NCBI RefSeq assembly: GCF_001194135.2 | Contig: NC_068987.1 | Location: 31,910,539 to 31,974,538, forward strand | DNA: 64,000 nt | Direction of reading: 5' to 3' | Origin: Octopus bimaculoides | Lineage: Eukaryota | Shown: positions 1-64,000 of the stretch, piece after piece | Position numbering within the stretch: the stretch's first letter is position 1 | Layout of the letters: each line of letters starts with the position of its first letter | Notes under the pieces: model-generated | What the model saw: only the letters and a program-made list of their open reading frames with translations | The model's database searches: none | Told to the model about the DNA's origin: nothing | Position numbers and translations under genes: made by a program

Positions 1-477
1 AAGTTGTCGAAACTGGTTTGGTATTTGAATAAATCTATTATCAAATTTAAACACGACTACACGTTTTGAGATCCATGTGCATTTTCAAACCCCCATAACA
101 AATTCTCTTATATATTTTCCTGCGTGGGAATACACTTCATTTCTCTCCACGCACACACACAGACACCGCTCCCCCCACACACATATAGTATAATTCGGGA
201 AAAAAAACCTGTAACCTGCATTCAAGAACTCCGACACCATTATTTGGCTACTACATGTTACTCTCCAGCAAGGTATTTGGCAGGGTAGGATACACATGTG
301 GAACTCCTATTAGTGTAGGATTAATATAAGAATAGTATAACCCGAGAATGGAAAATACCAGGTTTTAATAGCAAATCACAACATTTGTTTGTGCACCGGA
401 CACCAGCTTTGAGTTACTAAGTTTACATTTATACAAGATTATTCTTCATAATTACTTTTTTACTTTTTTCTTTTCAC

Positions 478-709
478 TTTTTTAACTTTTCAGTCATTTG
501 ACTGCGGCCATGCTGGAGCAACGCTTTTATTAGAACAAATCGACCCCAAGACTTATTCTTTGTAAGCCTAGTACTTATTCTATCGGTCTCTTCTGCTGAA
601 CAGCTAAGTTTCGGGTACATAGACACACCAACATCGGTTGTCAAGTGATGGTGCGGGGACAAGCACAGACACAGACACAAACACATAAATATATATACAT
701 ACATATATG

Positions 710-774
<65 letters not shown>

Positions 775-940
775 ACACACGACGGGCTTCTGTCAGTTTC
801 TCTCTACCAAATCCACTCACAAGGCTTTCATTGGCCCAATGAAAATAGAAGACACTTACCCAAACTATCACGCAGTGAGTCTGAACCCGGAATCTTGTGG
901 TTGGGAAGCAAGCTTCTTTCCACCCAGCCACACTTGCACC
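478..940 (-). mobile_element. SINE family B (GTGGCTGTGTGGTAAGAAGCTTGCTT.. head, CORE-like GGCACCTTGGGCAAGTGTC, central (CA/TA)n, ~450 bp)
   Basis: Near full-length copy. Other copies (approximate): 4583-5003 +, 7382-7760 + (interrupted), 10735-10850 -, 17470-17745 -, 18822-19155 +, 31155-31530 -, 44845-45300 -, 63765-63930 -. Confidence 0.85.
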
Positions 941-1587
941 TACTACTATATAACTGAATATTTTTCAGCAGCAGTTATGTGTGGACGGTTCATCAGGTCG
1001 AATGCGATCGAACACTGGCGGATTTCTCTGAATTTACTCAGACGTTGCTGGAAAATATTCAATTATATAGTTACGATAAAGGATAATCTTGTAAAATGGT
1101 ATATGAACTTAAACACAGCAACTTAAAGCTGGTGTCCGGTGCAGAAACAAATATTGATTTGCAATGAAATCCTGGTATCTTTCACCTTATGTGTTTTTCA
1201 TATATATATCATAAGCCATGATAGATCGCTAACCACTACACATTCTTTTTTTTCTCTCCGTGTTTCTCTCCTTGTTTCTTTCTGTGTTCCTTTCTGTGGA
1301 AGAGCGTAGACTCGAAACGTTAAAGACGTTTTCACTTCCCAAGCGTGATACTAATACATCTGCTTGTTTTCTACACGACCTGTCTTCGTCTTTTGGGGGT
1401 TTTTTTGTGAATTCTCCCTATATATATGTAAGTGTGTGTGTGTGTGTGTGTATAATGCAAAAACTAATTTCTGTGTGTCCGTGTGTCACACTTAGACCCC
1501 CTCTCTCACTATTCAATTACACTCCTACTATTCCTCATGATGGGGTGAGAGTAATTGTAGGCATAGAGACGGTGAGGGCGGTGGCGA

Positions 1588-1628
<41 letters not shown>

Positions 1629-2102
1629 GAGAGAAGGACAGAAAGAGACAGAAATTTAGGGAGAGTTGATGATGTTTTATTAAAAGTAGTAGTGTTGATG
1701 GTGGCAGTGGGAGTAATGATAAAAGAGAGAGAGAGAAAGAGCGGGTATGTGAGAGAAAGATGGACTGAACACTGAAGTAACATGCTGAATAACATACTGA
1801 ACGAACACACACAGTTAGCCTTTTTGTGATGGTAATGGAATGATAGCAATAGTATGAGCTGTAGTTGTGATAGAGGCGGAGGCGGCGGTGATGATAGTGG
1901 TGGTGGTGGTGGTGGTGGTGGTGGTCGGGAATGACGGTAAGAGTAAGCGATGTGAAAGACAGTGGGGATGGTGGTGGAGGGGAAGGCGGCGAAATCAAAA
2001 GTATTGATGGTGGTGGCGTCAGAAGTCTGAATGGTATGTGTATGGCAGTTGTGGTGGCGATGGTGGTGGTATTGGTGATGGTGATGATTGAAAACAATCA
2101 AC

Positions 2103-2153
<51 letters not shown>

Positions 2154-2395
2154 TAGGAAAAAATTGCAATGACCCCCGAATGGGAGGACAAAAGATGTTG
2201 TTTATCATGCAGCTTTGCAATAAGTTCCAAGTCGAGAAATTATATCATTGTTGCGATGAAAATTGTTCATTGCTTGAAAAATATTCTTCAAGTTTAATAA
2301 AATTTAATATGTACTCAATGCATGAAGTGTCATTGTTGGGCCCAAAGCCCAATGAAGAGCCATCCACAGGAGTTAGCTTAAAAGACACCCGATAG

Positions 2396-2959
2396 GGCTA
2401 GTAATATAATAAATGTGAATATCAGTGTGTCAGTGTGTCACGATTTTTCAACTTTACTCCTAGTGGCTGTAGCCGAACATGGCATACCATTTTGGAATCA
2501 AGCTGACTCCGTGAGTAAATTAAAAACATTCCAGGACGAACCCGGACCCACAATCCTGAAATTTTGGATTCTGAAGTTTTCACTACTGTGATTGTTTTCG
2601 GCGATTTTTTTTACGTGACTTTTGCAACAAATTTTTTGTACGATAACAATTTTTATAATCTAAAGGCTAACTCCGTGACTATATCAAAAACATTCCAGGC
2701 CGAGTACGGACCTGTAATCCTAAAATTTTGGATTCCTATGTTTTCATTACTGCGATTATTTTCGGCGAATTTTTTTTTTACATGATTTTTTTTGCGGCGA
2801 ATATGATCATCATTGGGATATGACTTTGGAGGAAGCAACTGCAACAAATTCTCCAAAACAAGGCAGAGATCTGTTTGCAGATCTTCCCATTCAGAGTCAG
2901 TTGCTTAAAAGTTATATACTAGCTTAAAAGCCGCCCGATAATGCGGCTTTTAAGCTAGT
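2396..2959 (+). mobile_element. Non-autonomous Helitron-like element with an internal ~165-bp tandem duplication
   Basis: Starts AATATATAAATGTGAATATCAGTGTGTCAGTGTGTC. Two copies of ACTCCGTGA..AAAAACATTCCAGG..AAAATTTTGGATTC..TTTTCGGCGA (about 2506 and 2671). Ends in a GC hairpin plus CTAG|T. Confidence 0.5.
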
Positions 2960-2973
2960 GTATACATACATAG

Positions 2974-3082
<109 letters not shown>

Positions 3083-3785
3083 CCTTCATTAAAGATTAAC
3101 TCTTATGAGTATTCTTGTAATTTTAAATCTTTGTTCTTCTATTCTGATATCGATCTTGAAAATTTCAATTACATTTTTTGAGCTAGTTAACCTTTTCTGC
3201 CATATTCTCATCCCAAGTTTTTGTTCAAAACTTGGCAGGAAATAATGAATAACAACAACGACGACAGCAACAACAACAACAACAATATTGATAATAATAG
3301 TAATAATTTCTTTTAATTGCCTCAGAGGTGTCAGCCCAAGGAGTCATTACAAAACTGGCTATAATTTGTGTAACGGGAAACAGTATACGGGTTAACGAGA
3401 TAAAATGTATATATAGTATACAAAATATGTGAAAATATGAACAATGCAGTCCCCTTCATAAAAAGCGAGCATCCATCTACACCCAACTAGAGCCACTCAA
3501 AACCCCCACAGAACTCTGATCATCCTGACCATCGAAAGCATGAGTCCTTGTCCAATTGTTGCTCTCTAATATACAGTCATATACTTAAAGTAGGTAGAGT
3601 TACCTTCTCGAGTTATACCGGGACGGTTTCCCGATTTCATGGCATATGTATTCTCCACTTGAACGGGAGCCGGTCCGTCTCAGATTACTCATTTTTGCCA
3701 GCTGAGTGAACTGGAGCAACGTGAAATCAAGTGCTTTGCTCCAGAACACAACGCTGCACCTGCTCCAGCTATCAAAACCACACTC

Positions 3786-4500
3786 TTACAATCATTAGTC
3801 CAACATCCTAACCACTAAGCCACGCGTCTCCATACAATAGTTCCGTTCACTCTAACCATTTTGCCAGTCACCTGCCTTTTGGAAAATTCACTGGTAAAGA
3901 GCACTTCCTTCTCCATCCTCTCTTTCATCCCAATTGGAACTTGAAGCAGAAAGTCTATGCTCTTTTCTCTCGGCCTCACCCACCGCACAACTTCCTTCAC
4001 CATAGCCAACAAACAAAGAAAAACTACCTGCGTAGCATGCTGGGCTTCACTATGGACTCATCAAATATCTGCATTCGTCCTCTGTTCGACAACAGCTGCT
4101 TAACGTAACACCACAAGTCATCAATGATCTGACTTTACATGCTCTGTCTGCGTCTCGGACAACTTCGCCTGGTGACTCTGCATGTAAAGTTTATCACCAA
4201 CCGGTAGTTCCCCTTTGTAACACCGCTTCACCAAGAATGTCTGGAGGTAATCCACACTAGTATTTGTCCCTGGAATCTTTCAAAACATGTTGTCTTCGTT
4301 GACACTGGAGTATTTCTGAAGAAGTCATCTAAGACTCAATTTTTCTATATTGCTAAAGCAAAACCCCTACTGACAGCAATTTCCAACTAGTAGAAAGCGG
4401 CGTGCACTTGACACTTAGGTGATAAACTATGACAGAGGCAGTGTAGACATTCGCCAGCTTATCTCGACTTTCAGGGATAGCTTTCTCTCAGCTCATTTCT
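3786..4500 (-). mobile_element. Tx1/L1-clade LINE ORF2 3' fragment
   Basis: ERKLSLKV.., CYKGELPVGDKLY, and MVKEVVRWVR..MEKEVLFTSEFSKR, which resemble the Tx1 C-terminal region. Degenerate. Confidence 0.65.
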
Positions 4501-4737
4501 GTGTACGGCTGACTATGCTGTTTGTAATCTCATCCCAGTTCCTGTCCAACTGCATGCTCGGATCGAACTAGATCCCGAGAGGCTGAGTGATAAGAAACTT
4601 GCTACACAACTACATGGTTCCGGGTTTAGTCCCACTGCATGACATCTTAAGCAAGTGTCTTCTGCTGTATCCTCGGGCCGACCAAAGCCTTGTGAATGGA
4701 TTTGGTAGACGGAAACTGAAAGAATCCCGTCGTATAA

Positions 4738-4799
<62 letters not shown>

Positions 4800-5775
4800 G
4801 ACTGTATGTCTGTATATCTATGTATGTGCGTCTTTCTGTCTGTGTTTGTCCCCCATTGCCGTAACGTAGCGGTTCGGCAAAAGTTTCCGATAGAATAAGT
4901 ACCGGGCTTAAAAAAGAAGTACTGGGGTCGATTCATTCGACTAAAAATTCAAGGCAGTGTCCCAGCATCACCGCAGTCTAATGAGTGAAATAAGTAAGAG
5001 ATTATAGATATATTCATGTAATAATGAATGGTAAGAAGATTAGAAAGCTATAAAAATACAATAGTTGTGGTTTAATAACTGCTAAAGAATTTGCAGAAAT
5101 TTGAAAATATCTGTAATTTTTTTCTAAGAGTGCTAGGGAAATAACGAAAACTGCCAGTCTTACATTTTTCAATACTTTCATTGCCATACAGAAAGTGAGC
5201 ATCTGTTTTTAAGTACGCGGTGGGATGTAGAGAGTACGTTTTGAAGGTCACTTTTGTATGTTATATTGCCGATGTTCGTATTGATCTCTGACGGAATCGT
5301 AAGAGAATCGCAGAGAAAAATATTATGATCAAATCGTAAGGAAATGCAATAGAAATGATGAAGATACTAGAGACGATAGACATGAGAAAGAAAGGAAGAA
5401 TAGTTGATGCCTGATAGAAACAAAAACTGAAGATGCAACGTGTGGGTGGGCGAGAAGAGAATCGGCTGTTTATTTAGAATTGGAAGTTTCTCGGCTTAAC
5501 GTTACTACCATCCAGTGCTAGATGTAATTGAAAGATCATTGATAAATCAATATTTTTTCTGTGTAAAGAACTTAATGACAGGAAAGTAAACAAAACTGTT
5601 CTCTCTTACAGACGATCAAACACGTGTCCGGCAAGGAGCGTAGGGAGAAGTGAAATTAGGGCAGCTCAAATTATTATTGTTCTTGTTATCATCATCATCA
5701 TCATCATCATCATCACCATCATCATCACCATCATCATCATCATCATCATTATTATTATTATTATTATTATTATTA

Positions 5776-6225
5776 GGCTGCGAACTGGTAGATTCGTTAG
5801 CACGCCGGCCAAAATACTTTATGGCATTTCGTCCGTCATTACGGTCAGAGCTCAAATTCCGTCGAGGTCGACTTTGTTTTTCATCCTTTCTAGGTCTATA
5901 AAATAAGTACCAGTTGAACACTGGTGTCGATGTGATCGACTTATCCCATCCCCTAATTTGCTGGCCTTGTGCCAAAATTTGAAAGCATTATTATTATTAT
6001 TATTAATTAGCTTTATTATTATTATTATTAGGCGGCGACCTGGCAGAATCATTAGCATGCCGGACAAAATGTTTAGCATCATTTCGTCTGCGTTTACATA
6101 CTGAGTTCAAATTCCACCTAGATCGACTTTGCCTTTCCTTTTTTTGTGGGGGAACGATAGAATAAGTATCAGTGAAGTACCAGATTCCATGTAATCTGCT
6201 GAACCTGTGCCAAAATTTGAAACCA
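5776..6225 (+). mobile_element. Two tandem copies of SINE family A (GGCGAGCTGGCAGAATCGTTAGC.. head, ~210 bp)
   Basis: Shared consensus head..GAGTTCAAATTCCGCCGAGGTCGACTTTGCCTTTCATCCTTTCGGGGTCGATAAAATAAGTACCAG..GCCTTGTGCCAAAATTTGAAA. Other copies (approximate): 7422-7687 +, 8013-8213 +, 9253-9405 +, 13797-14005 +, 14820-15028 -, 21150-21480 +, 27570-27860 - (two), 28247-28475 -, 30957-31140 +, 45871-46075, 56040-56250 -, 60146-60358 +. Confidence 0.85.
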
Positions 6226-6289
6226 TTATTATTATTATTGAAATTCTTTTTGGTCTCAAATTTCTGCCAGCTGGCATTATTATTATTAT

Positions 6290-6835
6290 TGAGTGAGAGA
6301 GCAGTACATGCTATCATAGTGACACTGGGGTACATATATACGAAACCCAATAAACCCATCATGACTGCATATCCGATAAGGGTACACTAGGCACATGCAT
6401 CACAACCATATGTGCGCGACACGGTGATCTCATATCAAGATAAACAGCGTATGACCTTGCAGGTGGGGCCCAGTTAGAATTTTCTTCAGGTTGAGTGGCC
6501 CATACCGCTCAAGAGGTCCCTGAATAATGTTTGTTTAAGGATGATGAGCGAAATACCCATGTTTCCAGAGGTGGATTATTCAAACCCCAAAGAATTCTTC
6601 TCAACATATTGCTATGATGTTTCCCCCACTACTACTGCTCGTGATCAGATACACATATCGTCAGCATGCTCAACTGGTTAAGGTAAAACAACTGACGAGA
6701 AAATCTGTGGTATTGAGCAGAATATTTGATGTAGCCCATCTTATATATCAAGGCAAAACAATGTACATGATAACACTTCCAATCAATTAAGATCAAAGCC
6801 ATTGTTGGCTCTCGAGTCATTACTGCAAAAGTTAG
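6290..6835 (-). repeat. Unclassified ~550-bp interspersed repeat with a (TAA)n tail
   Basis: 6700-6830 is the reverse complement of the pieces at 39866-39953 and 40242-40290 (..TCTTGGTATAAAAGATGGGCT..AAATATTCTGCTCAATACCACAGATTT), so the repeat is dispersed. Confidence 0.65.
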
Positions 6836-6879
6836 GAGTAAACAGTTTGAGTTAGAGTACTGGAAAGATTTGTCGGCAA

Positions 6880-6980
6880 ATGTCTTCGTAATGATATCGG
6901 GCAACACAGAGGTGGAGGTAGTTCGAACCATTCTGAAGGAATACGAAGCGATAACAGGAGTAAAGATAAATCTGGGCTAG
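6880..6980 (+). mobile_element. Short Tx1/L1 RT fragment
   Basis: SANVFVMISGNTEVEVVRTILKEYEAITGVKINL resembles the AYADDV..LKEYEAVTGAKIN part of the RT. Confidence 0.55.
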
Positions 6981-7052
6981 TCTGAAGACACACGCACAAA
7001 ACACAAATACTAAACACATAAACACGTACACACACGCGCGCACACACGCGCG

Positions 7053-7111
<59 letters not shown>

Positions 7112-9994
7112 TCAAATAGAGACGCAAACGCATGAGCAGATGACGATGCACGCATAGAAAGACAGAATGGATTAAACAGAACAGGAGGAGACACGTGACC
7201 AAGAGGAGAGTCGTTGAAGAGGTCAGAGGATGTGTGACGAAAGATTTGAGGCAAAGGATACTGAAATAAGGATGATAATGAAGCTGAAATGAAGAACAAG
7301 TATATAGTGCCTGCGGATAATTAGCAACAAAAAAAAAAATGACCATCCCCAAATATGAGTGTGTAAGTGTGTGTGTGTTATAGGCGCAAGCATTGCTGTG
7401 TGGTAAGAAGGTTGCTTTCCAGGCGAGCTGGCAGAAACGTTAGCACGTAGAAACGTAACGCGTCGAGCTGGCAGAAACGTTAGCACGCCGGACGAAATGC
7501 GTAGCGGTATTTCATCTGCCGTTACGTTCTAAGTTCAAATTCCGCCGAGGTTGACTTTGCCTTTCATCCTTTCGGGGTCGATAAATTAAGTACCAGTTAC
7601 GCACTGGGGTCGATATAATCGACTTAACCCGTTTGTCTGTCCTTGTTTGTTCCCTCTATGTTTAGCCCCTTGTGGGCAATAAAGAAATAAGAAGCTTGCT
7701 TTCCAGCGATATGGTCTTAGGTCGAGTCCCACTGTGCGGCACTATTGGCTTTGTGCCAACCAAAGCTTTGTGAATTGATCTCTTAAATGCAAATTGAAAG
7801 AAAAGTGTGTTATACATGTATGTGTGTGTTCTATAATAGAAGACATTTGTATAAAGAGCCATTCAATGGGAATGAACGAGAAACTATGTATTTGCAAAGT
7901 AAACACACTTACACCCATATCTATATGTATTTAGTCTCACTCTGTAATTTGACTCAAGAACCTTTTCAGGCACTTCGCATAAGAAGTGACCTGATTGGTT
8001 TCAAACTGACAGAATCAGTAACGTGATGGGCTAAATGCTTAACAGCATTTCTTTTGGTGCTTTACGCTCTGAGTTCAAATACCGCCGAGGCTAGCTTTGT
8101 ATTTCATCCTTTTGGGGGTCGATAGAGTAAGGTACTAGTCAAGTACTGTTGTCGATATAATCAACTAACTCCTTTCCCCTAAAATTGCTGGCGTTGGGGC
8201 AAATTTTGAAACAATTATTATTTAACACTTCGATAGGACGCCAGAAAAATACTTTTCGTATTTCTTCCGGCTCTTTATGTGTCCGGGTTCATATTCCGAT
8301 ATGGGTAACTTTGCTTTCCATGCCCCTAAAATCGACAAAGTACATAAAGTTGGGTTGATGTAATCAGCTGTTTTCCTCCCTTACAATTTTTTGTCCTTGC
8401 GTCTTTGTTAGAAACAATCATTAAGAGTAGTGATTTAGTAGAATTTTTAGCGCATCGGACAAAAGCTAGTCGGTATTTTTTCTGGTCCTTTGCATTCTGA
8501 ATTAAAATCATTCCAGTTTTGCTCCTCATCCCTCTGATGTCAATAATATAGTATAACGATTAAGTATTGAAGTCAATGTAGTCGACCGACTAAACTCCTT
8601 ATCGCATATTTCAAGTCTTGTTCCTATATTAGAAATAATTATTTATTAAGCAAAGTAACTACTTAGAAAATTTCTATAAGAGATGAAAGAAGTAACTATT
8701 CTGAGAAGTAATGTTTGTCACCACTTCAACATGGCTGTTCCGTACGAACCGGCGTTACTACTATTTTTAACCCCAAAAGGACGCCTCCTCTGCTATTTAT
8801 TATACTGGTCTGCATTTGGGATTTTTTTTAAATTTAAATTTTTTGGATGTGATTTTTCATATTGTTGGGTTGCTGATTTTAAATATCTAAACCATTTTGC
8901 TTCATCGCATAAGGATTTTCAATAAAATACAAATTAATGATAAAAAAAAATATGAATTTTTAATAAATTGTTACTTTATTAAAATGAAGCAAGTAATCAT
9001 AGAAAAGCATATTCTGTTTGTTTTAAGAATATATGTATTCCAAATCAACATGAAATGAATCATGTTCATCATGAAATGAATCATGAACCAACATAAAATC
9101 AAATGAATGTAACAAAAATATGCTCCTAATGATTAGCCTACATATTGATTCAAAGGAAGGAGGACCACTTTGAATTCTGCTTGTGCTATGCATCCGAACC
9201 AACACCACGTTTCAATGACCAACAGTAATCCGCCATCATGCTGATATTCCATNNNNNNNNNNGTTCAAATTCCGCCGAGGTCGACTTTGCCTTTCATCCC
9301 TTTCGGGGACGATAAAACAAGTACCAGTCGAACACTGGGGTCGATGTAATCGACTTACCACCTCCCCCGGAATTGCTGGCCTTGTGCCAAGATTTGAAGC
9401 CAATATTTGGGCACACTTTCTCCCTTCAGAAACTATCAATAGACGTTAATATATTAAAGTGCTAACAATTTGTGACTGACACATTTACATAATGATAAAT
9501 GTTTGACGACTGATAGTCGATAATTCTTACAGTGACATCAATACAGTGTGAGCTATGAATAAATATGTATATGCACTGATACCTCTATTTAGTATCCTAA
9601 TGAAATTAGATCCACAAACCATTAACTATTAAGTAAAGCTGTGTCAGTCACAGAGTGTGCTTATATTTGAATAAGTAACCTCCAGTTACTATCTTTTGTA
9701 ATTCTGAATTAGACACGCAAAAGCAGTGTTATGAATTAAACACACCCTTTCAGGGTTGTCATTATTGGTTTGTTTGAAATGCATTCATCGGTCCACTAAG
9801 ACGCCCTGAAATGATTGTTGGTCTTTAACGTCTGTTTCCTAAAGTGAGAATTTTCTACACAGCAAACCGCCGTGAAAATGATCTTTTTACAGGTCAATTG
9901 AGTCTCAAGATTATTTGAACAGATCTAAAGGTTGGATCTTTGGTGGTTAGGGAGAAAATAGGAACGAGAGGAACAGATCAGGAGAGAGAGATGG

Positions 9995-10222
9995 TGTGAC
10001 TATTGTTGTTCTTGGCACTCCATCGCTTACGACGTCGAGGGTTCCAGTTGATCCGATCAACAGAACAGCCTGCGCGTGAAATTAACGTGCAAGTGGCTGA
10101 GCACTCCACAGACACGTGTACCCTTAACGTAGTTCTCGGGGATATTCAGCGTGACACAGTGTGACAAGGCTGACCCTTTGAATTACAGGCACAACAGAAA
10201 CAGGAAGTAAGAATGAGAGAAG
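9995..10222 (-). mobile_element. 3' part of another SINE family
   Basis: GC-rich non-coding block (GGAGTGCTCAGCCACTTGCACGTTAATTTCACG..GATCAACTGGAACCCTCG on the minus strand) next to a tRNA-like head at 10228-10275. Family not assigned. Confidence 0.45.
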
Positions 10223-12288
10223 GTTCACCATCCTGTGACCGCGAGACCACTGCCCCAACCACTGGGCCATTGCACCTCCAAGGTGTGACTATTGATGAGG
10301 TATTAATTAGCGCACCCTGTCCGGTTTTTGTGACTAAAAAGGAGATAACCAATCCGAAGTGTTTGCATATCACAGCCCGAGTAGGTGGCGCTGCGCTCAG
10401 ATTTTGGGCGTATTTACACCATTTGTGTACTGTGAGGAATTTTCTCCATTATAAAACACAGTGAATAGCTTTCTTACGGGTTCGAATATGTCCCAAACAT
10501 ATTTGAACTGGTAATGACCTTGTAATTAATAATGGTTTTTAGTTTAGGCACAAGGGAAATACTTTTGAGAGAAAGGTTTTCGTGAATGCCATTGACACGA
10601 TTTTACATTATTTCATCTCCGGAGAGATGAAAGGCAAAGTTTACCTCGGTGAGATATGAACTCAGAACGTTTACGGAAGAAATAGAACGAACAATCCACC
10701 ACCACTGAACTAATAATGTTAATTCATAATGAAACTTCTGAATTCCGTCAGTTTCTGACTATCAAATCCACTCGCAAGGCCTTGGTCGGCCTGAGGCAAT
10801 AACTGAAGATACTTGCCCAAGGTGCCACGCAGTGGGACTGAACCTGGATCTAGTTTTTCATTCACAAAATATACATTTTTGAAAAGACTAAAAAATCTGA
10901 AAATCTTCTATAATAATAAAGTTTTCCAGTCTAATTGCTATGAAGGTATGATGTTGTGGGGGAAAAAAATTGGAGGAAAGAGTTAGAGAGTTTTAAAAAT
11001 CGAAAAATTGTTTATTTTTAGCCAATAGCGAAATAGAAATTTTCTGCATTTAGCGGAGCGGTGTCAACTTTAAGGTTGTACCTTGTGAAATTTATAGTTT
11101 AGCGTCTGTGAAATGACCTCTAAATAAACAGAAATACCTAATAAAATCAGCATGTATCATCTTACTGTTTCTTTTCTCTTCATTGATTGTATGTTTTTAT
11201 TACTTTTTTTCAAATTTGTTATATTACAATACTTGTCTGCATGTGTTTACTTTATGCTTATTTCAGCATTATGCATACCTGTCATGAATTTGTGTACATC
11301 ATTAATATATAAGTGCATGTGTGTGTGTGTGTGTGTGATAAGGGGAAGTCCGTCTCCAAAACTTCAATGTTGAGTAACGTTTTCATGTTTGGATTTGTAA
11401 ACTACGATAAGAATAACACTGGTCAACAAAGAATTTCTCCCAAGGAAATGAATACCTGTATCTTATATGTCTTTGAATGCAGAATTCAAAAATAATGTCA
11501 AATTATCTGTACTAAGTTCCCATATTCCATTCACCTTCATAATGCCAAGAAACTATAAACATCGTAAACAACTTTTGCTATATATGAAAAATACGTAAAA
11601 ATTAAGACAATTGACGAAAAATATCTATAATAAAATTCTAATTGATAAATATAAATTTTTATCAAAATTAAACACGCGGGTGAAGTTAATCTCGTGGTGC
11701 GAAGAATCAACACATAGGGCCCTGCTATCTGTTGATTGGCCAAATTCCCAACTTTAATTCCAAATAACATCAGATTCTTTAATTTTTGAGANNNNNNNNN
11801 NNNNNNNNNNNNNNNNNNNNNNNNNNNNNNNNNNNNNNNNNNNNNNNNNNNNNNNNNNNNNNNNNNNNNNNNNNNNNNNNNNNNNNNNNNNNNNNNNNNN
11901 NNNNNNNNNNNNNNNNNNNNNNNNNNNNNNNNNNNNNNNNNNNNNNNNNNNNNNNNNNNNNNNNNNNNNNNNNNNNNNNNNNNNNNNNNNNNNNNNNNNN
12001 NNNNNNNNNNNNNNNNNNNNNNNNNNNNNNNNNNNNNNNNNNNNNNNNNNNNNNNNNNNNNNNNNNNNNNNNNNNNNNNNNNNNNNNNNNNNNNNNNNNN
12101 NNNNNNNNNNNNNNNNNNNNNNNNNNNNNNNNNNNNNNNNNNNNNNNNNNNNNNNNNNNNNNNNNNNNNNNNNNNNNNNNNNNNNNNNNNNNNNNNNNNN
12201 NNNNNNNNNNNNNNNNNNNNNNNNNNNNNNNNNNNNNNNNNNNNNNNNNNNNNNNNNNNNNNNNNNNNNNNNNNNNNNNNNNNNNNNN

Positions 12289-12325
<37 letters not shown>

Positions 12326-13034
12326 CATATATATGGTTAATTATAGATGGCCAGGATTATTTTAAAGTCGGTTAACAACATTATTAGTTTTTTTTAATAA
12401 TATTTTTTCAAAAAGCGAATTTACATAAGACGTAGGAAGCAAAACAACCAAATCGGTTGTATAGCTCAGTGCATCATTGAATATGTCGACGATGTCGACG
12501 ATGATGATGATGATGATGATGATAATGACGACGACATCGATGATAATGATAATGATGATGATGATAATAATAACGGTGACGACACGACGACGATGATAAT
12601 GTTGTTAACGAAAGAGAATAAGTAAAAACAATCCATTATATTATATTAAGCTTTTGCACCCATTCACGTTCAGCTTTAAGAAGCTACTTATATTTTAATT
12701 TCATATTGTTCATTTTGTACAATTATTATCTCAATATAACTTTTATATACAAACAGAATTTACTTAAATATATTAAGAGTCGGGATGTTTTGTTCCGTTT
12801 TATCGTAAATACTATATTTTGATTATATTTTGCATCCATACTCGGTATACATAGCTTTCTTTACTGTTTAGCTTATCCATCATTTTCCCCCTCTTTCTGT
12901 TCTTTTCTCGCAGTCTCTTTCTCTCCCCGCCATCTGCTCTTTTCGCTTCGTCTGTGTCTGACTTCCTTCTTGATATTAAAAGTATGAGTATGTGTATATC
13001 TATCTATCTATATATCTATCTATCTATCTATCTA

Positions 13035-13073
<39 letters not shown>

Positions 13074-13074
13074 C

Positions 13075-13110
<36 letters not shown>

Positions 13111-13754
13111 NNNNNNNNNNNNNNNNNNNNNNNNNNNNNNNNNNNNNNNNNNNNNNNNNNNNNNNNNNNNNNNNNNNNNNNNNNNNNNNNNNNNNNNNNN
13201 NNNNNNNNNNNNNNNNNNNNNNNNNNNNNNNNNNNNNNNNNNNNNNNNNNNNNNNNNNNNNNNNNNNNNNNNNNNNNNNNNNNNNNNNNNNNNNNNNNNN
13301 NNNNNNNNNNNNNNNNNNNNNNNNNNNNNNNNNNNNNNNNNNNNNNNNNNNNNNNNNNNNNNNNNNNNNNNNNNNNNNNNNNNNNNNNNNNNNNNNNNNN
13401 NNNNNNNNNNNNNNNNNNNNNNNNNNNNNNNNNNNNNNNNNNNNNNNNNNNNNNNNNNNNNNNNNNNNNNNNNNNNNNNNNNNNNNNNNNNNNNNNNNNN
13501 NNNNNNNNNNNNNNNNNNNNNNNNNNNNNNNNNNNNNNNNNNNNNNNNNNNNNNNNNNNNNNNNNNNNNNNNNNNNNNNNNNNNNNNNNNNNNNNNNNNN
13601 NNNNNNNNNNNNNNNNNNNNNNNNNNNNNNNNNNNNNNNNNNNNNNNNNNNNNNNNNNNNNNNNNNNNNNNNNNNNNNNNNNNNNNNNNNNNNNNNNNNN
13701 NNNNNNNNNNNNNNNNNNNNNNNNNNNNNNNNNNNNNNNNNNNNNNNNNNNNNN

Positions 13755-13793
<39 letters not shown>

Positions 13794-15074
13794 TAAGGTG
13801 GCGAGCTGGCAGATTCAGCAGCAAGCTGGCTGAATCGTTAGCACGCTGGGCAAGATGCTTAGCAACATTTTGTCTGTATTTATGTTTTGAGTTCAAATTC
13901 CACCTTCGGAGGTCGATAAAATTAGTACTAGTTGAGCAGTAAGGTCGATCTAAATGACTTATTCCATCCTCCGAACTTGCTGATCTTGTGCCAAAATTTG
14001 AAACCAATATATATTTTATTTTTGTTAACTATTTCGTGCATGTTTTTATTGCATTACCGCTTTCAAATGACAATACTGCACGCATCTCTATGTACCTGAG
14101 GTCGGTGCAGCATTATCATTTGAAATTTTTAAATGTTTCATCAGTTTTGTATTGTTGTGACGTTTGTTTTATTGCTTTGGTAGTTTTTTACTGTTTCATC
14201 TGCAATGTAGAGCTTATGCATTTTGTGTTGTACAGGTTGCGATTGTGTTTCACATGTGTTAGGTAAGTGATGTGATGTGTACCAGTGTTGAACGGTGTCT
14301 GTCTAGAGTGAGTGCTATAAAGATTTGTGTTACGTGTTTTAGAGTTAGGTGGTAACTCTGTAGAGTATGTGCTTTTGCAGTTATGTTATCTGTTTGGCAG
14401 TTGTGTACTAAGTTGCTGGCTGCATGAGGGTTGTGATGTGACGTCAAATGTCGATTATATTGAATATATGTTAAATTATTGAGTGGTGATAACGTAGACT
14501 ATATAACTTATGTGCTATTTTGTTGGGCTATATTGTTTGTTAGGGATTACGTAAAGTGGTGGTTCCCTATCCGATTTTGTAGCGGAGTCCTTATGCGATT
14601 TTCCAAAAATTATGGAACCTATATTCTACAAACAAATTCCGCTTCCCTAATTATAATAATTATTAAATTAAACATAATTTTTTTAGAGAGATAATTTCGT
14701 TATATTTGAAAGAAATATATGATAAATAAATCATTAAAATGAAAAAAAAAAGCAGCGCTGGTTTTAGATATAAATCTGTAATTGATGTAAAATAATTCTC
14801 GAAAGCAGAATAATCCTTTCAACTATAGGCACAAGGTCTGACATTTTAAAGCAGGAAGTTAGTCGATTACCTCGACCCAAATGTTCAACTGCTAATTATT
14901 TTGTCGGCTCGAAAGGGATGAAAGGAAAAGTCAACCTCGCCGTTATTTGAATTCAGAACGTGAAGACAAGAAATGCTGCTAGGCATTTTTGTCCGGCGCG
15001 CTTACGATTCCACCAGCTCACCGCCTTTGAAAGGAAAAATAATGCGAAGAATGTTAGTGGTTCCTGAACTGCAA

Positions 15075-16900
15075 TAACCTCTGAAAATTTGGCTCAATAA
15101 TGGATAATTGAATTCACGTATCTGATGCAGCATCCAGTCTGTTGTGATGTTTTGTTTTGTGCTAAGAAATTTAGAAAAACCAGTTTTGCATAGAACTCAC
15201 AAACAAAACTCGAGTAATCCGTTTTTATAAATCCGGATATTCGTCAAATATATCGTACCATAAAATTATTACCAGAACTCTTTCAAACTTAACTTTTAAC
15301 TGTGTATCTGAATTAATATCAATTTAGTCTCTGTAATCCACTGCCGAAAATCCTATTGTTTCTTTCTGCATATGTAAATGGATTTCATTTTTACTAAGTA
15401 ATAATACCATTTTATCGAAATTTGGAAGATACCCAGAAATTCTAATGTAATATTCTGCAGAAATGATTTTTAATATCACTGCGGGTTTCAATCTCTAAAA
15501 TCCAGTTCATATTCTCAAAGACAATCACTAAAAATCAGAACGCTATGAAAAGTATTTTTTTCTACAGCTGAGATCCAGTATTACAATTTACTTGAAAACG
15601 GTACCACTTTATGGATCGGTTTGAAAGAACTATCTTTTTCTTCTTACTGGGATAAACCAGTTCCAGCTACGCAAATCTTCAAAGTCATCCTGCATTTGTT
15701 AATCTATCGCAAATTTATGTTCGATAAAATAGACCGACAGCTCCTTCTGTAATTTAAGCATTCTCACAAAAATACTATCTCGAGTGAGCTATCTAACATC
15801 TGTATGTAAAACTAAAATGTTCTAAAATCCTACCCCTCTCTTCCCGTAAAGTTTTTAAAATCCCATTGCAATGGTCCAGGTGTAATAAAATTACTGTACA
15901 ACATTGCTTCGCGTTGCATGCATGTAATTATCAAATAAGTTCTGCTTTTAATGTCACAGGCAACGTCGTTAAATACATCTTGATAAGGTAGTGTTGCAAA
16001 TAAATTCAGTTTCGACGACATTTTTAACAGAATCTGCACTAAACTTTTACGTAAAAGTTAAATAAATAATCCATCAATATGTGCCTCACAAACAAGAGCA
16101 CTGTTTTACTTCTGAGTTGAAATCCCTCCAACTTTACTCTTCAACTTCACTTTTCAACTTTCCGTAATCAGTAAAATAAAGCACCAATCAAGAACTGAGA
16201 TAAGTAAATCAACTAAATGTTCCCTTCCAATTTTAGATGCTGACATATTTTTCTAGTTTTTTTTTTAATGTTCTTTGTCTTCCACTCCATTATCAAACGG
16301 GCAACAAACATCAATTACACAACACATTCTTTGAGTATGACAAATATCAGGACAGAAATGCTCTATTTGCCTATCTTCTGAACCTTCGTATCCAGTAGTA
16401 TCTTTTCTCGTTTTCAAGGATATATTCTCTTTTATGGTTGCACCACTTTTCTGGATGTTCAAATCAAAAACTTTTACAAATTTGCCAATGCAAGTTGTCA
16501 GCTACTTTATAATGTTTTCAGATCTTATAACCCTCTGAGCAAGCATCTGCCATTCAGAGACTAAATATGTTGCCATCTCTGTTCTTTCATCTATACAATG
16601 CAGCCTTCATACTCTACAATGCAGCCTTATCTGTAATATATTCCTAATCAATATTCGTTCTTATACCTTATATAACTCGTTTTGATTGTTTAATCTTGCG
16701 CAAGTAGGATCAACTTCTCTGTCTCTTCAAAACTTCGTTTTTTAGCCGTCGGAATAACTCCCCATTTTCGATAACCTTCAGTATTATGCAAAAAATCATT
16801 CTGTATAAGCTTTTCTGTGCGAATCGTTGCTTTCTATAATAGCTTTGAAGATTTCATTGGATTCTTATTTATTCACCTAACATCGTCTCTCCTCTTACTG
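15075..16900 (-). mobile_element. Decayed hAT (Charlie/Buster, ZBED5-like) transposase
   Basis: Minus-strand frames at 15075-15240 give EYPDL*KRITRVL..LCKTGFSKFLSTK..HHNRLDAASDT*IQLSIIEPNFQRL, which matches the hAT C-terminal dimerisation domain. A GRILEHF-like motif lies near 15810-15840 and AKKRSFEETEKLIL near 16700-16750. There are many stops and frameshifts. Confidence 0.7.
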
Positions 16901-17044
16901 CTATGAAAAGAACCTTATCACTCTCATCAGCTTTTTAAAACTCGCTACATCTATTCTCTTATAGGCTTCAACAAGTGCCTGTTGATGTAAAGCTCTGTGA
17001 ATTACCATATAAGTTCTATATTTTCTAGATCTTTCTTTATCGTT

Positions 17045-17112
<68 letters not shown>

Positions 17113-17345
17113 TTTGGTAGTCTTATTTTTATCACGTGCTTTCACTGCACTACTGAGTGCAGCTCTGCGTACCCCGGGTATGTTCTGTGGCTTGTTGTGG
17201 TGCTCTTATTTTCACTGTATTGAAAGAGCTTTACGTAGGTTGTGCGCGGTATCTAGTAGTGTTATTTTCTGTATGTTATATACGTTCATAAGAGCTGGGG
17301 GTTTTGGTTACAATTTGGGATATGTATAGAGTTTCTTTTCTTCCA
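17113..17345 (-). mobile_element. 3' end of the same REL-type LINE family as 53480-53794, with a (TAG)n tail
   Basis: Reverse-complement similarity to 53620-53794 (gtgctttcactgcactactgagtgcagctctgcg...). The (TAC)n tract at about 17045-17112 is its tail. Confidence 0.75.
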
Positions 17346-17750
17346 AAAGAATTAGACTTATCTTGGAAAACGTATATAAATTTGCTCAAGCTTATCGAAT
17401 GCCAGGCGATTATGCACCACCTTGAACGATTTAGTCGAACAATATTCATATTTTTTTTTTTAGTTTGCTTCTTAGTCTATAGGTGATTTTGTACGAACCG
17501 CTAAGCTACAGGGATGTAAGCAAATCAACACCATTTATCAAATGGTTATGGAGACAACACAAACACACATATGTATGTACACACGCACACATACGACGTG
17601 CTTCCTCAAAGTTTCCGTCTACCACATTTATTGACTAGACATTGGAGCTATCGAAGAAGACACTTGCCTAAGGTACTGCGCAATGAGACTGAACGCTAAA
17701 TCATGTACCTGCAAAAGTACTTCTTAGCTACACAGCCATGCTTATTTATG

Positions 17751-17786
<36 letters not shown>

Positions 17787-18239
17787 NNNNNNNNNNNNNN
17801 NNNNNNNNNNNNNNNNNNNNNNNNNNNNNNNNNNNNNNNNNNNNNNNNNNNNNNNNNNNNNNNNNNNNNNNNNNNNNNNNNNNNNNNNNNNNNNNNNNNN
17901 NNNNNNNNNNNNNNNNNNNNNNNNNNNNNNNNNNNNNNNNNNNNNNNNNNNNNNNNNNNNNNNNNNNNNNNNNNNNNNNNNNNNNNNNNNNNNNNNNNNN
18001 NNNNNNNNNNNNNNNNNNNNNNNNNNNNNNNNNNNNNNNNNNNNNNNNNNNNNNNNNNNNNNNNNNNNNNNNNNNNNNNNNNNNNNNNNNNNNNNNNNNN
18101 NNNNNNNNNNNNNNNNNNNNNNNNNNNNNNNNNNNNNNAGGCTTCCAAAGAATAAGTTCTGGGGTCGATTTGCTCGACTAAAGGTGGTGCTCCAGCATAG
18201 CCACAGTCAAATGACTGAAACAAGTAAAAGAGTAAAAGA

Positions 18240-18315
<76 letters not shown>

Positions 18316-18950
18316 ATGTATGTATGTAGGTAGGTAGGTAGGTACACAGATATACATATATGCACATATAATACACATACATAACAAATACAAGCTCATG
18401 CGTATACACACACATACAAATATACACACACATACAAATATGCACACACATAGAAGCGCACATAGATATATACACTCGCACGCATGTATATGCATACACG
18501 TCCACAGACACACACGTATACGTACATTCTTTTCTTTTTGCCCTTCAATTGGAGATTGAGTCATAAGAGAGCTATTATGACACACATCATATCTTGGGCA
18601 CATACGTGTGTTACTTTAGTGTTCCACACTGAGAGAAAGTACTCAACGTTGGCTGGAAGACAGTGAGATAGTGAATATTTATATCAGCAATTAAAGCCTG
18701 ATAGTTTCTCAAGCATCTGAATAATCCCCGTCTCCACTCTACGAATGGGAATCCCAAGGAATTGCATGGTTTACTAAGTATAATTTTAATAATGAATCAT
18801 ATATATATATATATATGTATATAGGTGCTGGAGTGGCTGTGTGGTAAGTAGCTTGCTTACCAACCACATGGTCCCGCGTTCAGTTTCACTGCGTGGCACC
18901 TTGGGCAAGTGTCTTCTACTATAGCCTCGGGCCGACCAAANNNNNNNNNN

Positions 18951-18990
<40 letters not shown>

Positions 18991-19261
18991 TTTATCCCCC
19001 CCCCAGCATCGTTTGCGTTTGCGTCCCCGTAACTTAGCGGTTCGGTAAAAGAGACCGATAGAATAAGTACTAGGCTTACAAAGAAAAAGCACTGGGGTCG
19101 ATTTGATCGACTATAAAGGCGGTGCTCCAGCAAATGACTGAAACAGGTAAAAGTGTAAATGAGTATTTATATATATATATATATACATATATTATATTTA
19201 TACATATTTATAAACATACATTATATATATAAATATATATAAACACACACATATATATAGG

Positions 19262-20198
19262 TGGACCTAAGAAGCATCAGAGAGACGATTGCGCTGGTAT
19301 AGTCATTTGGCGAGAATGGATGAGGATAGCTGTGTGAAAAAGTGCCACAGCCTAGCGGTTGAGGGTACCTGTGGAAGAGGTAGACCCAGGACGACCTGGG
19401 ATGAGGTGGTGAAGCACGACCTTCGAACATTAGGCTTCGCTGAGGCAATGACTAGAGACCGAGATCTTTGGAAATATGATGTGCGTGAGAAGACCCGGCA
19501 AGACAAGTAAGACCATAACCCGTGGCCTTTGCCAGGGGTGTAGCTAGCCCACTTATGCGTACCTTTCCTTCTTTGGACATAAATCCCTGCGTGCGAAGGC
19601 CTGTTGAGGCAAGTGAAATCGAAATCGAACCAAATTCAACGACTGGCACCCATACCAACCTTCCTTCATTGGACTCTAAACTCTGCTTGCGTAGACCTGT
19701 TGGGGCAAGTGAAATCGTAACTGAACCAAATTCGATGACTGGCACCCGCGCTAGTGGATTGCTAACAACACCATCAGAGCGGGATCACTGCCAGAGGAGC
19801 TGTCTGGCTTCCGTCGTGCCGGTAGTACGTAAAAAGCACCATTTGAGCGTGATCGTTACCAGCGTCACCTTACTGGCACTTGTGCCGGTGGCATGTGAAC
19901 AAAACATTCGAGCGAGGTCGTTGCCAGCGCCGCTGGACTGACTCCTGTGCAGATGGCACGTAAAAACACCATTTGAGCGTAGCCGTTGCTAGTACCGCCA
20001 GACTGGCTCTCGTGCTGGTGGCACGTAAAAGAACTCACTACACTCTCAGAGTGGTTGGCGTTAGGAAGGGCATCCAACTGTAGAAACTCTGCCAGATCAG
20101 ATTGGAGCCTGGTGCAGCCATCTGGTTCGCCAGTCCTCAGTCAAATCGTCCAACCCATGATAGCATGGAAAGCGGACGTTAAATGATGATGATGATTA
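19262..20198 (+). mobile_element. RTE-clade LINE 3' end with a long 3' UTR and (GAT)n tail
   Basis: RWYSHLARMDEDSCVKKCHSLAVEGTCGRGRPRTTWDEVVKHD is the RTE C-terminal RWFGH..GRGRP..W motif. The 3' UTR has a ~97-bp internal duplication and repeated GTGGCACGTAAAA motifs, and ends in AAATGATGATGATG. Confidence 0.85.
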
Positions 20199-20551
20199 TG
20201 ATACATATATGTNNNNNNNNNNNNNNNNNNNNNNNNNNNNNNNNNNNNNNNNNNNNNNNNNNNNNNNNNNNNNNNNNNNNNNNNNNNNNNNNNNNNNNNN
20301 NNNNNNNNNNNNNNNNNNNNNNNNNNNNNNNNNATATATATATATATATATATATAAGCTTTACTGTACGAAAGAATATATCTATAAGTTTTAACCCATT
20401 CTGTCAATGAACCGTTTATCTGTGTGTGTATGAGCACGCGTGTGCAGATGTCTACGTGGGAGTATAATATGAAGCTAGATGGGAGCTACGTAACTTATTT
20501 ACTATACATTAAATCAGTTCAACACAGCAATCTGATGTGTGTGTTTGCGTG

Positions 20552-20582
<31 letters not shown>

Positions 20583-23245
20583 GTGTTTATAGGCTTTTAA
20601 GCAAATTATTCAGTCTTCTCTATTTTGACAATTTAAGTGAAATTATTTCGAGAATATAATTTGTTGAGATTTTACAGAATATAGAAACACAAAATATGAA
20701 GTTAACCATATATCTCGTCAGTAAATTGTTTGAAATATATCTTAACAAAATATGGATGTTTCTATTGAAAATAGAAGCGCAAAATAATGGTTTGATAATC
20801 CGAAAATCTAAATTCATTCAAGCAACAAGTCTTCATAGAAATATAATACTTTTAGTTTTTTTTAATATATTTTCTTGTAGTTTTATAGATTGTTAATTCT
20901 CATGAACGCGTAAAAGAGGTGTTAGAAAATTATTAATATTTCCATAGGAAAATACATCAGTATTTTCCATAAAAACATTTTTTAAGAGGAAACATTCATG
21001 CATTTAAATGATTCCTTCACGAATCTTTTCAGGCTTTTACTAAGAGGAATTAGGTTCCATATATTTTTCATAAATATTGAGATCAATGTGATAGACTAAA
21101 GCACTTGAAGACCCTGAAATAACGCTCCGGCAATATTTCTAACATATATATGGAGGTGAACAGGCAGAGTCATTAGCACACTGGGCAAAATGCTTAGCGA
21201 TATTTTGTCCGTCTCTACGTTCTGAGTTCAAATTTTGCCGAGGTTGACTTTGTCTTTCATCCTTTCGGTGTCGATACTGGTAATGGATTTATACATCGAA
21301 GAAGTAGGATCTCCCAAGACATATAAATAGAGGTAGTCTGGCCGTGGTAGGAGTGTTGAGTAGCAGTCGAGTAGCGGTTAAGTAGAGATCATCCGAAGGG
21401 GCTAGATAACAGTAGCTTAAGACATAACATACATCTTCCCCCGGAAATTACTGGCATTGTTTTAACATTTGAAACTAATATTTTTATCGTATGTGATAGT
21501 CCCTAGCTATCTATATCTCAGGTAAAACTAGCAGATTATTTGTACCTCAAGTGAAATTGCATTATCATTTATATCTACTCCCAGTTTATCTCAACTTATT
21601 TCTTTAAAACACGATACTTATTCTCTTGGTTCTCTTATGCCAACCTGCTTACGAGGACGCAAACAATCCAAAACTTGTTGTCAAGCGGCGTGGAGGGCCA
21701 AACACAATCTCTCTCTCTCTCTCTCTCTCCCTCTCTCTCTCTCTCTCTCCCTCTCTCTCTCTCNNNNNNNNNNNNNNNNNNNNNNNNNNNNNNNNNNNNN
21801 NNNNNNNNNNNNNNNNNNNNNNNNNNNNNNNNNNNNNNNNNNNNNNNNNNNNNNNNNNNNNNNNNNNNNNNNNNNNNNNNNNNNNNNNNNNNNNNNNNNN
21901 NNNNNNNNNNNNNNNNNNNNNNNNNNNNNNNNNNNNNNNNNNNNNNNNNNNNNNNNNNNNNNNNNNNNNNNNNNNNNNNNNNNNNNNNNNNNNNNNNNNN
22001 NNNNNNNNNNNNNNNNNNNNNNNNNNNNNNNNNNNNNNNNNNNNNNNNNNNNNNNNNNNNNNNNNNNNNNNNNNNNNNNNNNNNNNNNNNNNNNNNNNNN
22101 NNNNNNNNNNNNNNNNNNNNNNNNNNNNNNNNNNNNNNNNNNNNNNNNNNNNNNNNNNNNNNNNNNNNNNNNNNNNNNNNNNNNNNNNNNNNNNNNNNNN
22201 NNNNNNNNNNNNNNNNNNNNNNNNNNNNNNNNNNNNNNNNNNNNNNNNNNNNNNNNNNNNNNNNNNNNTATATATAAATGGAACAAAAATGCAATAGAGG
22301 ACAATAAAACATCCGGAGAGATAGACGATACAAAGACGGACAAGAAAGTCAACAAAAAGACGGACAGTAAAAAACAAGGACGGGTCATTCGTAGTTTTCT
22401 CTCGTCAGTCAAGTTTCCAAATTATCTTTACATTTCGGCCTGTTACACTTGAGACTGTTCAAATCTTGCTGGCCGCACAAATCTAAGCTAAGAGCATTAA
22501 ATATTTTGGGAAAAAGTAAGCGAATGTGTACGACAACCAAAACAAAAAAAACGACAAATTAAAACGGAGAAAATGTTATACAAATACAAACAACAAGAAA
22601 ACAACAACAGGTTTCTTTTGACTGATAGAGATGAATTAAATTGAGTTGGCATGTGTGGAGTGAAGGTCTTGAGGCAGAAACATAGACGAACATAAGAGAT
22701 GAAAGTCATGATACAGGAATATAAGAGATACTTCGTGTACAGCAATCAGGTCAAGAAAGATCATGCTTGGCCGAACACCAGTCACATGGAATGAAAGGAG
22801 AGAGGTAGGGGTCAGACGGGTAGAAGAATTAGGGGGAAATTGGGAAAGAGAGAATCAAAGGGACATAGAGAAAGCACAAGGGAGATAAACAAGGAGAAGT
22901 AGGTAGATTAAAGAAAGAGAAAGTCAAGAAATGTGAGAGAGAGAGAGGGAGCGAGGAAAGAAAAGAGGAAATAAAGATGAAAGTATGAGGAGGACTAAAA
23001 AAAGAGTTAAAATGTCGTAAAGAATTTAGATACATGCGTACTTACATGGTGAGCAAAAGTGTACATACGCTATATGCATATATAAATATATATGTACATA
23101 TTTATGTATATATAAATCCCCAAAATGGAACAAGAACGCAACAGACGACAACAAAACATCCGGACAGATATACGAACAGGAAAAACTATATCTGTATATA
23201 TGGTGCTCCAGCATGAGTGCAGTCAAATGACTGAAACAAGTAAAA

Positions 23246-23282
<37 letters not shown>

Positions 23283-23399
23283 AAGGCTATTTGAGGAATT
23301 AGGCTCTACGTATTTTACAAACACTGGACTTCTTTCAGTTTCCGTCAACCGGAATACACTTAGTAAGCTTTGGTCATCTTAAAACTCCTACATTTTCTC

Positions 23400-25740
23400 C
23401 ATCCCAGGTAAAACTGACAACATTAACTCTGTCTTGGATAACAGTGTTAAATTACAAGTATCTTGAGCAACGTTTTATATCTTAGGTAAGATTGTCTATG
23501 AATTATCTTAAAACTTACAGATTATCCATAATGTACTCTGATTAACTACCTGATAATCTATTGCGTGAGTAAAATATCAGTTTATATCTTAGGAAACTCT
23601 AGTAAATTAACTCTCTAGCACTTCTAGATTAACTTTATTTTAGGTAACTTCTCCAATTATTATTATCTTATAATATTATCAAATTATATTTTATGTTAGG
23701 TAACACTCTCAGAATATGTAGGTAAGGCTACAAAATCATCAAATATTTAACACTCGCATATTATCGTTATCTGAATTAAGGCTCCAAGTACTCCCTCTCC
23801 ACCTCTCTTCCTCACTCCCTCACTCCCTCTCCTCCTCTTTCTCTCTCTCTCTCTCTTACTCTCTCTTTCTCAGATAACATTCACAGATTATATCAATGTT
23901 TGGTGGTTTTCTAAGATTATTTCCAAACGAGGAAACACACGATGGTTATCTTTATCTCAAGTAACACGCTCTCAATTATTAAGCAAGGTATTACTTTGTA
24001 ATACTGCAAAACTATGTCAAATATTTTCTGTTTGAGGTAAATCACTCAGTCTCGGATACCAGTCGCAGATTATCACAGCTTTTATTACTGGTTTATCATT
24101 ATTTTAATTAACAATAAAATAAATTTCTCTATCTAACGTAGGAGTACCATCTCATCTCTGTCTTAGATAAAATTTGCACATACCTTAAGTAACAGTCTTA
24201 GAGTACCATTACCTCAGGCAACATTCCCAGATTATCTCCTTCAAAAATAAAACTCTTAGATTACCGTTATAATTCTTGACACTATGATAATCCCTAGCTT
24301 TCGTCGACATTTTGAAATTATCATTCTCTTAACACTTCCGTAATACATCTATGCTAAGTAACACTTGATTATTGCTGTCTTAAGTAACACACTCATAGAT
24401 TATTCCAGAATTATCTCAGAGATACTAAATTATCTCTTTCTCAGATAATACTCTCAGATAATTGTGTCAGTCTTGGGTTACACTGCCAGAATATTTTTAT
24501 AAATAGCACTTTTTTATTATCACCATCATAGGTAGCAGTTTTAGATAACACTTCCAGACAATAACACCCCGAGATTATCTATAACTCAGACAACATTCCC
24601 ATATTTCTTTCTCTAGTTACGCTACAAGATTATCTATATATTAAGTAATAATCCTAGATTATCTCTATCATAGAAACAGACTTCTATCATCTCTAAAGTA
24701 ACATGCAGCAATTTTTTTCTGAAGTTATACTGTCATAATGAATCTATAATGCATAATAACCTCATATAATCTGTCTTATTTCTTATTTAGCCAGCTCAGA
24801 TTAACTCTATATTGTAGGTAACACAGATAGATTACCTCCATCTTAGATAACACTAACAGATTATCTATAACTAGTCCTAGATTAATTGCATCATAAGTAA
24901 TACTCTTAGTTAACAGCCAGATTACCTCTATATTGATTAACACAATTGGTTTAGTCGCATTTTAAAGTAATTCTCTGATTAAAACTGGCTCATTATCTCC
25001 CTCCGTCTTAGGTAACTCTCACAAACTAACTCTACCTCAGGTAACAGTTTCAGATGATCTTCGTCAGAGTTAACACTATCGGATTATTACCATCATTGGT
25101 GATGGCAATAATCAGGTATGCGCTGTGTCTAACTTTATTTTTGGTAATAATCCCAGATTATCTATATCTTAGGTAACACTACCAGATAACATTGACATAT
25201 TGTCTAAATCTTAGGTAACATTGCTAGATTATATCTAATTTATGTCACTGTTACCTTATATCTAATTTATGTCACTTTTACTTTTCCGCTGTTACCTCAT
25301 ATATTAAAATGTCGCCCTTTCAAAGCCTAGCCAGGCTCAGGGGCCTGGTTTCCCGGTTTCTATGGCGTATGTGTTTCCCCCAGTTGGACGGGACGCCAGT
25401 CTATCGCAGCGTTACTCAAGAAACAGGAAAAAAGAGCGAGAGGAAGTTGGGGTATAACAGGGGTCGCCACCACCCCCTGCCGGAGCCTCGTGGAGCTTAA
25501 AGTGTTTTCGCTCAATAAACACTCACAACGCCCGGTCTGGGAATCGAAACCGCGATCCTCCGACCGCAAGTCCACTGCCCTAACCACTGGGCCATTGCGC
25601 CTCCACCTTATATATTACATAACATTATTTCTATCTTAATACATCGTTATTGTCTTAATTAACATTACCAGAATATCTCATATCTTAACTAACTTTGTCA
25701 GGTTAATTCATATGAAGTAACACGCTATCAGATATTCCTC
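23400..25740. repeat. Degenerate ~29-31-bp minisatellite, consensus close to CAGATTATCTCTATCTTAGGTAACACTCN
   Basis: AGATTATC/AGATTACC and (A/C)GGTAACAC/AAGTAACAC recur at about 30-nt spacing, e.g. 25154-25182 and 24829-24857. It is interrupted by (CT)n near 23810-23870 and by the SINE at 25306-25607. Confidence 0.7.
25306..25607 (-). mobile_element. Well-preserved tRNA-derived SINE (Arg-like head; V/Meta-like central domain)
   Basis: The minus strand reads GTGGAGGCGCAATGGCCCAGTGGTTAGGGCAGTGGAC..GGTTTCGATTCCCAGACC (A and B boxes), then GATAGACTGGCGTCCCGTCCA..GAAACCGGGAAACC. Related copies lie at about 3595-3831 (-), 10228-10275 (-) and 50047-50270 (+). Confidence 0.8.
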
Positions 25741-27028
25741 TGCATCTACCGAGATTGAGGAAAACTAAAATAATTGTTACAAAATGCAATTATGCCTACG
25801 ACCGCTGTGAATCTGAACAAAAGATTAATGCGCAGGATAGTTCCATACGATGCCCACATGACCAGTTTATATCTACTCATTTTTTTCTATTTATCCATCT
25901 CTCCCTCTCGTTTCTCTCCCCCTCTCCCTCTCTCTATCTCTCTCTTTCTCCCTATCTATCTATCTGTCTGTCTGTCTGTATTTCTCTTTTGTCTCAATAA
26001 GATAAAATCGACATAAATTGTAGATATAGATAAACTTCTAATCACAAAAGGACGAATTTATTTAATTATTGAGACCGTTATTTAGGAGTTTTAGTTGATA
26101 GTGTCGATTCTTGTATATTACTGGTGCTTATATTATCGACCGTTGAAAGATGAACAGCAAATCTTATGCTTATTTTCGCAGAAGGTCAGCAATTTTAAGG
26201 AGAAGAGGAACTCGATTATATCGACCCGGCCCCAGTGCTCAACTGGTAATTAGAGCAGAAAAAATACTGCTGGGCATTTTTTTTCTGGCACGGTAACGTT
26301 TTCGCCAGATTCTGAAGAGGACTACCGAAGCAAAATCATCCCCGGCAGAAGAGCAGGCCATCACCACGAGATATATCGAAAAAAATATTCATAAATCTTG
26401 TGTTGGATATTTCCAGAAACAATAAAGCATATTGTATTCTACGATGTCTTTCACCAGCTTCACCACATGTCTACTTTGGAGACACAATAACATTATAAAG
26501 TTATTCTATATATACTTAACCACAACATTTCACATTATTCAAGAAAAAGATCCGGTGTACTTATAGTAACCTCTCCCAATCTTAAAAATAACAATGTGAA
26601 AAATATTATGGAACTTTATGATACAGGTAGATCACCATTTGGAATATAAGCCTGGCATATTTCTCCATGGTAATAAGAATACTAAGTAGCAACATAAGTC
26701 TACCAAGTGACTATAATGTTGTACAGAAGCAATCTAAAAAGTTTTTTTTTAAATAAATAAATAAATAGTTGTTGAATAAATCAGTTAACGAATGAGTCTA
26801 TCATCACATCTGTAACTGGTACAAGTGGAGTGATACACAATCCTTTATTCAAGGCCATCGATATATTACCTATAATTTTAAACACGGAACGTCCTTTGAA
26901 CACTTTTATTAACTTTAGACATTCTCATTAACCTTAAATATCGCTGTTGACCTTGGATGCGTACATGACTTTTGTCCAAGTTGTGGCATAATTCTTGTTT
27001 TCAGAAAGAAAAACAAGATGACCATACT

Positions 27029-27106
27029 TATAAATCTGAACCTGAAAAATTCCCCCTCCTCCATCACCTAATAATGTTTATTCAAATTTCAGGTGTTGCA
27101 GTACCG
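27029..27106 (+). promoter_or_regulatory. Candidate TATA box and short non-coding first exon (or a 14-nt micro-exon 27093-27106) of the elevenin gene
   Basis: TATAAAT at 27029-27035, a pyrimidine-rich stretch about 30 nt later, and a good donor ccg|GTAAGA at 27107, 265 nt before the acceptor at 27371. An acceptor-like atttcAG at 27092 also allows a micro-exon reading. Confidence 0.3.
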
Positions 27107-27398
27107 GTAAGACAGTACTTCACTGAAAAGTTTAAATAAAACAGTCCAGAGTTGTCTTTGCATTTAACGAAGACTTCTACATGTTCCACAGTTAGATTTT
27201 TAAACTTTTTATCAAAATATCGTAGTAGGCTTCCTTCACAAGAATTAATTCATTAATCTTGTACAGGTGTAATTTTAATTAACTTACATTGTTATCACAT
27301 GTTATCTTCAACTCGACTAAATAATATAATTAAACATGAATCTAACATTGCATATTATTGTTTCATTGCAGAAGCAAGTTTACTATAGATCCAGAACA

Positions 27399-27520
27399 AT
27401 GTTACAACTGTGCAACAAAACATACCAGAAGTGTTTGGTATGGACGATTGCAATCCTTCTCCTCACAGTTCATATCAGTGAACAGAGTAGTCCAGGAATG
27501 AAGAGGAAAATAGACTGTCG
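27399..27520 (+). CDS. elevenin: Elevenin (L11-type) neuropeptide precursor, first coding exon: signal peptide, KR site and start of the mature peptide
   Basis: Acceptor tgtttcattgcAG ends at 27371, ATG at 27399, donor cg|GTAGGT at 27521. The exon encodes MLQLCNKTYQKCLVWTIAILLLTVHISEQSSPGMKRKIDC plus 2 nt (CG). It has a hydrophobic signal-like core (CLVWTIAILLLTV), a dibasic KR and the IDC motif typical of the elevenin N-terminus. Confidence 0.9.
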
Positions 27521-27569
27521 GTAGGTATTATATTCTTAAATTTACATAACAGCAACAACAATACAGCCT

Positions 27570-28475
27570 AAAATTTTGGGTGAGGGTCTATTACAAAGTC
27601 GACCGTGGTGGAATTTGAACTCCGAACGTAAAGCCAGATGAAATGCCGCAAAGCGTTTTGTCCTACCTGCTAACGATTCTACCAGCTCATCGCCTTACTA
27701 ACAACCATAATAATTTTCTCTACTATAGGCACAAGGCCTGAAATTTAAGGAAAGGGACTAGTCGATTACATCGACTCTAGTGCTCAACTGGTACTTATTT
27801 TATCGACTCCGAAACGATGAAAGGCAAAATCGACTTCAACAGAACTTGAACTCATAATGTAAAGTGCGTCCAACAACAGCAACAACAATGATAGTAATCA
27901 TTTCTTTGTTATTGGCCCTGATGATCTTTCATACACACAATTAGAGCACATTATACATAGAAGTTTCAAACGCGAAGGGTAGCCAGAATAAAGGGTTGGA
28001 GTGTTATAAAAAGAAATGGCGGTAATGAGAGCGGCCATGCAGTAAATAATTGGGCATGTTAAAATTTTGATATAAGTTAAAGAGAATAAAAGGATAATTA
28101 TATAAAACATACAATAATTGAAAATATACAAAACAAATATTCATGAAAAACAGGTAAATAAAACGCTGGTGGAAACCCACCAAGCTGGCAAAAAGGTGTG
28201 GAAAGAAGCTATAGTTATGAGAAGTCTCGCTCATTTTAGTAGCTTCTTATTTCTTTATTGTCCACAAGGGGCTAAACATAGAGGGGACAAACAAGGACAG
28301 ACAAAGGGATTAAGTCGATTACATCGTCCCCAGTGCATAACTGGTACTTTATTTATCGACCCCGAAAGGATGAAAGGCAAAGTCGACCCCGGCGGAATTT
28401 GAACTCAGAACATAACGGCGGACGAAATACCGCTAAGCATTTCGCCCGGCGTGCTAACGTTTCTGCCAGCTCATC
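27570..28475 (-). mobile_element. Cluster of three antisense family-A SINEs at the start of the elevenin intron
   Basis: Reverse-complement matches to the family A consensus at about 27570-27705, 27715-27860 and 28247-28475. Confidence 0.8.
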
Positions 28476-28739
28476 GTCTTCATTTTAGTAGCTTCTTGCC
28501 GCACAGTCAAGCTACACAAAGACTTGCTATGCTCTTCCTTGTTTGTTTCTGTACTTGTTGCCCGAGCAAAAACGTGCTGTCCGGCTTAACAACACATTTC
28601 TCCCACGTCTTTTATTCTTCAAGTCGACCTAAACCTAAATATTCTTTGCGCATAACCTCGCTAGTATTATTGTTTTTAACAAGTTCATTATTTTTTCCCA
28701 TTTATAATGTTTATTGTATCTGCTTGTTGTAAGTCTTAG

Positions 28740-29715
28740 TCTTCTTTTTTCCGTTTGTCTTTTTAAAATCTACGTTATTCACATATTTGTATTGAGGGAT
28801 GTACCTGTTTATATGAGTGGTACCACCATTGTGACCACTCCACGATTGACGAAAATGCACGAGATAGCTCCATAAGTGAGCAATACTCAAGCACTGAGCA
28901 AGAGGTCAAGAATGATTTCATCATTCTGTGCACATTTCGGGAAGACTCGGCTCACTGCTTTTCCGTGCTTGTAAACGTTATTTCGAACTAGCGATGCTCT
29001 TCGGTAGTACTGCCAGGCCAGGATTTTCTGGAAATTATCCATGGGCCCAGGATAAAAAATCTACCAAAACAGACCAACCAGTTGATTTTCGTTGACACAT
29101 AGAGTTTCTTCATGAACGTCATCACCTTCTCTGCAGAACGCCATTGTAGAATTTATGCCGATCGCATTGTTCGACTGGTAGAAGATTGTGAGCGCTTGAT
29201 GACATTTCATATGCCAAATGCCCGCTCTCGATCATCGTTTATCAAGCGACGACATCACACCTGTTCCCCGTCAAGTTAGTACTGAAGCTGTGCATGCTAG
29301 CATACTATTAACCACTACATGTCCAGTTACCCACATAGTTAGTTTTAACAGCAGATGGACCGTCTGACAAGTGGAAAGCATCTCTTCCACAAAGGCAAGG
29401 TGCGGATACTCCAGTGTGACCAGATATGAACTGAGTCTAGGCACGACGGTCATGCGTAATAGATGACGGTGGCAATCTAGGCTTCCATTACTTCTGCTCG
29501 ATGCTGCAGGGTCAGCTTCCTTTTGGCCCATTTGAGAGTGAAACTGACCTCTTTGCTCGTTACCTCGTCCCAGTTTTTGCCAACCTGAAGATCTGGAGCA
29601 AACAAGTCCGTGCAGCTCCCTACGTCGCTGTTAGACAGCATGGATATACCATTCCTTAAGTTTAGCTGCAGGCCCATCAATTTATTTTGATTAATTTTGG
29701 CTCTTGTCACCGTCT
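28740..29715 (-). mobile_element. Tx1/L1-clade LINE ORF2 3' fragment
   Basis: TVTRAKINQNKLMGLQL, FAPDLQVGKNWDEVTSKEVSFTLKWAKRKLTLQHRAEV, and RMTVVP, typical of the post-RT region of this family. Confidence 0.75.
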
Positions 29716-32093
29716 GTATGTATGTATGTGTGTATGCCTGTCTGTCTGTCTGTATGTATGTATGTATGTATGCATGCATGTATGTATGTGTTGCTCAGCC
29801 TGTACGTCTGAGCAACCGCCACATATATAGGACCCTGAGCACCCTGTAAATCTGGTTACTTTTTTTCTTTTGGTGTCGGTATTGCAACTTAATACTGTGA
29901 GTATTCTTGGTGTTAATTAAGACGAGATGGCTTGTGCGTCATTTTCTTAACTGGAATTTAGCTGTTGATAGGCAATTGGTGTGGTAACTGGCATCGCTCT
30001 AAGGGGGTTACGAGACGGCGACAAGAGCCAAAATTAACCAAAATAGTTGATGGGCCTGTAGCTAGGCACCTGGAAAGTTATATCCAGGCTGTCTAACAAT
30101 AGTCTATTAATTAGGTGTCTATATATTCAGTCCCATGTCCTTAATCATTGTTTCTTTCAGGTCGTTCAACAGACATACAGGTTATCTGGGGGGGGGGGGT
30201 TCAGAAAACCTCTACTTGAAGGGCTTCCAGACTCTTTCCTGCTTTTGATCTGGATTCATTCTTTTATTTGCCCCTTTTGTTTCTTTTTATACTCTCTACG
30301 AAAATTTCCAACTTTTCAAATATCTCTACCCTACTGTAACGTAACAAATTAGTAAAATCGCTACTGCTGATGCTGCCTAAAGCCTCTGGTCGGTCTTATG
30401 CTTAAAGGGGAGAGACCTAGATTTCTTGATGCCGCTATATCACCTATGGCCTCCTTGCACTAGGAACTCTCAAGACAAGACGATCTCATTTGCTTCAGCT
30501 CTGGGTATTTTTAGACATAAGACTCGTGATGCGCCTAAAACAGACGCAGCAACAGCCACAGTTTCCACTTTAGTAGCCTAAAATAACCACTGCTTCTACT
30601 GCGATATTCCAACCTCTCTTTTTCTTTTGCTTTCTCTCTTCTAATAAACCTTCCGACTACATATTGCTTTGAGCCACTTCCACTTTGTTAGGTGGAAGAA
30701 TTTATGCCTTCCGCTTAGAACAAACAGCGGGCAAAGTTGAAGAAAGCGCTCAAATTCTCAAGCCATGGTGCAATAACGATCCAGCATCCTGATTTTAAGA
30801 AAAAGTTCTTAAAAAATCGAGTTAACAGCAAACTGGGAAGTTTTATCTTTTATCTTTTACTTGTTTCAGTCACTTGACTGTGGTCATGCTGGGGCACCGC
30901 CTTAAAGAATTTTAGTCGAATGAATCGACCACAATACTTAGTCTATTTTCGTAAAAGCGGCGAGCTGGCAGAATCGTTAGCATACCGGGTGAAATGTTTA
31001 ACGGTATTTCGTCTGCCGGTTACGTTCTGAGTTCAAATTCGCTGAGGTCGACTTTGCCTTTCATCCTTTCGGGGTCGATTAAATAAGTACCCTTTGTTTG
31101 TCCTCTCTATGTTTAGCTCCCTGTGATCAATAAAGAAACAAGCATTTTCATAAAACATGGTACTTATTCTTTTGCCGGACCGCTAAGTTAAGGCGACATA
31201 AAAACACCAACTTTATATTCACTTTATATTCTTCAGAATCTGTTAGAGCACATGCAAGCGCTAATATATGATCTATAAAAACATGTGACATATTAATAAA
31301 AATCTGTAAATGTACAACCATCCAGATCTCTGAGTACCTTATTATTTTTTCTAATATATAATATACACGACGGGCCTCTTGCAGTTTCCGTCTACCAAAT
31401 CCACTCACAGGGCTTTGGTCAACCCGAGGCTGTAGTAGAAGGCACTTGCCCAAAGTGCCACGCACTGGGACTGAACCCGGAACCAGGTAACTGAGAAGCA
31501 AACTTCTTACCACACAATCACACCTATACCTATACATTGCGTTTATATAGAACAAGAAATGCCTCAAATATGAAGAATTTAAGAAATCGTGTGAGATACG
31601 AAGATGCTAACATACGGTATTTCCTGTACTCATAGGATATTGTGAGTTTGTGGAAAGATCGATTGTAACCTATTTAGATGAAATTAAACTTAGGGTAAAG
31701 AGTAAGGAAGTGATTCATGAGCTGGGAAAGTTAGCAGAAACTGCTTCACCATGGATATGACAGATATTTGCAATAGAAAGACCAAAGAAAAGGCGATATC
31801 ACCAACGAGCAGTAAAACAAGTCAGTTACTGCTCGACTGGAGTGGTTATAACAGTGCACAGCTTAATGTAGTGGATGAACAGATAACGAAGGAAAAAGCA
31901 TGCTACAGTGTGATCCCAAATATTCCGCATATTTCCTACTAGAAAAAAATACTGCATTGTTCAGTGGAAAAGACAATGTCGGAAGTTGCCGAAATATTTG
32001 TGAAGCAATCGATAACTGATTAAGAGCGTGAGCGTGGGCCACGTGTTACAAATAAATAAATGTGTTTATATATATATATATATATATATAGAC

Positions 32094-32145
<52 letters not shown>

Positions 32146-34399
32146 GTATTCACTACTTAGTAGCTATGTCATTAATTTTGAAATTACTTCTAATCGGAAA
32201 CTAAAATAGAATTTATTCTTTTGTAAAACTATGTATCTAAAATAAAGTCCTACGCATTCGTNNNNNNNNNNNNNNNNNNNNNNNNNNNNNNNNNNNNNNN
32301 NNNNNNNNNNNNNNNNNNNNNNNNNNNNNNNNNNNNNNNNNNNNNNNNNNNNNNNNNNNNNNNNNNNNNNNNNNNNNNNNNNNNNNNNNNNNNNNNNNNN
32401 NNNNNNNNNNNNNNNNNNNNNNNNNNNNNNNNNNNNNNNNNNNNNNNNNNNNNNNNNNNNNNNNNNNNNNNNNNNNNNNNNNNNNNNNNNNNNNNNNNNN
32501 NNNNNNNNNNNNNNNNNNNNNNNNNNNNNNNNNNNNNNNNNNNNNNNNNNNNNNNNNNNNNNNNNNNNNNNNNNNNNNNNNNNNNNNNNNNNNATGTTTC
32601 TATTCTTTTACGTCGACTGAATGATAGAAAATAGTGATTCTACAGTTAATGACTAGAAAATTAAATTATAATTGCAGTAATAAATGCAAAATTAGGCCAA
32701 TTTTCATAAACATATCTGCACTTCCCCCGCATTTTAAATCCTTTATCATGTTATATACTCACCGAAGCTATTGTGCTTGCTTTTCTTTTTTCCTTTCTTT
32801 CTGTTTCTTTTTTTTTAAATGATAATCAGTAAACATTTTTACACCGTTTGATTGTTTATATTGTTTGTGGCCCACTTCTGCTTGTAGTATCCAGTGATAG
32901 TTCATATCAAAATGAATAATTTTCCTCGGGATTAATAGTTCAGCGAATATAGGTTTTATTATATGGAAGATGTGCTTGCAAAAAAAATTACAGATTAAAG
33001 CTAAGGCTACTTTCAATTCATCTAGATATTGATAAACAAATCTCTCAACGTTCCTTATTTGATATGATCTAAACAAACTATCCTTTCATTTCCGTTTGGT
33101 AAATAAATGCGTCGCCTCTCCATTGACAGTCAAGTCATACGAGCGAAAACTGAGGATAAGGATATCATGGAAACAATTTGAAACTGCTGGAGCTTTGTAG
33201 ATTAAATAATATATATTTACTTCTGATGTCTGTATATTTATGTGATATTTATGTCGGTCTACTTCCAGTCGAAATATGACTGAATTTGGCCGCTAACGTT
33301 GCGATGTTTTTATTGTCGAAGTTACTTAAATCTTATATGATCAATTCATCTTAATAACGAATAGGTACAATAGTTATGTTGTTGGAGTCGTTTAGCTCGA
33401 GGTTAGTTCTGACTGTGTAGACAGATTACAGAAGTCTTTCCAGCCATGATCAACCCATTATTTGTAGGAAATTGTGTATCTAAACCTACGTCATTTAGTG
33501 TGTCTTAAAGAAAAGACAATGGTTATGTATAACACAATAGTGTACATAGATGAGAAGCAACTCTCAATTATACTATTGTTTCGTTAGCTAACTGTCTTGC
33601 CTGCGTTCAATTCCTAGTAGGATATAATTTATATAAAGATAAAAGAAAACCATGCTGATTTGCCAGGGGTAAAGCTGATGGAATAGGAGACTTCCGGAAT
33701 CTCGCAAAGACCAAATAGACTATAGAACTCAAATATAACACCAGCTATTTGTATGAATGTATGTATGTATGTATGTATGTATGTATGGATGGATGGATGG
33801 ATGGATGGATGGATGTATGCATGTATGCATGTATGCATGTATGTATGTATGTACGTACGTATGTATGTATGTATGTACGTACGTATGTATGTGTGTGTGT
33901 ATGTATGTATGTATGTATGTACGTATGTAATTATTCAGTTTCATTCCAAGATTTTTTGCCAACAGAGAAAGAGGTTTTTAACCTAGATCTAAGGCTTATA
34001 CATTGGAATTTCATCAACATCAGTAGGGTATTTTTGCATGCATGTGTGCATATGTGCAGTATTTAGGACCCGTGCATGTATAGATTTGTATGTTTTGTTT
34101 TATGTATGTATTCACATATATGTGCATACATACTCAACTGTTAAACTTCTGGAAAGTTTTACAAATTTTTATAGTTCCAGTGATGGCTTGAATATGTAGT
34201 CATCGAATTAGCTTTCTCCTTTCTGGTTTGAGAAGCCTAATTTGTCACGATTGGTGCTTAGGCTGTGCGTTACATAATCCAGTGCCCCAATAATTACAGC
34301 TATAAAGCTGAATTTGTAATCCGGGTAGAGAAACTGAGTTTCTCAAAAGTTCAGCCTAAGTATTTCGTTTTTCACTGATCTTTAGCTTATATTGACGCC

Positions 34400-34648
34400 T
34401 GCCGCGCAATTGATTTCCACTACGGTACACAGATTCTCTTCTCTGTCCCAAATCACAGTGTCCGATCTAATAGTCTACATTTTATTGAAGTTTTCACTGG
34501 GACATTCCACCGATGTTCTTTCATATTATGAGTGGCTATGGCCTCTGTCATACTGTGGGTTCTTATCTCTTTGGTCACAGGATTGTCCTTCCGACGGACC
34601 ACATACCGTATCTTGGTTAAAACATCGTGTCTCATCGGTAGATGAGAC
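34400..34648 (-). mobile_element. Fragment of the same R4-like REL family
   Basis: The minus strand reads SHLPMRHDVLTKIRY..RWNVPVKTSIKC, which parallels YYLSMRHDVIAKTIY..WNIPIKTSVKC at 58270-58440. (CATA)n lies on its 5' side. Confidence 0.75.
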
Positions 34649-34885
34649 GTATGTATGTATGTATGTATGTATGTATGTATGTATGTATGCATGTATGTTT
34701 GTATGTATGTATGTATGTATGTGTATATGTACAGGTGCAAGTATAACAGGAATAACAAGAAAAAGAAAGTGAATATACAGAGTACTTATTAGATTGACAT
34801 GATGAAAGGAAAGGAAGAAGTGTCTATAAGATTTCGATCATAAGGCTCTTCTTCGGGAACATTAGAACATCTATCTTTGTTTGTA

Positions 34886-34923
<38 letters not shown>

Positions 34924-35471
34924 CGTGCGTGCGTGCGCGATCGTATGTACATGTATATGTGTATATATATGTGCGTGTGCGCATATATATATATNNNNNN
35001 NNNNNNNNNNNNNNNNNNNNNNNNNNNNNNNNNNNNNNNNNNNNNNNNNNNNNNNNNNNNNNNNNNNNNNNNNNNNNNNNNNNNNNNNNNNNNNNNNNNN
35101 NNNNNNNNNNNNNNNNNNNNNNNNNNNNNNNNNNNNNNNNNNNNNNNNNNNNNNNNNNNNNNNNNNNNNNNNNNNNNNNNNNNNNNNNNNNNNNNNNNNN
35201 NNNNNNNNNNNNNNNNNNNNNNNNNNNNNNNNNNNNNNNNNNNNNNNNNNNNNNNNNNNNNNNNNNNNNNNNNNNNNNNNNNNNNNNNNNNNNNNNNNNN
35301 NNNNNNNNNNNNNNNNNNNNNNNNNNNNNNNNNNNNNNCCCTCTGTCTGTCCTTGTTTGTCCCCTCTATGTTTAGCCCCTTGTGGGCAATAAAGAATATA
35401 TATATATATATTTGTGTGAGTGTATATGTGTATTCATATGTGTATACATGTGTGTGTATGTGTGTCTGTAC

Positions 35472-35528
<57 letters not shown>

Positions 35529-37963
35529 CATGTGTTATGTGTGTGTCACTTTTTATGCTACTGGTAACATGTTACGCAATACAACCTGTCGCATGGTCGA
35601 GCCGTCGGCGACTAACCCGCAACCCTACCAAGCTTGCTTTGTAAGGAGGGTCATTTCCGTTGGACACACTACAGGACTAAAAACAAAACCTGTCAAAGGG
35701 TGGATGAACTCGATAGAATCAACGGCCATCCAAGAGCTGGGAGTGAGACCCACCTAGTTTGAGTTTAAATATCTTTCCAAAAGGAAACTTCAGATGTAAC
35801 ACCTGTGACTTCGTTTGCAACCAATGCTTGTAGAAACCCTTCCTTTTGGTTAATTAAATATGTTATTTAGTGAATGAGATTGGTCCTGTGCAAGACCTTT
35901 CCTCAATTTAAAATGCAGTAGGCACAGGCATCGCTATTTTAAAAAATCTCATTATATATATATATAAATTATCTTCACATTTCATTGAAAATCATCAACA
36001 AATGCTGCTAGGTTTTCGTTTTCTTTCTCAAAAAGGAAAGTTTCAATTCATTGATAATTTTTTTTTCTTTTGCATACGTCATTCAGTACATCACCAACCT
36101 GATTTAACCAAAAAAATGTCATAGGTCTTACGTTATTTCCATTAGCTGACTTTTTGTAAACATCTAAATGTATGTATGTTTATATATGTGTATTCAAAAA
36201 ATAATAGCGTTGATAATTACAGTAGATAGTTATTGTATACGCGCGCGCGCGCGTGGTGTGTGTGTGTGCGTGTGTGTGTGTGTGTGTGTGTACAGATCTA
36301 CCTGGTCTTAGTGGTGGTCTATTTATTTAATTAAACGAAGTAATATGAAACATTAGCAAATGTTTGTACCCGAGGTTGTGTGTACAGATTTCATTTAAAC
36401 TGCTGTACTTGAGCTTTAAATGTCGTCACCGATATGAGTAATACTTTATATGTAGGCATAAATAGAAGTTCTTATTAAATGCCTCACGAAGTGGGGCAAA
36501 TAATTTCGTTGTGGTGAACATTCTTTTTATAGGAACTCGCAGAAACGACTTACTGTTTTAAATAACTCTTTAACTAAGCATATAGCTCATGTTAGATTAG
36601 ATAAAGGAAGGGTTGCGTTCAAAGTTGATTTTTTCCATGGAGAGAAACGGAAAATATGTTGGCTGAATAAAATACATCATGATCAAGCTAACATGTCAGT
36701 GACGAATGTGAACTTAGGACATCAAAACAATGGTGGCAAAGGTGTCGTGTCAGGAGCTAGATTTGAGCTACAGAACCCAAAACAAGTTACCAAGTGGTCC
36801 TGTCACAGCTTATTATGACTTCTGTATTGGTTACAGGATTATTTGCAAGGCTTACTAGTCTGAGGAGGTGTGGTTAACAACCTGCGTAATTCGAAGGAAG
36901 TGTGCTATTGAACAGATCTTTGTTGACTGCCGTTTTACTTTCGTTTTTGTAATGTGACTACTTAATTAGCTGGTTGTTCATCAAGTGAAGTAAATTTATA
37001 CTTATCCCTGCTGGTGAATCTAAAATGGCTGGCATAAGTTGTCCTGGTAGTTATTGCAAAACATGCCATCATCAGCTAATGATAAAAGCTACAATGAGAA
37101 GAGGGCCGTTAATGGAATTATGTGACGTCATAACGGAACGGGACAGAATATGCGGATGTTGGCGAGAAGCAGAAAATCAAAATGTTCTTGAAATGGCCCA
37201 CTGTTTGAGTTGGTTCTTTTTCTTGTATGATTTTTTTTTTTACCCCTGTCGCAGTAATAGNNNNNNNNNNNNNNNNNNNNNNNNNNNNNNNNNNNNNNNN
37301 NNNNNNNNNNNNNNNNNNNNNNNNNNNNNNNNNNNNNNNNNNNNNNNNNNNNNNNNNNNNNNNNNNNNNNNNNNNNNNNNNNNNNNNNNNNNNNNNNNNN
37401 NNNNNNNNNNNNNNNNNNNNNNNNNNNNNNNNNNNNNNNNNNNNNNNNNNNNNNNNNNNNNNNNNNNNNNNNNNNNNNNNNNNNNNNNNNNNNNNNNNNN
37501 NNNNNNNNNNNNNNNNNNNNNNNNNNNNNNNNNNNNNNNNNNNNNNNNNNNNNNNNNNNNNNNNNNNNNNNNNNNNNNNNNNNNNNNNNNNNNNNNNNNN
37601 NNNNNNNNNNNNNNNNNNNNNNNNNNNNNNNNNNNNNNNNNNNNNNNNNNNNNNNNNNNNNNNNNNNNNNNNNNNNNNNNNNNNNNNNNNNNNNNNNNNN
37701 NNNNNNNNNNNNNNNNNNNNNNNNNNNNNNNNNNNNNNNNNNNNNNNNNNNNNNNNNNNNNNNNNNNNNNNNNNNNNNNNNNNNNNNNNNNNNNNNNNNN
37801 NNNNNNNNNNNNNNNNNNNNNNNNNNNNNNNNNNNNNNNNNNNNNNNNNNNNNNNNNNNNNNNNNNNNNNNNNNNNNNNNNNNNNNNNNNNNNNNNNNNN
37901 NNNNNNNNNNNNNNNNNNNNNNNNNNNNNNNNNNNNNNNNNNNNNNNNNNNNNNNNNNNNNNN

Positions 37964-38017
<54 letters not shown>

Positions 38018-38287
38018 CATGAATGTAGGCATATATTTATACGTGTAAATATGTGTTGTGAGATGTACAGATGCGGAGATAGCGAGGGAGGTATTTGATT
38101 TCACCGTTTTTTATGTTTTGGTCATATTTTGGTAAGTGAAACTTTATACCTGGGATGGGAGAATGTAATTTCATCTGACCAAAAACCGCTCTACGCACAC
38201 AGGAAAATAAATTCCTTAAACTCTCACAATTTAAACACAACACAGATCAGATTACGTTTCTGTACATTGATATGTGCTTCAACAAGC

Positions 38288-38329
<42 letters not shown>

Positions 38330-38478
38330 CACATACAAATGTACACACATGAAAACGCACACACATTCACATACACACAGTCTCCCACACATATATACAT
38401 ATCAATACTCTCTTTCTATATCTAAAACTTCTGTTATGTTTATGTGTGACAATACATAAAATAACATTTGTTAATTCA

Positions 38479-38509
<31 letters not shown>

Positions 38510-39006
38510 CGTACGTACGTACGTACGCACGCATGCATGCATGCATGCATGTATGTATGTATGTATGTATGTATGTATGTATGCCTGTATGTATGTATGT
38601 ATGCATGTATGTATGCATGTATGTATGTATGTATGTATGTATGTATGTATGTATGTATGTGTGTATGTTTGTATCAGTTAATTAGTTGGTTGTCTCTTTG
38701 GTAAGAAGAATCGCTTTTCAGAATACATATTGCTAACGTTTTTTCTCATTAATGGAATAAAATATTTCTTTTTGTAATTAGTTAAATATTCTTTTTTTTT
38801 TCTGTTAATCATAGAATCCTTAGCATCCATATATAGCCGCTATTTCGATCTCTTTAGATCTCTTCAGAACGAAGCTGTTAGAAGACTAGATTCTATCAAA
38901 CTTTACATGACATTAAATTAAAGGAGAAGGAAGTAGAGGGAGGTGTATAATGAAATATTTCTTTCGGATAAAACATTATCTTTCAAAGTTCATTAGTAGT
39001 GCGAGA

Positions 39007-39092
<86 letters not shown>

Positions 39093-39246
39093 AACTTAAT
39101 TTGAATTTTACCTATAGCAGCGCGGCGAACTCATTGACGGAGTCGGTGAAAATTCTCTGATGAACTTACCTGATGGAATGCCCGAACGATTAATGAAGCA
39201 ATCGATTAGTTATTTGGCTAAATGGTTAACTAGTTGACTAATGATG

Positions 39247-39322
<76 letters not shown>

Positions 39323-39586
39323 TGATAATAATAATAATAAAAGAAATGAAATAGAATCAGTGCGGGTGTTTAACATTGATATACTGAACCTATCGAAATG
39401 CAACAAAATACACGTGAAAATGCTGTCTGAAAATGATGCTTTATATAAAGCCACATATATTGAATGTTTACTCGTATTTTGACAGTGTATTCAATAATAC
39501 TTAATACTACCTAGATTACTATACAGATTTTATTTGGGAAAGCATTTACATCTGCTTTCCCAAATAAAACTGCATTTTATATTTGA

Positions 39587-39659
39587 AGCTCCGATGAAGC
39601 TATAAACAAGCATTCAACTGTGAGTAGCTTTCATGTTATAGCGGAAACAGCTGTAAGCT
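39587..39659 (+). ncRNA. Hammerhead ribozyme motif with one core substitution
   Basis: AGCT-CCGATGA-A-GCTATAA(30-nt loop)TTATAGC-G-GAAA-CAGCTG-TA-AGCT. Stem III is palindromic; the core reads CCGATGA instead of CTGATGA. Confidence 0.55.
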
Positions 39660-39795
39660 AATGAAGTTCATGACAAATTTTCTTGCTCCTCTGTCGTTTT
39701 AATTTCTTAATTCTGATCTGTGCTCGACTTATACTTTTGTTTTGAAGCATATTTAGTTCTAACACAAAGTTATTAGTATTGCTATGACTAAGCGA

Positions 39796-39860
<65 letters not shown>

Positions 39861-39954
39861 GCTCTGAAGCAGTACTAGACAGTGGCTCTCATGGCTTCTG
39901 ATGTTAATTGACTGGAAGTGTAATCATATACATTCTTTTGTCTTGGTATAAGAT

Positions 39955-40241
39955 AAGTGCTTCCGAAAGTGGGCGGCACCGCCGGCTTGAAGGCGGTGAA
40001 AAGATGCGGGCGTTGAAGAAAAATGGGGCGATAATGGGGTGACCAAAACGGGGCAATGGAGGTAAAAAATCAAACAAAATAAAGGGTTAATTAGTTTAAG
40101 ATTTATTTGTGAAATGCTGTTGTTTTGAATTTGCTGCAGAAAATGGTCTATGTCTGCGATGGTGAGTGGAGGGGGGGGGGCACTACGAGTGAGGCCTTAG
40201 AAAAAAGGGGGCGACACCCTGAAAAAGTTTGGGAACCACGG
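39955..40241. mobile_element. Non-autonomous hAT (Charlie-like) MITE inserted in an older repeat
   Basis: Ends aAGTGCTTCCGAAAGTGGGCGG ... AAAAGTTTGGGAACCACGG resemble CAGTGGTTCCCAAA-type TIRs. The flanks GTATAAGA (39946-39953) and GTATAAAA (40242-40249) fit an 8-bp TSD. Confidence 0.7.
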
Positions 40242-40304
40242 GTATAAAAGATGGGCTGCAACAAATATTCTGCTCAATACCACAGATTTGTAGTAGTACC
40301 ACAA

Positions 40305-40344
<40 letters not shown>

Positions 40345-40358
40345 GCTACTACTACTAC

Positions 40359-40411
<53 letters not shown>

Positions 40412-40659
40412 GTACATATATGCATATGCTTGTGTACACACACGCACACACACGCACACACACACGCACACACACACACACACGATCATATTCAGCACAT
40501 TTGTATACACTCGGACTTGAGGAGACCATTTGGATCGTTGAGCAATAAACAACCGATTTTGGTATTCGTAGCTGGTCGAGCGTAACGACGCAGAAATACA
40601 TGCATTTTACGGATCCATGATGTTGTTATTCATAGTTGAATGATATGATTTTACACGTA

Positions 40660-41072
40660 CAGGTCGTCGGCGACTTACGACCTATCCGACATACGACCGA
40701 TCGACTTTACGACGATTGGCGCACCAGCTACCGGCAGCAATAACAAATAGACCAGTTAAAATCTAACGCTTCCCCAAGGAAGCGTCGTTGAAATCTAACG
40801 CTTCCCTTCTGTGTTGGATGACTATCCCTTCGCGGAGACATCGAGGCAACCTCGTATTTGTTTATAAGACTACTGCTTCAGACACCAAAATTTTTGACTA
40901 ACGCCAGTATAATAGCATAATAGAGAATGCTGTGCATGAGTTTTACCTGAGAATGTACCTTAAGAATATAAAAATATAAAACAAAGCTATGTAGGCCTAT
41001 AGGCCGACTTACGACCAAATCGACTTACGACCAGCCAGTCGGAACCAATTGTGGTCGTAAGTCGATGACTTG
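40660..41072. mobile_element. Tigger/pogo-like MITE
   Basis: TA then CAGGTCGTCGGCGACTTACGACC at the left; GGTCGTAAGTCGATGACTTG at the right (imperfect TIR). Internal CGACTTACGAC subterminal repeats; no ORF. Confidence 0.65.
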
Positions 41073-42059
41073 TGCTGTCTATGAATGGATTTTTCCCGAA
41101 TATATTTCTGCAGCAAAAGTCTTCCTACGTTCGTGTGTATACAAACGTATTAAATATGATTGTATATGCACATATTTTATTGAACGCAGGTTTGTGTACT
41201 TCTGGTTAACTCCATACACACACACACACGCACACACATACACACACGTGCATACGGCAAATATAAATGCATATATGCATATTACTTTCTTCTCCATCCA
41301 TTTATACATGTACATACATATAAACGTACATGTATAAGCATATGTGTGTGTGAGTTTGTGTATGTGCGTATGTATGTATTATGTTTGTATGTACACGTAT
41401 GTATATATACATATAACAACATATAAATAATAAGGCCCACGCGTTTGCGGAGGGTACGATACGGGCGTTTATTTTGTTTGAAGTGCGGTTTGACTTAGCA
41501 TGTCTCGTCCATAATTTCCAGACATTTCTATATATGTGTATGTATGCATGTATGTATGTATGAATGTATGTATGTATGTATGTATGAATGAATGTATGTA
41601 TGTATGTATGTATGTATGTATGTATGTATATATGTAGGTATGTATTTCTTTGTGCATGTCTGTGTCTATGTGTGTATTTATATAAGAATGTATAAATATG
41701 CGTTTGGTTACTACTATAGGAAGGCATCGCCACAACTGTACTTTAATAAATCATTTAGTGAACTATCGGTTACGAGATGATTCCGGCAGACTTCAGATCA
41801 ATAATTACTTTTTTTTTATGTAAACACGAGTTTGATGTAAAGGAAGGAAGGAAAGAAAGAAAGATAGATGGAAAGAAAGAAGAAAGAAACTTAGAACAAA
41901 ATATAGATAAAAATGCAATACCAAAGCTTAACAGAAGAAACAAGCTGAAAGTAAATAAAAAAAAAGGTAATGAAATTATCTCTATTTGTATATCTGTGTT
42001 TGTATTGGAATGGCATTGATCAAGAAAGAAAATATTGGAAATAGTTGTTTCATTGTGTG

Positions 42060-42114
42060 ATATTACATATCATCGTCGTTGTAATCACCGTCGTCATCAT
42101 CATCATCACCGTCG

Positions 42115-42154
<40 letters not shown>

Positions 42155-42240
42155 ATCACCACTACCACCACCGTCGCATCATCGTCGTCGCATCATCATC
42201 ATCATTATCATCATTATGAAACAACAACAATATTTGTACT

Positions 42241-42281
<41 letters not shown>

Positions 42282-42412
42282 TAGTAGTAGTAGTAGTAGT
42301 AACAGTGGCAGCAGTAGTAGCAGCGGCTGTAACCACTATTATCTTCATCATAATCTTCATCATTGTCACTGCAATCAGCACCGCCACTATCACCACGATA
42401 GTAACAAGAGCT

Positions 42413-42499
<87 letters not shown>

Positions 42500-42560
42500 G
42501 CCCCTAGCATCAAAGCAATATCAAAACAACAACCACAGCTATCATCATTATTATTATCAT
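42060..42560. repeat. Compound trinucleotide microsatellite (CAT)n/(CAG)n/(TAG)n
   Basis: Seen directly; it explains the poly-H/A/V/I ORFs. Many other (CA)n, (TA)n, (GA)n, (TATG)n, (TAA)n and (TAG)n tracts occur across the window, e.g. 1590-2150, 5690-5775, 33750-33930, 38480-38660, 39010-39090 and 39240-39340. Confidence 0.95.
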
Positions 42561-43039
42561 CACCCTCACCTCTCCTGCCGCAATCTACAACTGAATCAGC
42601 GTCTCTTAGCTTATTCATCACAACTACCTTTGATGGCGCCACCCACGCAGTCTCTGATAGAACTAATTGTTTAAAAGGAGCTTCTACCAAGTCGCTCAAC
42701 TTCTAAGATATAGCAACCAAATATCCCTCAAATCGTATCTTACTGTCTAAGACAGGAAAGAACAAAATAGATTATATGTGTATGTGTATATAGGTACGTA
42801 TTTATGTATGTCTGTATGGGTATAAATATATATATATGATAGATGTATATATACATGATAGAAATATATATACATGATAGAAGAACCCTTATACACGTTA
42901 AAGTTAATTTAAATCTGAAATTATACATTCAAATTATTTATTAATTATTTTAATGTGAATATCTAATATTTAGTAGACTTGCCCTTTACATTTTTCAATG
43001 CAAGGATCTTATTAGGCATGCTACCGATCTAATGACGAA

Positions 43040-43890
43040 TATTCTCTTGAGAAATTTCTTGTCAAGTTTCATGCAGTAATCTCAATAGATCTGGCTGTGA
43101 GTATGCTTTGCTCTTTTTATAAATTATTCTGTTCGTTATGACCCAGAGGTGTCCAATAGAGGTCATATCTGGTGACTGGCTTGGCCATGGAAGCTTTTTA
43201 ATGCCATTCTCTTCCAACCAGCCTTGGGTCTTTTTAGCCGTGTGACAAGGAGCCCCATCTTCCATAAATAAAGAGTCTTCTTTAATAATTTCACCACTGG
43301 AAAAGATTGGAAGGAGTCCTTTCTACAATATGGATCTGAGTTTATGCTCTCTTCAAACTCCACCAGCTCTGATCGACCATCGCTCCAAATTGCTCCCCAG
43401 TCCATCACAGAATAGCTGCCGTATTTAATTGTTGGCTGCAAGCTTTTCACTTCAAATTCTTGATCACAGGGTCTCCAGACCCACTCTCGACTACTGTCAG
43501 AAAATACAGCAAATTTGAACTCATCAGAGAATATGACAGTCCCAATGCCTCTCCACCATCTCACTGGCCCAATCTTTTCTTTGCTTGATATTGACTGGTC
43601 GAAGAAGTGGCTTCCTTCTTGCTGCTCTGCCATAGTAGCCAAGTTTGTGGAGATACCTGACAACGTTTCTGGGATTGACATCAACATATTCTGCTGTCAG
43701 AAGCCTTGAAACAAGGATTATCCTCCACACTTAACTTAACACAGCGAAAGGTCCTGTCAGAGGGCCCGAGTCGACCTGGGCGAGGTAATGTGGACTCCTT
43801 GCCCTCCCTGGTGAATTTCACAATCACTCCTTTAACTGTAGAAAGTGGGATCCCAATGTTTTCTGCGATTTTATTCTGACTATGTAACAT
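43040..43890 (-). mobile_element. Decayed Tc1-family (DD34E) transposase
   Basis: Overlapping ORF fragments: [17 protein letters not shown] (HTH), GRAARRKPLL, VIFSDEFKF, VMDWGAIW, EDGAPCHTAK, WPSQSPDMTSIGHLW. The catalytic E is replaced by G and the frame is broken. TIRs were not clearly found. Confidence 0.9.
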
Positions 43891-44035
43891 GATTAAACAA
43901 CTACATATAGAATCTGAAACATAAATATGTCAATTAATACAAAATATAAAACTTTTCAAGTTAAAATAAGCATAAAACTATGTTTTATGGCGTGTCTACT
44001 TACTTCTGAAATACATTATTTACATTAGTTACATG

Positions 44036-44349
44036 CCCATGGGAATATGGTGTAGTGGTTAAGAGCACGGGCTACTAACCCCAAGATTCAGAGTTCGATT
44101 CCAGGCAGTGACCTGAATAATAATAATAATAGTAATAATAATAATAACAATAATAATAATAATAGTTTCGAAAAATACCTTAGGAATGAGAAGCCAAGTT
44201 CGAAATTTCCCCAAGACACCTGATGAAGGCTGGAGGGTTTATCAGCCGAAATGTTGTGTTAACAACAAACAAGATGAGGACAAGTATCCGTCAATTGTAA
44301 ATAATGTAAATAATGTACATAATTCCTCATTTTTTTAAAATATGGAACT
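44036..44349 (+). mobile_element. Composite SINE: tRNA-like head, (TAA)n spacer, and a Penelope-like 3' part carrying a hammerhead motif
   Basis: A box TGGTGTAGTGG and B box GTTCGATTCC (44041-44115), (TAA)n at 44116-44163, and a hammerhead core at 44215-44260. Confidence 0.7.
44215..44260 (+). ncRNA. Minimal type-I hammerhead ribozyme motif (Penelope type)
   Basis: GACAC-CTGATGA-A-GGCTG(gagggtttat)CAGCC-GAAA-TG-TT-GTGTT: intact core, 5-bp stem II, and stem I GACAC/GTGTT. Confidence 0.7.
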
Positions 44350-44373
44350 GTACTTCTGTCATGTCTGTGTATA

Positions 44374-44493
44374 TATTAATATTTAGCAGAAGCAACAGAG
44401 TGATTCAAGTTCCGAGAGTTTCGTGTGTTTTGCACCAACGGCACGAAACTCTCGGAACTTCAGTCACTCTGTTGCTTCTGCTAAATATTAATA
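44374..44493. repeat. Long near-perfect inverted repeat (52-bp arms, 2 mismatches, 16-nt loop)
   Basis: TATTAATATTTAGCAGAAGCAACAGAGTGA-ttc-AAGTTCCGAGAGTTTCGTG / CACGAAACTCTCGGAACTT-cag-TCACTCTGTTGCTTCTGCTAAATATTAATA. Confidence 0.95.
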
Positions 44494-44566
44494 AAAATAT
44501 ACATGTGCTCATATTCTGAGTTCTATGTTTTTTGTTTCCATCAACATACCTATATATATACATATT

Positions 44567-44628
<62 letters not shown>

Positions 44629-45053
44629 ATATTTATCGTTTAATCAGTTACGTTGCACCACGAGAATCTCCGTGTGGAAACAGCACCTTTTACTCTCAGA
44701 AATAAAGAGACGTTAAGCCCGATTCGAGCAACCACTTCTCATCAAAAGAAAATATAAAATAATCTAATATATTATTAAATCCGTCCGAGGATATAGCAAT
44801 GTGCAGTACAACTAGAAACGGAGATGAAAATAGGATGAATTCTTTGTCTTTTTTTCTTTTCTCTTTTACTTGTTTCAGGCATTTGATTGCAACCATGCTG
44901 GGGCACCGCCTCGAAGATTTTAGTCAAACAAATCGACCTCAAGACTTATTATATTTTTGTAAATCCTAGTACTTATTCTATCGGTCCTTTTGCTGAACCG
45001 CTTCGTTACGAGGACATAGACAAAACAACACCGGTTGTGAAGCGGTGGTGGAA

Positions 45054-45118
<65 letters not shown>

Positions 45119-45740
45119 ACACGCACACATACAGATATATGCATATATATACGACAGGCTTCTTTCAGTTTCCGTCGACCAAACCCACTCACAAGGTTCT
45201 GGTCGGCTCGAGGCTATAGTAAAAGACATTTACCCGAGGTGCCACGCAGTGGGACTGAACCCGGAACCATGTGGTTGGGAAGCAAGCTTTTTACCACACA
45301 AACACCCCGCAAAAAAAGACAACAAAAAAAGAAAAAAGCAGAAGACGTACTGCTCAATTTCCACTAGCCCCGTTTCGTTAATTGAAGCCAAACTGAAGTT
45401 GCCATATAAAACGATATAAAGAGGTCTGTTATAAATATATTTTGCTGCAGTTTCAGATATCTTCATGCGGTTGACAGTCTGGTGAGGAAATTTGTTTTTG
45501 ATAATAAACATTGCTATATTCACAGCGATAAATGGATGGGAACGGTAAAAGGCTCTCCATATATTTTGTATATACGAGTTGCGTTTAGCTCGTTGTAATT
45601 ATTCCAGCTTTCAGAGGTTTTTACAAACCTCACGTACCTCTGGAATTTCTCTTGTGTACCCTTAGGAGTGTGTATACCTCAGTTTGAGAACCGCTGATCC
45701 AGATAATCGCAAGACAGCTAAGGACACAGCTTGTTGTCTT

Positions 45741-45778
<38 letters not shown>

Positions 45779-47674
45779 CATGTGTGTGTGCATGTGTGTG
45801 TGTGTGTGTGTTTGTGTGTGTACGTGCGCGTGCGCGCGCGCGTGCACTTTATTCAATTAACCACTAATTTTACTGGTACTTATTTGATCGACTCCGAAAG
45901 GATGAAAGACAAAGTCAACCTCGGTGGAACTTGAACTCAGAACATAAAGATAGACGAAATGTCGCTAAGCATTTTGCCTGGTGTGCTAACGATTCTGCCA
46001 GCTCACTGCTGTAATCTATGTAATCGACTCACCCCCTCCCCGGAAATTGCTGGCCTTGTGCCAAAAACTGGAACCGTTATTACTACAGTTTTTAAATCCC
46101 TTCGTTAGAAAGTTCTACTTTTTTCCTTTGTCTTTTTCTTAAATGGATTACCTATTTAATAAAGACCAAAGAAAAACTCAGGAGATTAATTATGCTTCCA
46201 CCACATATCATATGACCTAATCTATTATTTGTGTATAAGTATTATTCAGGCGGTGAGATTGTAGAATCGATGTTGTATTTGTTGCAGCTCTTTACGTTAT
46301 GAATTCATATCTCATCGACGTCAACTTCGTTTTTCGTCCTTCTAGAAGCAAAAATTGTTTAAAACTACATAAAGACCGGGATCTTGTATGACTGGTGACA
46401 GGATAATAATGTAATGTTTAACTTAACAATGCTTCGTGTTCTATCCTTGCGAAAATGGAGTATTATATGAAATCCTTACACAATCAGATTATCTGGAACT
46501 TTGGAAACATTATATCCAAGCATGTAATGTTATAATATTATAGACGATATAAGGTGGTGGATTGGCAAAACTGGTAGAGAGTTGGACAAATTGGTGGAAG
46601 AGCTTAAGATAAAATGGATAATTCGTTACCGCAACTTCTTCCATCCTTTCAGGGTTAGTTAACCTAAAACACAAGTAAAGTACTTGAATTGATTGAACCA
46701 AATATATCCTCCTGTTCCAATGTTAAAAATCAAAAATCAATAACATAGAAAACAGAGTTTAAATCACGATTTACACAACATCATCGTTCGTCATTCTGGA
46801 CTTGATGAAATAACGTTCCGGCAATAAACCGTAGTGGATCTTATCAAATGCACTTTCCATCAAAATATTTGTCTGCGTAACAGTTTTAAAAGTCAATATT
46901 ATAGAGGGTATTGCTTCGAGCTGTATCAATCATTAATTAGAAATATGGTCTCCTTCGATAGTCCTATACAAATACATTCCTTTAACTATATCTTACTTTA
47001 AAAGCATAATTTCTGTAAAATTTCTAAACAATTAACGATGATAGTAAATGCTGAAGAATTACATTGTAAAATGCAGAACAGGGACAGACACCGCGATTGT
47101 ACATGTGTAGGCCTTCTTACATTGAGTTATCTCATCAGTAAATGTCCTATTGTTATTTCAGAACTAGCTTTAACGTTTAACATTTAGCTCGAAAGATACC
47201 ATACTTCAGCATTCACAGCGAATAGATTTCTAAACAATACAGAAAGATATTTTCAACTTTCAAAACGTTAACCGAAATTCGAACAACACCGGTAATTTTA
47301 TTTATTATCTTAATATAATAGGAATGTAAAACTAGTTTCTGTTGAAGACGTTAAAATCATCTAAAAAAGCTTCGTTACAGGAGCTTCATCGTCAGTAGGG
47401 TATAATAGGTGTGAGGCAGCTTACTTACTGCAACTAACTCGATCGTCATGAAAGAATATACGACTACTGACAATCCGGAAATATCAGTAAAATACTAAAC
47501 ACAAGACATAATTGCACTTCAATAAGTCTTCTGACATTACCAAGATTAACAATTGATCAAAATTATATGTCTGTATTTATATACAAAAATATATATAACA
47601 CGCACACGCGCTCACACATTAGTGTGTGTGTATATATATATATATATGTGTGTGTGTGTATGTACGAGTATATG

Positions 47675-47725
<51 letters not shown>

Positions 47726-48158
47726 NNNNNNNNNNNNNNNNNNNNNNNNNNNNNNNNNNNNNNNNNNNNNNNNNNNNNNNNNNNNNNNNNNNNNNNNNNN
47801 NNNNNNNNNNNNNNNNNNNNNNNNNNNNNNNNNNNNNNNNNNNNNNNNNNNNNNNNNNNNNNNNNNNNNNNNNNNNNNNNNNNNNNNNNNNNNNNNNNNN
47901 NNNNNNNNNNNNNNNNNNNNNNNNNNNNNNNNNNNNNNNNNNNNNNNNNNNNNNNNNNNNNNNNNNNNNNNNNNNNNNNNNNNNNNNNNNNNNNATATAT
48001 ATACATATGTAGTGTAAACTGTCGATGAAAAGATTACTCAATACCATAATAGAGTTTAAAATATATTTCATATTTTAGTCGAGTCAGTCTCTTGCTATTC
48101 TGAGTTTCACCTGCTGCTGCACAGGATCTTCGCTTCGGAAACACATGCATACATATAC

Positions 48159-48210
<52 letters not shown>

Positions 48211-50003
48211 TCTCTTCTTCCTTCTTTCTGATGAAGGATTGATGTTCAAAACATATAGGCGCTCTTATTTCATTCAATTTTTGAGGATTTATGCAAGGAC
48301 TATATTTCTCAAACTTTGTTCTTCATGTATTGCTCATTTTAATATTTATTGATATTTATTCACCTTACAAATCTACCTATCTATCTATTTATTTATCTAT
48401 CTATCTATCTATCTTTCTATCTATCTATCTATCTATGTATTCCTTTATGGAACCAATAAGGTTCTCAATTATTTTTACAGAGTGCATTGAGGCATTTCTT
48501 CTGAGCTCATCTTCTGATATCCAGCTTCTAACCTTTTGTTTTCCTGGAACACAAGACACCTGTTCAACTGCAGTGTTTGAGTTTTGTTTTGGCATTCTCA
48601 ACAAGTCAGCTTGAATTTCACTTCACTGAAATCCCGCTTCTCGGTGAAAAAACTAACAATTGTATTTTTATTGACTAACAATTAATTCACACCGAAAGTG
48701 TGTAAATTTGTTGTATCCACTCAGTTCAATACTTAGTAGTAAACCGACCAATTTAGCCCCAAAAGAGCTGTCTTACTTAAATTATCAGCTAATGAAATAC
48801 AGTGGGTTGCAAATTGGGAAAAAAAAGAAATAAGACACATTAAAACTTTCACATATTCTGTTTAATGTTTATGCGATTTTTTTTATTCATGAATCAGGAT
48901 TTACCAAGATTTATTATGTAATTTTACATACGATGATAAGTACTTTATCAGTTATAAAATTACTCCCAATAATAAAATTTCGAATAGATGTAGCCCTTAA
49001 AATACACGCAAAATTTAAAATATCCATTTTTACCCGATATGTCAGGTACTATAGCTTCATTTCCTTTTCAGGAGCATATTTTCAAATCTTACAGTGCTTC
49101 AAACGAATTAAAAGAAAATACTGTATATTGTTTTAAAATAAATATTACACTATAAAGTGTAATATTTATGTATTTATTCAAACTTGAGTGGCCAGATCAT
49201 CAGGTTAAATAAATAAATAAATGAATAACACCGTGTCTTGAATATTATCATTCGTTTTCGTTTACAAACTGTGACACTAGAATATGTGTATATGCACATA
49301 CAAACATGCATATATACAAGCATACATGTATGTATGTATGTATGTATGTAGGCATGTATGTATGTACATACATTTTACAAAAATGACGCCACACAAATTA
49401 TTGCAACAAGAAAATTGAATTTGATTTCTATTTTTCTTTCTAAATTCCCGGGGCTATACATATTGGATGGTTGTTAATGAGATAGAAGGTTGTCGAGTGT
49501 TTTGTTCAAGACCTCCTCAATGGGTTTATTGCATTTTAATGAAACTCATTCTATTCAAGATTTTTATTTTACGTAGACTTATTACATCCACTTATCACTT
49601 CACTCAGTGAAGTGAATCGCGGTTAAGTTCCATCCCTATCAATGTCTTCTCTGAAACATGTGTTTTTAAAATTCTACACGCCTAAGTTTGTTTCATTAAA
49701 CGACAGATATTCGTTTAATCAGTGCTAAAAGCCAAAGAATTTCTTTTTGCTTTCATTTTTTTTGCTTGCTTTTATTTTTTATTTTAATTTTTTGGGGGGG
49801 TTTATTATTTAGAATGAACTTTCATATTAATTAACAGCAAGTTATATTTTTATGTTTGTTTTTTCTTTTATTGTCTTTAATCAAATAATGAATAAAAGAA
49901 TAGACTAGAATGTTGAAAATGGTGTATTGAAGTTTTATTAAAACGCTTTGTCTTTATTTGCAAAAATTTTATTACAAATCTTAGTTTGTATTTTTTGGCT
50001 CTT

Positions 50004-50050
<47 letters not shown>

Positions 50051-51339
50051 CTTACTGGTTAAAGTATTGGGCTCACGATCGCAGAGTTATTGATTTGCTA
50101 CCTAGGACAAAACGGCATATTGTATTGATGAGCAAAACATTTTATTTGATACGGCCTCAATACATTAAGCTAAAATGAGTGTTAGTGGCACTTGCAGGCT
50201 AACCCTGAAAAAAGTTGAATTCCTGTTCAAGGTGGAGTCTTCGTCACTCAGCCTAAATGTCTTGAAAATTCAGATATTCTTTGACCTCACAAGTCTATAA
50301 GCACAAAGCAGACATGGCAAGATTCTATTCTCTCGATTTTGCATAGATTTCTAACATAGGCAGGAATTCACACAAATTTCGAAACGGAACAGTCAATTAT
50401 ATCGAGCACAGAATTTCATTGACATTTGATTTTATCGGAACCACAAAGATGAAAAGCAAAGCCTACCCACAAAATGCATTCTGACGTAACTAAGTAACAC
50501 TTCAACGTTACTCTCAATCCACTGTCAATACTTTCGTTTATTTGCTAGCATTCAAAACTTAGTACAAAATACTTTCCAATATGTAGGAGATGTATAAATT
50601 ACAGTCATATAAAAGCGAGAGATAGAGAAAGACTGTTATACAAGATATATATAGGAAAAATAGAAGTTGAAAATGCACTGAAAATAGTTAAAATATTTTT
50701 ATTAAAATATTTGAGCTTTAACCGGTTTCACAGTTTACACTGATTTTCAAAATGTTCAAATAGAAAGACGTCGCTTATGTCACAGCTGTCTTGTTTCTGA
50801 CAAGTGTTTAAAGTTTGCCCTGTTTTTATAGGGAGGTCATGGCTCAAATTAGTCTGTTTTGAATAGGATTTGATTGGTAGAGGATAGTCACATGACTGAT
50901 CTTAGAAATTTTTGTAGGTTCCCACTACGTCCGTGTGTTAGTATCAAGTGACAATGTTTGGCATCGTAAGTTAAGACTGATACAGTTGACTGAACAAGTC
51001 CAAATAATCAATGCTCTGAATGTTTTCTCTTAAGTGCTTGTAGAGAATGAACATATTATTAAGTTTATAACTTTTTGTACGTTTCTCGCTACGTCATTGC
51101 GTTAGTGTCATGCGACAGTATATTTTGCGCCTAAAAAGAGGGTCAATATGGTTGAGTGAACTAGTTTAGTTATAATCAAGACAGACCAAATTTAATCTGT
51201 CTGGTGGAAGAGTGGACAGGAGTCGTTTGTATGGAGGTCCAGATATATGAACAATCTAAATTAATATATGGCCTGAACTTCCACAAATATCTACTAGAAA
51301 ACTGGAAACGTTACTTAGATTACTGCCTAATCCTATGGA

Positions 51340-51990
51340 CGTAGACATTTGAACGACTTATAGATTTCAAAAATCTAATCAATAGCATAAACAATATTAA
51401 CTTTACCATGGAATATAATAAAACTCAACTACCATTCCTGGATATACTAATCATCAAAAGAGATAAAATCATCGAAGCAGATATTCACTACAAACAGACA
51501 GATTATAAACAATACTTACTATTCTCTTCATGCCATCCCAAAGACACGAAGAATATCTCCTTCAATCTAGCAAGAAGAATCTGCACAATTGTCTCAAACC
51601 CTGAAACTCGCAATAAAAGACTCCAGGAACTAAAACAAGTACTACTTAAAAACAATACTACTTAAAAACAATATCCATTAATGCTCATAGACAACGGAAT
51701 AGAACGTGTCAAAACAATAAAAATCGAAGAACTATAAAAAAAACCTCTCCAGATGCATCCAATAATCTGCCCTTTATTGCAACACACAAACCAAGTAACA
51801 TAGAGGTTTACAATATAACTCACCAGAACATCCCACTTCTAAAACAAAACCCAAAAATAAAACAAGCATTTGAAATACACAAAATAATCAGAAAAGACAA
51901 TCAAAGTCCCTTAAAAAATTCCTCACACGTGCTAAATCCCCGTCCACAATTCTTACACCAACAGTCAAAAACTGTGGCCACCCCAAGGGT
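51340..51990 (+). mobile_element. Penelope-like element RT C-terminal fragment
   Basis: NFTMEYNKTQLPFLDILI..IHYKQTDYKQYLLFSSCHPKDTKNISFNLARRICTIVS matches the PLE FT.E...LPFLD..Y.KPT..YL...S.HP motif. A 17-bp tandem duplication (TACTTAAAAACAATAC) breaks the frame. Confidence 0.8.
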
Positions 51991-52206
51991 CAACATTCTC
52001 GCCATTATCATTTACTGTGTTCCTTGTGTTCCGGTTCTTCAGACTTAATAATGATAAAAGAGTTATACTTCACAGATTTATATATACGTTCGTGCTGTTT
52101 ATCTTTCCTGGATCGATAGGTTACTGAAGTGCTATTATAACCCACCCTCCAAATTTGAGGCTTTGAATCTATGTTATAAATCATTACTTTTTCTTTTCTT
52201 TTTCAG

Positions 52207-52287
52207 GAAGTATATATATGCACCAAGATGTCGAGGTGTCGGTGCCAAAAGATCATTCCCAATGACGAACTTTCAAGACAAAGAACG
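52207..52287 (+). CDS. elevenin: Elevenin precursor, second coding exon (81 nt, phase 2-2): rest of the mature peptide and the KR cleavage site
   Basis: Strong pyrimidine tract tttttcttttctttttcAG ends at 52206; donor cg|GTAAGG at 52288. Joined in phase to 27520 it reads (R)KYIYAPRCRGVGAKRSFPMTNFQDKE(R). This gives C-X8-C and the APxCRGVxA-KR signature of elevenins. Confidence 0.9.
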
Positions 52288-52366
52288 GTAAGGAAGATGT
52301 TTTGACATTTAAATCATTTCATAAATCTGTCTTGTTTTCTATTTTACTGTATTACTACTTGCATAG

Positions 52367-52433
52367 CGAGGACTGTGCAGTCTCTAGATACACAGACATT
52401 CTAAATTGCATCAAAAGTAATCCTCCGGAATAA
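52367..52433 (+). CDS. elevenin: Putative terminal coding exon of the elevenin precursor: (R)EDCAVSRYTDILNCIKSNPPE*
   Basis: First AG after the T-rich tract tcttgttttctattttactgtattactacttgcatAG (52366), giving a 79-nt intron. The phase fits and the frame is open to TAA at 52431-52433. Total CDS would be 270 nt (89 aa). I have no homology or transcript support for this exon. Confidence 0.45.
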
Positions 52434-53479
52434 CGAGCAAACCTTCACTACAATCGCAAACCAACAAAATAGAACCTTCATGCAGTCACTCGATACGTTA
52501 GAAATAGCAGCAAAATTTCATCAAATCACATACTACTGTCATAAAAAAAAGATGAACACATTCGCATATTACTATCTTTAAAAAAGAACACATTAAACAA
52601 TGATCTAGTTAGCCATAACAGGTCTGTTCAATCGAACATATGATCAAAGCTGTTAGTATTATCAATTAAACTTATGATCAAAACTGTTAATGAGTATTAT
52701 ATTAGTGAGTCTACCACAATTACATCAATAATAAGTCGTTCTACTTTGAACGACAGAGATGTTTACTAGACCTGTTAGTAGTCTTCCCATCATATATCAC
52801 ATTAAATCACCAAATTCCTTCTCGGAGTCTCCTTTTAACCGCTCTCATGAATTTTCTCTAGAAATTAACTTGTGCGAGTTTAAGCTGATCTTACTGAGAC
52901 AAATAAGTGATTTGTTGAATGCCTTTTCTCCTAGAACCAACCTTTATATCAAGTAACCCTCAAAGTGACTCTCAATCAAGGGAATTACAGGTATACAGGT
53001 AAAATCACACTACGAAAGAGACCGTTCAAATAAATGAATAAAATAATAAAGAACAGTGCTTCTAGAAAGCAGCCACCAGAAGAGTAAAAGGCAGTTTAGT
53101 GAATTACATGGCCTGTTGCTGATTCTTTTGCTTCCCTGATTAAGACCAGATTGTTCCGGTCTTAACTCGGACTACCTCTGTCAACTTTACATGATCCTCC
53201 TTGTCCTCAGACTTTCACATTATCTTCTTATTCGTCACATTTCCACCCACGTGTTGGCCAAACTACATTTGTTGTTTACTTTACTCTCATCGCCAACCTG
53301 AACACACATAACTTATCCCTGCCTGGATCTATATCATGAAACCCACTTATCTCTCCATTGTGTACAGCTATCCAACCTTACAACGTGACTGGCCTGCATA
53401 GTAATCCATGTTAGCGGGACAGTTAAGTTGAATTTTTTTCTTCGCCAAGCATTCGCCTTTATTCCCCCTTTCTGTGACT

Positions 53480-53794
53480 GTCAATCCATGAAATGGAAAA
53501 AACTTTCAAAATACAAAGAACTGGAAATAGAGGTAACTTGAATGTGGAATCTAAAAACAGAAACAATTCCTATCATAGTAGGTGCCTTAGGTATAATAAA
53601 AAAATATTCAGACAAATACATAACAAAAACACCAGGACTTACAAATATATATAACATACAGAAAATTGCACTACTGGGCACTGCACATATCCTACGCAAA
53701 ACACTTTCAATACAGTAACCATAAGAGCACCACAGCAAACCACAGCACATACCCAAGGCGCACAGAGCTGCGCTCGGTAGTGAAGTGAAAGCAC
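53480..53794 (+). mobile_element. 3' end of a second REL-type (R4/R2-superfamily) LINE
   Basis: EKLSKYKELEIEVT*MWNLKTETIPIIVGALGIIKK..IQKIALLGTAHILRKTL, followed by 3' UTR running into a gap. Confidence 0.8.
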
Positions 53795-54372
53795 NNNNNN
53801 NNNNNNNNNNNNNNNNNNNNNNNNNNNNNNNNNNNNNNNNNNNNNNNNNNNNNNNNNNNNNNNNNNNNNNNNNNNNNNNNNNNNNNNNNNNNNNNNNNNN
53901 NNNNNNNNNNNNNNNNNNNNNNNNNNNNNNNNNNNNNNNNNNNNNNNNNNNNNNNNNNNNNNNNNNNNNNNNNNNNNNNNNNNNNNNNNNNNNNNNNNNN
54001 NNNNNNNGAAGATGGAATGACTTACTTGCCCCACATAAGCAAGTAGTTTCATTTTACTGTTTTTAAATAAAGTGTGCACTTATCAGTCTTGTATCTTGTT
54101 AGTTTTCCTTTTGTTTAAAAATCCACACAGTGTCACACCAAAAATTCCCTCAAATCGTCAAATATTACCACTGGTGGCAAATCATGGTAACGAAATCGAA
54201 TTCCTGTCATCACTATCCTGTCGCCAAATATTTCCTGCAACCTTCTTGCTCTTTCTTCCCCCAACAGCACCGCTTTCTCATCTCGATGGACCCACTGTCA
54301 GCCAATTTAACCCTTATTACATGTTTCATTTTTGAAATTTTCTTTTCTATCTCTACACTTTTTTGTAACTTA

Positions 54373-55650
54373 TCATAGTTCTTTCATATTTTCCCTTCGG
54401 TGGCTCTCTTTGCTGTTCTTCATCACTCTCTTCCTCTGTTGCTGGTATTCCCGTATCTGTTTGTCCTTCCTTCTCACTTTCATGTCTCTTCTTCTTCCGT
54501 CCTGCGCCTCCTTACTAGTTGAAGGCAACGGTCTTTCTGTTCGTTCCTCGCTTGGCTCCTCATTCCTTCTTTTCTCGTTCTTGTTCTCCTTTGCCTTTCT
54601 TTTTTTCTTCGGGCTTTTAGGTGGAGATTCCACATTACTCCTCTTTCTTTGTACCATTGTATATTTTCCCACCATTTCCTCCTCCTCCGCTGTTGCGCCC
54701 TCTTCTTCCTGGCGCTCTTTATCCGCCTCCTCCTGTTCGTGTTTCTGGGGACACTTTGCTTTCATGTGTCCCCTTACCCCACATATATAACATACCGGGG
54801 GGTCTCCCTTCAACCACGATTCTTAATCTTGTCTCATCTGGTAGCACTAGCTCTTCGTCCTTCCCCACCCCCACCAGTTCACCTCCGTCGTTCTCGATAT
54901 TTTCAATACCTGAGTGTCTTTCTCTGTGTTATAGAGGATGGCTGCCACCAGCCACGCCTCATCAATTTCTGGGGGCACTCTACTTATTCTTACTCTGGCC
55001 GCACGTTTGCCAAGTAAGTAGGTTGAAGTGCCCACTTGCTGATCTCAAAGGCACAGTGGAGTATTTCCTTGCTTCTTCTTCGCTTACGAAGTGCACCCTC
55101 ACTGTGCTGTATTTCCTTCCTCTGGTGTAATATGTCATTATATCCTTTATCTCTCGTAGACATTCCTCTACCGCTTCCTCCGCTGCTACTTCAACATTTT
55201 TCGTTGCCACATTCAACGTTCTATAAATAATTGTCCTTTTTTCAGTTTTTTTTTTTCAAGTATTTCTTTAGGGGGCGTCAACCTCAGGCTGTCCCCCGCC
55301 TTCTTCAGCAAACCGTTATATTTTTTTAAAATTCTTCTCCTTTAATTGGATTTCTTGGACCTGAAGTACCTCCACTGACAGGCCTTTGTCAGTCACCGCA
55401 GCGTAACTGCCCGCCGGTTTACTTTCCATGACGGTATTATTCATAATTTCACCCATAAATGGGGAAGAAATAATAAAAGCCAGTTAACAACAACAATTTC
55501 GACAATTCCAGTTAATAACAGTTCAACAATTCAGTAAATTAACAATACAATGCAACAAAATTCACATGGAGCAAACACACTTCTAACACAGCTCGGAATC
55601 AGATGATTCGAAAAACAACACAAGCGACAACGCCGACGTCCTCTCAACGA
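54373..55650 (-). mobile_element. Tx1/L1-clade LINE 5' region with a frameshifted gag-like ORF1
   Basis: ORF pieces KYSTVRVHFVSEEEARKY, YLLGKRAARVRISRVPPEIDEAWLVAAI and a CX2CX4HX4C knuckle (CYICGVRGHMKAKC), followed by a K/E/R-rich tail. Confidence 0.7.
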
Positions 55651-55769
55651 TTAGCTAGAGATGATTTTTAAAATGAGAATATCTGAAATAAACTCGACTG
55701 CTCTCACAAACGAGAATACTAAAAATGAACGCAACCGCTCTCAAAAATTAAGTAACAAAAAAAAAAAAG

Positions 55770-55964
55770 AGGACAGGAAAAATAATCTAGAATCCTTGTC
55801 CGGGACCGGATTGATCCCAAAGTCTAATCAGTTCGTACCAGTCACGAGGTCAGACATCCCTGAAAGTTTCATCTGAATCCATCCAGCAGTTCTTGAGATA
55901 TCTTGTCCACGGACAAACAAACAAACACGACTGAAAACAATACCTCCGCCTTCGCTAAGGCAGA

Positions 55965-55968
<4 letters not shown>
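55770..55968 (+). mobile_element. Helentron/HINE-like non-autonomous element 3' end
   Basis: ACGGACAAACAAACAAACAC microsatellite followed by GAAAACAATACCTCCGCCTTCGCTAAGGCAGA (3' stem-loop) and (TAA)n. This is the usual HINE 3' layout. Confidence 0.55.
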
Positions 55969-56039
<71 letters not shown>

Positions 56040-56544
56040 CCTTTCTACTACAGGCGCAAGTCCTGGAATTGGGGGAGGGTGTAAGTTGATTACATCGACT
56101 TCATTGCTCAACTGGTACTTATTTTACCGAGCCCGAAAGGATGAAAAGCAAAGTCGACGTCGGAATAACTTAAACTGAGAACGTAAAGACAGACGATATA
56201 TCGCTAAGCACTTTGTCCGCCATGCTAACGATTCTGCCTGCTCGTCGCATTAATAACAACATCAGCAGCAGCAGCAAGCAACAACAACAGAAGTAACAAC
56301 AACAACAACAAAAACAATAATGATAGTAACTCAGTAAATCATAAATCATTCCGATATATTTGTAAGATATATATATGTTACATAATGTATATTTATTATG
56401 TAACGTATTTTGATGATCACCAAACAATAGCAACTCCTTAGATTGTCCATCCATCTTGCATGCTTTCTATTGATTGCAATAATTCTTCGATTTCTGTTTT
56501 CACTACAATGGTGGATACTGCCTACTGTCTCTCATTCTCTCTCC

Positions 56545-56593
<49 letters not shown>

Positions 56594-57286
56594 TTATCTA
56601 TTTACACACACATATATGTATATATGTACGTATATATATTATTTTACGAGTCTACTTAATCTAGATATATATTTATTTTATATCAACTCCTATTTATCTT
56701 TTACCCAATTACTACCATTTGAATGATCTCCCTCTTATAATATTGTTTGCTTTATACATTTTCTGGTATCAATAATCTCCGTGAGAGAAATTCATTCCTC
56801 TGTATACCATTTATAATGTTAGATATCAAGGATATTCTTTATGTGGTCTTTTTTTTTTTACTAAATTGTCATTACTTTTCCGACTTGATATTATATCGGT
56901 CTATCTTTGACGAAATCACTAAGGCTTCTACCTACCGACCTCATCTACTTTAGCTATGTTTGTCCTTGGTGTTTCATCCAATGAATGTAGTAAATCATAT
57001 TCTTTCGTGTTATTTTTCTTCGGTCATAAAGCATTATAACGGTGGTGAGATTGTAAGACATGGCAGATCAACATCGAAATAAATAACAATAGCGTATACT
57101 TTCGTATATGCAAACTGACTATACCTATCTCTCTCTCTCCCCTCTCTCTCTCTCTCTCCCCTCTCTCTCTCTCTCTCTCTCTATCTGTGTATCTCTCTTC
57201 CTACACATACATACATACACACATACACACATAGATACATATATACATGCATATGTACATATATATATACATACATGCATATATAT

Positions 57287-57343
<57 letters not shown>

Positions 57344-57814
57344 AAAATATATATATAACGAGGGTAGCATTGTTAATACCAAAAGGCAATCTTTATGTTT
57401 AACTTTATGTGGATGTTTTGTTAGAACGCTGATATTCGTTTTGAGAGGTCCTCTCATTGAGACGTATGGACCATAATATATACATACATGCATGTGCGCG
57501 CGTGTCTGTGTGTGTGCGTGTGTGTGTGAATCAGGGACTGTTAGTTCCGGCCAGATTGTTCCTTTTATATTAGTGCTGAAAAAATTCACCTCAGGATATA
57601 TATTCAGCGCTAAAGATTTCATAGAACAAAACATAACATGTTAGTGATAAAACTTACATAGCGCCTCACTATCTGTATCCAAAATGTTTATTAACAATGG
57701 TGATTAGTAAATTATATACATGTATACACACATACATACATACATACATACATACATACATAGATGCATGCATACATACATACATACATACATACATACA
57801 TACATACATACATA

Positions 57815-58890
57815 CAACAGCAATAAAAATAAATACATTAATGCACTCCTGAAAAGTGAAGTGAGCAACATTGTACGGGTTGGTAGTGAAGTCCTCAAGA
57901 AACACTCTCTTCCTGATGATCTCTTATACAGCCCCAAGTCAGCTGGGCTCTCTTACCTCAGAGAAGACCTGGATGGAAAGCACTCAGCATACAAAAAGAA
58001 TGCATGGGTATGTTGCCCGGAAACTTGAAGAAGGCAGTAGAATTGACGCAAAACGCAGCCTCTCTTGGACACAAGACCACTACATCACATCACACTTTGA
58101 AGGCTATGCATTTGCAATCCAGAAACAGGAGATTGCCACAAAGTACCTGGTGAAGAAGAAAGACAGTGACGCTCTTGTAATCCCAAGGTGCAACCGCATG
58201 TGTAGGCTATGTCATGTTTCTGTGGAAGACATTACGCATGTGATTAGCAGCTGTCCTAAAATGTCGTCACGGTACTACCTCTCTATGCGGCACGATGTTA
58301 TTGCTAAAACTATTTACGATGCCATCTGCAAAAAGTCTGTCCTGAAATACGCTTAGAAAATCCCTCTGTTTGGGAATACATTCATAAACACCAACTCAAG
58401 GAATACTGATGGAATATTCCCATCAAAACTTCTGTCAAATGTAAGCATAACAGGCCGGATATTGTTGTTTGGGACAGAGGGGCAAAGGTATGTTCCATCA
58501 TAGTGGTTAGCTGTCCCGCAGATATAAATATCTTTTTGAAAATCAAAGAAAAAGAGGATATCTATGGGTAACTACTTCGAAACCTCCAGCTTCTATATCC
58601 AGACTGTGAATTCATATCCATACCAATAATAATTGGAGCACTAAGTTTTCTTAGTAAATGCTTAAAGGAAAAACTGGGATTTTCAGAAAGAGAAACTGAC
58701 CGGCTGATTTGTACATTACAAGGGCAATCTGTGAGTGGAACAGTAAAAATATGCAAAACTTTTCTCAAGTTCCAAGTGTGAATTTGTCTGAGTTAACTAC
58801 ACCACAAACAAGGAGCCTTGTATCTTTGTTGGAAATCGGCTCCCTCCTCAGTGGAAGATTTATAATAATTAAAGATATGAGACTATGAGA
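57815..58890 (+). mobile_element. 5'-truncated R4/Dong-like non-LTR retrotransposon (CCHC zinc finger plus REL endonuclease)
   Basis: CRLCHVSVEDITHVISSC (CCHC finger), RHDVIAKTIY, KHNRPDIVVWD (PD..D REL motif), IPIIIGALSF, and a stop at 58779-58781. Internal stops are present. It is flanked on both sides by (CATA)n. Confidence 0.85.
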
Positions 58891-58908
58891 CATACATACA
58901 ATACATAC

Positions 58909-58958
<50 letters not shown>

Positions 58959-60927
58959 CCTATGTAGTAGATAAATACATTGGACAAATTTAGTTATTTA
59001 TCTGTTGACTGAAACTATGATGAACAGCCTCAATCAATTTTCAAACCTTATTGCGTTCTCATCAGAGGTGTCTGCATCAATTTGAACAAACCCAGAAAAT
59101 TAAGCAGCCAATCTGTTTATATTCTCAATAAATCCAATTGTTACAGCGAACTGGAGTTACTAATTGCATATCGTAAGTGATTAACACTTTATTTGATATC
59201 AAGGGCCTATCAACAGGGATCTCAGTTCACACAACATCAAGGTATGGTATCATATATGTTACCTATGCAGTAGATAATACGAGGTTCATAATGCTGCGTT
59301 GAATGAAATATGTATGAGTACAATCATATTTAACTCAATCGTGTACACTCGGACATAGAAATGTATTATGGTTCGCTCTATGTTCACCCCAGAAATTTCC
59401 TCGTGTGAAGTTATTAATGAACGCCTTTCATTCTATTAGTCAATTTCTCCTTCATTAACATCATTACTGACATATAACCCTTATTATATAATTTTTCCTC
59501 CCTTCTCCTAACCTTGATTTCCTTTCCTTTGATTTTTCTCTAACTAAACTCCTTCTTACTAAAATTGTGAGCTTTCTTATTTATCACTAGGATGTCTTCC
59601 CTTCTCTTGACCTCTCCCATTTTGTCTCCTCCACCCATCCATCTCCCTCATTAATTCCTGTCTATTCATTCGGTACCTACGTTCGGTACATCACTCTCAG
59701 ACGATGAATCATTCTTCACAGTAAATCAGTTTATTCCACTTTTGAAAATATTTTTTAAATATAATTTTCCAACATTGGTTTTCACCAGTTTTCTCGGATC
59801 CTATAGTTTACTTTATATAAAGTTTCTGTACCAATTTTTCCGATGATTTTTTTATGCAACTAAACCAACTATTCATGCTTAACAAGTATATGATGTTCAT
59901 TTACTAATAATGATTTGTATTCTCTTGTACTCTTGTATTCTCTTGTATTCTATTTGACTTAATGATTTGTATTCTCTTCTGGAAAACTTAATTGACATAA
60001 AATTCTCGCTCATCCGCTTCACACAATCAGAAACTATAAAGTTATAATTCCCCTCCGTACATAATGTCTATTTGAAGAGGATTTTGTTAATTTTCAGTTT
60101 TATATAAAACTCTCAATCTCCTGTTAATATGTTGGAGCCACTCAACACGGCGAGCTGGTACAGTCGTTACCGCGCCGAGAAAATCTTTAGCGGCATTTCG
60201 TCCTTCTTTGCGTCCTTAGTTCAAAATCCGCCGAAGTCGTCTTTACTTTTTATCCTCACGGGGTCGGTAAAATAAGTACTAGTTGGGCATTGAGGTCGAT
60301 GTAATCGATTTACTTCCTCTCCCGAAATTACTAACCTTGTGCCAAAAGAGGAAACCAATATGTTGAAGCCATTCAGGGGAATGTATACATCATTTGATTC
60401 CACACTAAAGATCCCCACGCTAATACATCTGCCGCCAAGTAGACGTCTTTCCTTGACCTGCGAACGATTGCCATCATATTACTTCCAAAAGCAACATGAA
60501 ATATAGCGACATTGTGCTGTGATATATAATTTACGTTTCACCAAGCTTACTGACAGTTGCTAACGACTACAACATGTACACTAAATAGGGAATACTTGCA
60601 TGAATTCTATACAGGGGATCTTATACGCTAGAATTATAGATGAAATTAATCTTAATTGGCTGACACTATAATTAGCAGTCACTGTAATTTTCTAAAATAG
60701 TAGGAGAAAAATATCCAAAGAAATATATATTTAATGATACCCTTCGAAACCAACACACGGTATTTAAAAAGTATAAAAGCAGAGAGAAAGTTAGTCCTAA
60801 TTTTATTTATATTTTTAAACAGAAGCTTGGGGAAAGATAAAGGATTCTGAATACTTAAGTCATTTTCTCTCACTTGCCTAGAAACATACATCACTGTGTG
60901 TTTTTGTATGTATCCATGTATGTATGC

Positions 60928-60960
<33 letters not shown>

Positions 60961-61214
60961 TATGCATAGGTAGGAAAGAAGGTATATATATACATATGTG
61001 TGTTTGTGTGTGTATACATACTTATTTATGTGTGTGTGTGTGTATATATGATATGCCCCAGTGGTGATATTGTCCGATCCCTCATCGCCATTGATATGTC
61101 CCATGACGACGACGTATTTCGTCGTCTCTACGGGACTGGTCCGAACGGCGTACCTTCGCCGACCGACTCCACTGTGGACCAGCCTACTTCTCGCTTAGGG
61201 GCGTCTGCTACAAC

Positions 61215-61257
<43 letters not shown>

Positions 61258-61385
61258 TATNNNNNNNNNNNNNNNNNNNNNNNNNNNNNNNNNNNNNNNN
61301 NNNNNNNNNNNNNNNNNNNNNNNNNNNNNNNNNNNNNNNNNNNNNNNNNNNNNNNTATATGGTAGGGGTACACATACGAATATGT

Positions 61386-62208
61386 ACGAGGTCTGATCAA
61401 TAAGTATGCGGACTGTTGGCATAGTAACGAAGCTAAAGCACGCAGAGTGAAGCCGCGTGGCAAAAATTTATCTTGAACCCTGTTGTGCATGTCCACTAAG
61501 TTTTAACGTTCTAGATCACTTCCGCTGTTTACAGCAATGCATGGAAGGAACGTGCATAACGTGCGATCTTCGCATTGACCATGAATCTACATCACATTTT
61601 GCCAAAAGCTTGGCCATACCTACTCAGAGGCCTACGCAAAATTACAGAAAGTGTTCGTAGAGGATTGTATGAGCTGAAAAAATGTCGATAGTAACGAACG
61701 TTCTGGGAGATGTGCATGCAGCTGTGAAGGAAAATCATCGAAGCACCATCCGTGAGTTATCAGAGAATGTGCAGATTAGTTACGGTTCAGTTCAGTCCAT
61801 GATCACTGAAGATTTGGGTATGAGACGCGTGTCTGTCAAGTTTATGCCAAAACTGCTTTCAGCTGACCAAAAAGACACACGGGTTTCAGTTGCACAAGAT
61901 CTTGATTGTGTCGAGATGAAGAAAACTTTTTGAAAACTTTCCGTAGGCCTCTGAGAAGGTATCACCAAGCTTTTGACAAAATTTGATGCAGATTCTCTGC
62001 TCAACTTCCTCTGTCACGGTCAATTTGACGACCACACGCCACACACCTTCCTTTCAAACATTGCTGTAAACAGCGGAAGTGAGCTAGAACGTTAAAACTT
62101 AGTGCGTATGCACAGCAGTGTTCAAGGTCAATCTGTGCTAAGCAGCTTTACTCTACCTTAGCTTCATTACTATGACAACAGTTCGGATACTAATTGATTA
62201 GACCACGT
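61386..62208. mobile_element. Mariner-derived element made of two inverted left ends (fold-back/MITE-like)
   Basis: Left end (T)ACGAGGTCTGATCAATAAGTATGCGGACTG at 61386; the right end reads ACGTGGTCTAATCAATTAGTATCCGAACTG on the minus strand from 62208. The transposase N-terminus EQRICIKFCQKLGDTFSEAY is on the minus strand, and the HTH region RSTIRELSENVQISYGSVQSMITEDLGMRRVSVKFMPKLL is on the plus strand (61682-61933). Confidence 0.85.
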
Positions 62209-62591
62209 TTGCATGTTTGTATGCATGTATGTATGCATGATGGTGTGTATGTTTGTTTGTATTGTACTCTTCTTCGTTCCTGCTTGACAACAAGTTCTGT
62301 ATTTCATTGAGTTTACTTGTTCCAATGAACAACCATTATCATTTTTATGTTTCAAATATTAAATTTGACGGTAGAGCACATTGTATGATAGTTTACATGC
62401 AAGGGACGGCGGTATTTGCAATAACGGATTTTCAGTTCGTTCTTGTTTTCGCTTCGTTTACTATTTGTGATAATCAGATTTTATGTCAACTATATCTTGT
62501 ATAAAAGATACAAATAACTTAGGTATTGCTTTCCTTCCTCATAATAAATACTATTAATGTGCAAGACATGGTTCTATGTCTGGTAATGTAT

Positions 62592-62640
<49 letters not shown>

Positions 62641-62642
62641 AA

Positions 62643-62678
<36 letters not shown>

Positions 62679-62783
62679 CATACACACACATACATATATA
62701 TGTATGTATATACGTTACCCGGATATAGAACCATGTTTCGCATATTAATAGTATTATCATGAGGATATGTATGTATGTATGTT

Positions 62784-62822
<39 letters not shown>

Positions 62823-63479
62823 AATATATGAGTATATGCATATATATGTACATGTATGTACATACCTTCATCTACATGTACATATAGATACATAACNNNN
62901 NNNNNNNNNNNNNNNNNNNNNNNNNNNNNNNNNNNNNNNNNNNNNNNNNNNNNNNNNNNNNNNNNNNNNNNNNNNNNNNNNNNNNNNNNNNNNNNNNNNN
63001 NNNNNNNNNNNNNNNNNNNNNNNNNNNNNNNNNNNNNNNNNNNNNNNNNNNNNNNNNNNNNNNNNNNNNNNNNNNNNNNNNNNNNNNNNNNNNNNNNNNN
63101 NNNNNNNNNNNNNNNNNNNNNNNNNNNNNNNNNCAAATTAAATTATTTTCATGGAGGGTAGTGGCGGACGGAAAACGAGACAGGAAAACGAAACGGTGAA
63201 TGAACAAAAAAGCAAAAAGGCTGTACAGCCAGACGTGAAGTGTGTATGTATTGAACGCTGTGAAGCACGAACAGGAGGGGCAAAGAAGTACGTGCGAGCT
63301 TGGGGAGTCCAAGAACGAAAAGAAATAGCAGCCGGACACACGTGACCAAGGTTGTGTAAAGAGAGAGAGTAAGAGTAGCAGAAGGAAAAGAAGGGAAGGA
63401 AGTAGAATAAATGTGAGCAACGAGAGGTAGAGAGAGAGAGATAGTAGTAGTAACGGTGAGAGGCGAAGGACGAGTAACA

Positions 63480-63541
<62 letters not shown>

Positions 63542-63967
63542 TAGTGATTTCGTTTAAGTAAAAGTGAATTGTTGGAAACAACGCTGATATCATCTGAAGC
63601 ACAATACCTGTAACTTAAATACATAACCTGATTACATTTATGGTACAGATGTCTGTGGAATACTCGGCTACTTATGCTATAGTGCAACCTGTGGACAGTT
63701 CGGTTGATAGAGCAATTGGAATATTAATCTGGAAACCGATATAAGATCCATTTGCCTTCAAGTGTATCTTATCTTTTACTTGTCTCAGTCATTGGGCTGC
63801 GGCCATGCTGAGGTATTACTTTGAGGGGCTTAGTCGAACAGATCGATCCTATTTATAAGCCTGGTATTTAATTTATTGTTACGGGGAGCAAACAAACCAA
63901 CACTGGTTGTCAGACGGGAGAAGACAAACTCAAGACATACACACATACATACATGCATACATATATA

Positions 63968-64000
<33 letters not shown>

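Follow-up and report, generated by a model that had tools for sequence, protein, structure and literature searches.

The elevenin (L11) precursor gene of Octopus bimaculoides, already annotated as LOC106868937, and its peptide-splitting intron

Introduction

Elevenins are peptides of 17–20 residues in which two cysteines are spaced by exactly eight residues (PMC10175484, PMC9963005). Nine residues of the Aplysia peptide are conserved and functionally important (I4, D5, C6, F11, P13, C15, R16, G17 and V18; PMC10175484), and elevenin receptors have been identified in Platynereis, Aplysia, Nilaparvata and Ixodes (PMC10175484). A phase-2 intron inside the neuropeptide-coding sequence is characteristic of elevenin genes (Veenstra 2019, PMC6585902). 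Among octopuses, elevenin (l11) serves as a cell-type marker in the brain atlas of O. vulgaris (PMC9712504), and the O. sinensis protein A0A6P7SM57 is included in a published elevenin alignment (PMC9963005).

Here we analyse a stretch of 64,000 nucleotides from O. bimaculoides chromosome CM046607.1 (the window), in which a hidden elevenin gene had been predicted from the sequence alone. LOC106868937, almost certainly the single-copy elevenin (L11) precursor gene, has its 5' half in the window and is spliced as proposed in that prediction. This elevenin gene is real; it is not hidden, and it is already known.

Results

Identity and annotation of the locus

The public genomic record of the LOC106868937 locus is base-identical to the window (offset 17,398), and the 68 residues spliced from the window match the first part of the RefSeq protein XP_014769897.1 (LOC106868937, 108 aa) with 100% identity. 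Both are the same gene and the sole difference is the name: the RefSeq gene model is structurally complete and is labelled "uncharacterized protein", without the word elevenin. The O. sinensis ortholog carries the name "abdominal ganglion neuropeptide L11-like" (XP_029639375.2 / XP_036360741.1; UniProt A0A6P7SM57). With a complete RefSeq model (XP_014769897.1) and an ortholog named L11-like, the gene cannot be called hidden. The O. bimaculoides locus is more than 55 kb long, and the O. vulgaris gene model extends over about 105 kb; the window holds an incomplete gene, with the 5'UTR exon and the last two coding exons outside it.

Transcripts and the ATG exon

Transcript evidence came from four Logan contigs of public RNA runs (one from SRR32601320, three from SRR16213284-6). 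All four join 27372–27520 directly to 52207–52287 (junction GACTGTCG/GAAGTAT), with no extra mRNA sequence between the exons 27399–27520 and 52207–52287; the junction 27520/52207, at 31,938,058/31,962,745 of the chromosome record and proposed as a check in the original prediction, was thus found in four independent RNA-derived contigs. The contigs support the splice junctions on either side of the ATG exon as well as the full ORF with 5' and 3' UTRs, and the mRNA encodes a 108-aa preproprotein.

The intron between a far-upstream 5'UTR exon and the ATG exon ends in the 3' splice acceptor TTTCATTGCAG (27361–27371, plus strand); in all four contigs the genomic match starts at 27372 with AAGCAAG, preceded by unrelated 5'UTR sequence (...TTAATTCAG). 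The 5'UTR portion of the ATG exon (27372–27398, plus strand) matches the SRR32601320 contig exactly from its position 755. A search of the window, of the genomic record of the LOC106868937 locus and of the O. sinensis locus with its 23 kb of upstream sequence did not locate the ~750-nt transcript 5'UTR. One candidate 5'UTR exon (21712–21763) was rejected: it is a CT-rich low-complexity match, 81% identical, and adjoins a gap.

Coding exon 1 (27399–27520, plus strand, 122 nt; Met1 to Cys40 plus two nucleotides of Arg41, 100% identical to XP_014769897.1) encodes a predicted signal peptide, the short pro-region EQSSPGM, K35-R36 (27501–27506) and KIDC, the first four residues of elevenin (27507–27518). 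It ends at 27520 before the donor GTAGGT, exactly to the base as claimed, and the listed ORF at 27336–27524 exists, its terminal stop arising from the unspliced donor.

The annotated alternative 5' exons of O. sinensis lead to N-terminal extensions that are unsupported by the O. bimaculoides mRNAs. With such extended isoforms (O. sinensis X1, 119 aa; O. vulgaris, 150 aa) as the real products, the hydrophobic segment would become internal and there would be no classical secreted precursor. These models are publicly annotated, and the genomic frame is open upstream of the ATG back to 27336; however, the genomic ATG at 27336 is intronic, lying before the acceptor at 27371; in all four O. bimaculoides mRNAs three in-frame stops, 16–18 codons before ATG 27399, close the frame; and every homolog starts with the hydrophobic segment, so that this reading is very improbable.

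The intron within the peptide

The intron splitting the mature peptide (27521–52206, plus strand, GT...AG) is spliced out in the four RNA contigs. Exon 1 is 122 nt long and the intron is therefore of phase 2, Arg41 being encoded by CG/G. The donor is GTAGGT and the acceptor TTTTTCAG / TTCTTTTCTTTTTCAG, with a polypyrimidine tract before the AG at 52205–52206; the proposed splicing from GT at 27521 to AG at 52206, with the phase kept, is borne out by the sequence and the four RNA contigs. As assembled, the intron measures 24,686 nt, of which 1,648 are N in four gaps (32262–32593, 34995–35338, 37261–37963 and 47726–47994), which makes this length an estimate; its O. sinensis counterpart measures 23,537 nt. 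Because all four N runs lie inside the intron, the reading frame is independent of them, and in megablast the gap-free locus of O. sinensis runs collinear with the window over each gap, with no change of strand.

Coding exon 2 and the downstream exons

Coding exon 2 (52207–52287, plus strand, 81 nt, 100% match to the four RNA contigs) contains in order the last nucleotide of Arg41, KYIYAPRCRGVGA (to 52246), K55-R56 (52247–52252) and the first residues of the C-terminal propeptide, SFPMTNFQDKE(R). Position 52287, previously given as the end of the gene, turned out to be an exon end only, followed by the donor GTAAGG and two further coding exons. Spliced protein mapping on the identical genomic record places in the window the initial 11.7 kb of the following intron, also of phase 2 (52288–64000, plus strand), and outside it coding exon 3 (window-equivalent 78733–78841) and coding exon 4 (window-equivalent 82373–82387). 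Neither exon was found in the window by tblastn with the full 108-aa protein, and they are not concealed in the gaps at 53795–54007, 61261–61355 and 62897–63133, because both lie beyond position 64000. There is no second copy of exon 2 in the window or in the O. sinensis locus. Separately, a candidate second elevenin-like exon at 4842–4892 (VFVPHCRNVAVRQKFPI, weak tblastn match, E 0.12), without a correctly spaced Cys2 and without RG, was rejected as a chance match.

Precursor layout and predicted peptide

The joined translation reads MLQLCNKTYQKCLVWTIAILLLTVHISEQSSPGMKR-KIDCRKYIYAPRCRGVGA-KR-SFPMTNFQDKER. The arrangement originally described (predicted signal peptide, KR, KIDCRKYIYAPRCRGVGA, KR) agrees with the spliced translation, and the predicted peptide has the expected C-X8-C as well as, ahead of KR, APxCRG(V/I)xx. 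The hydrophobic core of the predicted signal peptide comprises residues 12–24 (Kyte-Doolittle); there is one peptide copy near the N-terminus, with KR(K) at 35–37 and KR at 55–56. The ring is C40-RKYIYAPR-C49, with eight residues between the cysteines, and the predicted peptide has 18 residues, or 17 if cut after KRK (computed monoisotopic masses of the oxidised forms: 2066.067 Da for the 18-mer, 1937.972 Da for the 17-mer).

Judging from the elevenin family, the signal peptide, with its core at 12–24, would send the precursor into the secretory pathway, where prohormone convertases would be expected to cleave at K35-R36 (possibly after K37) and K55-R56, and a carboxypeptidase would trim the basic residues, releasing a non-amidated peptide of 18 (or 17) residues, (K)IDCRKYIYAPRCRGVGA. 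Both cysteines probably pair in one disulfide ring with eight intervening residues, and the peptide may act on rhodopsin-type elevenin GPCRs; in Aplysia such receptors signal by way of IP1 accumulation and need the disulfide.

Homologs and family membership

A phmmer search against 1.84 billion representatives gave 13 matches at E<=1e-3, including Physella L11-like ("abdominal ganglion neuropeptide L11", E 5.1e-7), the cluster of ARS01362.1 "elevenin [Deroceras reticulatum]" (E 4.9e-4) and Plakobranchus "abdominal ganglion neuropeptide L11" (E 6.1e-4), that is, the elevenin match anticipated for the joined peptide. A word-indexed protein search reached the Octopus cluster only, and other phyla needed the exhaustive HMMER search. 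Pfam, which is without any elevenin family, gave no family for the precursor, and Rfam at gathering thresholds gave no match in the window. Residues C40, A46, P47, C49, R50, G51, K55 and R56 are invariant in the aligned phmmer matches, with A46, P47, C49, R50 and G51 invariant in the alignment of 14 sequences. Eight of the nine key Aplysia positions are identical in octopus, F11 being replaced by Tyr (key octopus positions: I38, D39, Y45 at ring position 5, P47 at ring position 7, R50, G51, V52). The precursor combines the cysteine spacing, ring-flanking residues, layout, phase-2 intron and similarity to named elevenins/L11 proteins, and its identity as an elevenin/L11 precursor is supported by transcripts, HMMER matches to named elevenins and the hallmark intron of the family (PMC6585902).

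Across three Octopus species the annotated proteins are identical or nearly so (99–100%). The O. sinensis ortholog, in a gap-free assembly, differs by one substitution (L22I, in the signal peptide), has an identical mature peptide, and shares the four coding exons and the intron phases, its peptide-splitting intron being 23.5 kb. An intron of phase 2 likewise interrupts the codon immediately following Cys1 in the cephalopods O. sinensis and Argonauta hians, the gastropod sea slug Plakobranchus, the nemertean Lineus and the annelid Owenia. Division of the mature peptide by an intron is a known characteristic of elevenin genes and no peculiarity of this one. Only the size of the intron, ~24 kb, is typical of octopods: it is 3–9 times longer than its counterparts in the non-cephalopod spiralians of the comparison (3.9–9.6 kb).

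Cone snails recruited elevenin into venom (PMC9963005; PMC13542836), and a 2026 preprint on cephalopod salivary-gland toxins has L11 among its reference peptides, a listing that is no sign of expression. An octopus homolog serving mainly as a secreted salivary-gland peptide that mimics prey elevenin, and not as an endogenous neuropeptide, is nevertheless most unlikely: l11 labels particular types of neuron in the sub-oesophageal mass and optic lobe of O. vulgaris (PMC9712504), and the gene is single-copy and highly conserved, unlike venom paralogs. The idea that the two ORF pieces were juxtaposed by chance or belong to a dead pseudogene, with an unexpressed elevenin-like motif, to which the tiny exons (122 and 81 nt), the repeat- and gap-rich region and the missing Pfam model might lend some colour, is already refuted by four independent RNA contigs with a spliced full-length ORF and both UTRs, and has against it also the 99–100% conservation of the protein among three Octopus species, the synonymous nature of the transcript differences and the exon structure kept in five other species, leaving it a negligible probability.

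Discussion

The elevenin finding is correct but ordinary, because the gene was already publicly annotated and the intron split is a known hallmark of the family. Its practical value is the name: LOC106868937 can be relabelled elevenin (L11) precursor, which is little beyond housekeeping. A neuropeptide split across ~25 kb was also shown to be within reach of a reader working without tools. The shared phase-2 intron position and the 3–9-fold octopod expansion confirm the published hallmark and illustrate octopus intron inflation; the intron comparison raises no new question.

In octopod elevenin genes the peptide is interrupted by an intron of 24–34 kb, and the 5'UTR exon lies far upstream. That alternative first exons or splice variants of this locus yield non-canonical products is an improbable idea; if they did, there would be elevenin isoforms specific to cell types. 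Candidate products are a non-secreted, N-terminally extended form and the K42Y variant of O. vulgaris (CAI9725930.1), which lies exactly at the splice junction.

Compared with the described systems, the octopus precursor has the same single peptide copy directly after the signal peptide or pro-region as Aplysia L11 (P06518) and the elevenins of Deroceras, Plakobranchus, Platynereis, Nilaparvata and Conus (elevenin-Vc1). With Aplysia L11 and other protostome elevenins it shares C-X8-C, I-D before Cys1, A-P before Cys2, R-G-V after Cys2, the KR stop site, the lack of amidation and the phase-2 intron within the peptide-coding sequence, and likewise a poorly conserved C-terminal tail. The octopus peptide differs in its length (17–18 residues versus 20 in Aplysia) and in having Tyr for Phe at two ring positions (YIY versus FVF).

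Annotation and structure of the elevenin gene

A word-indexed protein search with the 68-aa product spliced from two exons of the window returned one cluster: XP_014769897.1 ("uncharacterized protein LOC106868937 [Octopus bimaculoides]", 108 aa), identical across all 68 residues; two O. sinensis records (XP_029639375.2 and XP_036360741.1) named "abdominal ganglion neuropeptide L11-like"; and three O. vulgaris records. The locus of XP_014769897.1 (L001; GCA_001194135.2, CM046607.1:31,927,937-32,002,925) coincides with the window, every base being equal over 46,602 nt (offset 17,398, N gaps shared), which puts the window at CM046607.1:31,910,539-31,974,538. Consequently, the gene is already modelled in RefSeq, and the original prediction of a hidden gene is refuted. 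An octopus ortholog (A0A6P7SM57) was included in a published elevenin alignment (PMC9963005), elevenin (l11) serves as a neuron-type marker in paralarval brains of O. vulgaris (PMC9712504), and elevenin-like peptides were described in the squid brain (PMC10172372).

The reading and translation of both exon sites in the window match the original prediction exactly. Coding exon 1 (27399-27520, forward strand) begins at the ATG at 27399 and is directly followed by a GTAGGT donor; the ORF reported there (27336-27524) is present, and closes at a TAG formed by the unspliced donor. The first coding intron is phase 2, since exon 1 has 122 nt and CG|G rebuilds Arg41. Its acceptor comprises a 16-nt pyrimidine tract and the AG at 52205-52206, opening coding exon 2 (52207-52287, forward strand, 81 nt). 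Translation of the joined exons gives MLQLCNKTYQKCLVWTIAILLLTVHISEQSSPGM-KR-KIDCRKYIYAPRCRGVGA-KR-SFPMTNFQDKER. A GTAAGG donor, again phase 2, comes right after 52287, so the gene continues past this position: spliced mapping places coding exon 3 at L001 61335-61443 (window-equivalent 78733-78841) and coding exon 4, stop included, at L001 64975-64989 (window-equivalent 82373-82387). The gene has thereby four coding exons and GT-AG introns throughout (phases 2, 2, 0); the window contains neither exons 3 and 4 nor the 5'UTR exon.

Transcripts and start codon

Four short RNA-derived contigs (1.0-1.36 kb; L002 from SRR32601320, L003-L005 from SRR16213284-6) all carry an uninterrupted 327-nt ORF and the predicted junction ...GAAAATAGACTGTCG|GAAGTATATATATGC..., in which 27520 is joined to 52207. 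A 5'UTR from outside the window (...TTAATTCAG) gives way at 27372 to AAGCAAG in the four contigs, which all use the acceptor TTTCATTGCAG (27361-27371) upstream of the ATG exon. Three stops precede the ATG at 27399 in the mRNA frame, which makes 27399 the start codon and places the genomic ATG of 27336 within an intron. The 5'UTR is at least 750 nt long (L002 1-754) and derives from one or more exons upstream of the ATG exon, found neither in the window's 27 kb upstream nor in 23 kb upstream in O. sinensis. With such distant 5'UTR exon(s), the locus far exceeds its coding part (>55 kb in O. bimaculoides, ~105 kb in the O. vulgaris gene model).

Coding differences between L003-L005 and the genome are synonymous only (CAA CTG to CAG TTG, 27405-27410) and the protein is identical, as would be expected under purifying selection. 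Several 5'UTR differences from the reference also appear in these contigs; they stem from a different individual or population, or from a very close species. An AATAAA lies close to the 3' end of L003, and L002 terminates in Illumina adapter.

The first coding intron

Four N gaps (32262-32593, 34995-35338, 37261-37963 and 47726-47994; 332, 344, 703 and 269 nt) interrupt the first coding intron. All are intronic and cannot affect the reading frame, and no exon was lost in them, since the mRNA has nothing between exons 1 and 2. The O. sinensis locus (L006, GCA_006345805.1) contains zero N, and there the same exons flank an intron that measures 23,537 nt. When window 27000-52700 was aligned to L006 by megablast, one collinear same-strand chain spanned every gap. 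The corresponding O. sinensis intervals measure about 50, 300, 520 and 1,730 nt, indicating that the assembled gap lengths are nominal and the 24,686-nt intron length approximate. Microsatellites (TA, TG/CA or CT) flank nearly every window gap and probably caused the assembly breaks; the gaps are retained in the "chromosome-level" v2 assembly.

Two other ORFs lie within elevenin introns, both on the reverse strand. That at 54373-54813 (146 aa), in the second intron, contains a CCHC zinc knuckle (Pfam PF00098, E 4e-5) and has a tail rich in Lys/Glu; it probably represents the remnant of a retroelement gag. That at 43163-43687 (174 aa; ...DWGAIWSDGRSELVEF...), within the 24.7-kb intron, had no Pfam match at E<=0.01 and by eye resembles a transposase fragment.

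Family assignment and proposed processing

Pfam has no model for the elevenin family. Among 1.84 billion representatives searched with phmmer, 13 proteins matched at E<=1e-3, including "elevenin [Deroceras reticulatum]", a Plakobranchus L11 and "L11-like [Physella acuta]", with others from Argonauta, Owenia, Lineus and Tubulanus. In their alignment C40, A46, P47, C49, R50, G51, K55 and R56 are invariant, and the family consensus, xDCRKYVFAPxCRGVxAKR, is immediately C-terminal to the hydrophobic N-terminus. These matches and the family's sequence features confirm the predicted elevenin identity.

From established neuropeptide processing and Aplysia receptor work, the signal peptide (hydrophobic core at residues 12-24) would be removed, convertases would cleave at KR(K) 35-37 and KR 55-56, and carboxypeptidase would trim the basic residues; amidation is not expected because there is no Gly donor. 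The peptide, with a predicted single C40-C49 disulfide, would signal via elevenin GPCRs. The R41-K42 pair is presumably not cleaved, given its location within the ring and its conservation in the family alignment.

Variants and comparison with known elevenins

The O. vulgaris isoform record CAI9725930.1 reads KIDCRYYIYAPRC, with K42Y exactly at the first full codon past the splice junction. The O. bimaculoides sequence offers no simple alternative acceptor that would account for this change, and neither the window nor L006 holds a second copy of exon 2; K42Y may be either a genuine variant or an artefact of annotation. The annotated N-terminal extensions of O. sinensis P0001 (119 aa; MQKQVYYRSRT...) and O. 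vulgaris P0004 (150 aa; ...SYLIQKQVYYRSRT...), compared here with window 27336-27398, would bury the signal peptide; given the three in-frame stops just upstream in the O. bimaculoides mRNAs, they are probably annotation artefacts or species-specific.

Elevenins have 17-20 residues, two Cys 8 residues apart, conserved I4, D5, F11, P13, R16, G17 and V18 (Aplysia numbering), and a disulfide bond needed for receptor activation (PMC10175484; PMC9963005). The octopus peptide has every sequence feature of this definition save Phe to Tyr at one position. The Argonauta hians ortholog (L007, P0006) has no basic site ahead of the peptide (…HISEQAPGVDCRKHVFAPKCRGVGGGGKR), which would leave its N-terminus to be set by signal peptidase; its GGGG-KR C-terminus, unlike that of Octopus, could permit amidation. 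A phase-2 intron in the codon right after the first Cys occurs in every species examined (n=6): O. bimaculoides (about 24.7 kb), O. sinensis (23.5 kb), Argonauta hians (34.1 kb), Plakobranchus (3.9 kb), Lineus (9.6 kb) and Owenia (4.3 kb). The Lautoconus gene is likewise reported to contain two phase-2 introns (PMC9963005). The intron position is already known, and the octopod-specific aspect is its size only.
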